Shown here piece by piece: positions 1 to 48,331 of a stretch of DNA of 48,331 bases. The stretch comes from a virus (taxonomy: Duplodnaviria > Caudoviricetes). Both the position numbers and the translations under genes were made by a program. How positions within the stretch are numbered: position 1 is the stretch's first letter; every line of letters begins with the position of its first letter. The notes under the pieces were generated by a model, which worked only from the letters and a program-made list of their open reading frames with translations, had not been told where the DNA came from and searched no databases. The stretch covers positions 1-48,331 of IMG/VR virus record IMGVR_UViG_3300031683_000008; one strand, written 5' to 3'.

Positions 1-63
1 AATATTGGCAACTTGGGTGTTTTATTTGGCGATACTATTTTTAAACAACTAAAACAAGACTAA
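1..63 (+). CDS. 3' end of a truncated small hypothetical protein (...FKQLKQD*)
   Basis: Frame 1 is open from the window edge to TAA at 61-63, followed 1 nt later by the next ATG, the same junction as at 229/231. Confidence 0.55.
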   Translation, partial: NIGNLGVLFGDTIFKQLKQD

Positions 64-68
64 GATGG
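47..68 (+). repeat. 22-bp direct repeat copy 1 (AACTAAAACAAGACTAAGATGG) at a stop/start junction
   Basis: Identical to 213-234. Confidence 0.9.
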
Positions 69-229
69 AACAACCAAAAAAAGAAGGAAGTTATGTGTGT
101 AGAATGAGTAACGGCTACATCAAGTTATGCTACTACACAAGCACAGAATGGTTAGATATGTGGGAAACTACATTGAAAGGTGAAGTAATTAGATGGATGG
201 AAATCCCTAACGAACTAAAACAAGACTAA
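65..229 (+). CDS. 54-aa hypothetical protein, DUF551-like
   Basis: Below the ORF track cutoff; manual translation MEQPKKEGSYVCRMSNGYIKLCYYTSTEWLDMWETTLKGEVIRWMEIPNELKQD; P..EG.Y and V..WM.IP pattern typical of DUF551-like phage proteins. Confidence 0.7.
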   Translation: MEQPKKEGSYVCRMSNGYIKLCYYTSTEWLDMWETTLKGEVIRWMEIPNELKQD

Positions 230-234
230 GATGG
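213..234 (+). repeat. 22-bp direct repeat copy 2 at a stop/start junction
   Basis: Identical to 47-68. Confidence 0.9.
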
Positions 235-440
235 CACAAAACAAGACACTTAGCCTAATCGAGGCTATAGTAGGGACAGTGATAGGGTTATTAGTATCCT
301 TCGTAATTCAATTGGTATTATACCCTATCCTAGACATTGAAGTTAGTATAGAACAAAACATCACAATTACAATAGTATTCTTCATAGCTAGTCTGTGCAG
401 GAACTATGTAATCAGACGAATCTTCACTAAACTATCCTAG
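231..440 (+). CDS. Small two-TM phage membrane protein (DUF7220-like)
   Basis: SLIEAIVGTVIG...QLVLYP...RNYVIRRIF pattern; two hydrophobic helices. Confidence 0.7.
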   Translation: MAQNKTLSLIEAIVGTVIGLLVSFVIQLVLYPILDIEVSIEQNITITIVFFIASLCRNYVIRRIFTKLS

Positions 441-659
441 ATGGACGAAAGAGATATAGACTACCACCTTGGTATAGGATACTGGGTACAAGTCAGCCCT
501 TTAGCTAACGCAGGTTCAGGGTGGATATGCGGAGTATACAAGCGAGGTAAGAAGACAGGTAACTGGGTTACTGAATCCTCTAAACAATTTAAGACACCTA
601 ACGAGTGTTACAATTGGGCTGACGAAGAGATACATAATTTATTAACTAGATACAAGTAA
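441..659 (+). CDS. Hypothetical protein
   Basis: Abuts neighbouring genes on both sides. Confidence 0.7.
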   Translation: MDERDIDYHLGIGYWVQVSPLANAGSGWICGVYKRGKKTGNWVTESSKQFKTPNECYNWADEEIHNLLTRYK

Positions 660-660
660 A

Positions 661-1209
661 ATGACACAAAAAGACTTTAATGACAAGACCCTTGATGCGC
701 TAACTCAGATAACTGAGACGCTTGCAGAAACGGGGAAGGCACGTGATTCTATGTATCAATTGATACAACTTGAGAGTGCTAGAGTAGACTCAGCCGAGGA
801 TAAATTAGATATTCTTATGGGTGAGAGATACTCTCGTATTGCAAATGAAAATGCTAAGGTAGAGCAAGTAGACGAAACAGGACACTTAACATCTAGTGCG
901 GATGATATATTCAGACTGCTGAATGCTAAGGAGGATTTCGAGGAAAGTATTGAAAACCACTTAGAAAGAGAAGAGCCTACTATAACCCCTAAAAAATTAT
1001 TAAAGTTAGGCTTTATAGAGCATTATCAAGAGAATGAGGGCTATGAACCAGGTTATACCTTCTATTCCTTCAAGAAACACGGAATAGAGTTAACCTCTAG
1101 TGAGGTGGGGGGATTATTCCCGCTGTACGTATACACAGAGGGTTCTCACGAAATAAACTCCCTTAGAACATTAGGAGATTTAATCTTATCACTAACAGAA
1201 CTAAGATGA
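661..1209 (+). CDS. Hypothetical protein (N-terminal coiled coil; C-terminal ITPKKLLKLGF phage module)
   Basis: 182-aa ORF, tight packing; motif common in small phage proteins. Confidence 0.75.
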   Translation: MTQKDFNDKTLDALTQITETLAETGKARDSMYQLIQLESARVDSAEDKLDILMGERYSRIANENAKVEQVDETGHLTSSADDIFRLLNAKEDFEESIENHLEREEPTITPKKLLKLGFIEHYQENEGYEPGYTFYSFKKHGIELTSSEVGGLFPLYVYTEGSHEINSLRTLGDLILSLTELR

Positions 1210-1298
1210 CAGAAAAAGCATTCCTCATAGGTTTAGGAGTCTTCGCAATACTGATAGTATTGTACGATAGATCCATAAACAAACGAAATGGCCGTTAA
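1206..1298 (+). CDS. 30-aa single-TM peptide
   Basis: ATGA overlap with the upstream stop; MTEKAFLIGLGVFAILIVLYDRSINKRNGR. Confidence 0.5.
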   Translation: MTEKAFLIGLGVFAILIVLYDRSINKRNGR

Positions 1299-1342
1299 AG
1301 TATAGCTAAAGTATACACTATAGCCATTAACAATAAATATAT

Positions 1343-1350
1343 TATCTTTG
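1343..1350 (+). promoter_or_regulatory. Candidate Bacteroidota housekeeping-sigma -7 element (TATCTTTG)
   Basis: Matches TAnnTTTG in the only sizeable intergenic gap of the + arm; no clear -33 TTTG. Confidence 0.45.
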
Positions 1351-1421
1351 ATTCTTTTTTCATAAGGTAAATGTAGGTAAACTATTCACACTGAACGTTA
1401 ACTAAATATTAAGAAATCATT

Positions 1422-1598
1422 ATGTATAAAGGAACATTGACAGACACAAACGACAGAAAAGCTAACGGACAACCTGCCTCAATCAAGTTCAGAGATGAGT
1501 CTATACTTGAAGTTATGACTCACTTTAGTATGCTCATAGAAGATTGTAGCCTGACTGAGATAAAAATTAAAATAGTTAAGAAAGATGGCAAAGTTTGA
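1422..1598 (+). CDS. 58-aa hypothetical protein
   Basis: Manual translation MYKGTLTDTNDRK...IKIKIVKKDGKV; fills the gap and overlaps the next start. Confidence 0.55.
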   Translation: MYKGTLTDTNDRKANGQPASIKFRDESILEVMTHFSMLIEDCSLTEIKIKIVKKDGKV

Positions 1599-1776
1599 GT
1601 GTAAAATATGTGGATCCAAGTTAGAACTGGCTAAACATACAATGAAAGTAGAAGACGGTGTGATAGTATCACCTGACGCTATGTGTTGCAAGGCCTATAT
1701 GACTGGTATTCGAGAGAATAAAGGTCTAGGAGGTATTATTAAGAAGCCTGGCGGTACAGTCAGCGGTAAAATTTAG
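1585..1776 (+). CDS. Small zinc-ribbon protein (FmdB-like)
   Basis: F-E-CxxCG ... CC pattern. Confidence 0.6.
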   Translation: MAKFECKICGSKLELAKHTMKVEDGVIVSPDAMCCKAYMTGIRENKGLGGIIKKPGGTVSGKI

Positions 1777-1779
1777 AGT

Positions 1780-2046
1780 ATGTTAATACCAATACTAGTA
1801 ATCGTAATAACGCTTACAGCAGTAGTGCTGTTACTTAGCGGAGCATTAATCATTTGGAAAAAAGAGGTAGATGAAAGGAATAATAGCAAGCCTAATATCA
1901 GAGTCAATCAGGAAAGGGAAAAATTTAAACGTAGTTCAAAGGCTACTAAGAATAAAGCACCGGATAAAGATAAGTTTAGAGGCGTTACGAAGAAGAAAAA
2001 GAAATTTAAATCAGTAAACAAAGAGAGACATGGAGCTACCAACTAA
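1780..2046 (+). CDS. Membrane-anchored basic protein
   Basis: N-terminal TM helix, Lys/Arg-rich tail. Confidence 0.65.
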   Translation: MLIPILVIVITLTAVVLLLSGALIIWKKEVDERNNSKPNIRVNQEREKFKRSSKATKNKAPDKDKFRGVTKKKKKFKSVNKERHGATN

Positions 2047-2728
2047 AATAGTCCCCGCACTACGTAAATCACCGAAGAATTTGGTGATATATGGGGCCCC
2101 TAAAATAGGGAAAACATCAGCATTAGCTGAACTAGAGAACTGTCTTATCATCGATCTAGAGGACGGATCAGACTTATTAGATGCTTTGAAAGTAAAGGCA
2201 CATAACTTAGCTGATCTATCTAAAGTAGGTAAAGCTATACATGCTGCAGGGAAACCTTATAAGTATATAGCTATTGACACGATCTCCAAGCTGGAAGAAT
2301 GGTGCGAAGGAGAAGCTAAGCAGATTTACATGCAAACCCCTATGGGTAAAACCTTTGAGACTAAGAATCCGGGTGCATCTGTGTTGTCTCTACCTAATGG
2401 TGGAGGATACCTGTACTTGCGTATGGCGTATAAACGTTGGCTTGAAAGATTGAACACTCTGGCAGATCATATCATACTTGTAGGTCACCTCAAGGATAAG
2501 ATGTTAGAGAAGAAGGGAAAGGAAGTATCTGTGAAAGATCTCGACCTTACTGGAAAGATTAAGAACATTACATGCGCTGATGCGGATGCAGTAGGATATA
2601 TATATAGAGAAGATGATGTCACTATGATTTCATTTGACTCTATGGACGATATAGCTGCAGGCTCAAGATGCGCGCACTTAAAAGGAAAGACCATGCCTTT
2701 AAACTGGTCAGAAATATTCATTGATTAA
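2030..2728 (+). CDS. AAA_24 / Sak4-like P-loop ATPase (ssDNA-annealing recombinase family)
   Basis: Walker A GAPKIGKT, IIDLEDG, Walker B IAIDTI, ILVGH; near an SSB-like gene. Confidence 0.85.
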   Translation: MELPTKIVPALRKSPKNLVIYGAPKIGKTSALAELENCLIIDLEDGSDLLDALKVKAHNLADLSKVGKAIHAAGKPYKYIAIDTISKLEEWCEGEAKQIYMQTPMGKTFETKNPGASVLSLPNGGGYLYLRMAYKRWLERLNTLADHIILVGHLKDKMLEKKGKEVSVKDLDLTGKIKNITCADADAVGYIYREDDVTMISFDSMDDIAAGSRCAHLKGKTMPLNWSEIFID

Positions 2729-2738
2729 TTATCACACC

Positions 2739-3161
2739 ATGATTGAAACAAACCAAGAATTAACCGTAGAAACCGCAAAAATGGCTACACCAACAACTAT
2801 TACAACGTCTATGATCTTAGCAGATCTAGAGAACGGTATCGACCGTCCAGGAATCAAAGCTAAGTACGACTTAGAAGGATGGGAATTGACAGAGATGTTC
2901 AAGCACCCAGTCTTAAAAGGTAAGAAAGCAAGCAGAAAGCGTAAGATGTCTTTCACTTTTGTAGATGACACAGCAGCGTCATTAGACACTGTATCACCAG
3001 CTCAAGTAGACTTAGAAAAGTCTATTGAAGAGGTTGAGGAGTACAACGACGAACAAACAAATGCTATGGAGCAGGAGATTGAGGATCGTAATCAATTTGA
3101 AGCTGAGCAAGCAGAAGAAGACACAGCGTTTTCAGCAGGATTTGACGGAGAAGAATTTTAA
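2739..3161 (+). CDS. Hypothetical protein with HTH-like N-half and acidic tail
   Basis: ATG at 2739 preferred to the TTG at 2721; DLENGIDRPGIKAKY helical motif; Glu-rich C-terminus. Confidence 0.65.
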   Translation: MIETNQELTVETAKMATPTTITTSMILADLENGIDRPGIKAKYDLEGWELTEMFKHPVLKGKKASRKRKMSFTFVDDTAASLDTVSPAQVDLEKSIEEVEEYNDEQTNAMEQEIEDRNQFEAEQAEEDTAFSAGFDGEEF

Positions 3162-3179
3162 TTTTAAATAAACAGAAAG

Positions 3180-3974
3180 ATGGCGATTAAATCGAATTCA
3201 AGTACAGAACAAGTAGCAGGATCAGGTATTACATTATACTCAGGACTTACTAATATGAAAGTTGTAGCAGTAAACCCTTCAATGAAGGAATTGCATGCAA
3301 TGGAAATCAAAGTTAAGCAAGAGCCTAACTATTCAGTATCTTTTAACAACGAGGACTACAACAAGGTAGTATTCTGGTTAGGAAATGAAGATACAACAGT
3401 GAAGATGGAGATCCTAACTCAGCCTAAGGCTAGAGTATCTCAATCAGGTAAGAACCAATGGATCAACAATGTTGGGCAATCAACGTGGTCAGAATCGTCT
3501 CCTTCATACGAATGGTGGAAGAACGAAGGTGAGCACCATGCATTTGTTGGTGAAGAGACTCTTATTAACTTTGTTAAATCGTGGGCTAACGTAGCAAACG
3601 GTGATGAAGTTTCATTTGAGACTACTAAGAAGATAGCTAACGGAGACGTAGCAGAGATTAAAGCTCTTGTTGGAGTGTTAGGAACTAACGAAGTACGTGT
3701 ACTAGTTGGTGTGAAGGATGACAAGTACCAAACAGTGTATTCTAAGCACTTTGGTCGTGTTAAGCCTCAACGTGATGACTTCTTTATCAGAAATCTTAAC
3801 GATGACTATGGTTCATTCAACGCAGACTTCAATGCAGACCTTGCTTGGGGAGAACATAAGCCTACCATTAACTTGTTAGCTGCTGATGTGGGAACTAAGA
3901 AAGACGATGATGCAGACTGGTCTATGCCTGATGCACCATTAACTGAAGGAGATACTGCAAAGTCTCCATTCTAG
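3180..3974 (+). CDS. Putative single-stranded DNA-binding protein
   Basis: Between Sak4-like ATPase and primase; acidic tail ending in PF, as in SSB C-termini. Confidence 0.6.
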   Translation: MAIKSNSSTEQVAGSGITLYSGLTNMKVVAVNPSMKELHAMEIKVKQEPNYSVSFNNEDYNKVVFWLGNEDTTVKMEILTQPKARVSQSGKNQWINNVGQSTWSESSPSYEWWKNEGEHHAFVGEETLINFVKSWANVANGDEVSFETTKKIANGDVAEIKALVGVLGTNEVRVLVGVKDDKYQTVYSKHFGRVKPQRDDFFIRNLNDDYGSFNADFNADLAWGEHKPTINLLAADVGTKKDDDADWSMPDAPLTEGDTAKSPF

Positions 3975-4996
3975 TGATAAAATCTAGAAGTAGTGATGAT
4001 CACTTGCATTCAGAAGTTATACTCGAGAAACTCTCTGAGTATGACATCTTTAGGCACTATATATCAGGGTTCAAGGAAATTGGAGCCCGTTTTAGGAGCG
4101 AGATAAGGGACGACAATGTCCCTTCCGCTGTTATTTATGTATGGAAAGGAAGGCTGTGGTATAAAGACCACGGTCATCCTGATCACTCTTTTAGTTGTCT
4201 TAGATATGTCCAACACAAATTTCAATGTGATTGGGTTACAACCTTACGTATGATAGACTCGGACTTTAATCTGAATTTAGCACATAGTAAGGGAACTGTA
4301 AAAATAGGTGAAGGAAAAAGATATGAAAAGCGAGATTTTACAGAGAAGATAACCATAATCAAAAAGAGATCAAGGGGTTGGATGCAAGCTGACGCAGATT
4401 TTTGGCGACAATTCTATATTGGTAAGGATATTTTAGTTAAATTTGGTGTTGAACCAATAAGTCATTATTGGATTAATACTCTAAGATTTAACTGTGAGAC
4501 AATTACCTACGCGTATCCCTTCGGAACAAGATTTAAAATTTATGCACCTTTATCAAAGGAAGCTAAGTGGTCAAGTAATGTTTCAAGCAAGGACATCCAA
4601 GGATGGACGCAACTTCCGGCGACGGGAGATATAGTCATATTAACATCATCGCTAAAAGATATAATGACCCTGCTAGCAGTAGGGTATAATTCAGTGGCAT
4701 TGCAAACAGAAATGCAAATACCTCCTGAGAATCTTATAGCCCAATTAAAGGAACGATTCAAAGAAGTCCTAGTCTTATACGACAATGACTTCGATAAAGA
4801 AACAAACCCAGGGCAGATGATGGCAAGCAGAATTTGTGAAAAGTATAATCTAGTAAACATTTGCATTCCGAGTGAGTATAGATCCAAGGATCCATCCGAT
4901 CTTGTAAGGAATAAGGATAGGCTTATACTAAAACAAATTATTGATGAGCAAAGAAGATCTGAACGAAAAGCTGAAGAACAATCAAGGCTACCTTAA
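3974..4996 (+). CDS. DNA primase (DnaG-like TOPRIM, crAss type)
   Basis: ILTSSLKD, VLYDND, KDPSD motifs; degenerate N-terminal Zn-binding domain; GTG start overlapping the upstream TAG. Confidence 0.85.
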   Translation: MIKSRSSDDHLHSEVILEKLSEYDIFRHYISGFKEIGARFRSEIRDDNVPSAVIYVWKGRLWYKDHGHPDHSFSCLRYVQHKFQCDWVTTLRMIDSDFNLNLAHSKGTVKIGEGKRYEKRDFTEKITIIKKRSRGWMQADADFWRQFYIGKDILVKFGVEPISHYWINTLRFNCETITYAYPFGTRFKIYAPLSKEAKWSSNVSSKDIQGWTQLPATGDIVILTSSLKDIMTLLAVGYNSVALQTEMQIPPENLIAQLKERFKEVLVLYDNDFDKETNPGQMMASRICEKYNLVNICIPSEYRSKDPSDLVRNKDRLILKQIIDEQRRSERKAEEQSRLP

Positions 4997-6071
4997 GAAG
5001 GGTGCTGCATATTTAGCAGAAAAATTCAATGTATCAGAAGAAACAGTTAGGGCAGTTAAAGCTGAGCTACGAAATGAGGCGCTGGTACCAGAGTCAGATT
5101 CAGCTGAATTCCAAGACCATTTAAGCTCTAATGGGCTGACAATGGACGACGTGAAATCAGTTAAGTTTTGGCAAAGTGCAAGCGGTGAACAACGTTACTC
5201 TGTTGTAACCATGAACCAATGGCACGAGTTCCGAAATGTTAAGAAAGAGTTCCTAGACCTTGTAATACAGGAGTCCCCTACAGTAACTGGATATAAGTAT
5301 GAGAAACACGATGACCCTGTGGCTGTCGAAATCTCACTACCGGATATTCATTACGGGAAAGTAACGGGAGAGGGACCAAGAGTAGTAGAAGATCATTTCA
5401 TGAAGGCGGTAGTAGAACTCTACGGGAAGGTTGCAAACTTGAACGTTGAGAGAATTATCTTACCTATTGGAAATGACGGATTAAACTCTGAAGGTTACTC
5501 GAAGGCCACCACGGCTGGAACTCCACAAACGGATTACATGGGATGGAGAGAGTCTTTTAGAGGATATTGGAAACTGATGGACACTGCTATTACGTACTTA
5601 TCACAATTTGCACCAGTAGATGTGGTTGTTATACAAGGGAATCACGATTATGAGCGTATGTTCTATATCGGTGACTTGCTACAAGCAAGATACGAGAGAA
5701 ACCCCAACATAACAGTAGACAATAGCCTTGAAGAAAGAAAGTATTACCAATATGGGATAAATATGATCCTCTTCTTCCACGGGGACAAGGTGAAAGGCGA
5801 TAAGATACCCCTATTAATGGCAACAGAACAGCCAATTATGTGGAGTCGTACTAAGTTCCGTGAGGCTCACCTAGGTCATTTCCATAAGGAGATGCTTAAT
5901 GAGTTTATGGGAACGAAAGTTAGGTTTATCCCTTCTATTTGTGGGAACGATGAGTGGCATAAGAACAAAGGGTACATCGGTACAATGCGTGTTGGACAGG
6001 TACACATCTGGAGCAAGACACGTGGATATGAAGGTAATTTACAAACTAATATTGTAAACTATGAGCTATAA
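4944..6071 (+). CDS. Calcineurin-like metallophosphoesterase with N-terminal HTH
   Basis: DIHYG, GND, GNHD, HGD, GHFH motifs; LAEKFNVSEETVR HTH. Confidence 0.85.
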   Translation: MSKEDLNEKLKNNQGYLKKGAAYLAEKFNVSEETVRAVKAELRNEALVPESDSAEFQDHLSSNGLTMDDVKSVKFWQSASGEQRYSVVTMNQWHEFRNVKKEFLDLVIQESPTVTGYKYEKHDDPVAVEISLPDIHYGKVTGEGPRVVEDHFMKAVVELYGKVANLNVERIILPIGNDGLNSEGYSKATTAGTPQTDYMGWRESFRGYWKLMDTAITYLSQFAPVDVVVIQGNHDYERMFYIGDLLQARYERNPNITVDNSLEERKYYQYGINMILFFHGDKVKGDKIPLLMATEQPIMWSRTKFREAHLGHFHKEMLNEFMGTKVRFIPSICGNDEWHKNKGYIGTMRVGQVHIWSKTRGYEGNLQTNIVNYEL

Positions 6072-6495
6072 AAGAAAGTCAACCTCTAAGGTTAAAAACG
6101 CTAAGAAAAATACGTACAAAGGGATTGAGTTTCAATCATTCTTAGAACGTACTATGTACAAGGCGCTCGACGATGAAGGTATAGCTGTAGATTACGAGAA
6201 ACACACCTTTACAGTGTTTGATGCTTTAGTTTATCCAATGGCCTGTTATGAAGGGACATCAAAAAAGTTGTATAATAAGGGTTCTAAAGTTAGAGCCATT
6301 ACTTATACACCTGACTTTGTTGACCCGGATGGTAAATGGATCATTGAGACTAAAGGATATGCCAATGAATCGTTTCCTTTAAGATGGAAACTGTTCAAGA
6401 AGCATCTAAAAGACACTGGAAAGCAATATGTATTGTTTATGCCAAGAAATAAAGTTCAAGTTTTAGAGGTTCTAGAACTTGTAAAACAGCTTTAA
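6061..6495 (+). CDS. T7 endonuclease I-like PD-(D/E)XK nuclease / Holliday junction resolvase
   Basis: F.S.LE, YE, YTPDF, IIETKG motifs. Confidence 0.8.
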   Translation: MSYKRKSTSKVKNAKKNTYKGIEFQSFLERTMYKALDDEGIAVDYEKHTFTVFDALVYPMACYEGTSKKLYNKGSKVRAITYTPDFVDPDGKWIIETKGYANESFPLRWKLFKKHLKDTGKQYVLFMPRNKVQVLEVLELVKQL

Positions 6496-6513
6496 CTGCT
6501 ATTAACTTCAATT

Positions 6514-6540
6514 AAGGGGCCCATTAGGGCCCTTTCTTTG
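6514..6540 (+). terminator. Rho-independent terminator
   Basis: AAGGGGCCC-ATTA-GGGCCCTTT hairpin followed by a T-rich tract. Confidence 0.75.
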
Positions 6541-6555
6541 TTTAAAACAATTAAA

Positions 6556-6918
6556 ATGACAGACGAAGAAAAGAAAAAAGATCCTATAGAGGACATAATA
6601 CTCAATATGAGGACAGGTACTCTAATTACAGTATTCTATGGTACGTATTCCTGTAAAGGAGTGTTTATAGGATTTAGAGACCAAACAAATAGTACGTATC
6701 CAGGCAGAAGAATGCATTACCATTCTCTTTATAATCATGACATTAGTAGTGGCACTATATGGATAAGTAAGAAACTAGAGGAGTGGAAGAAAGGTAAAGG
6801 AAGACCGTACATATCTCAAATACATTCTAATGCAGAGCATAGGGTATTCCCAATAGGAAAAGAGATGCTATCAGAGTATGAAAAAGAGTATTATAACACA
6901 GTAAAATCATTGATATGA
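6556..6918 (+). CDS. Hypothetical protein
   Basis: ATG at 6556 after an A-rich leader; ATGA overlap with rIIA. Confidence 0.7.
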   Translation: MTDEEKKKDPIEDIILNMRTGTLITVFYGTYSCKGVFIGFRDQTNSTYPGRRMHYHSLYNHDISSGTIWISKKLEEWKKGKGRPYISQIHSNAEHRVFPIGKEMLSEYEKEYYNTVKSLI

Positions 6919-9692
6919 GCATAAAAACAATTGACAGGCCTATAAAAGGTTCTGCCGGCGTAGCAAAGAAGATAAATAAAGGTGCAGAGAAAATGGTATT
7001 TGACATATTACAGTCAACCCAATATTCTATGCCCATAGCTTCTACTATTAGAGAGTTAGTGACAAATGCGTGTGATTCGCAGAGAGAGAAAGAGATTGCT
7101 TTAGAGATTCTTAAAGGTGAGAAGGTCATGGAAGACTACTACATCGAGAGAGGAGGAGAGCAATACGAAGACAGTAACTTCGATAAAACATACTATGATT
7201 TAGACAAGCTTAACCAAGATACTAATACATCTGTCCTAACATATGAAGAGCATACCGGTACTGGATACTGTGATACTTTCAAGGTTAGAGATAATGGTGT
7301 TGGTATTGGAGGTAGAAGACTTGAAGGGGTCCTTGAATTAGGGTACTCTACCAAGAGAAATACTTCAGAGAACTTTGGAGCGTTTGGTCTAGGAGCTAAG
7401 TCTGCACTATCTACTGGCGTAGATTTCTACACAATAGAAACAGTGCATAATGGGAAGAGGTTTAAGTGTAATTGTTACAATTACAAGACTGATTTCATTA
7501 TACCTGCATTTAATGTGAAGGAAGGTAAGCCTAACCCGCACATTATCCTAACAACAGGGGATAAGGTCTACTATGAGGAGACTTCTGAGCTAAACTATAC
7601 CGAAGTAAGCTTTGGTACTAAAAGGCACAACAGAAGCAAGTTTAGAGAGGCTATTGAAGAGCAGTTAAGTTACATAGACAATGTAGAATTCTTCATAGAG
7701 GATCACGAAGAGGAAGAAGTATACTCTAGACAGGTTCACTTTAAGGCTAACGTTGTTTACAACACTGATAACTTGATAATCTCTGACTACTCAACTTATA
7801 GTAAACCTCACATCGTGGTGGTTAAGAATAAGGCTGCAGTTACAGGTATCAACTATGGTTATGTAGACTTTAGAGAGTTAGAGATGGAGCAATTGTATGG
7901 TCCTATAGCTTTCAAATGTCCTATCAGACAAGTTGTTATGGATGACTATGGTATAGAGACTGTGCTGCAAGAAGGTGTAGATGTTACCCCATCGAGAGAG
8001 AAGGTGATATGGAATGAGACTACTAAGAGATATGTAGAAGGTGTTATCAAGTCAGCGTCTGACGAAGCAACAGAGTTGGTTCAGAAGGAGCTGAATGAGA
8101 CAGATTTCTTAGCATGGATCCTTAAGTGTCGTTCTGTTATTGCTGGTAGTACTGAGGATCCTATCCTTGAGAAGCTAGGTCGTATTATAGATAAGTCTAT
8201 GATAAAGCCTACATTCCCTGGGGATAAGAGAATCAGATACCACATACCATCTAGATTATTTGAAGGCTTTAAACTTACAAAGCTATCATACAAATCTTCT
8301 AACGGTAAAGGTGAAGTGTCTAGACATGAGCTTATGGGTTGGGATGGATTTGATGCTAAGCATGTATATTTTAAGGACGAAGTTCCTTTCAGTAGACTTA
8401 CAGATGCTTTCATCATGAATGTTACGGACACATGGAATCATAATTCTGTGGTGGTTTTAACTAAGGATGATGTTGATGCAAAGTTCTTACCTAAGATCTC
8501 TGGTGCAACTGGTACAGCTAAAGCCGCTTTACAGAAAGAGCATAACAGAGTTAAAGCTAAGCATGCAGCAGTTATGGTGCAACTTACTAAGTCTGCAATG
8601 TATCACTCTTATGATGAGGTTGAAGTTCCTGAAGATTGGGAAGTTGAGTTCAAACAAGTTGAAGTAGCAGCTACAAACTATTCTGTTAACAGTGGATTAA
8701 GCCCTGCCGAGCGTAGAGAGGTCAACAAAACGATAGTAGCCTACACTTTAAGAGAGGATGACCGTCGTAATGATGACAAGAACTATACTTGGGATAAAGT
8801 TGAGCCTAAGCTTAAGGATCTTATGGTCACAGACAATAGGATCTATTATGGTACTAAGGCTGATGAAGAGGAGTTGCACATTGCAGCTGAGCTTCTTCGT
8901 GATATGGCTCCTACACACAGTGGTGTGTATCCATCTTCTAACCATGCTAGTTGGTCAGACCATGCTAAAGAGCCTATATATTTCTATGACTCTGCAGCTA
9001 CTAGGTTCACTCATAGATCTGGCGAAAATGCAGGAAAACCTTGGACTACATACCAAAATATGGTATCGGACACTTGGGACACCCCACAGCTGTTACGTAT
9101 AAGTGAGGACAAAGTTAAGCTGATGAAGAAAGGTATTAACTGTAAACACATATCAGAATTCTTTCTTCAATCAACCCCTAACAATGGATTCACTATGGAC
9201 GACTCATTAATATCATGGTATACCGCTTCCAAATTGGAAGATATAAAAGATTACGACTTCTTACACGGTATGAAAGCACTTCATCCTGAACTTAAAGAGG
9301 TGTATGACAGACTTAGAGCACGTAAAGATGATACGTATTCTACCTTCAGGTTCGAGAGAATCAGAAAAACAGCAGTGATGACTACTGTAGAGAAAGTGTT
9401 TCAATTCCAGGAGTATTGCGAGTCCATAAAAGATGTGGATGATAAAGCAGCTCTGATAGAAGCCAAGAGTGCAGAGCTATTCATACTGTCCGATGTAGGA
9501 GAGAGTGTAGCTGTAAATATGAAGGAAATAGCTGAGTATGGAAACTTGAGAGAGTTTGCAGATGAAGTTAAACCTCTACTATCTTATATAGAACGTCTAA
9601 CTCAATATGAAGAGATGACTCCTGAATTAGAAAAGGAAATCCTCATCTACTTGAAGGCGAAAGATAGAGATACTTGGGAAACATTAGCGTAA
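6915..9692 (+). CDS. rIIA: RIIA-like protein with GHKL (HATPase_c) ATPase domain
   Basis: IRELVTNACDS, DNGVG, GYSTKR, GAFGLGAKS, VTPSRE; followed by an rIIB-like gene. Confidence 0.85.
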   Translation: MSIKTIDRPIKGSAGVAKKINKGAEKMVFDILQSTQYSMPIASTIRELVTNACDSQREKEIALEILKGEKVMEDYYIERGGEQYEDSNFDKTYYDLDKLNQDTNTSVLTYEEHTGTGYCDTFKVRDNGVGIGGRRLEGVLELGYSTKRNTSENFGAFGLGAKSALSTGVDFYTIETVHNGKRFKCNCYNYKTDFIIPAFNVKEGKPNPHIILTTGDKVYYEETSELNYTEVSFGTKRHNRSKFREAIEEQLSYIDNVEFFIEDHEEEEVYSRQVHFKANVVYNTDNLIISDYSTYSKPHIVVVKNKAAVTGINYGYVDFRELEMEQLYGPIAFKCPIRQVVMDDYGIETVLQEGVDVTPSREKVIWNETTKRYVEGVIKSASDEATELVQKELNETDFLAWILKCRSVIAGSTEDPILEKLGRIIDKSMIKPTFPGDKRIRYHIPSRLFEGFKLTKLSYKSSNGKGEVSRHELMGWDGFDAKHVYFKDEVPFSRLTDAFIMNVTDTWNHNSVVVLTKDDVDAKFLPKISGATGTAKAALQKEHNRVKAKHAAVMVQLTKSAMYHSYDEVEVPEDWEVEFKQVEVAATNYSVNSGLSPAERREVNKTIVAYTLREDDRRNDDKNYTWDKVEPKLKDLMVTDNRIYYGTKADEEELHIAAELLRDMAPTHSGVYPSSNHASWSDHAKEPIYFYDSAATRFTHRSGENAGKPWTTYQNMVSDTWDTPQLLRISEDKVKLMKKGINCKHISEFFLQSTPNNGFTMDDSLISWYTASKLEDIKDYDFLHGMKALHPELKEVYDRLRARKDDTYSTFRFERIRKTAVMTTVEKVFQFQEYCESIKDVDDKAALIEAKSAELFILSDVGESVAVNMKEIAEYGNLREFADEVKPLLSYIERLTQYEEMTPELEKEILIYLKAKDRDTWETLA

Positions 9693-9717
9693 ATCGTTTA
9701 AAATTAGTAAATTAGCA
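9684..9717 (+). promoter_or_regulatory. Candidate Bacteroidota-type promoter for rIIB
   Basis: TAAATTAG(CA) at 9708-9715 (one mismatch to TAnnTTTG) with TTAG 20 nt upstream. Confidence 0.35.
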
Positions 9718-9737
9718 ATCAATTAATACCAATAACT

Positions 9738-10907
9738 ATGATCACAATTAACGTAATTGAAGGAAAAATCTGCGGTTCTTATGGGGATACCCCATTCGCA
9801 GTAACATACTCAGAAGACTTGTATGTTGACATGATGGACTTATCTGTTCAAATGGAAGGAGTAGAAACTATGGAGGAGTATAACGCTCTTCTAGAGGAAT
9901 TCAAACCCCTTACAGTAGTGGATTACTCTTCTACAATTGAGAGTGAATGTCCAAATGTACACGTAAATCCTGCTACAGGAGAGTTCTTCTTGAAGAATGA
10001 AGGTGTTGTATCATCGATCCCTATGCCTAAGGCATTAGTGGATAGATTGTATGACTCTATGGATAAGGGAATCTCTACGGAGCCCCTTATCAAGATGTGG
10101 ACTAGATGGTTGAGAAACCCTGTTCTAGCTAAGAAGTCTAAGGATGAGAGAGGAGTAGAATTCTCTAGTAAGTTCTTTAACTTTGTGAATATGATGTATG
10201 TTCACCCAACTCTAAAGAACCAGTTAATGGAAGAGGAAGGTTTATCGGAGAGTATTGCAGAAGAAAGAGCTACTATGTACCAAATGAAGATTACTCGTGA
10301 AGGGTTATTGAATGGGTACAAGGTCTCTTCAGAAGTTATGCACAAGTATGACATGGAATCCGGAGAAACAGTAGATCGCTATGCTAGAACATTCGATCCT
10401 AATACAGGAGAGATTAGTGGCGACGGTTTACCAGAGAAGGTAGAAGACAGACTATTTCAACCCGGTATTATGGGAACAAGTGGTGATGCATTCTACTGTG
10501 AGGGAGACAATGGATTTACTTCTCCAGGACACTTCATCAAGGTAGGTTGTACTCATAGATTAGCTAGTTGGGACCAAGTAAACACAGATGACAATATCTC
10601 ATGTGTTAAAGGTCTTCACTTTGGTGGTCTTAAGTATATCGCGTACTACTCAGGAGAGATCCACAACATCTTTGTAGACCCTATGCATATTGGAGCAATT
10701 CCATGTGATGTAGACGGAGCTATTAGATGTAAGCAGTATTTCGTACATTCTTCTTTATCAGGAGTAAATGGATCGATTTACCACAGTTCTACGTATGCTG
10801 AACAAACAGATGCAGAATGGAACATAATGAGAGCTGAAGCTGTTCTTGTTAAACTACAAAACAAAGCTTCTATTGACAAGGAAGTTGCGGAGCTTAATGC
10901 TTTGTAG
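9738..10907 (+). CDS. rIIB: RIIB-like protein
   Basis: IT.EG...GYKV, VNTDDNISCVKGLHFG and V.P..I..IP motifs; adjacent to rIIA. Confidence 0.85.
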   Translation: MITINVIEGKICGSYGDTPFAVTYSEDLYVDMMDLSVQMEGVETMEEYNALLEEFKPLTVVDYSSTIESECPNVHVNPATGEFFLKNEGVVSSIPMPKALVDRLYDSMDKGISTEPLIKMWTRWLRNPVLAKKSKDERGVEFSSKFFNFVNMMYVHPTLKNQLMEEEGLSESIAEERATMYQMKITREGLLNGYKVSSEVMHKYDMESGETVDRYARTFDPNTGEISGDGLPEKVEDRLFQPGIMGTSGDAFYCEGDNGFTSPGHFIKVGCTHRLASWDQVNTDDNISCVKGLHFGGLKYIAYYSGEIHNIFVDPMHIGAIPCDVDGAIRCKQYFVHSSLSGVNGSIYHSSTYAEQTDAEWNIMRAEAVLVKLQNKASIDKEVAELNAL

Positions 10908-10930
10908 TTGTTTGGTGGTTAATTGATAAG

Positions 10931-10956
10931 AGGGGAGGAGAAATTCTCCCCTTTTT
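10931..10956 (+). terminator. Rho-independent terminator
   Basis: AGGGGAGGA-GAAA-TTCTCCCCT stem-loop followed by Ts. Confidence 0.8.
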
Positions 10957-10982
10957 ATGTTTAAAATTTAAATTGTTGTAAG

Positions 10983-11744
10983 ATGGAGACTAAAAAAACG
11001 GTCCTAATAGACGGAGACAGCTTGATTTATTTCGAGATGGGGAAGGATACTTTAGAAGAAGGCATAGCTGGCCTTGATGATAGATTGAATACTATTCTAG
11101 ATAAGTGCGGTACTAATAAGTACGCAGGCTTTCTGACTAGTGGGAGATGTTTCAGATATAAAACAGCGAAGACGAGAGAATACAAAGGAAACCGAAAAAA
11201 ATCCAACAAACCAATAATATTTTACGCTTTAAAAGCATATTTAGAACAGACTTGGAACTTTACATACACAACAGAGCTTGAAGCTGATGACCTTGTATCG
11301 ATGTATCATAAACATGATGGATCTACAGTTATAGCTAGCCCTGATAAGGATGTACTGTATCAGAATCCTGGTACTCATTTCAACTTTAGATCAGCTGAAA
11401 TGGTTAAAGTATCAGCTCCTGAGGCTATAACGTTCTTATGGAAGCAAACCCTTATGGGTGATCCAACCGACGGAATCCCTGGGATACCTAAGGTAGGCGA
11501 TAAGACAGCTGAAAAGTGGCTCGCAGATGTACCAATTCCTGATATGCCTGCATTTGTTTTAAATAAATATATAGAAAGATTTGGTATACAAGATGGAATT
11601 CTTAAATTTACAGAGACTTTTAACCTTGTATACATGTTAAAGACATCTGAAGAATCAGAAAGAATTGCAGGTGTACCACTGCCGGAATTAGTTACTTATG
11701 AAGTAGGTGCACCGGCTATTAAATCTGAAGAAATATGGCCGTAA
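10983..11744 (+). CDS. 5'-3' exonuclease / RNase H (FEN family, T7 gp6-like)
   Basis: LIDGD, YKGNR, LEADD, DKD, GDPTDGIPGIPKVG (H3TH). Confidence 0.9.
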   Translation: METKKTVLIDGDSLIYFEMGKDTLEEGIAGLDDRLNTILDKCGTNKYAGFLTSGRCFRYKTAKTREYKGNRKKSNKPIIFYALKAYLEQTWNFTYTTELEADDLVSMYHKHDGSTVIASPDKDVLYQNPGTHFNFRSAEMVKVSAPEAITFLWKQTLMGDPTDGIPGIPKVGDKTAEKWLADVPIPDMPAFVLNKYIERFGIQDGILKFTETFNLVYMLKTSEESERIAGVPLPELVTYEVGAPAIKSEEIWP

Positions 11745-12496
11745 AATGTTCAAATCTAATCTACACTCCAAAGACAGCGCTATCATTTAGCATTGCGGGA
11801 GGAACAAGAGACTTAACACCACACACAGTGGATGGGAAAATACTTTCCCTTGAAGGACCTGATGGATTTATAATCCACACAGGGCTAACCCTTGAAGTTA
11901 AGAAAACTTTGTATAAAATAAACTTTATAGAAGGGCAGGAGATCAATGGTAGAATAATCTACACATTATCTACTGCAAAGCCTACCAAGGCATCCTTATT
12001 CGTAACCCCAATGATGGGGGATAAGTGTGAGGACTTCTTTTGGGATAGATTATTTATGAACTGTTTTATAGCCACAGACACGGACTATTGTTGTATAGCC
12101 TTACTATTTAGATGGTCTGGCGATCCTTTATTCTTGAAGTTTGAAGGGGAACTTTCAAAGAGAAAGAATTTCAAGAGGACATACGACCCTAGTACTAACA
12201 CAGTTATGTTCGTATTCGATGTTGAAGATAGACACGCTAAAGATTATGACCGCTTTACTAGAGGTAAATATTCAGAAATTAGTAGTGGGTATAAGAGGCA
12301 TATGTTGGACTTCCATGGTATGAAGAAAGACAGTGAACTAGGACAGATACTATTTAAAGCCCCGGAGAGAAGAGACAGCCTAAGCGCCTTACTTGGTGTG
12401 AAGCTTGACTCCTCTTCAGAGCTTTTAAGTGTTATCAACGAGGATGATGAGACTTTTGATGAAGATTTCTATAAATGTAAAAAACAATTACGATGA
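11735..12496 (+). CDS. Hypothetical protein
   Basis: 253-aa ORF overlapping both neighbours; no motif recognised. Confidence 0.75.
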   Translation: MAVKCSNLIYTPKTALSFSIAGGTRDLTPHTVDGKILSLEGPDGFIIHTGLTLEVKKTLYKINFIEGQEINGRIIYTLSTAKPTKASLFVTPMMGDKCEDFFWDRLFMNCFIATDTDYCCIALLFRWSGDPLFLKFEGELSKRKNFKRTYDPSTNTVMFVFDVEDRHAKDYDRFTRGKYSEISSGYKRHMLDFHGMKKDSELGQILFKAPERRDSLSALLGVKLDSSSELLSVINEDDETFDEDFYKCKKQLR

Positions 12497-12936
12497 GTGA
12501 GCAAGAGAAGTACGAGTTCGACTATGTAAACAAACATAGTCAGGACATGAAAGCATTATTAAAGGCACTGTCCCTTAATAATATTCTAGAAGACATCAAC
12601 GATGTTATGCCTGGAAGCGATATGGATATGGATTCAGAACGCGCGGATAGATATAACCAAGGAAAGATGGCATGGGAACTAATAGACTTTGAGTCTTTAG
12701 AACCTATGGTTGAAGTCTTGATGTTTGGTGCTGAAAAGTACGCTCCTAACAATTGGAAGAAGGGTCAACCTACTTCTGAACTGTTGGGGAGTGCTATGCG
12801 CCACATTGTAGCTTACCAAGCTGGTGAGGACATAGATCCTGATAGTGGAAAGCCCCATTTAGGACATATTATGTGTAACATGATGTTCTTGGTGTTCAAC
12901 AACAGGTATCGTCAAGATCTAGATGATAGAAATTAA
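12493..12936 (+). CDS. dATP/dGTP diphosphohydrolase domain protein (DUF5664)
   Basis: GAEKYAPNNWKKG, SAMRH, GEDIDPDSGKPHLGH motifs. Confidence 0.85.
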   Translation: MSEQEKYEFDYVNKHSQDMKALLKALSLNNILEDINDVMPGSDMDMDSERADRYNQGKMAWELIDFESLEPMVEVLMFGAEKYAPNNWKKGQPTSELLGSAMRHIVAYQAGEDIDPDSGKPHLGHIMCNMMFLVFNNRYRQDLDDRN

Positions 12937-12963
12937 AAAAAGGGGCCTATGTGCCCCCTTTTT
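12935..12963. terminator. Bidirectional terminator between the convergent arms
   Basis: A7-GGGGC-CTATGT-GCCCC-C-T5. Confidence 0.8.
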
Positions 12964-12979
12964 ATGTTGTGTTGCTTTA

Positions 12980-15900
12980 TTATCTATGGTTTTTGTGCTG
13001 AGGATATATCTCAAGAGTTTTAACGAATCCACCTAAACCTGGTGCGAACTTCCAAGCATAGAACCAAGCCTCTGCTCTATCAGTTTCAACCCCTTGCTTA
13101 CCAGTTACTCTATCCCAAAACTCATCCATAGAGTTGTTTATCAACTTTATACCATCTTGAGCTAAACCTAGTAAAGGAATACCTGTAGACCTAGGTCCTG
13201 TTAATTCAGTTAGATCCCAGAATACTGCAGTCTCTCTATATACACGTCCAAATACATTGTGAATCTTACGACCCAACCATGATTGGTTAATATCTATCTT
13301 ACCGTCGTCATCCCAGTCTCCTCCCATTGCCATAAGAGTTAGCATTAACAATGCAACTGCCCTGAGCTCTGCGATCGACCCCTTAAGATTTCCACGTTTC
13401 AACTCCAAGAACTTTTGGAATGACGCTTCTTCTTCTTCCTTTGTCTTAAATGCGAATTCTTCGTTCATAGTTTGATCCACCATGAAGTTCTTAAACTCAC
13501 GTCTAGCTTTACCTTCTTTTATTTTATGCGCGTTGGTAAGACCAAAGGTCCCAATATCCAACGCTATCTTACCTGCATCTACAAGTATAGCGCCTGCATA
13601 CTCATGCAAAGCCCATTCAGCTGTAATAGCCTGACCTAAACTATCAAACATCTCATCAGGACCGAAGTTCCCAAAGAAACCTCTCATTGTTCCTTGATCA
13701 AAGTGCTCTAAAGTATGGTCATATCTAAGCATACCAAATCTCTCTAATGCTAAACCTGGCAACCAAGATCTATAGTGTAGGAAGAACCTGTTTATTATGG
13801 TCATCCCTGCAGTGTTTATAGACTCTGGGGATGCACTACCTTTTACTTTCGTACTCATTGTAGCCATACGAGCTCTAAAGTTGTTGAAAGCGTTTGCCTC
13901 CATCCCCGGTATCTTAACAGCGTATCTATCTGTTACCCCAAAAACAGCGTCTTTATTCTCTGTTAGCTCCATACTATCGTACATTGACAAGGTACCCTTA
14001 GGGAGCTCGTTCATACGCTTTAAATTACCATTCGCATCTACACCATGGTTTTTGGACATAGCCACGGCTAAGACAGTATCTACCACCTTATCCGCTTGTG
14101 CTAAGAATTCAAACCATCTATCACCTGTTAAGTATTTAGCCCTAACAGTAGATGCCAGCATTTCTCCCCTTCTCTTGGATTCATCCAACACAGCAAGTTG
14201 GAAATGCTCCATAATTGCTCTTACTTTTGGGTCTCTAGCTATCAAAGCTAGTTCTGCCTCTCGAACATTGGTGGTTGTTATGTGGATACCCTTTTTACCT
14301 TGGATATTTACCCCTACAATACCTGCACCTAACGCACCTAACGCTACGGGCATCTTAAGTCCTAAAGCTGCCACAGAGTGGAAGGCTTTTAGAGCTAGCA
14401 TGGATTTATTGAAACTTATACCGCTCTCAGTTACACTGTCCTTAGTTTTAAGGCTTATGCCATATATAGCTTTGTCAACTAAATCAGTGAAACTCTCTGC
14501 ATTAGCTTGTCCTGCATTAAATACAGTCTTAACTCTCTGATGTCCCTGCGATATAGTATTACCTCTATCGTCTTCTAGAACTGAATCGATCATGTTATCC
14601 TTAAGTATAGCCTCTATAAGTAGCATCTCATCTTGTACTTCATGCTTAAGCTCGTACTGGATTGCAGCCTGGCCAAGTAAGTAAAGTGATCTACCTAATT
14701 CATTAGACCTAAGAGATCTATCAATAACCTCATTACCTTCTGCATCTTCGGACATTAGTTCCGCCGTGTACAATCTTGGTACATGTCTTATACCTGAACC
14801 ATCTGTATCGGCCTTAGCAAATTCAAGCTCATGCTCTCTAGTTTTAAATACATTTATAGCACTCTTAGATAGTGTGCTAAAAGGGTTACCATCCTCAATT
14901 ACAGAGTCTACTAACGATTTATGTACATTACCTATGAACGTATGACCTAAATTCTTACCAAACCTCTTCTCAAATTCATGTACCTTCTTAACGTGGAAGT
15001 CATAGAATTGCTTTAGCTCCGGTGTATTAGCTATCTCCGAATACTCTGGAGTTATATACCCTCTGGTAGCCTCTTCGTTAATCTTTGTGAAGTAAGTCCC
15101 ACCAGGTCCAACCCAAGCTTTATCCGAATTTTTAACGTCGTACTTCTCTAGCCAAGACTTCTTAGCTGATGCCGCTGCCTCAGGTGCATTTGGATACTCT
15201 TTATCTATCATGTTGAATGTAGACTTCTTCCAGTTAGAAAACTCTTTCTGGTAATACTCTTCATCTACTTGATAGTTAGCCTTCATCCATGCGTGATTAC
15301 CTTCAGATATAGCTGCTTTCTTGTCCTTATAGAACTCATGCGAAAACTTAGCATATAAATTATGTGTCAATGGATTGATAAGCTTAGCGTATCCCTCTTG
15401 TATTGTCATGGATCCGGACTCTAATGCATCCATAGCTGCTTTAATCTCTCCTGCCAACGCTTTTTCAAACTCTAAGGCCTTCCCATTAATAACAACCATA
15501 GTCTCATGCATATATCTACTGTAAGCAGATGAATGTGAGGATATGTTAACATACGAGTTTAAAGCAGACATCTGTCTGTTATACTTAAAACTCTTAATAC
15601 CCATAGCTCTAGCCTTGGTATCCATCCTATTTACGATGGCATCTTGAAGACTCTTGATTGTAGTTACTATGTTCCCAGTAGACGAGTTCAGTGACTCTAA
15701 AAGCGCTTTACTTTTAGGGCTCTTTGCTAGCGTCTCTCGTACTCTTTCCAACTCAGTAAATCCACGGAAGTGGACTAATTCCTTATATATAGTTAAAAGC
15801 TCTTTCTCTGATAAGTACTTAGGATTGAATTCTTCTTCACCTTTAACTGTGATGAACTCATCCTCTACACCCATACCCAAATTGGCTCTTTTTACCAGAC

Positions 15901-17878
15901 GGTTGGCCTCAGCTAGTGCCGGCGCCACATCTTGGTGAAGTCTCAGTGTTTTAATTATACGTTGAGAAGCTTCCATTCGTTTTTCAACAGCTTCTTTATC
16001 TTTAGCTTTAGTGTGAGATAATTCATCCGCAAGCTTTCTATATCTACGCATCTCTGCCATAGATAGTTTATCAATATTCTCATCTCCGGTAAGCTCTAGC
16101 GCTACAGGGAGGTGCTCAAGAGAGTGAGAGTCATTTTTCTCATCCCCTGTCCATACATCTAGACCTTCTACAACCTCAGAAAGTTCCTTCTTTTTGTTAG
16201 TCTTGTACTTTATACCTATTGGTATGATACGAGACTGTCTAATAGAGGTTACACCATACTTAGATAGTAAAGCGTCTCTATATACACCGATCTGAGAATC
16301 GTACCCTTCGATAGAATCTGCGAACATATCTTTGGTAACCTCTAATTTCTTAGAATGTTTAGACCATGTACTATTCTTGAACGCTGTTCCCTTAAATTTA
16401 TAATCATATATTGATGCAGAGTTATCACTGAACAGTACGAGTAAATCAATTGTACCCCCCATACCTACAGCCTCATCTGAAATGAACTGTTCCGGAAGTA
16501 TAGTATACTTACCTTTAGGGTCTACAACCTTTTGTTGTGCGTCGATAACTGACTTCAAGTGCAGCATAGACTTATGTAATTTCTTTACATGTGCCTCTGA
16601 GAACGTAGTACCTACACTGGTTAGTATTTTCCCTATAGATCCTTTCTTGTGGAATACTACATCCACTAATTTCTCCATTATAAGGTGACCTTTAGTACCT
16701 ACGGACATTCTAACTTTAGCGTTAACGTCTTGGAAAATCTTCTCCTCATCTGAGAGGTACCTCTTGGAGGTTTTCTTATTGTATATGATCGATGCAGCAT
16801 CGGATGCTCTAATCTTAAGCTCTATGCCTTCGTATATAGAACCTTTCTTTCCTACGTATCTATCTAAAGAAGACTCATCTCCAGCTAACTGTACAAAATA
16901 CTTCTTTAAATCCTTGGAAGTAACATCTGCTAGCTCGACTTTATCTATTTCATATCTCCCCTCAAAGTCCTTTATCATCTCGAGAGTTTCTGCCACGGTT
17001 TTATCCTGATAGAACACCCCTGTCAACTGTGCAGTCCTTGGGTCTATATTAACAGCAGACTCAAGGTCATTATTGAACATATGCATCGCCGATTTAATGA
17101 AAGGGTCTGATACTGTCTTCCCAAAAATACCGGATAACGCGTTAAGAACTCGGTTCCACCATCTTTCTAATCTCGATAGCTTCTCCTTAGATTCTAAATT
17201 GTCTTTTCCTTTTACTATATGCTCAGAGATTATCTTACCTATAGCCTCCCGCTTAATCATATCCATGTTACCGTCGTACTGCTTGTAGTAGAAGCTGTCT
17301 GGTTTGGCCATCTCTTTGAATATCTCAAAGGACTCGACCATCTTATACATGGAGTTATATAAAGGGTTCTCATCACTACGTAATATTTCCACTAAAAAGT
17401 GGGCAGCTTCTTCTGAAAGTGTAGATATATCTGCACCTTGAGTAGACAACTGTATAACTCTGTTGGTCATATCCGCCAACCCCATAGCACTCACAGGGTT
17501 ACCTGATTCATCCTTAAGTACGTCAACTTCTCTAACCTCTACCCCTATTTTCATAAGGAAATAATCAAGACTGTTTTCCAAGGTGTCTGAAGTCTCTTTA
17601 AGTTTAACTTGATGCCCAAGTTCCCCCCAAGAATTCATATCCGCGTGGACATTGTCTAGGATTTTAGTAACTATGGTACTGTTAATAGTAGGCTCAGATT
17701 CAAGCTCTATCTTATCAGAGACATGAGTTGCCTGCAGGTATGCTGCAAGGGCTACGTCTTCAAACGCTCCGTCGTGGATAGATTGGTTTATCTCTTCGTA
17801 CAAAGTAGAGGGCCGTCCATACTTATCATTGACTTGTTCTATAGATCCCTCATTATTTCTAGTTATTCTGCACGACAT
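12980..17878 (-). CDS. Giant virion ejection/cargo protein with degenerate zincin-like motif and RecB-family nuclease domain
   Basis: 1632 aa downstream of the vRNAP; EEAAH; GTKGH...GTIDL...YDYK...QIGVY. Confidence 0.75.
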   Translation of the reverse strand: MSCRITRNNEGSIEQVNDKYGRPSTLYEEINQSIHDGAFEDVALAAYLQATHVSDKIELESEPTINSTIVTKILDNVHADMNSWGELGHQVKLKETSDTLENSLDYFLMKIGVEVREVDVLKDESGNPVSAMGLADMTNRVIQLSTQGADISTLSEEAAHFLVEILRSDENPLYNSMYKMVESFEIFKEMAKPDSFYYKQYDGNMDMIKREAIGKIISEHIVKGKDNLESKEKLSRLERWWNRVLNALSGIFGKTVSDPFIKSAMHMFNNDLESAVNIDPRTAQLTGVFYQDKTVAETLEMIKDFEGRYEIDKVELADVTSKDLKKYFVQLAGDESSLDRYVGKKGSIYEGIELKIRASDAASIIYNKKTSKRYLSDEEKIFQDVNAKVRMSVGTKGHLIMEKLVDVVFHKKGSIGKILTSVGTTFSEAHVKKLHKSMLHLKSVIDAQQKVVDPKGKYTILPEQFISDEAVGMGGTIDLLVLFSDNSASIYDYKFKGTAFKNSTWSKHSKKLEVTKDMFADSIEGYDSQIGVYRDALLSKYGVTSIRQSRIIPIGIKYKTNKKKELSEVVEGLDVWTGDEKNDSHSLEHLPVALELTGDENIDKLSMAEMRRYRKLADELSHTKAKDKEAVEKRMEASQRIIKTLRLHQDVAPALAEANRLVKRANLGMGVEDEFITVKGEEEFNPKYLSEKELLTIYKELVHFRGFTELERVRETLAKSPKSKALLESLNSSTGNIVTTIKSLQDAIVNRMDTKARAMGIKSFKYNRQMSALNSYVNISSHSSAYSRYMHETMVVINGKALEFEKALAGEIKAAMDALESGSMTIQEGYAKLINPLTHNLYAKFSHEFYKDKKAAISEGNHAWMKANYQVDEEYYQKEFSNWKKSTFNMIDKEYPNAPEAAASAKKSWLEKYDVKNSDKAWVGPGGTYFTKINEEATRGYITPEYSEIANTPELKQFYDFHVKKVHEFEKRFGKNLGHTFIGNVHKSLVDSVIEDGNPFSTLSKSAINVFKTREHELEFAKADTDGSGIRHVPRLYTAELMSEDAEGNEVIDRSLRSNELGRSLYLLGQAAIQYELKHEVQDEMLLIEAILKDNMIDSVLEDDRGNTISQGHQRVKTVFNAGQANAESFTDLVDKAIYGISLKTKDSVTESGISFNKSMLALKAFHSVAALGLKMPVALGALGAGIVGVNIQGKKGIHITTTNVREAELALIARDPKVRAIMEHFQLAVLDESKRRGEMLASTVRAKYLTGDRWFEFLAQADKVVDTVLAVAMSKNHGVDANGNLKRMNELPKGTLSMYDSMELTENKDAVFGVTDRYAVKIPGMEANAFNNFRARMATMSTKVKGSASPESINTAGMTIINRFFLHYRSWLPGLALERFGMLRYDHTLEHFDQGTMRGFFGNFGPDEMFDSLGQAITAEWALHEYAGAILVDAGKIALDIGTFGLTNAHKIKEGKARREFKNFMVDQTMNEEFAFKTKEEEEASFQKFLELKRGNLKGSIAELRAVALLMLTLMAMGGDWDDDGKIDINQSWLGRKIHNVFGRVYRETAVFWDLTELTGPRSTGIPLLGLAQDGIKLINNSMDEFWDRVTGKQGVETDRAEAWFYAWKFAPGLGGFVKTLEIYPQHKNHR

Positions 17879-17879
17879 A

Positions 17880-20800
17880 TTATTTACATTTTAATTGTTC
17901 TGTTAGGTTTGATAGGTCCTGTGAAGGAGGGGCTGTTTCAGCTTCCATAGCCTTCTTATACTCTGATGATTCTTGAACAAACCCTGTATTACCAGGAGCC
18001 TGCACATCTAATTTTGATATAAATAAAGGACTCTTATCAGCAAAGAAGGCCTTTAAATCAGGAGTCTTATTAGCCTGAGCTAATGAAGAGAACCCTAAAG
18101 CTTTAGCTAAAGTAGCTTTATCCCATCTAGCACCAGTTGGAGACTTTCCTAAGCTTCCAGACTTTATAACTTCAGAGCTATTCCCTCTGGATGCGTACTT
18201 CACATCTATTAACGCCTGGTTACCTAAAGAATACAAACCATTTGCAACCCTACTAGAGGAGTAATGCATATTCTTAGTTCCCTTGAGTATCTTTCTAGAT
18301 AAATCTACATTGTTAGTCAAAAGACCTAATGGAGATTCTATTGCATTTGTCAGTATGATACTTGTTGAACCTACCGCTTCCAATAGTTTACCCTTAACTC
18401 CCATCTTACCAGCTCTTAGCCAGTCATCACCTTTTCTATTTCTTGTGAAATGTGAGTACGAATATACTTCCCCCACCTTTCTAGACAAAGTTAGTGAATT
18501 TTTCTTTACCCATGGAAATGCATTAGCGTCAGCCTTTATTTCATCGGCATGGAATATAGCAGATTTGCTATCACCTACATACACTTGGTGTGAGATCACA
18601 GAGTTGTGCCAATTATTATCCAAGAAAGAGTGCCAAAGTCTTTTAGCTTTTCCTCCTACATCTGAAGAGTTTAAGAACCCGTCGAATACATTCTTAGTTA
18701 TAGCAGCAACATCTGCAGGTGGTATGATTGCAGCAAAAGAATTCTGACTGTAATCTACACCTGATTGTAATACACTGAATATAACTAGGTCTTGGTGAAT
18801 ATCTGGTGCCAGTAAACGTAAGTCCTCGAAAGATTCTTTCAAGATGTCTACCATACCAATATCATATTTCCCTCTATGCAGCTTCAACCCATCTACGGTA
18901 GCCATAGTAGTACCCATTATGTATGGATCTAATAATGGAAGTAGAGAATCTATCACTAAGTTTTGTACTTCTCCAGACTTCTGTAGAGCATCTATACGTC
19001 GTGGTAAACTATTCGGGCCTTGGAACAATCGAGCTCTCATATCAGAGATAGTTTCCTCCCCATAAGTAGCACTCTGTATTAAGTTAGCTGTTATGAAATT
19101 ATCAAATCTATTTAGAGTGTAAGTAATATCATCTCTAGATAAACCGGACTCTATCATGTCATACGCTTTACCAATAAAAACCTCTCTAAGCGCTGTAGAT
19201 GTGTTCTTCAGATCTACAGATTCTAATAGTTTTGTAGATGATTTTATAGCGTTTCTACCATATGAAAGCATTGAATTCTTACTAGACGTCAGTGCACCTA
19301 TACCAGTGAATATACCATCTACTCTTACCTTTCTTTCCAGGGCTTCTAAGTAGATAGACTCACTCTCATTTTTAAGTTTAAGCTTATCATATGAGTGTGT
19401 AACTTCTAGGTTCTTTAAATGTCTAGCATACTCTTTATAACGTATAAAGTCTTGTAATACCTGCACTTGAATTTCACGTGCTATATCCCCAAAAGTCTCA
19501 ACTACATCATTATCTGAGTTTTCCTCTGTAACCAATAAGTCCTTACCTATATATGGAGCTAAAAGTTCCTCACTCAATTGAACTGAACCTCCTACTCCAC
19601 CATACTTGGTAATCAAAGAGGCTATTATATCTTTATCAGACTTGTACGCCTCTACGCCGTACGGTAATGACATTGCTGCCTGAGATTGATTCTCATTCTT
19701 AAGTGCAAAATACTCAAACAGTATTGGTTGAGACATAAAAGCCAATGCAGTTTCCAAGGGAAGTCCAATTGTCTCTAATGCCATGTGTACTGGGGCCCCT
19801 TCTTTACCTGCATTCACGTAAGTAACAAAAGGATCTTTCTCACCATCGACATACCCTGAGATATATTGCTGCATTAAAGAGTTAATTGTAACATCCGATC
19901 TGTACGTGTAAGTTTTAGATATAGAATATGAAGGGTCTACCTCCGAGAAATTGAACACTACTCCGGCGTCTTTATTGAAGGCCATGTTCACCCTCTGTAA
20001 TTTAGCTACGTGAGTAGAACTAGAGGCTACAATACCTGTACCCCCAATAGTTTGATTCATTATGAACTCTGTACTAATAAGGTTATCAAGACTTAACATA
20101 TCTACTAGGTCCTTTTTAACCCTCTCGTCCCCAACCCAGTCTTCTTTGTTGACCAGTTTATCAATTTTATATGCAATATCCTTTAAAGTAAAGGCCCCAA
20201 CAGGGGTTATAAGTTGATCAAACGATAATGGATGCTTAAGAATATCGCGCATAATGTTTTGCACTTGATTCTGCATGTACTTCTTAGTCTGAACATCTTT
20301 ACTTGTAAGCTTGAAGAATCTATCATGTAATAGTCTATCTTTTTCGGCTAACCTTTCCATAATGTCTAACTGGAACATCCTAGCGTTAGACATTGACCCG
20401 CCTTCAAATATTGTGTGAGGAGCTGAAATAGCTCTATCTAAGAAATCATCACGTAACTTATCTATAGCTCTATAAGCTGCAGCTTTATCAACAGGATTGA
20501 TTATATTACTAGCTGTCTCTTTTTTCTCTTTTAACTTCTCTTTAAACGCCTTAACCTCAGGCACTTGCGCGTAATCCTTAAACAAAGACTCTACCGCAGA
20601 CTTACTACTGTAAATCTCAGTTAAATCTTTTATGTGCTCTAGAGCTTTATTTGTAGGGAATGTCTTAAAGAATAGTGACTTATAATTATCTAAGTCTGTC
20701 TTTCTAAGGTACTCAACATCTTCTACAGTAGCAGTTGAGGGATCTATACGACGCATAGGTTGCAACGTATCTCCTACCAACTCAACGTTTGGAAGATATA

Positions 20801-23800
20801 AAGTTAATTTATCAATATCAAAATCGGCCCCAGACTTCGCTACAATTTCAGAAGGTACAATAATGGTAGACCCCATACCAACCGGTAGGAAATCAACTAT
20901 CTTTATGTACTCAATAGAGTTATACCCCTCTGTAGGAATACGGAAACCAATGGCCTCTCTAACCTCATCTGTTAGTTTTATGTATTCAGGAATATCTTCA
21001 CCATAAAACTCTTTAAAAGCGTGTGGCATGTATACCTCCATAGCAAGAGTGTCTGCTGTTCTTAAGAACTCAGCTCTTGCTTCTGGTGACATCTTTTGTA
21101 GGTCCGAATCAGATATATCTTTCCTGTAAGCTTTAAGCTTTCTTAAGGCTTGAATTTCTGCAGACGCATTAGACTGCTTCATCGCCTTGTTGTCTATCTG
21201 TAGACCAAAGTTAGATTGTAATACTACCATCTCACCTCTCATCTTACGTCTAACAATTGAGCTAGTTATAATAGAGGTAACAATAGTTTCTAATCTAGAC
21301 TTCTCAAACGATTGATTCATCAAGTTCATATCCCCATCAAATACTGTAAGGATGGTCTCTTTCATAGTATCAGAAATCTCTCTCCTAGACATCTCATCAA
21401 GGATGGTGTCTCTCATCAACTCTCTGGACAATTGCTTATCCAGTAAAAGGAAAGTTTTATCACTAGGAGAATATTGGTATCCAAGCTTGATAGCTAGAAC
21501 CTGTGTCTCCCTCTCTATAAGTTCACCATGTAATCTGTGGTATCGATCTCCTGCCTCTTCCCAAGACTCCTCTGATGAGAAAGGCATAGCCTTGTATTTC
21601 TCATTAAGTATAGATGTTCCGGTCTCCTCATTTATACCGTCAAAGATGTTGTTTAACATCATTGCCATACTCTGAGTTCCAACAGGAACTTCACTACCCC
21701 TCTTATCTTTAGGGGCCATTTGAACTCCAAAATACTGAAGTGGGTACGATTGAACCGCTGTAGTATCTTGTAGTGGTGCGTACGACCCATCTTCAGATAT
21801 GTAGTCATCAAACTTTAGCTGAGAATTCATCTTAGCTCCAATCTTAGTGGTTGATTCACTAACAACATAATCTAAGTTATTAGTGTTCATGTCCTCATAC
21901 AAAGCATCAAGTACAGTTGTATTTGTATTGCCATCTAATACCTTTGATAGATTAGGGTGAATAGGGAACAATGCGAACTTGTTACCCACTCTAAAGTCAA
22001 TTCCATCTTCTAGTGCCTGAGCAATAACTTGAGGCTTGATAGGGCTTAAAATACCCACATCTGCTGTTGAAGCTGTACCATTTATAACTGCGTGGTATGC
22101 AGCCTCTTCAGTTTTACCCCAAGAGTCTGTAAGTAATCTTACTCTTCGATAGAAATCTAAATGTATCATACCTCCACCATCAAACACTTCCATGCCTTTT
22201 TCTCCGTGAGAGTATTGACCAGGAATCCCAGTCTTACCTTCTTCATACTTACCGTATGTATCTTCAACTATACCTATAAGAGCTTCATTCGCTTTTAGAG
22301 CTTTTAGAGTCTCTATGTATTGGTATGTGTAAGCTGAAACTTCTGTAACTTCCTTTCTTGTAATGAATCTAACCTCGTTGGCGTTGTGTAGTTTATACCT
22401 GTTAGGGTTACCTCTACCTTTATAGCTCTTCTCGGCCCAGTCTAGGATGTATGTATCCGTTGCAGGGTATATCTTAGGAGAGATAAATAATGAAACCCTC
22501 TTGAATATATCTGAGAAATTTGCAGGGTGCCCAAATAGTATTTTAAACTGTTCATGCGTACTAGTCACTCTCTCGATAGTTAATTGCTCTGCAAGTTTAT
22601 CAAAAAGTGAGGGGTAAATGTTGAGGTCATCAAGCTTACCGTTTGTAACTAATGTTTTGTTTAGTGAATCTAAATGGTTATTATCAACCCCTACATTTGT
22701 GTAAGAAATGATAGCATCTTTGTTGTTTAAATTCTCTTGTACTACATTGTATTTTATTAAGCCTGCCTTAGTTCTGAGTATCTCAGCCTCTAAGTGCTTT
22801 TCCAGGGCCTCTGTTACATCATCGTCTAAGCCCGCTTGAATACCTTCTCTAGATATACCTCTAGTAGATACTAACCTTTCAATTAAATCTTTTATTTCTG
22901 AGAAATCGTCATGTGCAAAGAATTGAACTTCCCTACCTCTAGTGCTAACACCTTTAATTTGTTGTGCCGCACCAAAACGTATCATACTAGCTGTAAGTAT
23001 CTCATCCTCTAAGTATCCTCGGAGCCTGTCAACCATTTCTTCTCTAGTAGTCTTGAAAGTTGGTTTACCTCCAATATTAATAGCTGTGTGAGTCTTCTTG
23101 TTACCTTCCTTTATGGTAGGTACAAACCCAGATAGTATATTTGATACCATTTGTACAGCTATATCTGAAGGACTTTGTTTACTAACCCCAACTGATCTCT
23201 GTGTCTCCGTGTTTACGGTACCGGTTATCACTGCGACTTTCATCTGTTTCCCTTCCCTTAACCATTGTGCCCATACAGAGTTTCCAGCTGTAGGGCTCTT
23301 AGAGATACTGTCCAACAGTTCTCCTCCCTGATTAAGATCATCAACTAATACATTTAAGAATCCTTTAAGACTAACGGCGTATATTTTACCATCATCTACA
23401 CCTCTAAACTGCATAGAACCTATGTCACTAGAAGTAGCTAATTGTAATCCGATTAAGTTTTTTAAGTTACCACCAACATTAAGATTGAATAAACTGTGAA
23501 CGTCCCCATCTGCTAGTAAAACTGCCCCAAGTAACCAATCTATATCACTGTTGTATGCTGCTCCTTCAGGAGATTCCAAGATAGCTGTTACAGCTGGTAC
23601 ATTGGAAAACTCTATGCCTAACCATGATAGTCTTTGTAGTGTTTCCGCTACTCCATTACCTCCATGCTCAAGCATTTCACGTATAGTGAATCCATCGATA
23701 TTTCTAGACAAATCAAGAACCATACGTCCTCCAGAAACTTTCCCAAGAGAGCTTTGTGATACATTTGTAAAGTTCTCTTTCCATAGATACTTTACTAATC

Positions 23801-25292
23801 TCTCATTGTTCTCTGTATTGGCGTCGTTAGTACTCCTTTGGCCGGCCCCGGTTACCTGTGTGATCTGGTATAGAGGTTTAGCATTGTTGAACGCCGTAAG
23901 GAACCCAACCATAACTTTCATTTGATCGCTATCTAGCTCATCTGCGAACTCCCAGTTAGCAAACTTTAGCCCCATCCTTTCCAGCAGTATGTTAAACACA
24001 GGGTTCTCTTCCCCTAACTTTTTCATAGCTTCCATCATCATCTCAGGAGACGAAGTGTTAGCTAGCTCTTTATATAGTCTAGAAGTTATATCACTAGGAT
24101 TGGAGTTTTCAGGAACCCCTAATTTATTTAATTTAAATTGGTATTCACCGCTAGGCTTAGTTCCTGTAATTATAGGTAGAGTGCTAATTAAAAACTTAAT
24201 CTCGCTACTTAATCTAGACGCAGGGTTTACTTCATGCGCAGGAGTTATACCTAAAGAATCCCTAGTGCTTGCCTCTTCATCCGATGCATTGTCAGTTGCA
24301 GTGTCCTCAGACTGGTCTAAGTTCACATATAACCCAAGTGAAGCTAAGTGCGCTACATGTCCCTTTACTACAGAGTCCCATTCAAGCTCTAAAAAGCCGT
24401 CAGTATTCTTAAGTAAATTTAAATCCTGTATCTCACGTAGTAGAGCCGCCTCTTTTGGGGAACCCTCTTCCGATTCCTCATACTGATCAATCTTTGTGTT
24501 ATACCTAGCTGCCAAGTATGCCTTTAATCTACCTAAAACTTTACCGTCCATATCTGAAGGTGTACCATAGATATTATTCATTATCTCCTTACTATCTTCC
24601 GGGGAGGATAGTATTGTAGAGATCTGTTTTGCAGATAAAAGGTCCGGTAAAATAACATTCATACCTTGGTTTAGGTACGTACGTGTTCGAGTACTTATTC
24701 CCTTTACTTTAAACTTTCCATTCCCCTCATCCGAAAGTTCGTACCCGGTATCCACAGACGCCGATCCTACAACTGCACCACTTAAAGCGGATTTGTTGTC
24801 TTCTAAAGTTGCGTAAAATGAATTTAAGAATTGAAATAGATCATCTAAAGACTCACTTGTAGTTGTGTACACCTCTCCACCAGCGTAAGACGAGGCAGAA
24901 CTCTTAAATAATTCCGCTATATAAGCTATAACCTCTTTTTCAGAGAGGTTCTCCACTTTACGTGGCACATTGTTTATAGATATTTCCTTATTCTCCGCTT
25001 TAAAGGTTGATACCACCTCATTCATACCTTCCTGCCTAAGCATTCTAGCTATAACAGTTGAAAAAGTATTAGAATATTGCGGGCTAAAGGATACAACGTC
25101 GTCATAAAATAGATCTTTTGCAGCCTTCTGCTCTGAATATGATGACCCATATAAGAAGTCACCAAATTTCTGAACTGAAAATATAGGAGACGCATCTGCT
25201 CTTCTAGGGTTTATGAATTCTAAGGTTTCTCTAGCCTTATCAAAATAAGATTCCCCGTTATGCGAATCACCTTGAACTATACAATTACTCAT
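17880..25292 (-). CDS. Single-chain two-barrel virion RNA polymerase (phi14:2 gp66-like)
   Basis: GFRIPTEG...KSGADFDIDKL, with DFDID at 20811-20825; upstream DGGG, KP, NKFAL and TKIG motifs; 2470 aa. Confidence 0.93.
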   Translation of the reverse strand: MSNCIVQGDSHNGESYFDKARETLEFINPRRADASPIFSVQKFGDFLYGSSYSEQKAAKDLFYDDVVSFSPQYSNTFSTVIARMLRQEGMNEVVSTFKAENKEISINNVPRKVENLSEKEVIAYIAELFKSSASSYAGGEVYTTTSESLDDLFQFLNSFYATLEDNKSALSGAVVGSASVDTGYELSDEGNGKFKVKGISTRTRTYLNQGMNVILPDLLSAKQISTILSSPEDSKEIMNNIYGTPSDMDGKVLGRLKAYLAARYNTKIDQYEESEEGSPKEAALLREIQDLNLLKNTDGFLELEWDSVVKGHVAHLASLGLYVNLDQSEDTATDNASDEEASTRDSLGITPAHEVNPASRLSSEIKFLISTLPIITGTKPSGEYQFKLNKLGVPENSNPSDITSRLYKELANTSSPEMMMEAMKKLGEENPVFNILLERMGLKFANWEFADELDSDQMKVMVGFLTAFNNAKPLYQITQVTGAGQRSTNDANTENNERLVKYLWKENFTNVSQSSLGKVSGGRMVLDLSRNIDGFTIREMLEHGGNGVAETLQRLSWLGIEFSNVPAVTAILESPEGAAYNSDIDWLLGAVLLADGDVHSLFNLNVGGNLKNLIGLQLATSSDIGSMQFRGVDDGKIYAVSLKGFLNVLVDDLNQGGELLDSISKSPTAGNSVWAQWLREGKQMKVAVITGTVNTETQRSVGVSKQSPSDIAVQMVSNILSGFVPTIKEGNKKTHTAINIGGKPTFKTTREEMVDRLRGYLEDEILTASMIRFGAAQQIKGVSTRGREVQFFAHDDFSEIKDLIERLVSTRGISREGIQAGLDDDVTEALEKHLEAEILRTKAGLIKYNVVQENLNNKDAIISYTNVGVDNNHLDSLNKTLVTNGKLDDLNIYPSLFDKLAEQLTIERVTSTHEQFKILFGHPANFSDIFKRVSLFISPKIYPATDTYILDWAEKSYKGRGNPNRYKLHNANEVRFITRKEVTEVSAYTYQYIETLKALKANEALIGIVEDTYGKYEEGKTGIPGQYSHGEKGMEVFDGGGMIHLDFYRRVRLLTDSWGKTEEAAYHAVINGTASTADVGILSPIKPQVIAQALEDGIDFRVGNKFALFPIHPNLSKVLDGNTNTTVLDALYEDMNTNNLDYVVSESTTKIGAKMNSQLKFDDYISEDGSYAPLQDTTAVQSYPLQYFGVQMAPKDKRGSEVPVGTQSMAMMLNNIFDGINEETGTSILNEKYKAMPFSSEESWEEAGDRYHRLHGELIERETQVLAIKLGYQYSPSDKTFLLLDKQLSRELMRDTILDEMSRREISDTMKETILTVFDGDMNLMNQSFEKSRLETIVTSIITSSIVRRKMRGEMVVLQSNFGLQIDNKAMKQSNASAEIQALRKLKAYRKDISDSDLQKMSPEARAEFLRTADTLAMEVYMPHAFKEFYGEDIPEYIKLTDEVREAIGFRIPTEGYNSIEYIKIVDFLPVGMGSTIIVPSEIVAKSGADFDIDKLTLYLPNVELVGDTLQPMRRIDPSTATVEDVEYLRKTDLDNYKSLFFKTFPTNKALEHIKDLTEIYSSKSAVESLFKDYAQVPEVKAFKEKLKEKKETASNIINPVDKAAAYRAIDKLRDDFLDRAISAPHTIFEGGSMSNARMFQLDIMERLAEKDRLLHDRFFKLTSKDVQTKKYMQNQVQNIMRDILKHPLSFDQLITPVGAFTLKDIAYKIDKLVNKEDWVGDERVKKDLVDMLSLDNLISTEFIMNQTIGGTGIVASSSTHVAKLQRVNMAFNKDAGVVFNFSEVDPSYSISKTYTYRSDVTINSLMQQYISGYVDGEKDPFVTYVNAGKEGAPVHMALETIGLPLETALAFMSQPILFEYFALKNENQSQAAMSLPYGVEAYKSDKDIIASLITKYGGVGGSVQLSEELLAPYIGKDLLVTEENSDNDVVETFGDIAREIQVQVLQDFIRYKEYARHLKNLEVTHSYDKLKLKNESESIYLEALERKVRVDGIFTGIGALTSSKNSMLSYGRNAIKSSTKLLESVDLKNTSTALREVFIGKAYDMIESGLSRDDITYTLNRFDNFITANLIQSATYGEETISDMRARLFQGPNSLPRRIDALQKSGEVQNLVIDSLLPLLDPYIMGTTMATVDGLKLHRGKYDIGMVDILKESFEDLRLLAPDIHQDLVIFSVLQSGVDYSQNSFAAIIPPADVAAITKNVFDGFLNSSDVGGKAKRLWHSFLDNNWHNSVISHQVYVGDSKSAIFHADEIKADANAFPWVKKNSLTLSRKVGEVYSYSHFTRNRKGDDWLRAGKMGVKGKLLEAVGSTSIILTNAIESPLGLLTNNVDLSRKILKGTKNMHYSSSRVANGLYSLGNQALIDVKYASRGNSSEVIKSGSLGKSPTGARWDKATLAKALGFSSLAQANKTPDLKAFFADKSPLFISKLDVQAPGNTGFVQESSEYKKAMEAETAPPSQDLSNLTEQLKCK

Positions 25293-25305
25293 ATTACGTT
25301 ATATT

Positions 25306-28300
25306 TTAACAATTTGGGTCTATTTTATCTACTTCAGGTGTTTCTTCTTTCTGAAACGTCTGCTTCTTCTTCTTTTTAATCCCTTCAAGGGTTCCCGTTA
25401 CTGGCTCCTCTGTAGGCTCCGTCACAGCCTTCTCGTCTGCAGTTGGTGTGGTAGTATCATCTTCAGCTTCTGCCACGTAGGACTCGATAGCTGTAGTAAC
25501 ATCACTAACAACTAGGTTCTGACTTACCATCTGACTAACAACAGCGTGAACATTACCTCCACTATACAATCCTTTTAGATTAGAAGTGTGCTCTTTTACC
25601 CCTCTGACAGAATGTTTCAGAGATCTAACCTCAGCTATGGCTCCCATATCATCAACTTTGAATTCTATTACAGCCTCTGTTCCGGTTGGGAATTTAATCT
25701 TAACAACTCTCACAGATGTAGCTTCAACTTCTGCCGTCTCCTCTGCAGGAACTTCTTCTTCTTTCTCTTTTACTTCTTCTTTTTTACGCTCCTTAGTTAT
25801 CTCATCCAACGTCTTAGGATCTTTGCCATGCTTCAGATACGTGTTAGAAAATTGAGCTTTCTCATGATAGTTAAGGTCGTCGTCCCTAGAGTTATCCGCT
25901 AAGTTAGTGAATAAAGGGTATTCATCCATAGAATTTCTCTTGGAATCGTCTTTACCGTTACCTACTAGGAAGTCTGTGTAGTTTGTCCACACCTCTTTAG
26001 TTAGGTTACCGGAAGAATCGATCTTGTGCTCAATAAACTCTGTGAATGCCTCAGCTGCCGGCTTAGGGTTGTCCTTTTTCCACTTATTTGTTTCTTTCTG
26101 AAAGAAATATTCTGCAGCTTTCTCGCCTTTCTCTAATTTAGCTTTATACGCAGCACTCCCTTTAATCTTACCTATCTTAGTGCTATACTTTTTATTCCAT
26201 GCCCCAAGTACGCCTGTCCCTTCTCTGGTAGCCGTATCCTCTTTTAGTAAAAAGTGGTTCACGTTATAGTGCATCCCAGATAAAAAGACCTTTAAGTCCT
26301 CATGTAGAGACTCTGCTCCAACTGAGTCTAATAGATTCTGAAGTTCAATTGTGCCGTGCTCCCCAAAATTAACTGAGAACCCATTAGTAGAATTCACAAT
26401 ATCAAAGTTAGGTGCTGTAGATTCTATCGATCTATTACCAAAGAATGTCAACCCTTTAAGTATGTGTATTATTTTAGCACTATCCGGGTTAGTTGGGTCT
26501 ACCAACTCTGCAGCAGCAGGACCTAATTTACCATCTAGTCTCTCTTTGTGATTTTCAGCGTACTTAATTAGTAACTGGTATATAGTCTCTTGCGCTGCAG
26601 GACTTAACGTATTGTGCTGCATAGGAACTAACTTACCGTCTTTCTCCATGTACGTCATACCACTATTTAAAGTGTGTCTTGTACCACCAACTGTAACTTT
26701 ACTTTTAGCTCCTTTCGCTCCCAAGTTAATTTTAAGAGGTATCATATGAGTAGCACCCTGGATTGACTCACTAGGTCTACTCTTTTCTCCTGCATATCTC
26801 TTAACCATAGGAGAACTGTGACCTGTAATCTCAAAGAACAACTTAGTGTCATCCCCTAAAATTCTATTTCTCATATTCCTGTGGTTTGTAAACACAGCCT
26901 CTATAGATGCTTTTCTAGGTCCGTAGTAATGCACGACGTCGTTTTCATCCGTCACGGACTGCATTGAACTTTGAATTAGGTCTCTCTTAGAGTATCTGTA
27001 AACCTCCATTTGCTCACCTTTAGGGCTTTTACCTCTAGGTAGAGTTATTATCTTTGTTCTCACAGCGGTAGGCATAGATGTGTAGATAATTTTACCTTCA
27101 CCTTCTTTACTTCCTTTACCTCCTGCTCTTCTAATAGGTTTACCGTTTTTATCGGTAACTATATATAGTATATTCTCATCAATCTCTTCCCCAACAGCTC
27201 TGTGTGTGGTTTTTTCAGTGTTACCTCTAACCCAAGATTCTTTATCTCCTTCCTTGTGGTAGAAATATACCTGACCAGCAAGTTTAGGGTCTACGGTATC
27301 TCGAGTAACAGCCTGTAATAAGTAGTCTGTATTTGTAGCATTCAACTTAGAGGTAAACGCGAAGAATCTCATCTGATCCTCCATAGCTTCCATTTGGGCC
27401 ATAAGTGCAGGCTCAAGTATAACGCCAGCCTCGATCTGTCCCTTGTATTCGTAGTACACACTTTCCGCCATAACATGATGACCCGCAGTCTTCCTTAAAG
27501 ATGTCACCGTTATAGCAGAATTGAATTCCTCTGTTGGTGTATTACCTTTAATTACTTCAGAAACGTGCTCACCCTCTTTAGTGGATACGTAGTTTGTATC
27601 AATCTTCTCCTCTTTAGTTGGAGGCCTCATGAATCGTTCTAACGCATTATTAGTGTATATGAGGTGATCCAAAAGCTTGTCAGCCATGGACTCTAACTGT
27701 AAGGCATTGAATGCTAGCTCATTAACAGCCGCATTAAACTCCACCCTAGCGTTATCCAAAGTAGCTCTGTACTCTGCAACCTTGTTAAAAGCCTTATTGT
27801 ATGCACTCTCATCTTCTTTAGAAACATCAGGACTAAGATTGTCAGAGTCTTCACCTGTCTCCGTCTTACTGAATGATACTGCATCGCTTATCTTTTTAAG
27901 TGCTGAAGTAGCTGCTTTTAATTTTTTAAATAGCGCTGCTAACTCTGGTTTGTACTCTACTAATAATTCCTCTGTCGCTTCACCAAACTCTCCAAGGATA
28001 GTCTGCAGTTCAAAGAATTTAGCGCGGTCAAATGAAGTTTTCTCATCCGCCAAAGTAGTAACTAAGTGTGCTACCGGACTTTTGAATAGATCCGAAGAGT
28101 ACTTACTGTACCTCTTAGATGTAAACGCCTTATCATGAAGCTCTAGGATTAAAGATTGTGCCTGCTCTGCAGAACGTACATTCTGAACCCCTTTAGTTCG
28201 TTTAAAGTTGGCCAATGCCTTAGCATCTAATCGAAGTGCATCTAGCCTAGCTTCAACTTTTAATGCTCCAGCTCTTAACTCTCGAATACTATGGGAGGCA

Positions 28301-31300
28301 TCAAAGACAATCTTTATCAGTGTCTCGCTCTCACCTATAAGAAGTGCATTAGCGTTTTCAGCCTCTTCAAGCCTTGCTAACTCATTTTCCAAGTGAGCGT
28401 TAATCTCTTTTAGGTTGGCTGCTTTTGACTTTATGTCCTTCTTTAATGATGTGCTTATCTCCGCAATACTACTTTCTAGCATTTCCTTTGCCATAGTGGC
28501 CGGGTCTACTACGGTAATATTACTAGAGGTCGTACCTAATAAACTTAAATTGTAAGGGTTGGTGTTTGTAACATGCTTAGGGTCTGCAAGTATAGCGTCT
28601 AAAAGCTCAATAGCCTTATCCAGTCGTATCACATCCTGTAGCGCTACATTCTTTTTTGCTTCGTTCTTAGAGTCAGTTGCATCTAGAGCTTCCTCTCTTT
28701 CAAATTGTAGTGCCTCCATCTGCTTCATAAAGGAGATAGTCTCCATAGAAGGTATAGGTTGTAGCAATTTATCCTCGGTAGATTCAAGCGCAGCTTCTGT
28801 GACGTAGAAACGCTTCAATACCTTAGTTCCCTTTCTCTCACCCTCTGATGTGTACTCGTACTCAAACTCTACTACTTTACCTTTATACGTATGATACAGT
28901 CTCTCTAGCTTTTTATCACCTATATCGACCATAGCCTCTTGTGTGGTATCCAAGAACTGTTGCAAAAGAAGCTCTGGTTGAGGTACAATCTGTCCCTTCT
29001 CCATTCCCCATACTTTCCACCATCCTTTAGGATTCCAATCACCTTCTTCTCTAAGCTCTAATAGCTCATTATACATGGCTGTTGCTCTATGCCTTCTAGC
29101 TCTAAGCTTTCTAGCATCCTTCATAAGCTGCTTAGCCTCTTCTAGACTTTCCGCCGCTGCTGTAGGGTTGGCTTTCTGCCATTTATCCAACATTGTTTGC
29201 TCCTGAGCACTGATATAAGGGTCTAAACCATCATGTATAGCCTTAGTTAAAGCTGTTATTCTGTTAGTGATTTGTAGTTGTTCAGTACCAAGCTTCTCTA
29301 ATTTCTGATCTCTCTCTTCCTTAGATAAAGACTTGTCTTGTTCTACCTCTTGTATAGTTTTAGCTACTTCTGCCACTTCCTCTAACATAGTTCTATGTAG
29401 AGCTTCTATGTGTACAGGGTCTGTGATCTCTTTTATGTTGAGCTTTCTTTTTACTTTCTCTACTGCAGAAGAGTTGTCAGAAAGTATAGCAGCTTTTGTT
29501 TTCCCCTTTATGCGGTCCCACAAAGACTTACCTCTACCTTTAGCTGCGTCAGCTTCTCGCTTATCAGCCGTAGCTTTATCCTCTTCAATTTCGAAGTCAA
29601 GTTCTACACCCAAGCTTTGTAACCTTTCGTGTATCTCAGCTTCTCTAGCGTCAGCATCTTTACTAACTGAAAGAGCATGAGTTATAGCCATTTTTTGGTC
29701 CTCACCGAAGTTGATGAAAGATCTATCTACGCTGTCGTGAGTTTCCTTTATAGAAACCACTCTCTCCTCTAAAGCAGTGGCTATAGATTCTCTTCTATCT
29801 TTTAATTGTGCATCGTTAAGGTCATCCTTTTCGTTGTACATGAAACTTTCTCTGAACTGATCAAGAGGCATGTTACGTATATTCTCTATATCTTCGAATA
29901 TCTCAGACTCAAATCCTGCTGTATATCTAGAGTGGATGTAGTTAAAGACCTCATCGTGCTCTGCATTCTTATACATAAACGGACTATCGATTATAGCAGC
30001 ATAATTCTTACTGTTATCTATAACTTTATTACGAATCATGGCATCCATAGACTTCTCAAACGCCTTTGTTGCTGTCGTCGATCTCTCTAACCTAGTACGT
30101 AGATCTGATACGGCCTTCTCTTGCGCGGTAAGCGTAGTGAACGTATCCCATACACCACCTTGCATCTCAAATTTATGAGTAACTTTTCCGTCCTTACCTT
30201 TAGTTGAGGATCTCCCCGGTAAACCAAGAGCGGCTAGTAGCATACCAATACCTATCTCTTTTTGTCCTTCTTTGGACCCATAAGCAGCCCCGAAAGAATC
30301 TTCCATATTAAGGAGTAGCTCTTTAACGTTCTGGAATTCATCTGGATCTCTCTTAGATAGATAGAAGTCATATGCTGCACCTTGTCCTGCAAGGTCCATC
30401 AACTTTTGACCACCTTCCTCAATAGCACCCTCATATAAAGGAGTTTTCGCAACAGCCCACCCCTTCTTAATCATTCCTTCCTTCTTTCCTATACTCTTAA
30501 AGAGCTCTTTATATGCTCTCCCTCTATCTTTGATTTCTTTCTCTATGGTACCTTTAAGAGCTCCCTTAGTTGAATTTAGCCCTTTACCAAAAAGTTTTGG
30601 GAACATCATATAGTTACCATACCCTACTAATGCAAGGTTGGCTGCAAAAACTGCATTGGAACTCTTCGTAGCTATATCAGCTAGTCCAACTCTCTCCTTA
30701 TTCGAAGGTGCACGTTTGTGTTCATCAGAGAACATCCCCTCTAAATGAGCAAGAGTCTCATCATAATGATGTCTAGCTTCTACCCCAGACTCATACATCG
30801 CACCTGTCCCTAATTGACGTACAGTTTGCAACGCATTACCAGCCTGCTTGTTTCTGAATAGGCTTTTCACTGCCCCCATAGTACCTTCAGTAGATCTACC
30901 CGCAGTACCTAAAGCCTTTTTACCTGCACCTTTTAGGATGGCAGATGCCTTAGCTACAACAGCACTACTTGCTAGACCCCCTGAAAGAGATTCTGCAATA
31001 ACAGCACCCGCTACAAAAGATAATCCCTGTGTTAGATCGTTCGCCCAAAAGTTAGCGGTACCTGCACTTTGTAGAAAGTTGTAATCTTGCTCTTCTTTGG
31101 TGTAATGGTTAGGTAATTTGTCATCCATCCAAGAGTTGACATCATCTAACCCTCTTTGGAAGTCATTATCAAAGAACGCCTTTGTAGCACTTTCTTCTCC
31201 AAATAAATTTAATCCCCACTCCCCTGCACCGTACACTAAACCTACTGTAGATCCCAGTACGTTTGTAGCAGTTTTACCTACAAATTTAGTTATACCGTGT

Positions 31301-31665
31301 GCATATTTCTCACCAGTACCTTGACCGTAAGCCCTTAAGTCTTCCGCATCATCTGATATAAAAGAAAAAGGTTTATCTATATACTTAGCATAATCTTCAT
31401 AACTTACATCCCTTAGAATTCTACCATGTAAACCGGTTTGCATACCTTCAGGGAGACTTAGACTCTCTTCAGATGGATTAAGAAGCCCACTATAGGCTTC
31501 CGCTTCTATTGCAGAGTTGTACTCCTTAAGTGCTGTTCCCTGTAAGGGCTCCACTTGGGTAGGTGTCTTACTTGCAGTTATATGATCTGCAGTTTGTAGA
31601 CTATTGTCATCCACCTCTACGAGGTCAGCTGGGTTTATAAGATGTTTATCTAAAGTATTTTCCAT
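25306..31665 (-). CDS. Giant virion ejection protein with N-terminal membrane-insertion-like segments
   Basis: 2119 aa upstream of the vRNAP; Gly/Ala hydrophobic helices, ESGVEAR and EGAIEEGGQ motifs, long coiled coils. Confidence 0.75.
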   Translation of the reverse strand: MENTLDKHLINPADLVEVDDNSLQTADHITASKTPTQVEPLQGTALKEYNSAIEAEAYSGLLNPSEESLSLPEGMQTGLHGRILRDVSYEDYAKYIDKPFSFISDDAEDLRAYGQGTGEKYAHGITKFVGKTATNVLGSTVGLVYGAGEWGLNLFGEESATKAFFDNDFQRGLDDVNSWMDDKLPNHYTKEEQDYNFLQSAGTANFWANDLTQGLSFVAGAVIAESLSGGLASSAVVAKASAILKGAGKKALGTAGRSTEGTMGAVKSLFRNKQAGNALQTVRQLGTGAMYESGVEARHHYDETLAHLEGMFSDEHKRAPSNKERVGLADIATKSSNAVFAANLALVGYGNYMMFPKLFGKGLNSTKGALKGTIEKEIKDRGRAYKELFKSIGKKEGMIKKGWAVAKTPLYEGAIEEGGQKLMDLAGQGAAYDFYLSKRDPDEFQNVKELLLNMEDSFGAAYGSKEGQKEIGIGMLLAALGLPGRSSTKGKDGKVTHKFEMQGGVWDTFTTLTAQEKAVSDLRTRLERSTTATKAFEKSMDAMIRNKVIDNSKNYAAIIDSPFMYKNAEHDEVFNYIHSRYTAGFESEIFEDIENIRNMPLDQFRESFMYNEKDDLNDAQLKDRRESIATALEERVVSIKETHDSVDRSFINFGEDQKMAITHALSVSKDADAREAEIHERLQSLGVELDFEIEEDKATADKREADAAKGRGKSLWDRIKGKTKAAILSDNSSAVEKVKRKLNIKEITDPVHIEALHRTMLEEVAEVAKTIQEVEQDKSLSKEERDQKLEKLGTEQLQITNRITALTKAIHDGLDPYISAQEQTMLDKWQKANPTAAAESLEEAKQLMKDARKLRARRHRATAMYNELLELREEGDWNPKGWWKVWGMEKGQIVPQPELLLQQFLDTTQEAMVDIGDKKLERLYHTYKGKVVEFEYEYTSEGERKGTKVLKRFYVTEAALESTEDKLLQPIPSMETISFMKQMEALQFEREEALDATDSKNEAKKNVALQDVIRLDKAIELLDAILADPKHVTNTNPYNLSLLGTTSSNITVVDPATMAKEMLESSIAEISTSLKKDIKSKAANLKEINAHLENELARLEEAENANALLIGESETLIKIVFDASHSIRELRAGALKVEARLDALRLDAKALANFKRTKGVQNVRSAEQAQSLILELHDKAFTSKRYSKYSSDLFKSPVAHLVTTLADEKTSFDRAKFFELQTILGEFGEATEELLVEYKPELAALFKKLKAATSALKKISDAVSFSKTETGEDSDNLSPDVSKEDESAYNKAFNKVAEYRATLDNARVEFNAAVNELAFNALQLESMADKLLDHLIYTNNALERFMRPPTKEEKIDTNYVSTKEGEHVSEVIKGNTPTEEFNSAITVTSLRKTAGHHVMAESVYYEYKGQIEAGVILEPALMAQMEAMEDQMRFFAFTSKLNATNTDYLLQAVTRDTVDPKLAGQVYFYHKEGDKESWVRGNTEKTTHRAVGEEIDENILYIVTDKNGKPIRRAGGKGSKEGEGKIIYTSMPTAVRTKIITLPRGKSPKGEQMEVYRYSKRDLIQSSMQSVTDENDVVHYYGPRKASIEAVFTNHRNMRNRILGDDTKLFFEITGHSSPMVKRYAGEKSRPSESIQGATHMIPLKINLGAKGAKSKVTVGGTRHTLNSGMTYMEKDGKLVPMQHNTLSPAAQETIYQLLIKYAENHKERLDGKLGPAAAELVDPTNPDSAKIIHILKGLTFFGNRSIESTAPNFDIVNSTNGFSVNFGEHGTIELQNLLDSVGAESLHEDLKVFLSGMHYNVNHFLLKEDTATREGTGVLGAWNKKYSTKIGKIKGSAAYKAKLEKGEKAAEYFFQKETNKWKKDNPKPAAEAFTEFIEHKIDSSGNLTKEVWTNYTDFLVGNGKDDSKRNSMDEYPLFTNLADNSRDDDLNYHEKAQFSNTYLKHGKDPKTLDEITKERKKEEVKEKEEEVPAEETAEVEATSVRVVKIKFPTGTEAVIEFKVDDMGAIAEVRSLKHSVRGVKEHTSNLKGLYSGGNVHAVVSQMVSQNLVVSDVTTAIESYVAEAEDDTTTPTADEKAVTEPTEEPVTGTLEGIKKKKKQTFQKEETPEVDKIDPNC

Positions 31666-33938
31666 TATCTAATTTTAAACTTGTGATATACTAGTGGTTT
31701 TGACTCACCAACTCCTTCAAAGATAAACTGATTCATTTTCTCTTCTATCATCTCTGGAGAGTTATTTGGCTGTGCTTGTAAACCGGCCTTGTACTTATCC
31801 ATTGCATGTTTAACTTGAGGTATATCATTCATATATTGAATTAGAACCTCTCTGTATGTATCATGTTGTTGTGATGGATCTAAACCACTGTGCGACCCTA
31901 AAGTCTGAACAGACATAAGAGTAGCAGCAGCTAGATCAGGTAATGTTGGCTCTGTTTCCATCCTTTTAAGATGACTTATAACCTCGTCCATAACAGCAAA
32001 GTTAAGCTTTCCTGTGGCTTGTGCAATAGTATGCTGTAATTTACGCATACCATCTCCTCCAGCATCCTTGAAGTCAGCGATAACATTTCTACCGCCGGCA
32101 GTTTTAAACTTAATCCTAGTAGGTTCCATCTCTAAAAGATTAGGAGATACTATCCCCTGGAACATTAACCCATGCTCCCCTTGTTTGGACTCTTCTAGTA
32201 TTTTTTCATATAGATCTGAATCCTCAGGTACACCTACAACACGGAAGTCACTTAACGAGTAAGCCTTAAATGCTGTATTAAGATTACCCAAAGCTTTATT
32301 CCCCTCTGGAGTAGCTGATGGAGTCCAAACCTCGCCCTCAAGTACATCTCCCTTGTAAGAATTTAATTGCTCATGAATGTTATCTCCTCCACCTTCTGTT
32401 TTATAATTGTAATACTTGGTGGCAGCATCTTTTAATGCGGGAATATCAGAATCTGTGAAAGTTGTACCTAATGTTTGATTTATTCTCTCTAAGTTCTCTA
32501 CATTTTGCATCAACTGAGTCAACTCTGAATCAACTACACCTAAACTCTGTGTCTCGGGTCTCATCATATCTCGAACATTACCGAAACCATCAGCCGCTTG
32601 AGAAGCTAACGTTACTGCTAAATCTCCTGCGGTTGCTAGAGTTGCAGCCCCAAATGATAAGAAGAATGCAGGAGCGGCAGCTGCCCCTCCGAATAATGCT
32701 GACCCTACTCCGGCAGCTGCGGTAACACCTGCAGCAGCTTTGAACTTATTCCCGGTTCTATCTAGGAAGTCTCCCATCACACCTGACTGCATAGTGAAGT
32801 CTGGCATCCATTGGTCTTCAGTCATATACTTAACCATTGTACCAAAACTCTCAAACTCTTTTTGATCTATTTCCGGACCGGAGTTTTTCCATAGGTCTAC
32901 CTCAAACTCAGTGTAGTTTTTATACTCTGCTTCGCTTATAGTTCCCTGACTAAATGCTTTTTTACCTAACGTTGTTAACATCTTTTGGTAATCCTCAGCT
33001 ACCTCTGTCTGGCCTTTCCTTCTAGCATCCATCATTCTAGATGAAAGCTTAAGTACAGACCCATCAAACGTAGCGGTTAAATCTCCATCAACGTCATCTA
33101 AATCTAGTGCTGTATACCTTACATTACTAGATAGAAGTGATCCACCCATTATACTGTTTTGAACAGCAGATTGTGCAGCAGTTAAGTTCTTAGAAACATC
33201 TGACGCGTGTATTTGTTGGTCTGTGTGTATCTTAACTCTACTAAGAATGTCTTGCTTAGCCATCTCATGTCTCTTTTCAAGAGGTATGTTCTGGTCGTAC
33301 TCAATGTCTACAAGGCGTCTGACGTCCTGTTTACCTTCACTACCTCGGATATATCCAGCAGCAATTTTAAGTGCTACAGCGTTAGCCCTAGACCTAGGTA
33401 CATTACCTTTGATAGTCCCAACATACTTCTTTATAGCTCCATTGTAATCCAGCATTTGCTCTGACGCGTTCTGATACACGTTAGCCTCCATTAACCCTGT
33501 CTCAGGGTTCTCAATCCAAGAAGAGTGAGACTTAGATGCATCCTTACCAAAGTCTAGGATTTGTATACCTTTACTTCTAGCTTCAGATTGCCATTCAAGT
33601 TCGTTCTGCCTAGCCTCGTAGGATTTTTGTGCGGCCAATAAAGCCTCATTTGTCTGCAAAGAAGATACTTGGTCCCCAATTATAGAACCTGCGTCTTCAT
33701 AGTTACCTGATTTAATAACGCCCTGCATTTCATCTCTAATACCCTGCTTGGCTGCATCAACGTGGTGAGTGTCTCCACCCAACACGTTCATGTTTGCCAT
33801 AGTCCTGTCTATCAGGTCTACCTGAGCCTTATTTTTATCATACCTCTCACGAAGTAGCTCCGCAACCTTGTCAGATTTTGGATCTACATATTGACTTGCA
33901 AAAGGTTTTAATTGATATTTGCTGTATTTATTAGCCAT
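31665..33938 (-). CDS. Virion cargo/ejection protein
   Basis: 757 aa, no Cys, Gly/Ala-rich hydrophobic hairpin; position in the ejection module; TAATG coupling. Confidence 0.65.
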   Translation of the reverse strand: MANKYSKYQLKPFASQYVDPKSDKVAELLRERYDKNKAQVDLIDRTMANMNVLGGDTHHVDAAKQGIRDEMQGVIKSGNYEDAGSIIGDQVSSLQTNEALLAAQKSYEARQNELEWQSEARSKGIQILDFGKDASKSHSSWIENPETGLMEANVYQNASEQMLDYNGAIKKYVGTIKGNVPRSRANAVALKIAAGYIRGSEGKQDVRRLVDIEYDQNIPLEKRHEMAKQDILSRVKIHTDQQIHASDVSKNLTAAQSAVQNSIMGGSLLSSNVRYTALDLDDVDGDLTATFDGSVLKLSSRMMDARRKGQTEVAEDYQKMLTTLGKKAFSQGTISEAEYKNYTEFEVDLWKNSGPEIDQKEFESFGTMVKYMTEDQWMPDFTMQSGVMGDFLDRTGNKFKAAAGVTAAAGVGSALFGGAAAAPAFFLSFGAATLATAGDLAVTLASQAADGFGNVRDMMRPETQSLGVVDSELTQLMQNVENLERINQTLGTTFTDSDIPALKDAATKYYNYKTEGGGDNIHEQLNSYKGDVLEGEVWTPSATPEGNKALGNLNTAFKAYSLSDFRVVGVPEDSDLYEKILEESKQGEHGLMFQGIVSPNLLEMEPTRIKFKTAGGRNVIADFKDAGGDGMRKLQHTIAQATGKLNFAVMDEVISHLKRMETEPTLPDLAAATLMSVQTLGSHSGLDPSQQHDTYREVLIQYMNDIPQVKHAMDKYKAGLQAQPNNSPEMIEEKMNQFIFEGVGESKPLVYHKFKIR

Positions 33939-33949
33939 TTTATTGTCTT

Positions 33950-36763
33950 TTAGTCGGTTCCAAACATGTTAATCCACTCTTGTGAATCTTTTTTAACACC
34001 TTTACTTAATGCAAATTCCTTAGCTTTCTGACGCTCGTAAGTACCAGTTTTACCAGATACCGCTCTAGAGTATGAATCGTCAGCTTCATACCTAAGTGTA
34101 TCACCTCTCATAGTTACAAGACCGCTAGCCATAGAATCTAGGGCCATTAATCTTCTATCCTTGGTAGCTGCATCTGCTGCAGAGTTAAACTCATCTACAT
34201 ACATATCATTCTTAGCGTTAGTTGTACTAGCAGATAATATGTTTCCTGCATTAGTGCTACTAGCTGATAAAGCATTTGCTGCATTTCTAGCGTTTACTCC
34301 AGAATTAATAGACACCTCTTGGTTACCTATTTGCATATTTGCATTACTCTCCGCTGACTTTATAGCGCTATCTTGTGAAGATTTTTTAGAGAACATTGCC
34401 ATCTTGTTTATGATGTTAGATGATCCCCCTCCACTAGTTTCTATAAACCTGTTCACAGCTTGGGCGTCATTAGAGTTTCTAGCAAGTTGATCTGTGTAAT
34501 CCACTCTATCTAAATTCTGATGTGCTTCTCTTTCCGCTCTTACTATACCCGGAAGTACTCCTTGAGCTTGGGCCATATAATCAGGTTGCTCAAGCATTGC
34601 CGCTAAAGCAGGTAGAGTTTGTGCAGCATATGCTGCCTTATCTTGCCATTTGTTTCTAACTTCGTACTTATCATCAGTCTTAGCTTTTAATGAGTCTTCG
34701 TACTCCTGGCTGAAGTCTAGAGGTGATTTAACAAAAGGTTTCTTGTCTACTTCACCAGAGTAAGAAGATGTTTTACTAAACGTATTCTCACCATAGTCTC
34801 CATCAACAGCATTAAACCCATCCCCAGTAAACCCGGTTGCAAGATACTGATCTTTTGATATACCTTGAGCATCTAAACTTGCTCTAAAGTTATCATCATT
34901 TTCATACTTATCCTCAAGATGTTTGTTAAATTTATTTTGGAACTCCGTAGTGTGCTCTTTAGGATTGAATTCTTCCCAAGAGTTAATACCCATATCATTT
35001 AGTACAGGTCTATTTCTTTCATAGAAATCTTTCCTAGATTCCTCAGAAGAAATACTCTTATCCCCAAAGTACCCATTCTCATCACTGTGCTGCATTCTAG
35101 CTATACCTTCGTCACCTAGATCATTTGCACGAGACTTACCTGAATATCCAGACTCTTCAGAAGACTTGATAATTTTATCGTAGTTTTCTCCATAAGCTTG
35201 GAATCTAGGAAGTTCAGAAGCAGACGAGTTTGATGATTTCACTTTAGCGTTTGCTGCCTTTTTGATAGCTGCTACCTCTTCCATGTAATCCTCATCTGCA
35301 TAATTAGGTATTCCATCCCCATCAGCATCCTTATACATATCCTCACTTAAAGGTCCTGTAAAAGGGACACGCTCATTTTCTACTAAACCGTACAAAGTTT
35401 GTGCTCCACCATCTCCAAAACGCCTCTTATTCTCAGGGTTATCAATATCGTCAGGGTTTCTACCAGCTGTATGCTCTTGCATTCTAGCTAACATACTCTC
35501 GTCCTCTTTTGTTCCGCCTTGCTCTAAAAGTTGTTTATGTTGGTCTGCATATGTCATACCACCAGTCTCTAACTTATTAGAGAAGAAGTAATCTTTCATT
35601 CCTCCATTAGACGCCACCTGAGTCATGGTTTCACCATCCTCAACCTCTGTTTGGTCATCTAGAATTATCCCACTCTCCGAGCCTTGTCCAGACTCATCAT
35701 GTTCGTTACCCGAGAATTGGATAGCGTCACCACTAATAGGTGTTGCTTGTCCTCCGGGTAGTTGTTGCCCGCCTCTTTGAACTGCTCCTTGTAGTGAAAA
35801 ACCACCGTCTTCTTTTTTCTCTTTTACGTACTCTTTTCTACCGCCAACAATCTTATATTTACCTTTGTCGTCTCTATAGTACTTAAAATTATCATACTTT
35901 TTACCGTCTTGGCCTTCAGATAATCCATAAGCCCCTGCTGTAGCACCAATTGCACCTACAGTCATTTGGATAACATCTATTTGACCGTCCGTAAATCCTT
36001 TGCTTTTAAGAGTTTCTCTACCCATACTTTTAAGAAGGTCTAAACTAGCTCTAGGTATTCCGGTTATTTTTCCGGACATCTTATCCATCCACCCTGCGTT
36101 TGCACTTTCTGGTACCAGAGAAGCCATTTCTTCAACACTAGGAGTGTCTGTTATAGGATGTGGAGGTTTTGGTTTGGCTGCGTCTTCAGGAAATAACTCC
36201 ATCTGCTTAGCCTCAGGCTTAGGCTTACTGTCGGGCCCATGTGGGCGATCCACATTAACCTCTCTAGGAGATGTGTCAGCCTTTTTGAATTTCTTTACTA
36301 GCTTCGTAAACTTATCTTTACCATACTTCTCCACCGCCTTGGCTGCTACCTTTATAGCTTTACCTGGAACAAAAGGTAATGCAAGCCCAGCAGCATTCAT
36401 TGCAGCTCCAGAGTAATCTCCCTTTTTAAGGTCTGCAACTGTGTTTTTAAGATCAATTGCTTCCCCTAGGAAAGGTACAAATCCTCCACCAATTTCAGCT
36501 GCATCCTGACCAGTTACTAAAGGGTCCGATTTAGGGTGTTTCTTACGATAAACCTTGTCCGCTGCCTCACGCTCTTTATTAGAGACGTCTATCTCAACCG
36601 TGGGCATCATGTTTGTCACGTCGCCCTCATATACCTCAGAAGTAACACCCTCATTCTGTCTGTCATTAGACTTCATAAGTCTGTTAGACATACGTTCATT
36701 TCTCTTATCCGTAAAGGCTTTCTGTATCTTAGCAAGCCATTTTTTGTCTCTCTTATCTGGCAT
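33950..36763 (-). CDS. Virion cargo protein, mosaic
   Basis: G.EH...GI...EVEDGE...YFFS motif seen in crAss-like cargo proteins; PT-TG-like segment; DADGDGIPNYAD; Asn/Ala-rich helical C-terminus. Confidence 0.65.
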   Translation of the reverse strand: MPDKRDKKWLAKIQKAFTDKRNERMSNRLMKSNDRQNEGVTSEVYEGDVTNMMPTVEIDVSNKEREAADKVYRKKHPKSDPLVTGQDAAEIGGGFVPFLGEAIDLKNTVADLKKGDYSGAAMNAAGLALPFVPGKAIKVAAKAVEKYGKDKFTKLVKKFKKADTSPREVNVDRPHGPDSKPKPEAKQMELFPEDAAKPKPPHPITDTPSVEEMASLVPESANAGWMDKMSGKITGIPRASLDLLKSMGRETLKSKGFTDGQIDVIQMTVGAIGATAGAYGLSEGQDGKKYDNFKYYRDDKGKYKIVGGRKEYVKEKKEDGGFSLQGAVQRGGQQLPGGQATPISGDAIQFSGNEHDESGQGSESGIILDDQTEVEDGETMTQVASNGGMKDYFFSNKLETGGMTYADQHKQLLEQGGTKEDESMLARMQEHTAGRNPDDIDNPENKRRFGDGGAQTLYGLVENERVPFTGPLSEDMYKDADGDGIPNYADEDYMEEVAAIKKAANAKVKSSNSSASELPRFQAYGENYDKIIKSSEESGYSGKSRANDLGDEGIARMQHSDENGYFGDKSISSEESRKDFYERNRPVLNDMGINSWEEFNPKEHTTEFQNKFNKHLEDKYENDDNFRASLDAQGISKDQYLATGFTGDGFNAVDGDYGENTFSKTSSYSGEVDKKPFVKSPLDFSQEYEDSLKAKTDDKYEVRNKWQDKAAYAAQTLPALAAMLEQPDYMAQAQGVLPGIVRAEREAHQNLDRVDYTDQLARNSNDAQAVNRFIETSGGGSSNIINKMAMFSKKSSQDSAIKSAESNANMQIGNQEVSINSGVNARNAANALSASSTNAGNILSASTTNAKNDMYVDEFNSAADAATKDRRLMALDSMASGLVTMRGDTLRYEADDSYSRAVSGKTGTYERQKAKEFALSKGVKKDSQEWINMFGTD

Positions 36764-37758
36764 TATATGTGCTTTTTTAATCCGCCATATTTGGCAACTG
36801 TGTTTCTACCGTAGTCATACCCTGAATACGTCTTACTTTTTAACTCCCCTGCTCTAGACGCTCCAGCATGAGCACCATAACTACGCATCGTCTCGTTATT
36901 AATCTTACGAGCATCTTTATCTCTTTTATCATCGAACTCCATCTTCGATCTTCTAGCTTTATTTCTCTGAGTCAATCCTTTAACTGTCCCATAGATTGCA
37001 CCACCTACAGCACCAACAGCTGTACCAACAGGTCCTAACATAGATCCCCAAGCAGCTCCCTGTCCTACAGCGGATAACATATCACCAGATACCTCACCTG
37101 CATTCCATTTTGTAGCATCCTTGTCATCAGATAGTTTAGAAATACCCTTACCAGCTAACGCTGCTATAGTTCCTATCCCGTTTGCTGATGAAGCCCAAGT
37201 ACCAATAGAAGACCCTATCTTCCCTGCAGTAGTAGCTTGCTTACCAATGGTGGTAGCTTTTTGACTTTTATTTATAAGTTTAGCGCCTCTAGTCATTTTC
37301 CTAGCGTTACCACTTGTAGCTAGTCTAGTTCCCCGTTTCATTAATCTTGCAGCCCTGCCAGTTACGACCCCTGTATTAACAGAGGATGATGCTAGAGACC
37401 CTACAGTAGTTCCTGCTGTAGAACCACCTGCTGCAGGCAACAGCTGGAGACCCGTAGATATTCCAGCTTCTATAGAATTATAGGTTGCATCATCTTGAGC
37501 TTTCTCGTTGTTGACAGACGTAACGTCATTTAACTTACGAGTTTCCATGTTCTTAGTGTCCACTGCGCTTTGTGCTACCACCTGCGCGCGCTTCTCTTCC
37601 ATGGCCTTTATCCTCTGAGCCTGAAGCTCCGGGTTAGACTCTTCATGTACGATGTTTGTAGTTGTATTGGCGTTTTGTCCAGCCGTAATCTCATTTGGAG
37701 TATACATATTTCCGCCGTATCCTAACTTCTTTCTTTTATTTATACTATATTTTGACAT
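36763..37758 (-). CDS. Virion cargo protein with glycine-zipper TM region
   Basis: GAAWGSMLGPVGTAVGAVGGAIYG; directly after the muzzle gene. Confidence 0.65.
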   Translation of the reverse strand: MSKYSINKRKKLGYGGNMYTPNEITAGQNANTTTNIVHEESNPELQAQRIKAMEEKRAQVVAQSAVDTKNMETRKLNDVTSVNNEKAQDDATYNSIEAGISTGLQLLPAAGGSTAGTTVGSLASSSVNTGVVTGRAARLMKRGTRLATSGNARKMTRGAKLINKSQKATTIGKQATTAGKIGSSIGTWASSANGIGTIAALAGKGISKLSDDKDATKWNAGEVSGDMLSAVGQGAAWGSMLGPVGTAVGAVGGAIYGTVKGLTQRNKARRSKMEFDDKRDKDARKINNETMRSYGAHAGASRAGELKSKTYSGYDYGRNTVAKYGGLKKHI

Positions 37759-40700
37759 TTATCTGTATGTTTTACGTGCTGCAACCGTAGTTGAGTACAA
37801 ATTTACTAAATTATTCCTATTATTATTGCATATTAACCTAACTCCTATCCACTTATCTACAAATTTCTTTTGTAAATTCCAAGCTTTATCTAAATCTAAG
37901 TACTCAAGATTTTGAGATTCATCCATCCCGTCTGACTTAAACATTGGGCTAAGCACAGAAGATGTTATTGTCCCATCTGAGTACTCCCCAACAACGTTGT
38001 CCAAGTATGGTGCGTAATATGAAGTTGCATCGGTATGGAGTTTTGCCATATCTCTGAACTTATTTATCTTCCATGAATTACCTATACGCCTAGTAGATAC
38101 TAAGTACGCCAGTTTAATGCTTTCAGACATTTGTAACGTATTGTAAACTATCGCAGAGGTAAATCCACCTTCTAGTATAACCGCTCCCACATCATTTACT
38201 ACGTCCGCCGTATAACTTATACTAGACGTAAGAGTATCCTCGGAAGGTACTAAATTAGAAACATATTCTATCTCAAAAGGAGATATATTTGTAGATGCTC
38301 CTGGATAGAACTCTCCGTAGTTACCGGAATTGTGCTCCCATATCTTATATGAAGACTCCATAGAGAAGTCTGTCACTGAGTATATATTCCTATGTGTACT
38401 GAAGTACATGTAAGGTATATACGTGTGGAAGCTTCCCCAGAAGTTAACTTCAGGGTAATAAGATAAAGTCCATCCAATCCTTTTGAAGTATAGCTGATTA
38501 GAGTAATTAATTGGGTTAGAGATATAAGTACCTCCAGCCTCGTACTCTGCAGCTAAATTAGCGCTGTAAGAATATTGAATTATAGTACCCGTATCTAACT
38601 GATCGTAATACGCATCTGCATCCGCAGGGAAAGTATAAGTACCTGCAACAGTTGGAACGTATACTGCATAAGTGCCTCCCTGGTGCGGGAAATAAAAAGT
38701 CTCTAACGCAGAGGTTACAGTAACTGTAACTCCAAAATTTGGATATGGAATTACTTGCTCACTTGGAGCGTTTATTAAGGTGAAGTAATCCTCTAGTAGT
38801 GCTAGGTCAGCAGTGAATGGTATCAACTCATACTCCATGAACTCCATGGTATTCTCATTATACGCTATAGATCCATGTGACCCTGCTGGTAACGCCAATC
38901 CAGTGTTGAAGTACGCAGTCTCTTGTAGATCTCTAAACGTTAAAAGTATTCTCTTATGTAAAGGATCCCAAGATGCGTGTAATCCAATACCTACAGCTGG
39001 GTTATCCTTTAGTCTTCCCATTTTGTCTGCATACGTGAACTTGCTCACAAGATTCTTTTTAAACCAAATATCCATCCCGGTAGGACTTATCTCTGTTAAA
39101 CCTTCACCCATAAGGAATACTTTGTATGACGCTTGGTCTACAAAGAAGTATCCATATCTAGTAGTGAGTGCAGCCCATTGTGACTGAGTTCCACCATACC
39201 CTAACTCAGTCTGAATAACCTCATCTGGGTTCTGCTGGAAAATATCACCTGAACCAATAAACGCCTCTGTACCATCTTTCATTTCCATGGTCTGCTTACC
39301 CTTTGCGGCGTACAGACTACTTTCCATGTGGAAGTATAGAAGGTTGTTGAAACTTGCTAGCTTCCATAATTCTCCCCTGTTCTTTGGAAGATCTTTATAT
39401 TGGTTAGCTAAGAATATTCTATAGTTATCTATTAAACTTGTTGTATCATTAGTAGCACTTCTGTGAGTTCTCGTAGGGAAGTCATCCTGAAGAGTGTCTC
39501 TTAATGGAAGTGGGAAAGCAGGCTTAATTATATTATCCTCAGAATAGTTAGAAGTATACTTTATACTATCTACATGAGTTAAATCATTTTGATTGGAAAG
39601 TATATCTTTTGCAGACGTCCCTGGGAAATACGATGTATCCGAATCCTCAGAGTGTCTAAAGTTTATATTATCCGAGCTCTCTACTATGTGGTAATTTATA
39701 GACCTTATAGGGTTAGACTTCTCTACCGTATTACTAGGCGTAACTTTACTCACAAACCCGTACCTACAAATAAAGGTGTCACCACCAAAAATACCATCTG
39801 GATATTTATTTTTAGTTGAGAATGTATCCGACACAGAAGAAAGGGCATCCCCTGTTTCATCATCAAACACAAAGTCATGTAAAGCATCTCCTAGGATTTC
39901 ATACCCAGTATAAACTAACTCTTGACTGTCTATAGATTTATAGACGTCTGACTTGTATGCCGCTAAGTTAGCTATATACACTTGATTACGTGCCTGATTA
40001 TCTTCATTCACAAGATTACACGCCCCATCATTAAGTGCGTACCCAAAACTTGTATTGTTTAAATCATCCGCATCCCCTTCAGGTACCGATGGAAGAGATG
40101 GTAATTTAAAGCCGTCCTTCAATCCTAAGATAACGCAGCTTTCCCCGAACTCATTAAACACTTTACCTCCAAACCCAAGAGACGTACCAGAGAAAATAGA
40201 ATCCCCTAGGAGATAAGATTTCGCCTTTTGGCCTAATACTTTTGGAGCTGTGTGATGCCAATCCATATTATTATAGGAGTTACCTATAAATATAGCGGAC
40301 AGTATGTCCTTAGGGTAACAATTTCCAAACTCAGTGTCGTACCCCCAAATCTCTTGGAATTTATATACTTCAGCTGGAGTAGCATCTAGCGCATCTGGAT
40401 TTAATAGCTTAGTAAGCATTTTTTTATCCTGCTGTAAAGAAGGTCCATTCCAAACATAGTTATTTACCTTGTATTGTATCTGAAGGTGTGTCGCCGGAGC
40501 TAAACTATTATGAGTTCTAAGTAAATTAAAATCATGGAAACTGAATGCTGTGTATCCACCTGGATACATAAGGTCATCATCATTATTTAAAGCCCAAGGG
40601 CTTTTAACATAAAATGTTTCCGGAGTAGAATTAACCTGACCAAGTACATGTGAGGCATAACTAACACCTGTTGCTTCCTCGCACATACCTAGCGCTCCTT

Positions 40701-43302
40701 CTCGTTTATGCATAGGAAGTAAAACACTTTGTCCTAGTATAGTTTTATTCTCATGTCCTCTTTTAGCTCTGTAGATTCTAAACCCTTGAACCTTTGAAAG
40801 AAGGCTTTTAGGTACTTTTATATCATCTAAATGAAATCCTAATGCGGAAACAGTGTGATCTATCTTAGCGTCGAACTGCTCATCATCTAAAGAAGAGGAC
40901 CCACCAGAATCTACAACTACAGTAAAAGACGAGTACCAACTCCCCCCTATAGATCCGTTATCATCGTCTGTTTGCTTTATAATCCAGTTTGAAGTACTAC
41001 CAGGAGCTTTACCTTCAACGAAGAAGTAATCGTTAATACCAAGAGTAAATGGAATACCTTGAGATGTATCTAAAGCGTCATTATACCACCAAGAAGTAGA
41101 TCCCCCAGTCCATGCGGATTCTGGGTACACCATTTCAATATCATGCTCCCCTACTATTATACTGTCACACTGGTCTCCACCAGACCCACATCCAAACATA
41201 GCGTTACCAGGCCATCCTGGACTGTTGTCGTTCCCTATTATGTTATTATCATCAGACCTTCTAGAGTAATACCACGTATTCCCTATATATGCCTTTATTC
41301 TAGTTCTAGTTGGTTCTGCCTGTGACCCAGATCCACTTATACGAGTAAGCATAACATAGTAGGACACACTTACATTCATAGGCTGATTGGCAGTAAACAC
41401 CTGCCCATCAAAAAGAGAGTCTGCGTCTACTTCTGCAGTCGTATTATTAGTTGGGTTGTTTACATTAGTATTAAATTTGAAACCACTGTCCATCCATGAT
41501 CCCTTATTAACTGTAGGCCCCCAGGCGTGAGACGTGTATCTCCACGACCATGTACCATCTATAATTTCATATGAATCTGTAGTTCCTCCCGAAACAGATG
41601 TCCCACATTGAGAAGACATAATAGTTTTCCTTTCATCTGTAGCATTCCTAGGGAATGCGTGATGCCTAACATTCTCAGTTCGTAGAGAGGGGCGGACCGT
41701 AATACCGTCCATAACATCATAATTAGGGGTGTTCGGATAAAACTCAGTTAGGTTTTTCCAATAATTCATCCACCCACTACCAGCAGAGGAGAAGTCCCAG
41801 AACTGTGCATAGTAAGCAGTATCGGGGAAAGACTCCATAGCAATTGCGTAAGTTTCACTAGTGTCAGCTGCAACTAAATCTGCTTGAGTCAGGGCAGCAC
41901 TTTCTGTATCCCCTGCACTATTAGTTAATATGTCTCTACCTGGTATATGGTATGCGTAACTCATACTACCATCTCTCAGGACAAAGCTTATATAGAATGC
42001 GTAAACCTCTCCACGCATGTACCCCCTAAAGGCGGAGTTTAATTCTTCATTCCTATATGATGGGCTATTCTCGGTGTTACGTATGAAACCGCCATACATA
42101 TTTACTGGGGTTGTTCCCCATCCAGTTTGAAGGTTATCCACTGTTGCGTAAAAAGTATCGAACTCCGTAAGAGTGTATAATGTGGATTCTAATTTTATAT
42201 TGTTAGCGTATTTTTGATACCCTATATCTTTACTACCTGTGGTGTTACCTACATATAGTACCCCATCTAATTGATTGATAGTTTTAGCTGTGTCGTACGA
42301 AACAGTGTCTATCATAACCTCTTCTAGTGAAGCAGACCCAATACCTTCAGTACCAGAGAATACAACTACAGTAGTTGCTGTTATTTGGAAGTCATTTAAT
42401 TTAAACGCGTCCGTAGCTTCTCCCATCTTTCGTATAACTACAGGCCTAATGTACTTGTAATCTACGGTGTTTAAATTTTCTATGGTCCAAGCTATAGATT
42501 TAGATGTCTGATTACCTGCTCTACCCCCATCCATCTGATTGGTTGGTGTTGTCTTTCTAGATTCCTCTACTATAGACACTGGGTTAGACACTGACATGTA
42601 GTTGGTTGCAGCTAGATCATCTCCTACATAAGCTATAGCTAGATAGTATACCGCGGTACGTAAACTACCACCGTCGTGTATGTTTATGGTCTGACTTATC
42701 TGAGCTGCATCCCCTGTGTGAGGGAATAGGTTTAATAGAAATATTTGATTAGTATTTGAATCGGAAGGGTTCATCCCGTAAAGGTTACTTAAGACGGGGG
42801 TACCCATAGGATCAAACGTAAGATTTCTTTCCTGCATCGATACATTGAATGCTCGCGGAGGATTTAGATCATCTGTAAAGTAAACTATTAGGTCTCCTTT
42901 AGAATCTAACTTGAACGTCCCTTCAATTAAGTGTTTAGTAGAGAAGGCAAGATCTAAGTGAGGATACACTGCATGGTTTGGGGAGAATAAAGATTTATAC
43001 ACCCCTTTCTCCCAGACTCCTATCTCTGACATTTCTAGGGCAGGGTTACCTGTCCCGGATTGTATAGACCCAGATTGTGTAGTAGTCCGTAAAAACAGAA
43101 CTACTCTACCATCAGATACTTCAACACTTCCTATTACTGTCCTGTTTGCGAATAGAGTACCAGCCTGTGAAACTCCTTGCTCATTACTGATAGCTCCTTT
43201 TAGCGTATTGAAAACTGCATTTAAAGCATATCTCCATGTACCTTTAGGTTGATCTATATGTCCTGTGTCTTTAAAAAGACCCTTTAAAAATCTATTTTCC
43301 AT
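37759..43302 (-). CDS. Tail muzzle / stabilisation protein (P22 gp10-like)
   Basis: F.KGL..D...P.GTWRYALN start, YFTDDLNPPR, GYMRGEVY, FGGDTFI, WTLSY...W.SFH.Y.P; position after a ring protein. Confidence 0.8.
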   Translation of the reverse strand: MENRFLKGLFKDTGHIDQPKGTWRYALNAVFNTLKGAISNEQGVSQAGTLFANRTVIGSVEVSDGRVVLFLRTTTQSGSIQSGTGNPALEMSEIGVWEKGVYKSLFSPNHAVYPHLDLAFSTKHLIEGTFKLDSKGDLIVYFTDDLNPPRAFNVSMQERNLTFDPMGTPVLSNLYGMNPSDSNTNQIFLLNLFPHTGDAAQISQTINIHDGGSLRTAVYYLAIAYVGDDLAATNYMSVSNPVSIVEESRKTTPTNQMDGGRAGNQTSKSIAWTIENLNTVDYKYIRPVVIRKMGEATDAFKLNDFQITATTVVVFSGTEGIGSASLEEVMIDTVSYDTAKTINQLDGVLYVGNTTGSKDIGYQKYANNIKLESTLYTLTEFDTFYATVDNLQTGWGTTPVNMYGGFIRNTENSPSYRNEELNSAFRGYMRGEVYAFYISFVLRDGSMSYAYHIPGRDILTNSAGDTESAALTQADLVAADTSETYAIAMESFPDTAYYAQFWDFSSAGSGWMNYWKNLTEFYPNTPNYDVMDGITVRPSLRTENVRHHAFPRNATDERKTIMSSQCGTSVSGGTTDSYEIIDGTWSWRYTSHAWGPTVNKGSWMDSGFKFNTNVNNPTNNTTAEVDADSLFDGQVFTANQPMNVSVSYYVMLTRISGSGSQAEPTRTRIKAYIGNTWYYSRRSDDNNIIGNDNSPGWPGNAMFGCGSGGDQCDSIIVGEHDIEMVYPESAWTGGSTSWWYNDALDTSQGIPFTLGINDYFFVEGKAPGSTSNWIIKQTDDDNGSIGGSWYSSFTVVVDSGGSSSLDDEQFDAKIDHTVSALGFHLDDIKVPKSLLSKVQGFRIYRAKRGHENKTILGQSVLLPMHKREGALGMCEEATGVSYASHVLGQVNSTPETFYVKSPWALNNDDDLMYPGGYTAFSFHDFNLLRTHNSLAPATHLQIQYKVNNYVWNGPSLQQDKKMLTKLLNPDALDATPAEVYKFQEIWGYDTEFGNCYPKDILSAIFIGNSYNNMDWHHTAPKVLGQKAKSYLLGDSIFSGTSLGFGGKVFNEFGESCVILGLKDGFKLPSLPSVPEGDADDLNNTSFGYALNDGACNLVNEDNQARNQVYIANLAAYKSDVYKSIDSQELVYTGYEILGDALHDFVFDDETGDALSSVSDTFSTKNKYPDGIFGGDTFICRYGFVSKVTPSNTVEKSNPIRSINYHIVESSDNINFRHSEDSDTSYFPGTSAKDILSNQNDLTHVDSIKYTSNYSEDNIIKPAFPLPLRDTLQDDFPTRTHRSATNDTTSLIDNYRIFLANQYKDLPKNRGELWKLASFNNLLYFHMESSLYAAKGKQTMEMKDGTEAFIGSGDIFQQNPDEVIQTELGYGGTQSQWAALTTRYGYFFVDQASYKVFLMGEGLTEISPTGMDIWFKKNLVSKFTYADKMGRLKDNPAVGIGLHASWDPLHKRILLTFRDLQETAYFNTGLALPAGSHGSIAYNENTMEFMEYELIPFTADLALLEDYFTLINAPSEQVIPYPNFGVTVTVTSALETFYFPHQGGTYAVYVPTVAGTYTFPADADAYYDQLDTGTIIQYSYSANLAAEYEAGGTYISNPINYSNQLYFKRIGWTLSYYPEVNFWGSFHTYIPYMYFSTHRNIYSVTDFSMESSYKIWEHNSGNYGEFYPGASTNISPFEIEYVSNLVPSEDTLTSSISYTADVVNDVGAVILEGGFTSAIVYNTLQMSESIKLAYLVSTRRIGNSWKINKFRDMAKLHTDATSYYAPYLDNVVGEYSDGTITSSVLSPMFKSDGMDESQNLEYLDLDKAWNLQKKFVDKWIGVRLICNNNRNNLVNLYSTTVAARKTYR

Positions 43303-44186
43303 TATCTGCTAAAGTCTTCTCTAGTGTTTAATTGTTCAAATCCTAAGTCATGCTTATTAAGGGAAGGTATTAATCCTACCCACTGATTCATAAACGATTC
43401 GTACCTATCAATATCTGGATAGTTTGCTGCATTCCTAGCTTGAGTACAGTAGTACTTCCACTGTTGCTCTGCAAACTGGTAGTCTACCCCATTACTTTTT
43501 ACTGACCCAGGGAAAGCTAATAAGATCTTTTTGTATACGTACCAGAACATAGCTTCTTTGTAGCTAATATCTGCAGGTACTAATGGGAAGTTCTCACCAT
43601 CTACTGGAAATGCTTTGTAACTTAAACATATCTTCCCAACAGGAAAGGATGTCTTTACAAACCCATTATCGATGATGTAAGTTTCTTCGTGTTTTGCATT
43701 AATGTTAACACATTTTTCACAGTGAATACTCTCGTGAAACGTGCTTGCTCCATATTGTAATGGCTGTAGAGATACTTCATCCTGAAAGTAGGAATTTTCT
43801 AAAACAACAATTCTGTTGTTAATCTCTTGAAGTACGGTAACTGTATTACCGTATGATAGCCCCTCTTCTTTAGCGTCGCTAATGGTTTGAGTTAATGCTT
43901 TTGTTTTCTGTATGAGAGAGTCTAGCTCTAGCCCTGTAGAGGACGGCATACCAGAATTAATAGCTACTTGATTTATATAGTACAGATCTCCAGGAAGGAC
44001 GGCCTTATGGTCTAACATGTCTAGGACACATACTTTAGATACTAGCTGTGTGCTAGCCCCTATGTGCTCTAATGCCTCACCAATCCATTCAATTGCATCA
44101 TCAATCCAAGCATCGTTTTTGAGACGTAGATCTCTGAATAGCTTTCTGATTATTACTTTACTGGAAATTGTTTTATATATAGCCAT
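43302..44186 (-). CDS. Tail ring (tubular) protein
   Basis: IEWIGEAL..IG, SYKAFPVD...P..P motifs and synteny with crAss-like ring proteins. Confidence 0.7.
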   Translation of the reverse strand: MAIYKTISSKVIIRKLFRDLRLKNDAWIDDAIEWIGEALEHIGASTQLVSKVCVLDMLDHKAVLPGDLYYINQVAINSGMPSSTGLELDSLIQKTKALTQTISDAKEEGLSYGNTVTVLQEINNRIVVLENSYFQDEVSLQPLQYGASTFHESIHCEKCVNINAKHEETYIIDNGFVKTSFPVGKICLSYKAFPVDGENFPLVPADISYKEAMFWYVYKKILLAFPGSVKSNGVDYQFAEQQWKYYCTQARNAANYPDIDRYESFMNQWVGLIPSLNKHDLGFEQLNTREDFSR

Positions 44187-44188
44187 TA

Positions 44189-44665
44189 TTATTGTTTTTT
44201 AAACTTTAGATACGCAAGATCATCCTCCGTAAGAAGTCTAATAAGTTTTTCTTTATTTCCTTTTACGCCTCGTGTAGCATCAAACCGATACACGGACTTA
44301 TTTTTAACTTTACATTTACCTTTCTTCCAGTAAAATTTACAGTAGAAAGAATCTGTGTGGTATATAAACCACTGCTGACCTTTATTGGTCTCAGGGTCGA
44401 ACAATTCAACTCCCTCCTCTATCAGCTCTTTTCTATATTTATTACTTTCTCCCCAATCAATCCTTGGATTCCTTGGATCTCTATCTTGTCTTGATATAGA
44501 TATAGTAGAAAGATTGTTACCCATATTAAAGGTTTTACCCTCCAAGATATAATCCATAATTCCTATATTGAATTCTGAACATATATCTCGGAAGGTTAAA
44601 CTATCTACAGGATTTTTACATGTTTTTGTATAGTCCTTATATATATCCCTTAGAGTGTAAGACAT
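44189..44665 (-). CDS. IHF/HU-like DNA-binding protein (crAss type)
   Basis: I...FN..I.D.ILEG..F.M...L..I.I HU/IHF-like core; conserved position among ring genes. Confidence 0.65.
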   Translation of the reverse strand: MSYTLRDIYKDYTKTCKNPVDSLTFRDICSEFNIGIMDYILEGKTFNMGNNLSTISISRQDRDPRNPRIDWGESNKYRKELIEEGVELFDPETNKGQQWFIYHTDSFYCKFYWKKGKCKVKNKSVYRFDATRGVKGNKEKLIRLLTEDDLAYLKFKKQ

Positions 44666-44668
44666 TAA

Positions 44669-45316
44669 CTAGCTTTTAGAACCAAATCCCATAGGGAACT
44701 GTTTAGTCATTTCCTTCTTAGTTACTTTACCTCTTTTAGCATCTAAAGCTAATTTTGGATCTTTCTTCTTCACTTTAGCTTTAACTTTAGGCTTAGCAGT
44801 AGACTTAGATTTCTTAGCGTCATTCTTAGAGTTCCAAGCTTTAGCTGCTGTTTCAAAAGCTGCATAGTCTTTATACTTACCTTTTACTCCACCTTTATCT
44901 GCATCCCAAGTAGCTTTGTATGTGTTACCTGTTCCTCTTTTTGTTGGGACCTTTTTTATGGTCTTCTTCATCTTGATTACTTTGGCTTTAGACTCAGTTT
45001 TCTTTTCTGGAAGCTTGATACGTGTACCCACTCTAGAAGCTGCCTTCTTCTTTTGAGGAACAGTTTCTTTAGATTTGTTAAGCTTAGTAGCCTTATGGTT
45101 ATTCTTTTCTGCACTTAGTTTAGCAACATCTGCATCAGAATATGAATCCGCTTTAGGGTTTCTTCTAGCTTTTCTAGCAGCCAACTTACCTTTAACTTTG
45201 TTTACTAACTTCTTAAGTCCACCTTTCTTGTAGTGCTCACGCTCATCAGTTGCGTGTAAATCATCTAAATCGTCGAACGATGCAGCTGATAAAAAATCAT
45301 CAAAATTATTTTTCAT
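44669..45316 (-). CDS. Lys/Ala-rich histone H1-like protein with acidic N-terminus
   Basis: Composition (e.g. AKPKVKAKVKKKDPK). Confidence 0.6.
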   Translation of the reverse strand: MKNNFDDFLSAASFDDLDDLHATDEREHYKKGGLKKLVNKVKGKLAARKARRNPKADSYSDADVAKLSAEKNNHKATKLNKSKETVPQKKKAASRVGTRIKLPEKKTESKAKVIKMKKTIKKVPTKRGTGNTYKATWDADKGGVKGKYKDYAAFETAAKAWNSKNDAKKSKSTAKPKVKAKVKKKDPKLALDAKRGKVTKKEMTKQFPMGFGSKS

Positions 45317-45328
45317 TTTATTTTAAAT

Positions 45329-46042
45329 TTATTGTTGTTGTTCAGGTTTTTGTTTCGATCGTGCTGGAGCTGGGATCTTATCCATACTCCTATCATTACT
45401 AGTATCACTGTACGTTCCTGCTAACAACGTTAATTCGCCGTTAGTGATACCTTGATTTATTAAATTAACCATATCCATAGGGATAGGGAAGTCATCTTTA
45501 TCTGCATCATAGCATCCTCCTTTAGCACAATCCCCATACCTAGATACGTCCTCAGGGTTTTCAAAGACCCCTCTAACATTTATAGTATCCATTCCGTTAG
45601 AATTGTAAATATACAAATAATCTGCTATCATATACGCTTTATACCGCCCTTTAGTGTATGTATCGTATGGTAGGTACGCTATTGTGTTGGATGGTATAAC
45701 CGGTATTGTCTTTGTACCAGTAACATCTCCAACATAAGTCAGAGCTTCCTCGAAGTTAAAACGTATAGTTTTTGGCAACGGATCCTTAGTTCTCCACACA
45801 GATTCACTAACCGGAAGGTTACAACATTTAGATGCATCAACCTTAATTAGATTAACGCACCCCAAATCCTGCTCTATATGTCTAGAGATAAATCCATTTC
45901 TGGCCTGATCTCGACGTATGAACATTGCCCTGTAGTGCTTTATATTAAATTTAATCTGCTCTAAAGAGATAGTTTCGTCTTGATTAGACTTTCCTCCTCG
46001 AACCAGATTTAATAAGTTATATGCAATTTCATTTAGTGTCAT
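45329..46042 (-). CDS. Tail ring (tubular) protein
   Basis: MTLNEI.Y, I..YRA..I, YLYI, I.VRGVFENP, FPIP motifs of crAss-like ring proteins. Confidence 0.7.
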   Translation of the reverse strand: MTLNEIAYNLLNLVRGGKSNQDETISLEQIKFNIKHYRAMFIRRDQARNGFISRHIEQDLGCVNLIKVDASKCCNLPVSESVWRTKDPLPKTIRFNFEEALTYVGDVTGTKTIPVIPSNTIAYLPYDTYTKGRYKAYMIADYLYIYNSNGMDTINVRGVFENPEDVSRYGDCAKGGCYDADKDDFPIPMDMVNLINQGITNGELTLLAGTYSDTSNDRSMDKIPAPARSKQKPEQQQ

Positions 46043-46428
46043 TATTTTTTCTTTATCTTCTCTATAGATCTACCTGCAAAGTATGCCCCATAAACAGTTA
46101 TTAATAATGTCTGATATATAGGTTTATACGCAGCATCCATTACAAACCCCCCAACGTTGCCATCTAAGAAAGATAGTACAACTAAAATTAACGTTAAAAA
46201 AGCAAGAGCTAAAGGTCGGATGTTTTTAGATAACCAGTTGTCAGACTTCATGTCTGCTTCCCATCTTCTAGAAACTTGTTCCTGAGCCTGAGCTTCAGCT
46301 TGCATTAGCACTTCCTCTATCTTTTGACGGGCAGCTAACTTCTCTTCTTTTGAGGTGGTTAAATTGTCAAGTACATCTCCTACTTGCTTAATAACTCCTC
46401 CTCCTAATAGGTCTAGTAGCTTACTCAT
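46042..46428 (-). CDS. Holin, 3TM (GTA_holin_3TM-like)
   Basis: RW.ADM.SD.WLSKNIRP...YFAGRSIEK; coupled to the endolysin gene. Confidence 0.8.
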   Translation of the reverse strand: MSKLLDLLGGGVIKQVGDVLDNLTTSKEEKLAARQKIEEVLMQAEAQAQEQVSRRWEADMKSDNWLSKNIRPLALAFLTLILVVLSFLDGNVGGFVMDAAYKPIYQTLLITVYGAYFAGRSIEKIKKK

Positions 46429-46880
46429 ATATTAGCGTATTTATATTTAGTATCATTGTCTTCATCTTTGTAAGCTTCTAATACTTGCTTTCTATTGCCT
46501 TCTTTTTTAAGAGAAATATGTATCCAAGCAAAATCAAACTCATTAATCATTTGATCGAACTCTACACCACTCTTTAATACCCAGTCATAGATTTCTTTAT
46601 TAGATATTTTGCCATCGTTCCAAAATTGTAAATCCATAGCTTCACCTTTACAATGCTGGCTTTTAGTACTTCCACCGATAGCCCGATTGACATTTGGATT
46701 CCTGTAACCACTGCTAATCCTAATAGGACCAAGAGCGTCACGCATAGGCTGTACAAGATTAGAAACAAGCCGTTGAATATTTCGTAAATGATCTTTATTC
46801 GGTCCATTGTCTATTCCTAATCTTTTAGCTGTATTACTACGAGTTATCTCTGACAATACAAAGTTCTTACTTAATCTCAT
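46425..46880 (-). CDS. Endolysin, peptidase M15 family
   Basis: LSKNF.L.E, SSGYR, SQH..GEA.D, WIHIS. Confidence 0.9.
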   Translation of the reverse strand: MRLSKNFVLSEITRSNTAKRLGIDNGPNKDHLRNIQRLVSNLVQPMRDALGPIRISSGYRNPNVNRAIGGSTKSQHCKGEAMDLQFWNDGKISNKEIYDWVLKSGVEFDQMINEFDFAWIHISLKKEGNRKQVLEAYKDEDNDTKYKYANI

Positions 46881-47412
46881 CTATGTACACTTTTTTGGTT
46901 AGTATTCCATCACTTGCTATATAGAACCCTCTTACAGGTTGTACCTCTCTCCCTAAAACATCGTAATAGTGAGTTGGAATAAAGGGCTTATTATCTACCT
47001 CTTCTAGTCCTATAGTGAGACATCCTACATCTACTAGTTGCTCTTTGAATTCTTGTGGCCAAGTGCCAAGAGAATCTATCCAATCTACATCAGATAAGAA
47101 TCCGTACTCTGTTTGCCCTACATACAAGTATGCACCATTCCAACCATCACCATAAGAATCTACCATGTTTATCTGGTAATACTCTGGAAGAACAACAGCA
47201 CCTAAATACGGAGCTGCACCTTCTAATAGGACACCTCCGTTACAGGTTAATATCTGCCAAGTAATCTCATCAGGATATTCACCTGTTGTACACTCTACAA
47301 ACACTTGTTGCTGTTGAGCGTTAGCGTTTTTAGATATACCTATTATTACAAAAAATACTACAGCTATAATTAATACTAGTCTGCCTGCCTCGGTAAGTTG
47401 TTCTTTCTTCAT
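46867..47412 (-). CDS. Exported protein with DSYGDGWNG module and T9SS CTD-like tail
   Basis: Signal peptide ending ANA-Q; EITW, DSYGDGWNG; C-terminal IGLEE...YYDVLGREV...KKVYI. Confidence 0.65.
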   Translation of the reverse strand: MKKEQLTEAGRLVLIIAVVFFVIIGISKNANAQQQQVFVECTTGEYPDEITWQILTCNGGVLLEGAAPYLGAVVLPEYYQINMVDSYGDGWNGAYLYVGQTEYGFLSDVDWIDSLGTWPQEFKEQLVDVGCLTIGLEEVDNKPFIPTHYYDVLGREVQPVRGFYIASDGILTKKVYIDEIK

Positions 47413-47780
47413 TATTGAAATTTGTTAAATGTTATTTCGTCTATAACAGACTGTACTTCTTTCTTAGTTGCCTTTAACTCCATCATAATATTGGGGTTAA
47501 ACCTATTTTGTTCCACACCGTTATCAAAGATAATAATGGTAGGGACCGATGTAACATTGTACTCACTTTGTAAGTCTGAGCTTTTAATGATACATACTCT
47601 GTAAGGACTGCAATCTTTAAGCGTTGATAGGAATTCTACTTCATTACCCTGGTTCCACTCGACCCAGAATTCTATAACAGTAATCCCTTTGGCCGTCTTA
47701 GGACCAAATGAGCTAGAAGTAATAAACTCTTGAGCTACAATATTTGTAGTGAGTAGTAGTAGGAGAAGAAGCTTATTCAT
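47412..47780 (-). CDS. Exported thioredoxin-fold protein lacking CxxC
   Basis: Signal peptide; VIEFWVEWNQGN in place of WCxxC; V.SVPTIIIF.NG.E cis-Pro motif. Confidence 0.75.
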   Translation of the reverse strand: MNKLLLLLLLTTNIVAQEFITSSSFGPKTAKGITVIEFWVEWNQGNEVEFLSTLKDCSPYRVCIIKSSDLQSEYNVTSVPTIIIFDNGVEQNRFNPNIMMELKATKKEVQSVIDEITFNKFQ

Positions 47781-48051
47781 AAAGCTTTTGTTTAATAAGT
47801 TTCATGTCTTCCTTCATCTCAGAAACATCTTCCTGAGTATTCATGATAGTCTGACGTATCAGCTTATCCTTCATATCAAATTCCATTCGAGTAATAACAG
47901 GGTCTACTGGTAAAGGTAACTCTCTAGCTTCTGCTATATCGTTTTGTAATGTAAACCATAACCCTACTAGTGCTGTAATTCCAACTGCTATACCACCTAA
48001 TGTTTTTAGACTTATCTGTACTGCACTGTTTTCACTTAATTCTTTTGCCAT
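47773..48051 (-). CDS. Single-TM protein with C-terminal coiled coil
   Basis: One hydrophobic helix, Pro-rich linker, heptad-like tail. Confidence 0.7.
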   Translation of the reverse strand: MAKELSENSAVQISLKTLGGIAVGITALVGLWFTLQNDIAEARELPLPVDPVITRMEFDMKDKLIRQTIMNTQEDVSEMKEDMKLIKQKLYE

Positions 48052-48054
48052 CTA

Positions 48055-48330
48055 TTAAAATATTAAATAATTTATTCCCGTTTGCATATTATAAGACCGT
48101 ATGTCCCAGTATTTAAGATGTCTTCCTTCTACGAAGATACTAAAATGTCTATTGAATTTAACCCCAAAAACTACACCAACATCCCACTCCGTTTTTTCAC
48201 CTGGGTAGTTGTATGAGTAATCACTTAATCCTTTATGTAAAGGGTATACTGACCCCCAGGCATGTATCCAGCCTTGACCCGAATAGAGATAATAATCGGC
48301 TCCTATAACTGCAGACACTTCTTGCTGTAG
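48055..48330 (-). CDS. C-terminal part of a putative outer-membrane beta-barrel protein (truncated by the window edge)
   Basis: Frame open to the window end; alternating amphipathic strands; ends GINYLIF with terminal Phe. Confidence 0.6.
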   Translation of the reverse strand, partial: LQQEVSAVIGADYYLYSGQGWIHAWGSVYPLHKGLSDYSYNYPGEKTEWDVGVVFGVKFNRHFSIFVEGRHLKYWDIRSYNMQTGINYLIF

Positions 48331-48331
48331 T

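Follow-up and report, generated by a model that had tools for sequence, protein, structure and literature searches.

The proteins closest to those described here are the packaged cargo proteins of crAss-like phages. In crAss001, gp47, gp50 and gp49 are virion-packaged according to mass spectrometry, and their partial unfolding is needed (PMC10172136); phi14:2 gp67, gp66 and gp65 are annotated as virion proteins, likewise on mass-spectrometric evidence (bioRxiv 10.1101/2020.03.07.982082). Fusions among the trio proteins are already on record for certain phages (PMC10172136; bioRxiv 10.1101/2020.03.07.982082). The crAss001 structure paper does not resolve the cargo trio in its map, reports disulfides in the tails of purified virions, and poses the ordered exit of several megadaltons of protein by a narrow tail as an open question (PMC10172136). 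Terminal cysteines are described in neither the crAss001 (PMC10172136) nor the phi14:2 text, and the latter preprint on gp66, in which the buffers were reducing, never mentions cysteine or disulfides (bioRxiv 10.1101/2020.03.07.982082).

In Anabaena phage A-4L (A4), according to the available part of the cryo-EM report, Cys1715 of gp27 is disulfide-bonded to Cys5 of gp26 in the virion, and the C-terminal helix of gp27 sits in a cleft of gp26 (PMC12002296). That part of the report speaks of a "chain reaction" of ejection from the pre-ejectosome (PNAS 2025, PMC12002296), treats the bond as a stabilising contact, and does not deal with crAss phages, coupling to gene fusion and fission, or multi-link chains. 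In the A4 sequences, Cys1715 is the sole cysteine of gp27 (1717 aa), 3 residues from its C-end, and Cys5 is the sole cysteine of gp26. In N4-like phages (Schitoviridae), the accessible sections of two papers describe near-total suppression of cysteine in ejection proteins, ascribed to transit through the oxidising periplasm (PMC11445570, PMC13434306). The N4-like vRNAP resembles the crassvirus RNA polymerase in being giant, ejected and cysteine-suppressed, but it consists of one polypeptide, belongs to a different RNAP class and follows no terminal-cysteine rule. Of two further sources available in part, a Klebsiella dsbA screen covers other phage families (PMC13412088), and the polyvalent-protein paper makes no mention of cysteine in the part at hand (PMC5512222).

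The giant gene trio of the window

The window, the whole 48,331-nt stretch of DNA that was analysed, encodes Crassvirales muzzle and ring tail proteins (Pfam crAss_MUZ, 4e-39; CrAss_Ring_1, 3e-55; CrAss_Ring_2, 2e-40) and a large virion RNA polymerase (RNAP) with a DFDxD motif inside a trio of giant genes. Capsid, portal and terminase genes were not identified within the 48-kb contig. The features of the locus are as follows.

25306..31665, minus strand: protein A, first chain member, 2119 aa, homologue by profile of crAss001 gp47 and phi14:2 gp67
25309..25311, minus strand: Cys2119 of A, tail cysteine of junction 1
17880..25292, minus strand: crAss-type virion RNAP, 2470 aa, with cysteine at both ends (DFDID motif and tblastn)
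25281..25283, minus strand: Cys4 of RNAP, head cysteine of junction 1, invariant in 10/10 aligned close homologues
25059..25073, minus strand: decayed counterpart of the zincin HExxH motif that fused sister proteins carry, placed by aligning L016 and L021
20811..20825, minus strand: catalytic DFDID motif, RNAP residues 1490–1494
17886..17888, minus strand: Cys2469 of RNAP, tail cysteine of junction 2, invariant among aligned close homologues
12980..17878, minus strand: protein C, last chain member, 1632 aa, homologue by profile of crAss001 gp49 and phi14:2 gp65
17708..17878, minus strand: N-terminal 'head' domain of C, ~57 aa, predicted docking site, carrying Cys3
13316..13381, minus strand: hydrophobic segment, C residues ~1500–1521, predicted membrane anchor
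31665..37758, minus strand: three upstream cargo-type genes (757, 937 and 331 aa), cysteine-free, outside the chain and serving as internal control
12936..12963, minus strand: terminator-like hairpin beyond C, at the end of the late operon (the plus strand also matches)

The A-N-terminal HMM matches window A (7.5e-149) and crAss001 gp47 (4e-49), and window A aligns to positions 14–1915 of the fused-protein HMM; the profile that matches window C may itself include some of these sequences. Pairwise BLAST of window A and C against phi14:2 proteins (C against gp65) gave nothing significant. Around its motif, RNAP is matched in tblastn by crAss001 gp50, phi14:2 gp66 and p-crAssphage gp44. Pfam and PHROGs provided no name for the three proteins (the sole PHROG, on A, is of unknown function), a PDB sequence search did not return 6VR4, and a scan of viral contigs with a single sequence matched only the phage itself. 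We infer that the window trio is packaged in the virion and ejected. HExxH (zincin-like) motifs are absent from window A, RNAP and C and from the five nearest split loci, unlike phi14:2 gp65, and were not found in crAss001 plus-strand proteins either; the motif is a variable feature that is present in phi14:2 gp65 and many relatives.

A recount of the translations bore out the claim of the first-pass annotation that the trio holds four cysteines in 6,221 residues at termini that face each other, one per inner end and none at the outer ends. The single cysteine of A is its last residue and follows a charged low-complexity linker, RNAP has only Cys4 and Cys2469, and C has only Cys3 (codon 17870–17872). 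With the background of the 22 other window genes counted (65 cysteines in 7,110 residues), ~57 cysteines are expected in the trio versus 4 observed (Poisson P(≤4) ~9e-20), and the chance of the four falling one per inner 10-residue end is ~2e-10, for an end size picked after the pattern was seen. Depletion by itself is not special, since the upstream 757-, 937- and 331-aa genes, the first of which matches the profile of the gene preceding the chain in relatives, have zero cysteines too. The feature that calls for explanation is the terminal placement of the cysteines, not their depletion.

The phi14:2 trio has exactly the four-cysteine pattern of the window, with C1797 in gp67, C3 and C2179 in gp66 and C3 in gp65, and that of crAss001 has the same pattern, with C2339 in gp47, C5 and C2404 in gp50 and C5 in gp49, plus one internal cysteine; the window genes are collinear, whereas those of crAss001 are not. 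N4-like ejection proteins are described as lacking cysteine, whereas crassviruses keep it exactly at the polyprotein breaks. A4 resembles the window in its adjacent large ejection-protein genes, with a sole cysteine near one C-end and then near the next N-end, but has a single link and no RNA polymerase. Blastp gave no match to A4 gp27 or gp26 at E 0.01, and the best of 12 head HMMs reached an i-E of 0.067: the window chain would work like A4 and is not related to it by descent.

Terminal cysteines across Crassvirales

In a survey of 167 non-redundant Crassvirales loci, cysteine was found at the RNAP C-end in 154/154 cases, at the C N-end in 152/153, at the free RNAP N-end in 47/47 (with the second ATG taken as start in 2 of the 47) and at the A C-end in 44/44. 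The outer chain ends had none (0/241; 0/128, 0/93, 0/15 and 0/5), nor had the ends of the gene preceding the chain (0/101 C-ends, 0/84 N-ends), and unrelated ORFs carried terminal cysteines in 23/176 and 17/176 cases. Internal cysteines in chain proteins numbered 142 in 952,841 residues (0.015%), although gut lineages tolerate up to 7–9 per protein. The exceptions are the split RNAP of IAS virus, whose second piece lacks a head cysteine (ambiguous bases; left out of the counts), L135, with its tail cysteine 68 residues from the end, and the frameshifted L038. The loci left out were the phage itself (L001), the inverted locus L002, which was treated apart, L005 with its ambiguous bases, L068 on account of many frame breaks, and L111, truncated where its contig stops; no motif match was obtained in L006 and L073. 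Literature searches found no paper describing a terminal-cysteine rule for crassviruses.

The cysteine pattern is coupled to gene fusion and fission. Among 93 A–RNAP fusions, 87 lack cysteine in the region in which splits occur, and a close pair is present there in none (0/93); the triple fusion L076 (5,329 aa) has zero cysteines. Eight long RNAP ORFs without a head cysteine were called fusions by length, with profile support for five (one weak) and three unconfirmed. The RNAP tree contains nine changes of the fused state, at least seven of them forced by well-supported branches. In a recent split (L194, split, versus L217, fused; 63–67% identical), the new junction of L194 resembles the same phage's own RNAP|C tail-stop-head junction. 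Five inserted extra proteins (171–534 aa) have cysteines at both ends, and inserted endonuclease and membrane-protease genes do not. Two-protein architectures have one tail cysteine and one head cysteine only, on different proteins, and in crAss001 the facing pairs survive the inversion of two genes. The comparison across orthologues proposed in the first-pass annotation was strongly passed, with facing pairs conserved, absent in fusions and present in split and inserted forms. The rule covers the human gut phages of highest abundance, accounts for the occurrence of the same proteins as anything from one to four genes, and makes chain members readable from sequence; it predicts two cross-linked peptides per phage.

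A probable split polyprotein latched by disulfides

Docking (COM) domains of NRPS/PKS systems fix the order of proteins through a short C-terminal tail that binds a small domain at the N-terminus of the following protein. Split and fused forms occur side by side; unlike the latch proposed here, this docking is non-covalent and cytoplasmic. Read from sequence, the cysteine pattern gives coupling, not chemistry, partner or place of oxidation. The best explanation, which we consider probable, is that A, RNAP and C are a split polyprotein that is rejoined by tail-to-head docking and latched by disulfides once the virion is oxidised. Each protein would use its short C-terminal tail to dock on the small head at the N-terminus of its successor, and the facing cysteines would then be oxidised to a disulfide in place of the absent peptide bond. 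This latch would keep the chain together as its members become partly unfolded for passage through the tail, where crAss001 has constrictions under 50 Å, and a thread of ~6,200 residues would pass in fixed order, 1:1:1. After entry, the bond would be reduced and docking may persist; more speculatively, the chain might be anchored at the host membrane by the hydrophobic segment near the distal end of C. Internal cysteines would have been purged separately, as in N4-like phages, because wrong bonds are thereby avoided. The tail-to-head disulfide between the unrelated A4 ejection proteins is a precedent.

The first-pass annotation had proposed disulfides or shared metal sites linking the A C-terminus to the RNAP N-terminus and the RNAP C-terminus to the C N-terminus, in a chain made for packaging and ejection and released in the cytoplasm. 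The comparative pattern and the A4 precedent favour the disulfide linkage; three other parts of the proposal are unsupported or unnecessary. Phage assembly takes place in the reducing cytoplasm, so a disulfide chain for packaging is unlikely, and packaging would rest on non-covalent docking, with oxidation probably coming later, inside the released particle. Release in the cytoplasm is not a required step, since A–RNAP, RNAP–C and triple fusions exist and the chain members need not separate (unless fusions are cleaved). A shared metal site is not supported: at none of 206 junctions is there a second cysteine within 25–30 residues, and histidine is absent at 156/206. The same figures speak against the quite unlikely reading in which no bond joins the terminal thiols to one another and each instead binds metal, some further virion protein or its counterpart on a second copy. 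The capsid has room for multiple copies of each cargo protein, and acidic residues that lie close to many of the tails might act as ligands, but self-pairing or a third partner gives no account of cysteines that appear and vanish together and are never at outer ends.

In another reading, the tail-to-head bond arises in the host periplasm (Dsb system) and no earlier, during or after ejection, and assembles or tethers the ejected complex instead of pulling a pre-formed chain. The comparative pattern would be equally expected, and this timing would suit gut phages that leave their hosts under anoxic conditions; the stated reason for cysteine loss in N4-like ejection proteins, in the accessible part of PMC11445570, is also periplasmic oxidation. 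We nevertheless consider this reading unlikely, as the A4 bond is already in the mature particle (PMC12002296, available part), crAss001 virion tails are oxidised (PMC10172136), and the cargo is expected to cross within a phage-made channel, which may shield it. The four cysteines of three-gene phages would also permit RNAP to close on itself (Cys4–Cys2469) as a packaging or autoinhibition clamp while A pairs with C. This wiring is very improbable: RNAP has only one free cysteine end in 93 A-RNAP|C forms and in A|RNAP-C forms, and short inserted proteins with two cysteine ends fit a chain more simply. Junctions are mostly tight (a gap of ≤20 nt or an overlap in 191/204), as would suit cysteine codons that are a by-product of a nucleotide signal for translational coupling, or for readthrough or hopping that yields a polyprotein. 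Yet the cysteine position varies (3–7 from the start, 1–10 from the end), TGT:TGC use is matching at terminal (350:47) and internal (128:14) cysteines, upstream junctions are equally tight without cysteine, and the pair persists across inserted genes and the crAss001 inversion, which largely refutes this barely credible reading. N-terminal-cysteine ligation chemistry and lipoprotein lipidation were rejected, as the cysteines lie at 3–7 and not at 1–2 and no signal peptide precedes them. A thioredoxin-like ORF (47412–47780) was rejected as the phage oxidoreductase of the chain because it has no CxxC.

The disulfide-latched split polyprotein might, more tentatively, be modular: portable and duplicable tail-stop-head junctions, some with a GIY-YIG endonuclease gene, would let the phage cut a thread of 5,200–7,600 residues at a linker or add a protein with the order kept, and its end would be a membrane anchor that holds RNAP at the entry site. 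If portable, the junctions would be natural redox-controlled protein couplers and a route to adding cargo to a phage injection system. The hosts of gut lineages are anaerobic, which makes oxidation less evident, and this counts against the best explanation, as do the internal cysteines of these lineages.

Heads, tails and the far end of the chain

The head domain of C is predicted to form a β-hairpin and two helices and belongs to a 29-member family with invariant Cys3. Its AlphaFold2 model has a mean pLDDT of 82, and its best PDB match is phi14:2 gp66 residues 2–74 (VIA-align; Z 4.1, a weak score; rmsd 2.4, 55 aligned); Foldseek found no match among viral models at E≤0.001. Head domains occur at free N-termini, and the head at the window A|RNAP junction belongs to no dedicated head family but is a zincin start that has decayed. 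Different head clusters are used in 42/43 multi-junction loci, which may reflect ancestry. Conservation among the tails is poor, with 22% mean column identity, which leaves pairing specificity without explanation. By eye and without statistics, tail type co-varies visibly with head type; tail and head adjoin in the DNA, so matching types can be mere linkage. A complex prediction for the RNAP tail (35 aa) and the C head (70 aa) with 29-row alignments gave a score of 0.02 (mark, 0.32) and was counted neither way. At the far end of the chain, a hydrophobic segment above the threshold applied to window C is present in 98/128 complete C homologues, nearly always 100–200 residues from the end.

Cysteines at the facing ends of the cargo proteins

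By its sequence, the contig is a crassvirus, with a muzzle and two ring proteins and an RNAP that matched 90 phage records around the catalytic motif (crAss001 gp50 and phi14:2 gp66 were among the matches listed). Of the giant cargo proteins flanking RNAP, A was matched by profile to crAss001 gp47 and phi14:2 gp67, and C to gp49 and gp65 (the profiles may include some of these sequences); pairwise BLAST gave no significant match of A or C to these proteins. A recount of the translations bore out the cysteines placed by the first-pass annotation: Cys2119 in A (2119 aa), Cys4 and Cys2469 in RNAP (2470 aa, catalytic DFDID at 1490), and Cys3 in C (1632 aa). From 22 other window genes, ∼57 cysteines would be expected in the trio (probability of four or fewer, ∼9e-20), and the chance of one cysteine per inner 10-residue end is ∼2e-10, with the end length picked after the pattern was seen. 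The three genes upstream of the trio contain zero cysteines; scarcity of this residue is therefore common to the cargo block as a whole, and the signal lies in terminal placement.

Twelve records of named relatives were compared. The phi14:2 pattern is identical to that of the window (gp67 Cys1797, its last residue; gp66 Cys3 and Cys2179; gp65 Cys3; zero others). In crAss001, cysteines are found at gp47 position 2339 of 2341, gp50 positions 5 and 2404 of 2412, with one more internal, and gp49 position 5. Here gp50-gp49 is inverted relative to gp47, and the DNA for the gp47 end and gp50 start is not adjacent, yet the cysteine pattern is still kept. Five Intestiviridae records, with separate A and fused RNAP-C, have the A tail (near-C-terminal) and RNAP head (near-N-terminal) cysteines, and the end of the fused protein has none; in three Suoliviridae records, with fused A-RNAP and separate C, the RNAP tail and C head pair is the only one (two of these records were translated with TAG as Q). 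cr108_1 also conforms, as do three ends of IAS virus, whose record has ambiguous bases and whose RNAP is annotated as two pieces, the second lacking a head cysteine. Gut lineages carry up to 7–9 internal cysteines per protein: having cysteines at the termini is nearly universal, but having them there alone is not.

In cr108_1 (L006:10456-22046), ∼290 nt interrupt the RNAP gene right at the catalytic motif, possibly an intron; this break is cysteine-free. In p-crAssphage, gp47 (L004:3090-5663), a cargo gene two before the chain, has a cysteine at −2, yet the next gene lacks a head cysteine; this was not seen in cr110_1.

Among 120 listed of 900 RNAP homologues, 115 have a cysteine within the last 12 residues. 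Of the five exceptions, three appear truncated, one resembles an RNAP-C fusion, and one has its cysteine at −14. For whole loci, three alignment-seeded scans (best 80 each of 378, 430 and 504 relatives) were used, in which relatives were picked by RNAP motifs and not by cysteines. The catalytic pattern was matched by 236/238 loci, which formed 172 clusters at 90% core identity; 167 were left after removal of the window's own phage, the inverted crAss001, IAS virus, one fragmented locus, and one cut locus. With ends defined as the last 10 or first 8 residues, cysteines occur at 154/154 free RNAP C-ends, 44/44 A C-ends, and 152/153 C N-ends (the one exception carries a frameshift, with Cys3 on its first fragment). 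Free RNAP N-ends have a cysteine in 47/47 cases, with the second ATG taken as the start in two loci and with eight long ORFs lacking a head cysteine scored as A-RNAP fusions by length (otherwise 47/55; profiles support fusion for five, one of them weakly, and three are unconfirmed). None of the outer ends has one (0/128, 0/93, 0/15, and 0/5; total 0/241), nor does the gene preceding the chain (0/101 and 0/84), against 23/176 and 17/176 for background ORFs. Internal cysteines number 142 in 952,841 residues, and the summed chain length is 5,226–7,603 residues in 78 complete loci. The facing pairs noticed in one phage are kept among orthologous trios, with cysteines at nearly all inner ends and at no outer ones; at the level of sequence, terminal cysteines are a real, order-wide rule in Crassvirales.

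By the 45 residues that directly follow the head cysteine, heads group into families, some present at more than one junction type. Matches to profiles of the larger families that start at the cysteine sit at N-termini, and internal matches are mostly partial and weak. The window C head is predicted to form a hairpin and two helices (pLDDT 82). Its best match among 48,161 PDB chains is phi14:2 gp66 residues 2–74, with a low score (Z 4.1, rmsd 2.4, 55 aligned), of note only because of where the match falls.

Fusions, splits, and inserted genes

On the profile of fused relatives, window A maps to positions 14–1915 and RNAP to 2069–4086, so these relatives are true fusions. The zone 1,200–2,800 residues before the catalytic motif is cysteine-free in 87/93 fusions and contains a close cysteine pair in none of the 93. 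The four RNAP-C fusions were confirmed by profile, and one locus (L076) encodes a 5,329-aa A-RNAP-C fusion with zero cysteines. A midpoint-rooted FastTree built from 141 RNAP cores has nine changes in the fused state, at least seven of them required by well-supported branches; the window's clade, made up of six split forms, falls within fused lineages. Split points vary: in crAss001 it is A that carries the zincin-like region, and in a clade of 31 this region is inside RNAP. Its remnant in the window is:

25059-25073, minus strand: zincin HExxH site of fused sister proteins; right at the beginning of RNAP, and decayed throughout the window's split clade

Locus L217 has a fusion at a place where L194, 63–67% identical to it, is split; the new tail and head of L194 resemble those of its own RNAP/C junction. 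No other locus of the 43 with multiple junctions uses one head cluster twice. Fused forms lack the junction cysteines and split ones carry them, and we infer from these sequences that copying of a tail-stop-head junction can give rise to a split. Inside the RNAP core, an internal cysteine recurs 70–90 residues before the catalytic motif (42 in 93 fusions; P0057-P0119 and many fused loci).

In five loci (L075, L156, L177, L208, and L236), an extra 171–534-aa protein with cysteines at both ends lies between RNAP and C. Other inserted genes (GIY-YIG and NUMOD-type endonucleases, Rce1-like membrane protease) lack the cysteine pair. A partial exception is the 883-aa insert of L135, whose tail motif, though typical, stands 68 residues short of its end. 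This inserted chain member (L135:18837-21488) has a GNAT-like domain (Pfam 1e-4), which suggests that extra chain links may deliver effector domains. In three loci, a GIY-YIG gene is flanked by a tail and a head that share one type, at the A/RNAP junction in one and before C in the other two:

L135:22641-23306, GIY-YIG gene
L178:471-1136, GIY-YIG gene
L208:24298-24972, GIY-YIG gene

With its flanking tail and head, it is possibly a mobile split cassette needing no splicing.

A putative disulfide-linked chain

Tail-to-head pairing is the simplest reading of the sequences if fusions, splits, and inserts are to be accounted for as well; in two-protein phages, one tail and one head cysteine lie on different proteins. 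The first-pass annotation offered disulfides or shared metal sites as the link. Further thiols or His residues that could serve as ligands are mostly missing at the junctions, which argues against metal sites. A disulfide is the likely chemistry given this absence, the oxidised tail of crAss001 virions described in PMC10172136, and the Cys1715–Cys5 disulfide between ejection proteins gp27 and gp26 of cyanophage A4, reported in PMC12002296. In the literature searched, which included few subscription papers and, besides the papers cited here, PMC11445570, PMC13434306, PMC5512222 and PMC13412088, no description of terminal cysteines in crassvirus cargo was found, and the consulted part of the phi14:2 gp66 preprint (bioRxiv 10.1101/2020.03.07.982082) has no occurrence of 'cys' or 'disulfide'. 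A4 is an unrelated phage in which the bond itself was shown, and it shares the tail and head placement; by our sequence check, each of the two is the sole cysteine of its protein.

A disulfide does not form easily during assembly in the cytoplasm. Non-covalent docking of the tail on the head would therefore come first and the bond would follow, either in the particle after its release, which is the preferred reading, or in the periplasm. Of the proposed linked chain, pairing is likely and bonding during packaging unlikely. The tail has constrictions under 50 Å according to PMC10172136, and the bond could stop the chain from coming apart as its partly unfolded proteins pass through them. Reduction of the bond after entry is plausible. 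Release of the chain in the cytoplasm, part of the first-pass proposal, would be dispensable, as fused lineages show, unless fusions are cleaved; the window's A, RNAP, and C contain no intact zincin motif for such cleavage. The proposed binding, oxidation, and pulling of the chain make a strong but hypothetical mechanistic reading, with a single structural precedent, from a phage that is not related.

A hydrophobic segment is present toward the far end in 98/128 C proteins, versus 12/85 A parts and 6/113 RNAP cores. In the window it is:

13316-13381, minus strand: conserved hydrophobic segment of C (100–200 residues before the C-end in 98/128 loci)

Speculatively, it could be a membrane anchor at the thread's end. 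Window C also has a second, weaker hydrophobic segment at residues ∼1169–1190.

Elsewhere in the window, an rIIA/rIIB-like gene pair (PHROGs) lies in the replication block (6915-10907, plus strand). A thioredoxin-like ORF (47412-47780, minus strand; weak Pfam match, hydrophobic N-terminus, no CxxC) precedes the endolysin and holin genes in the late operon.
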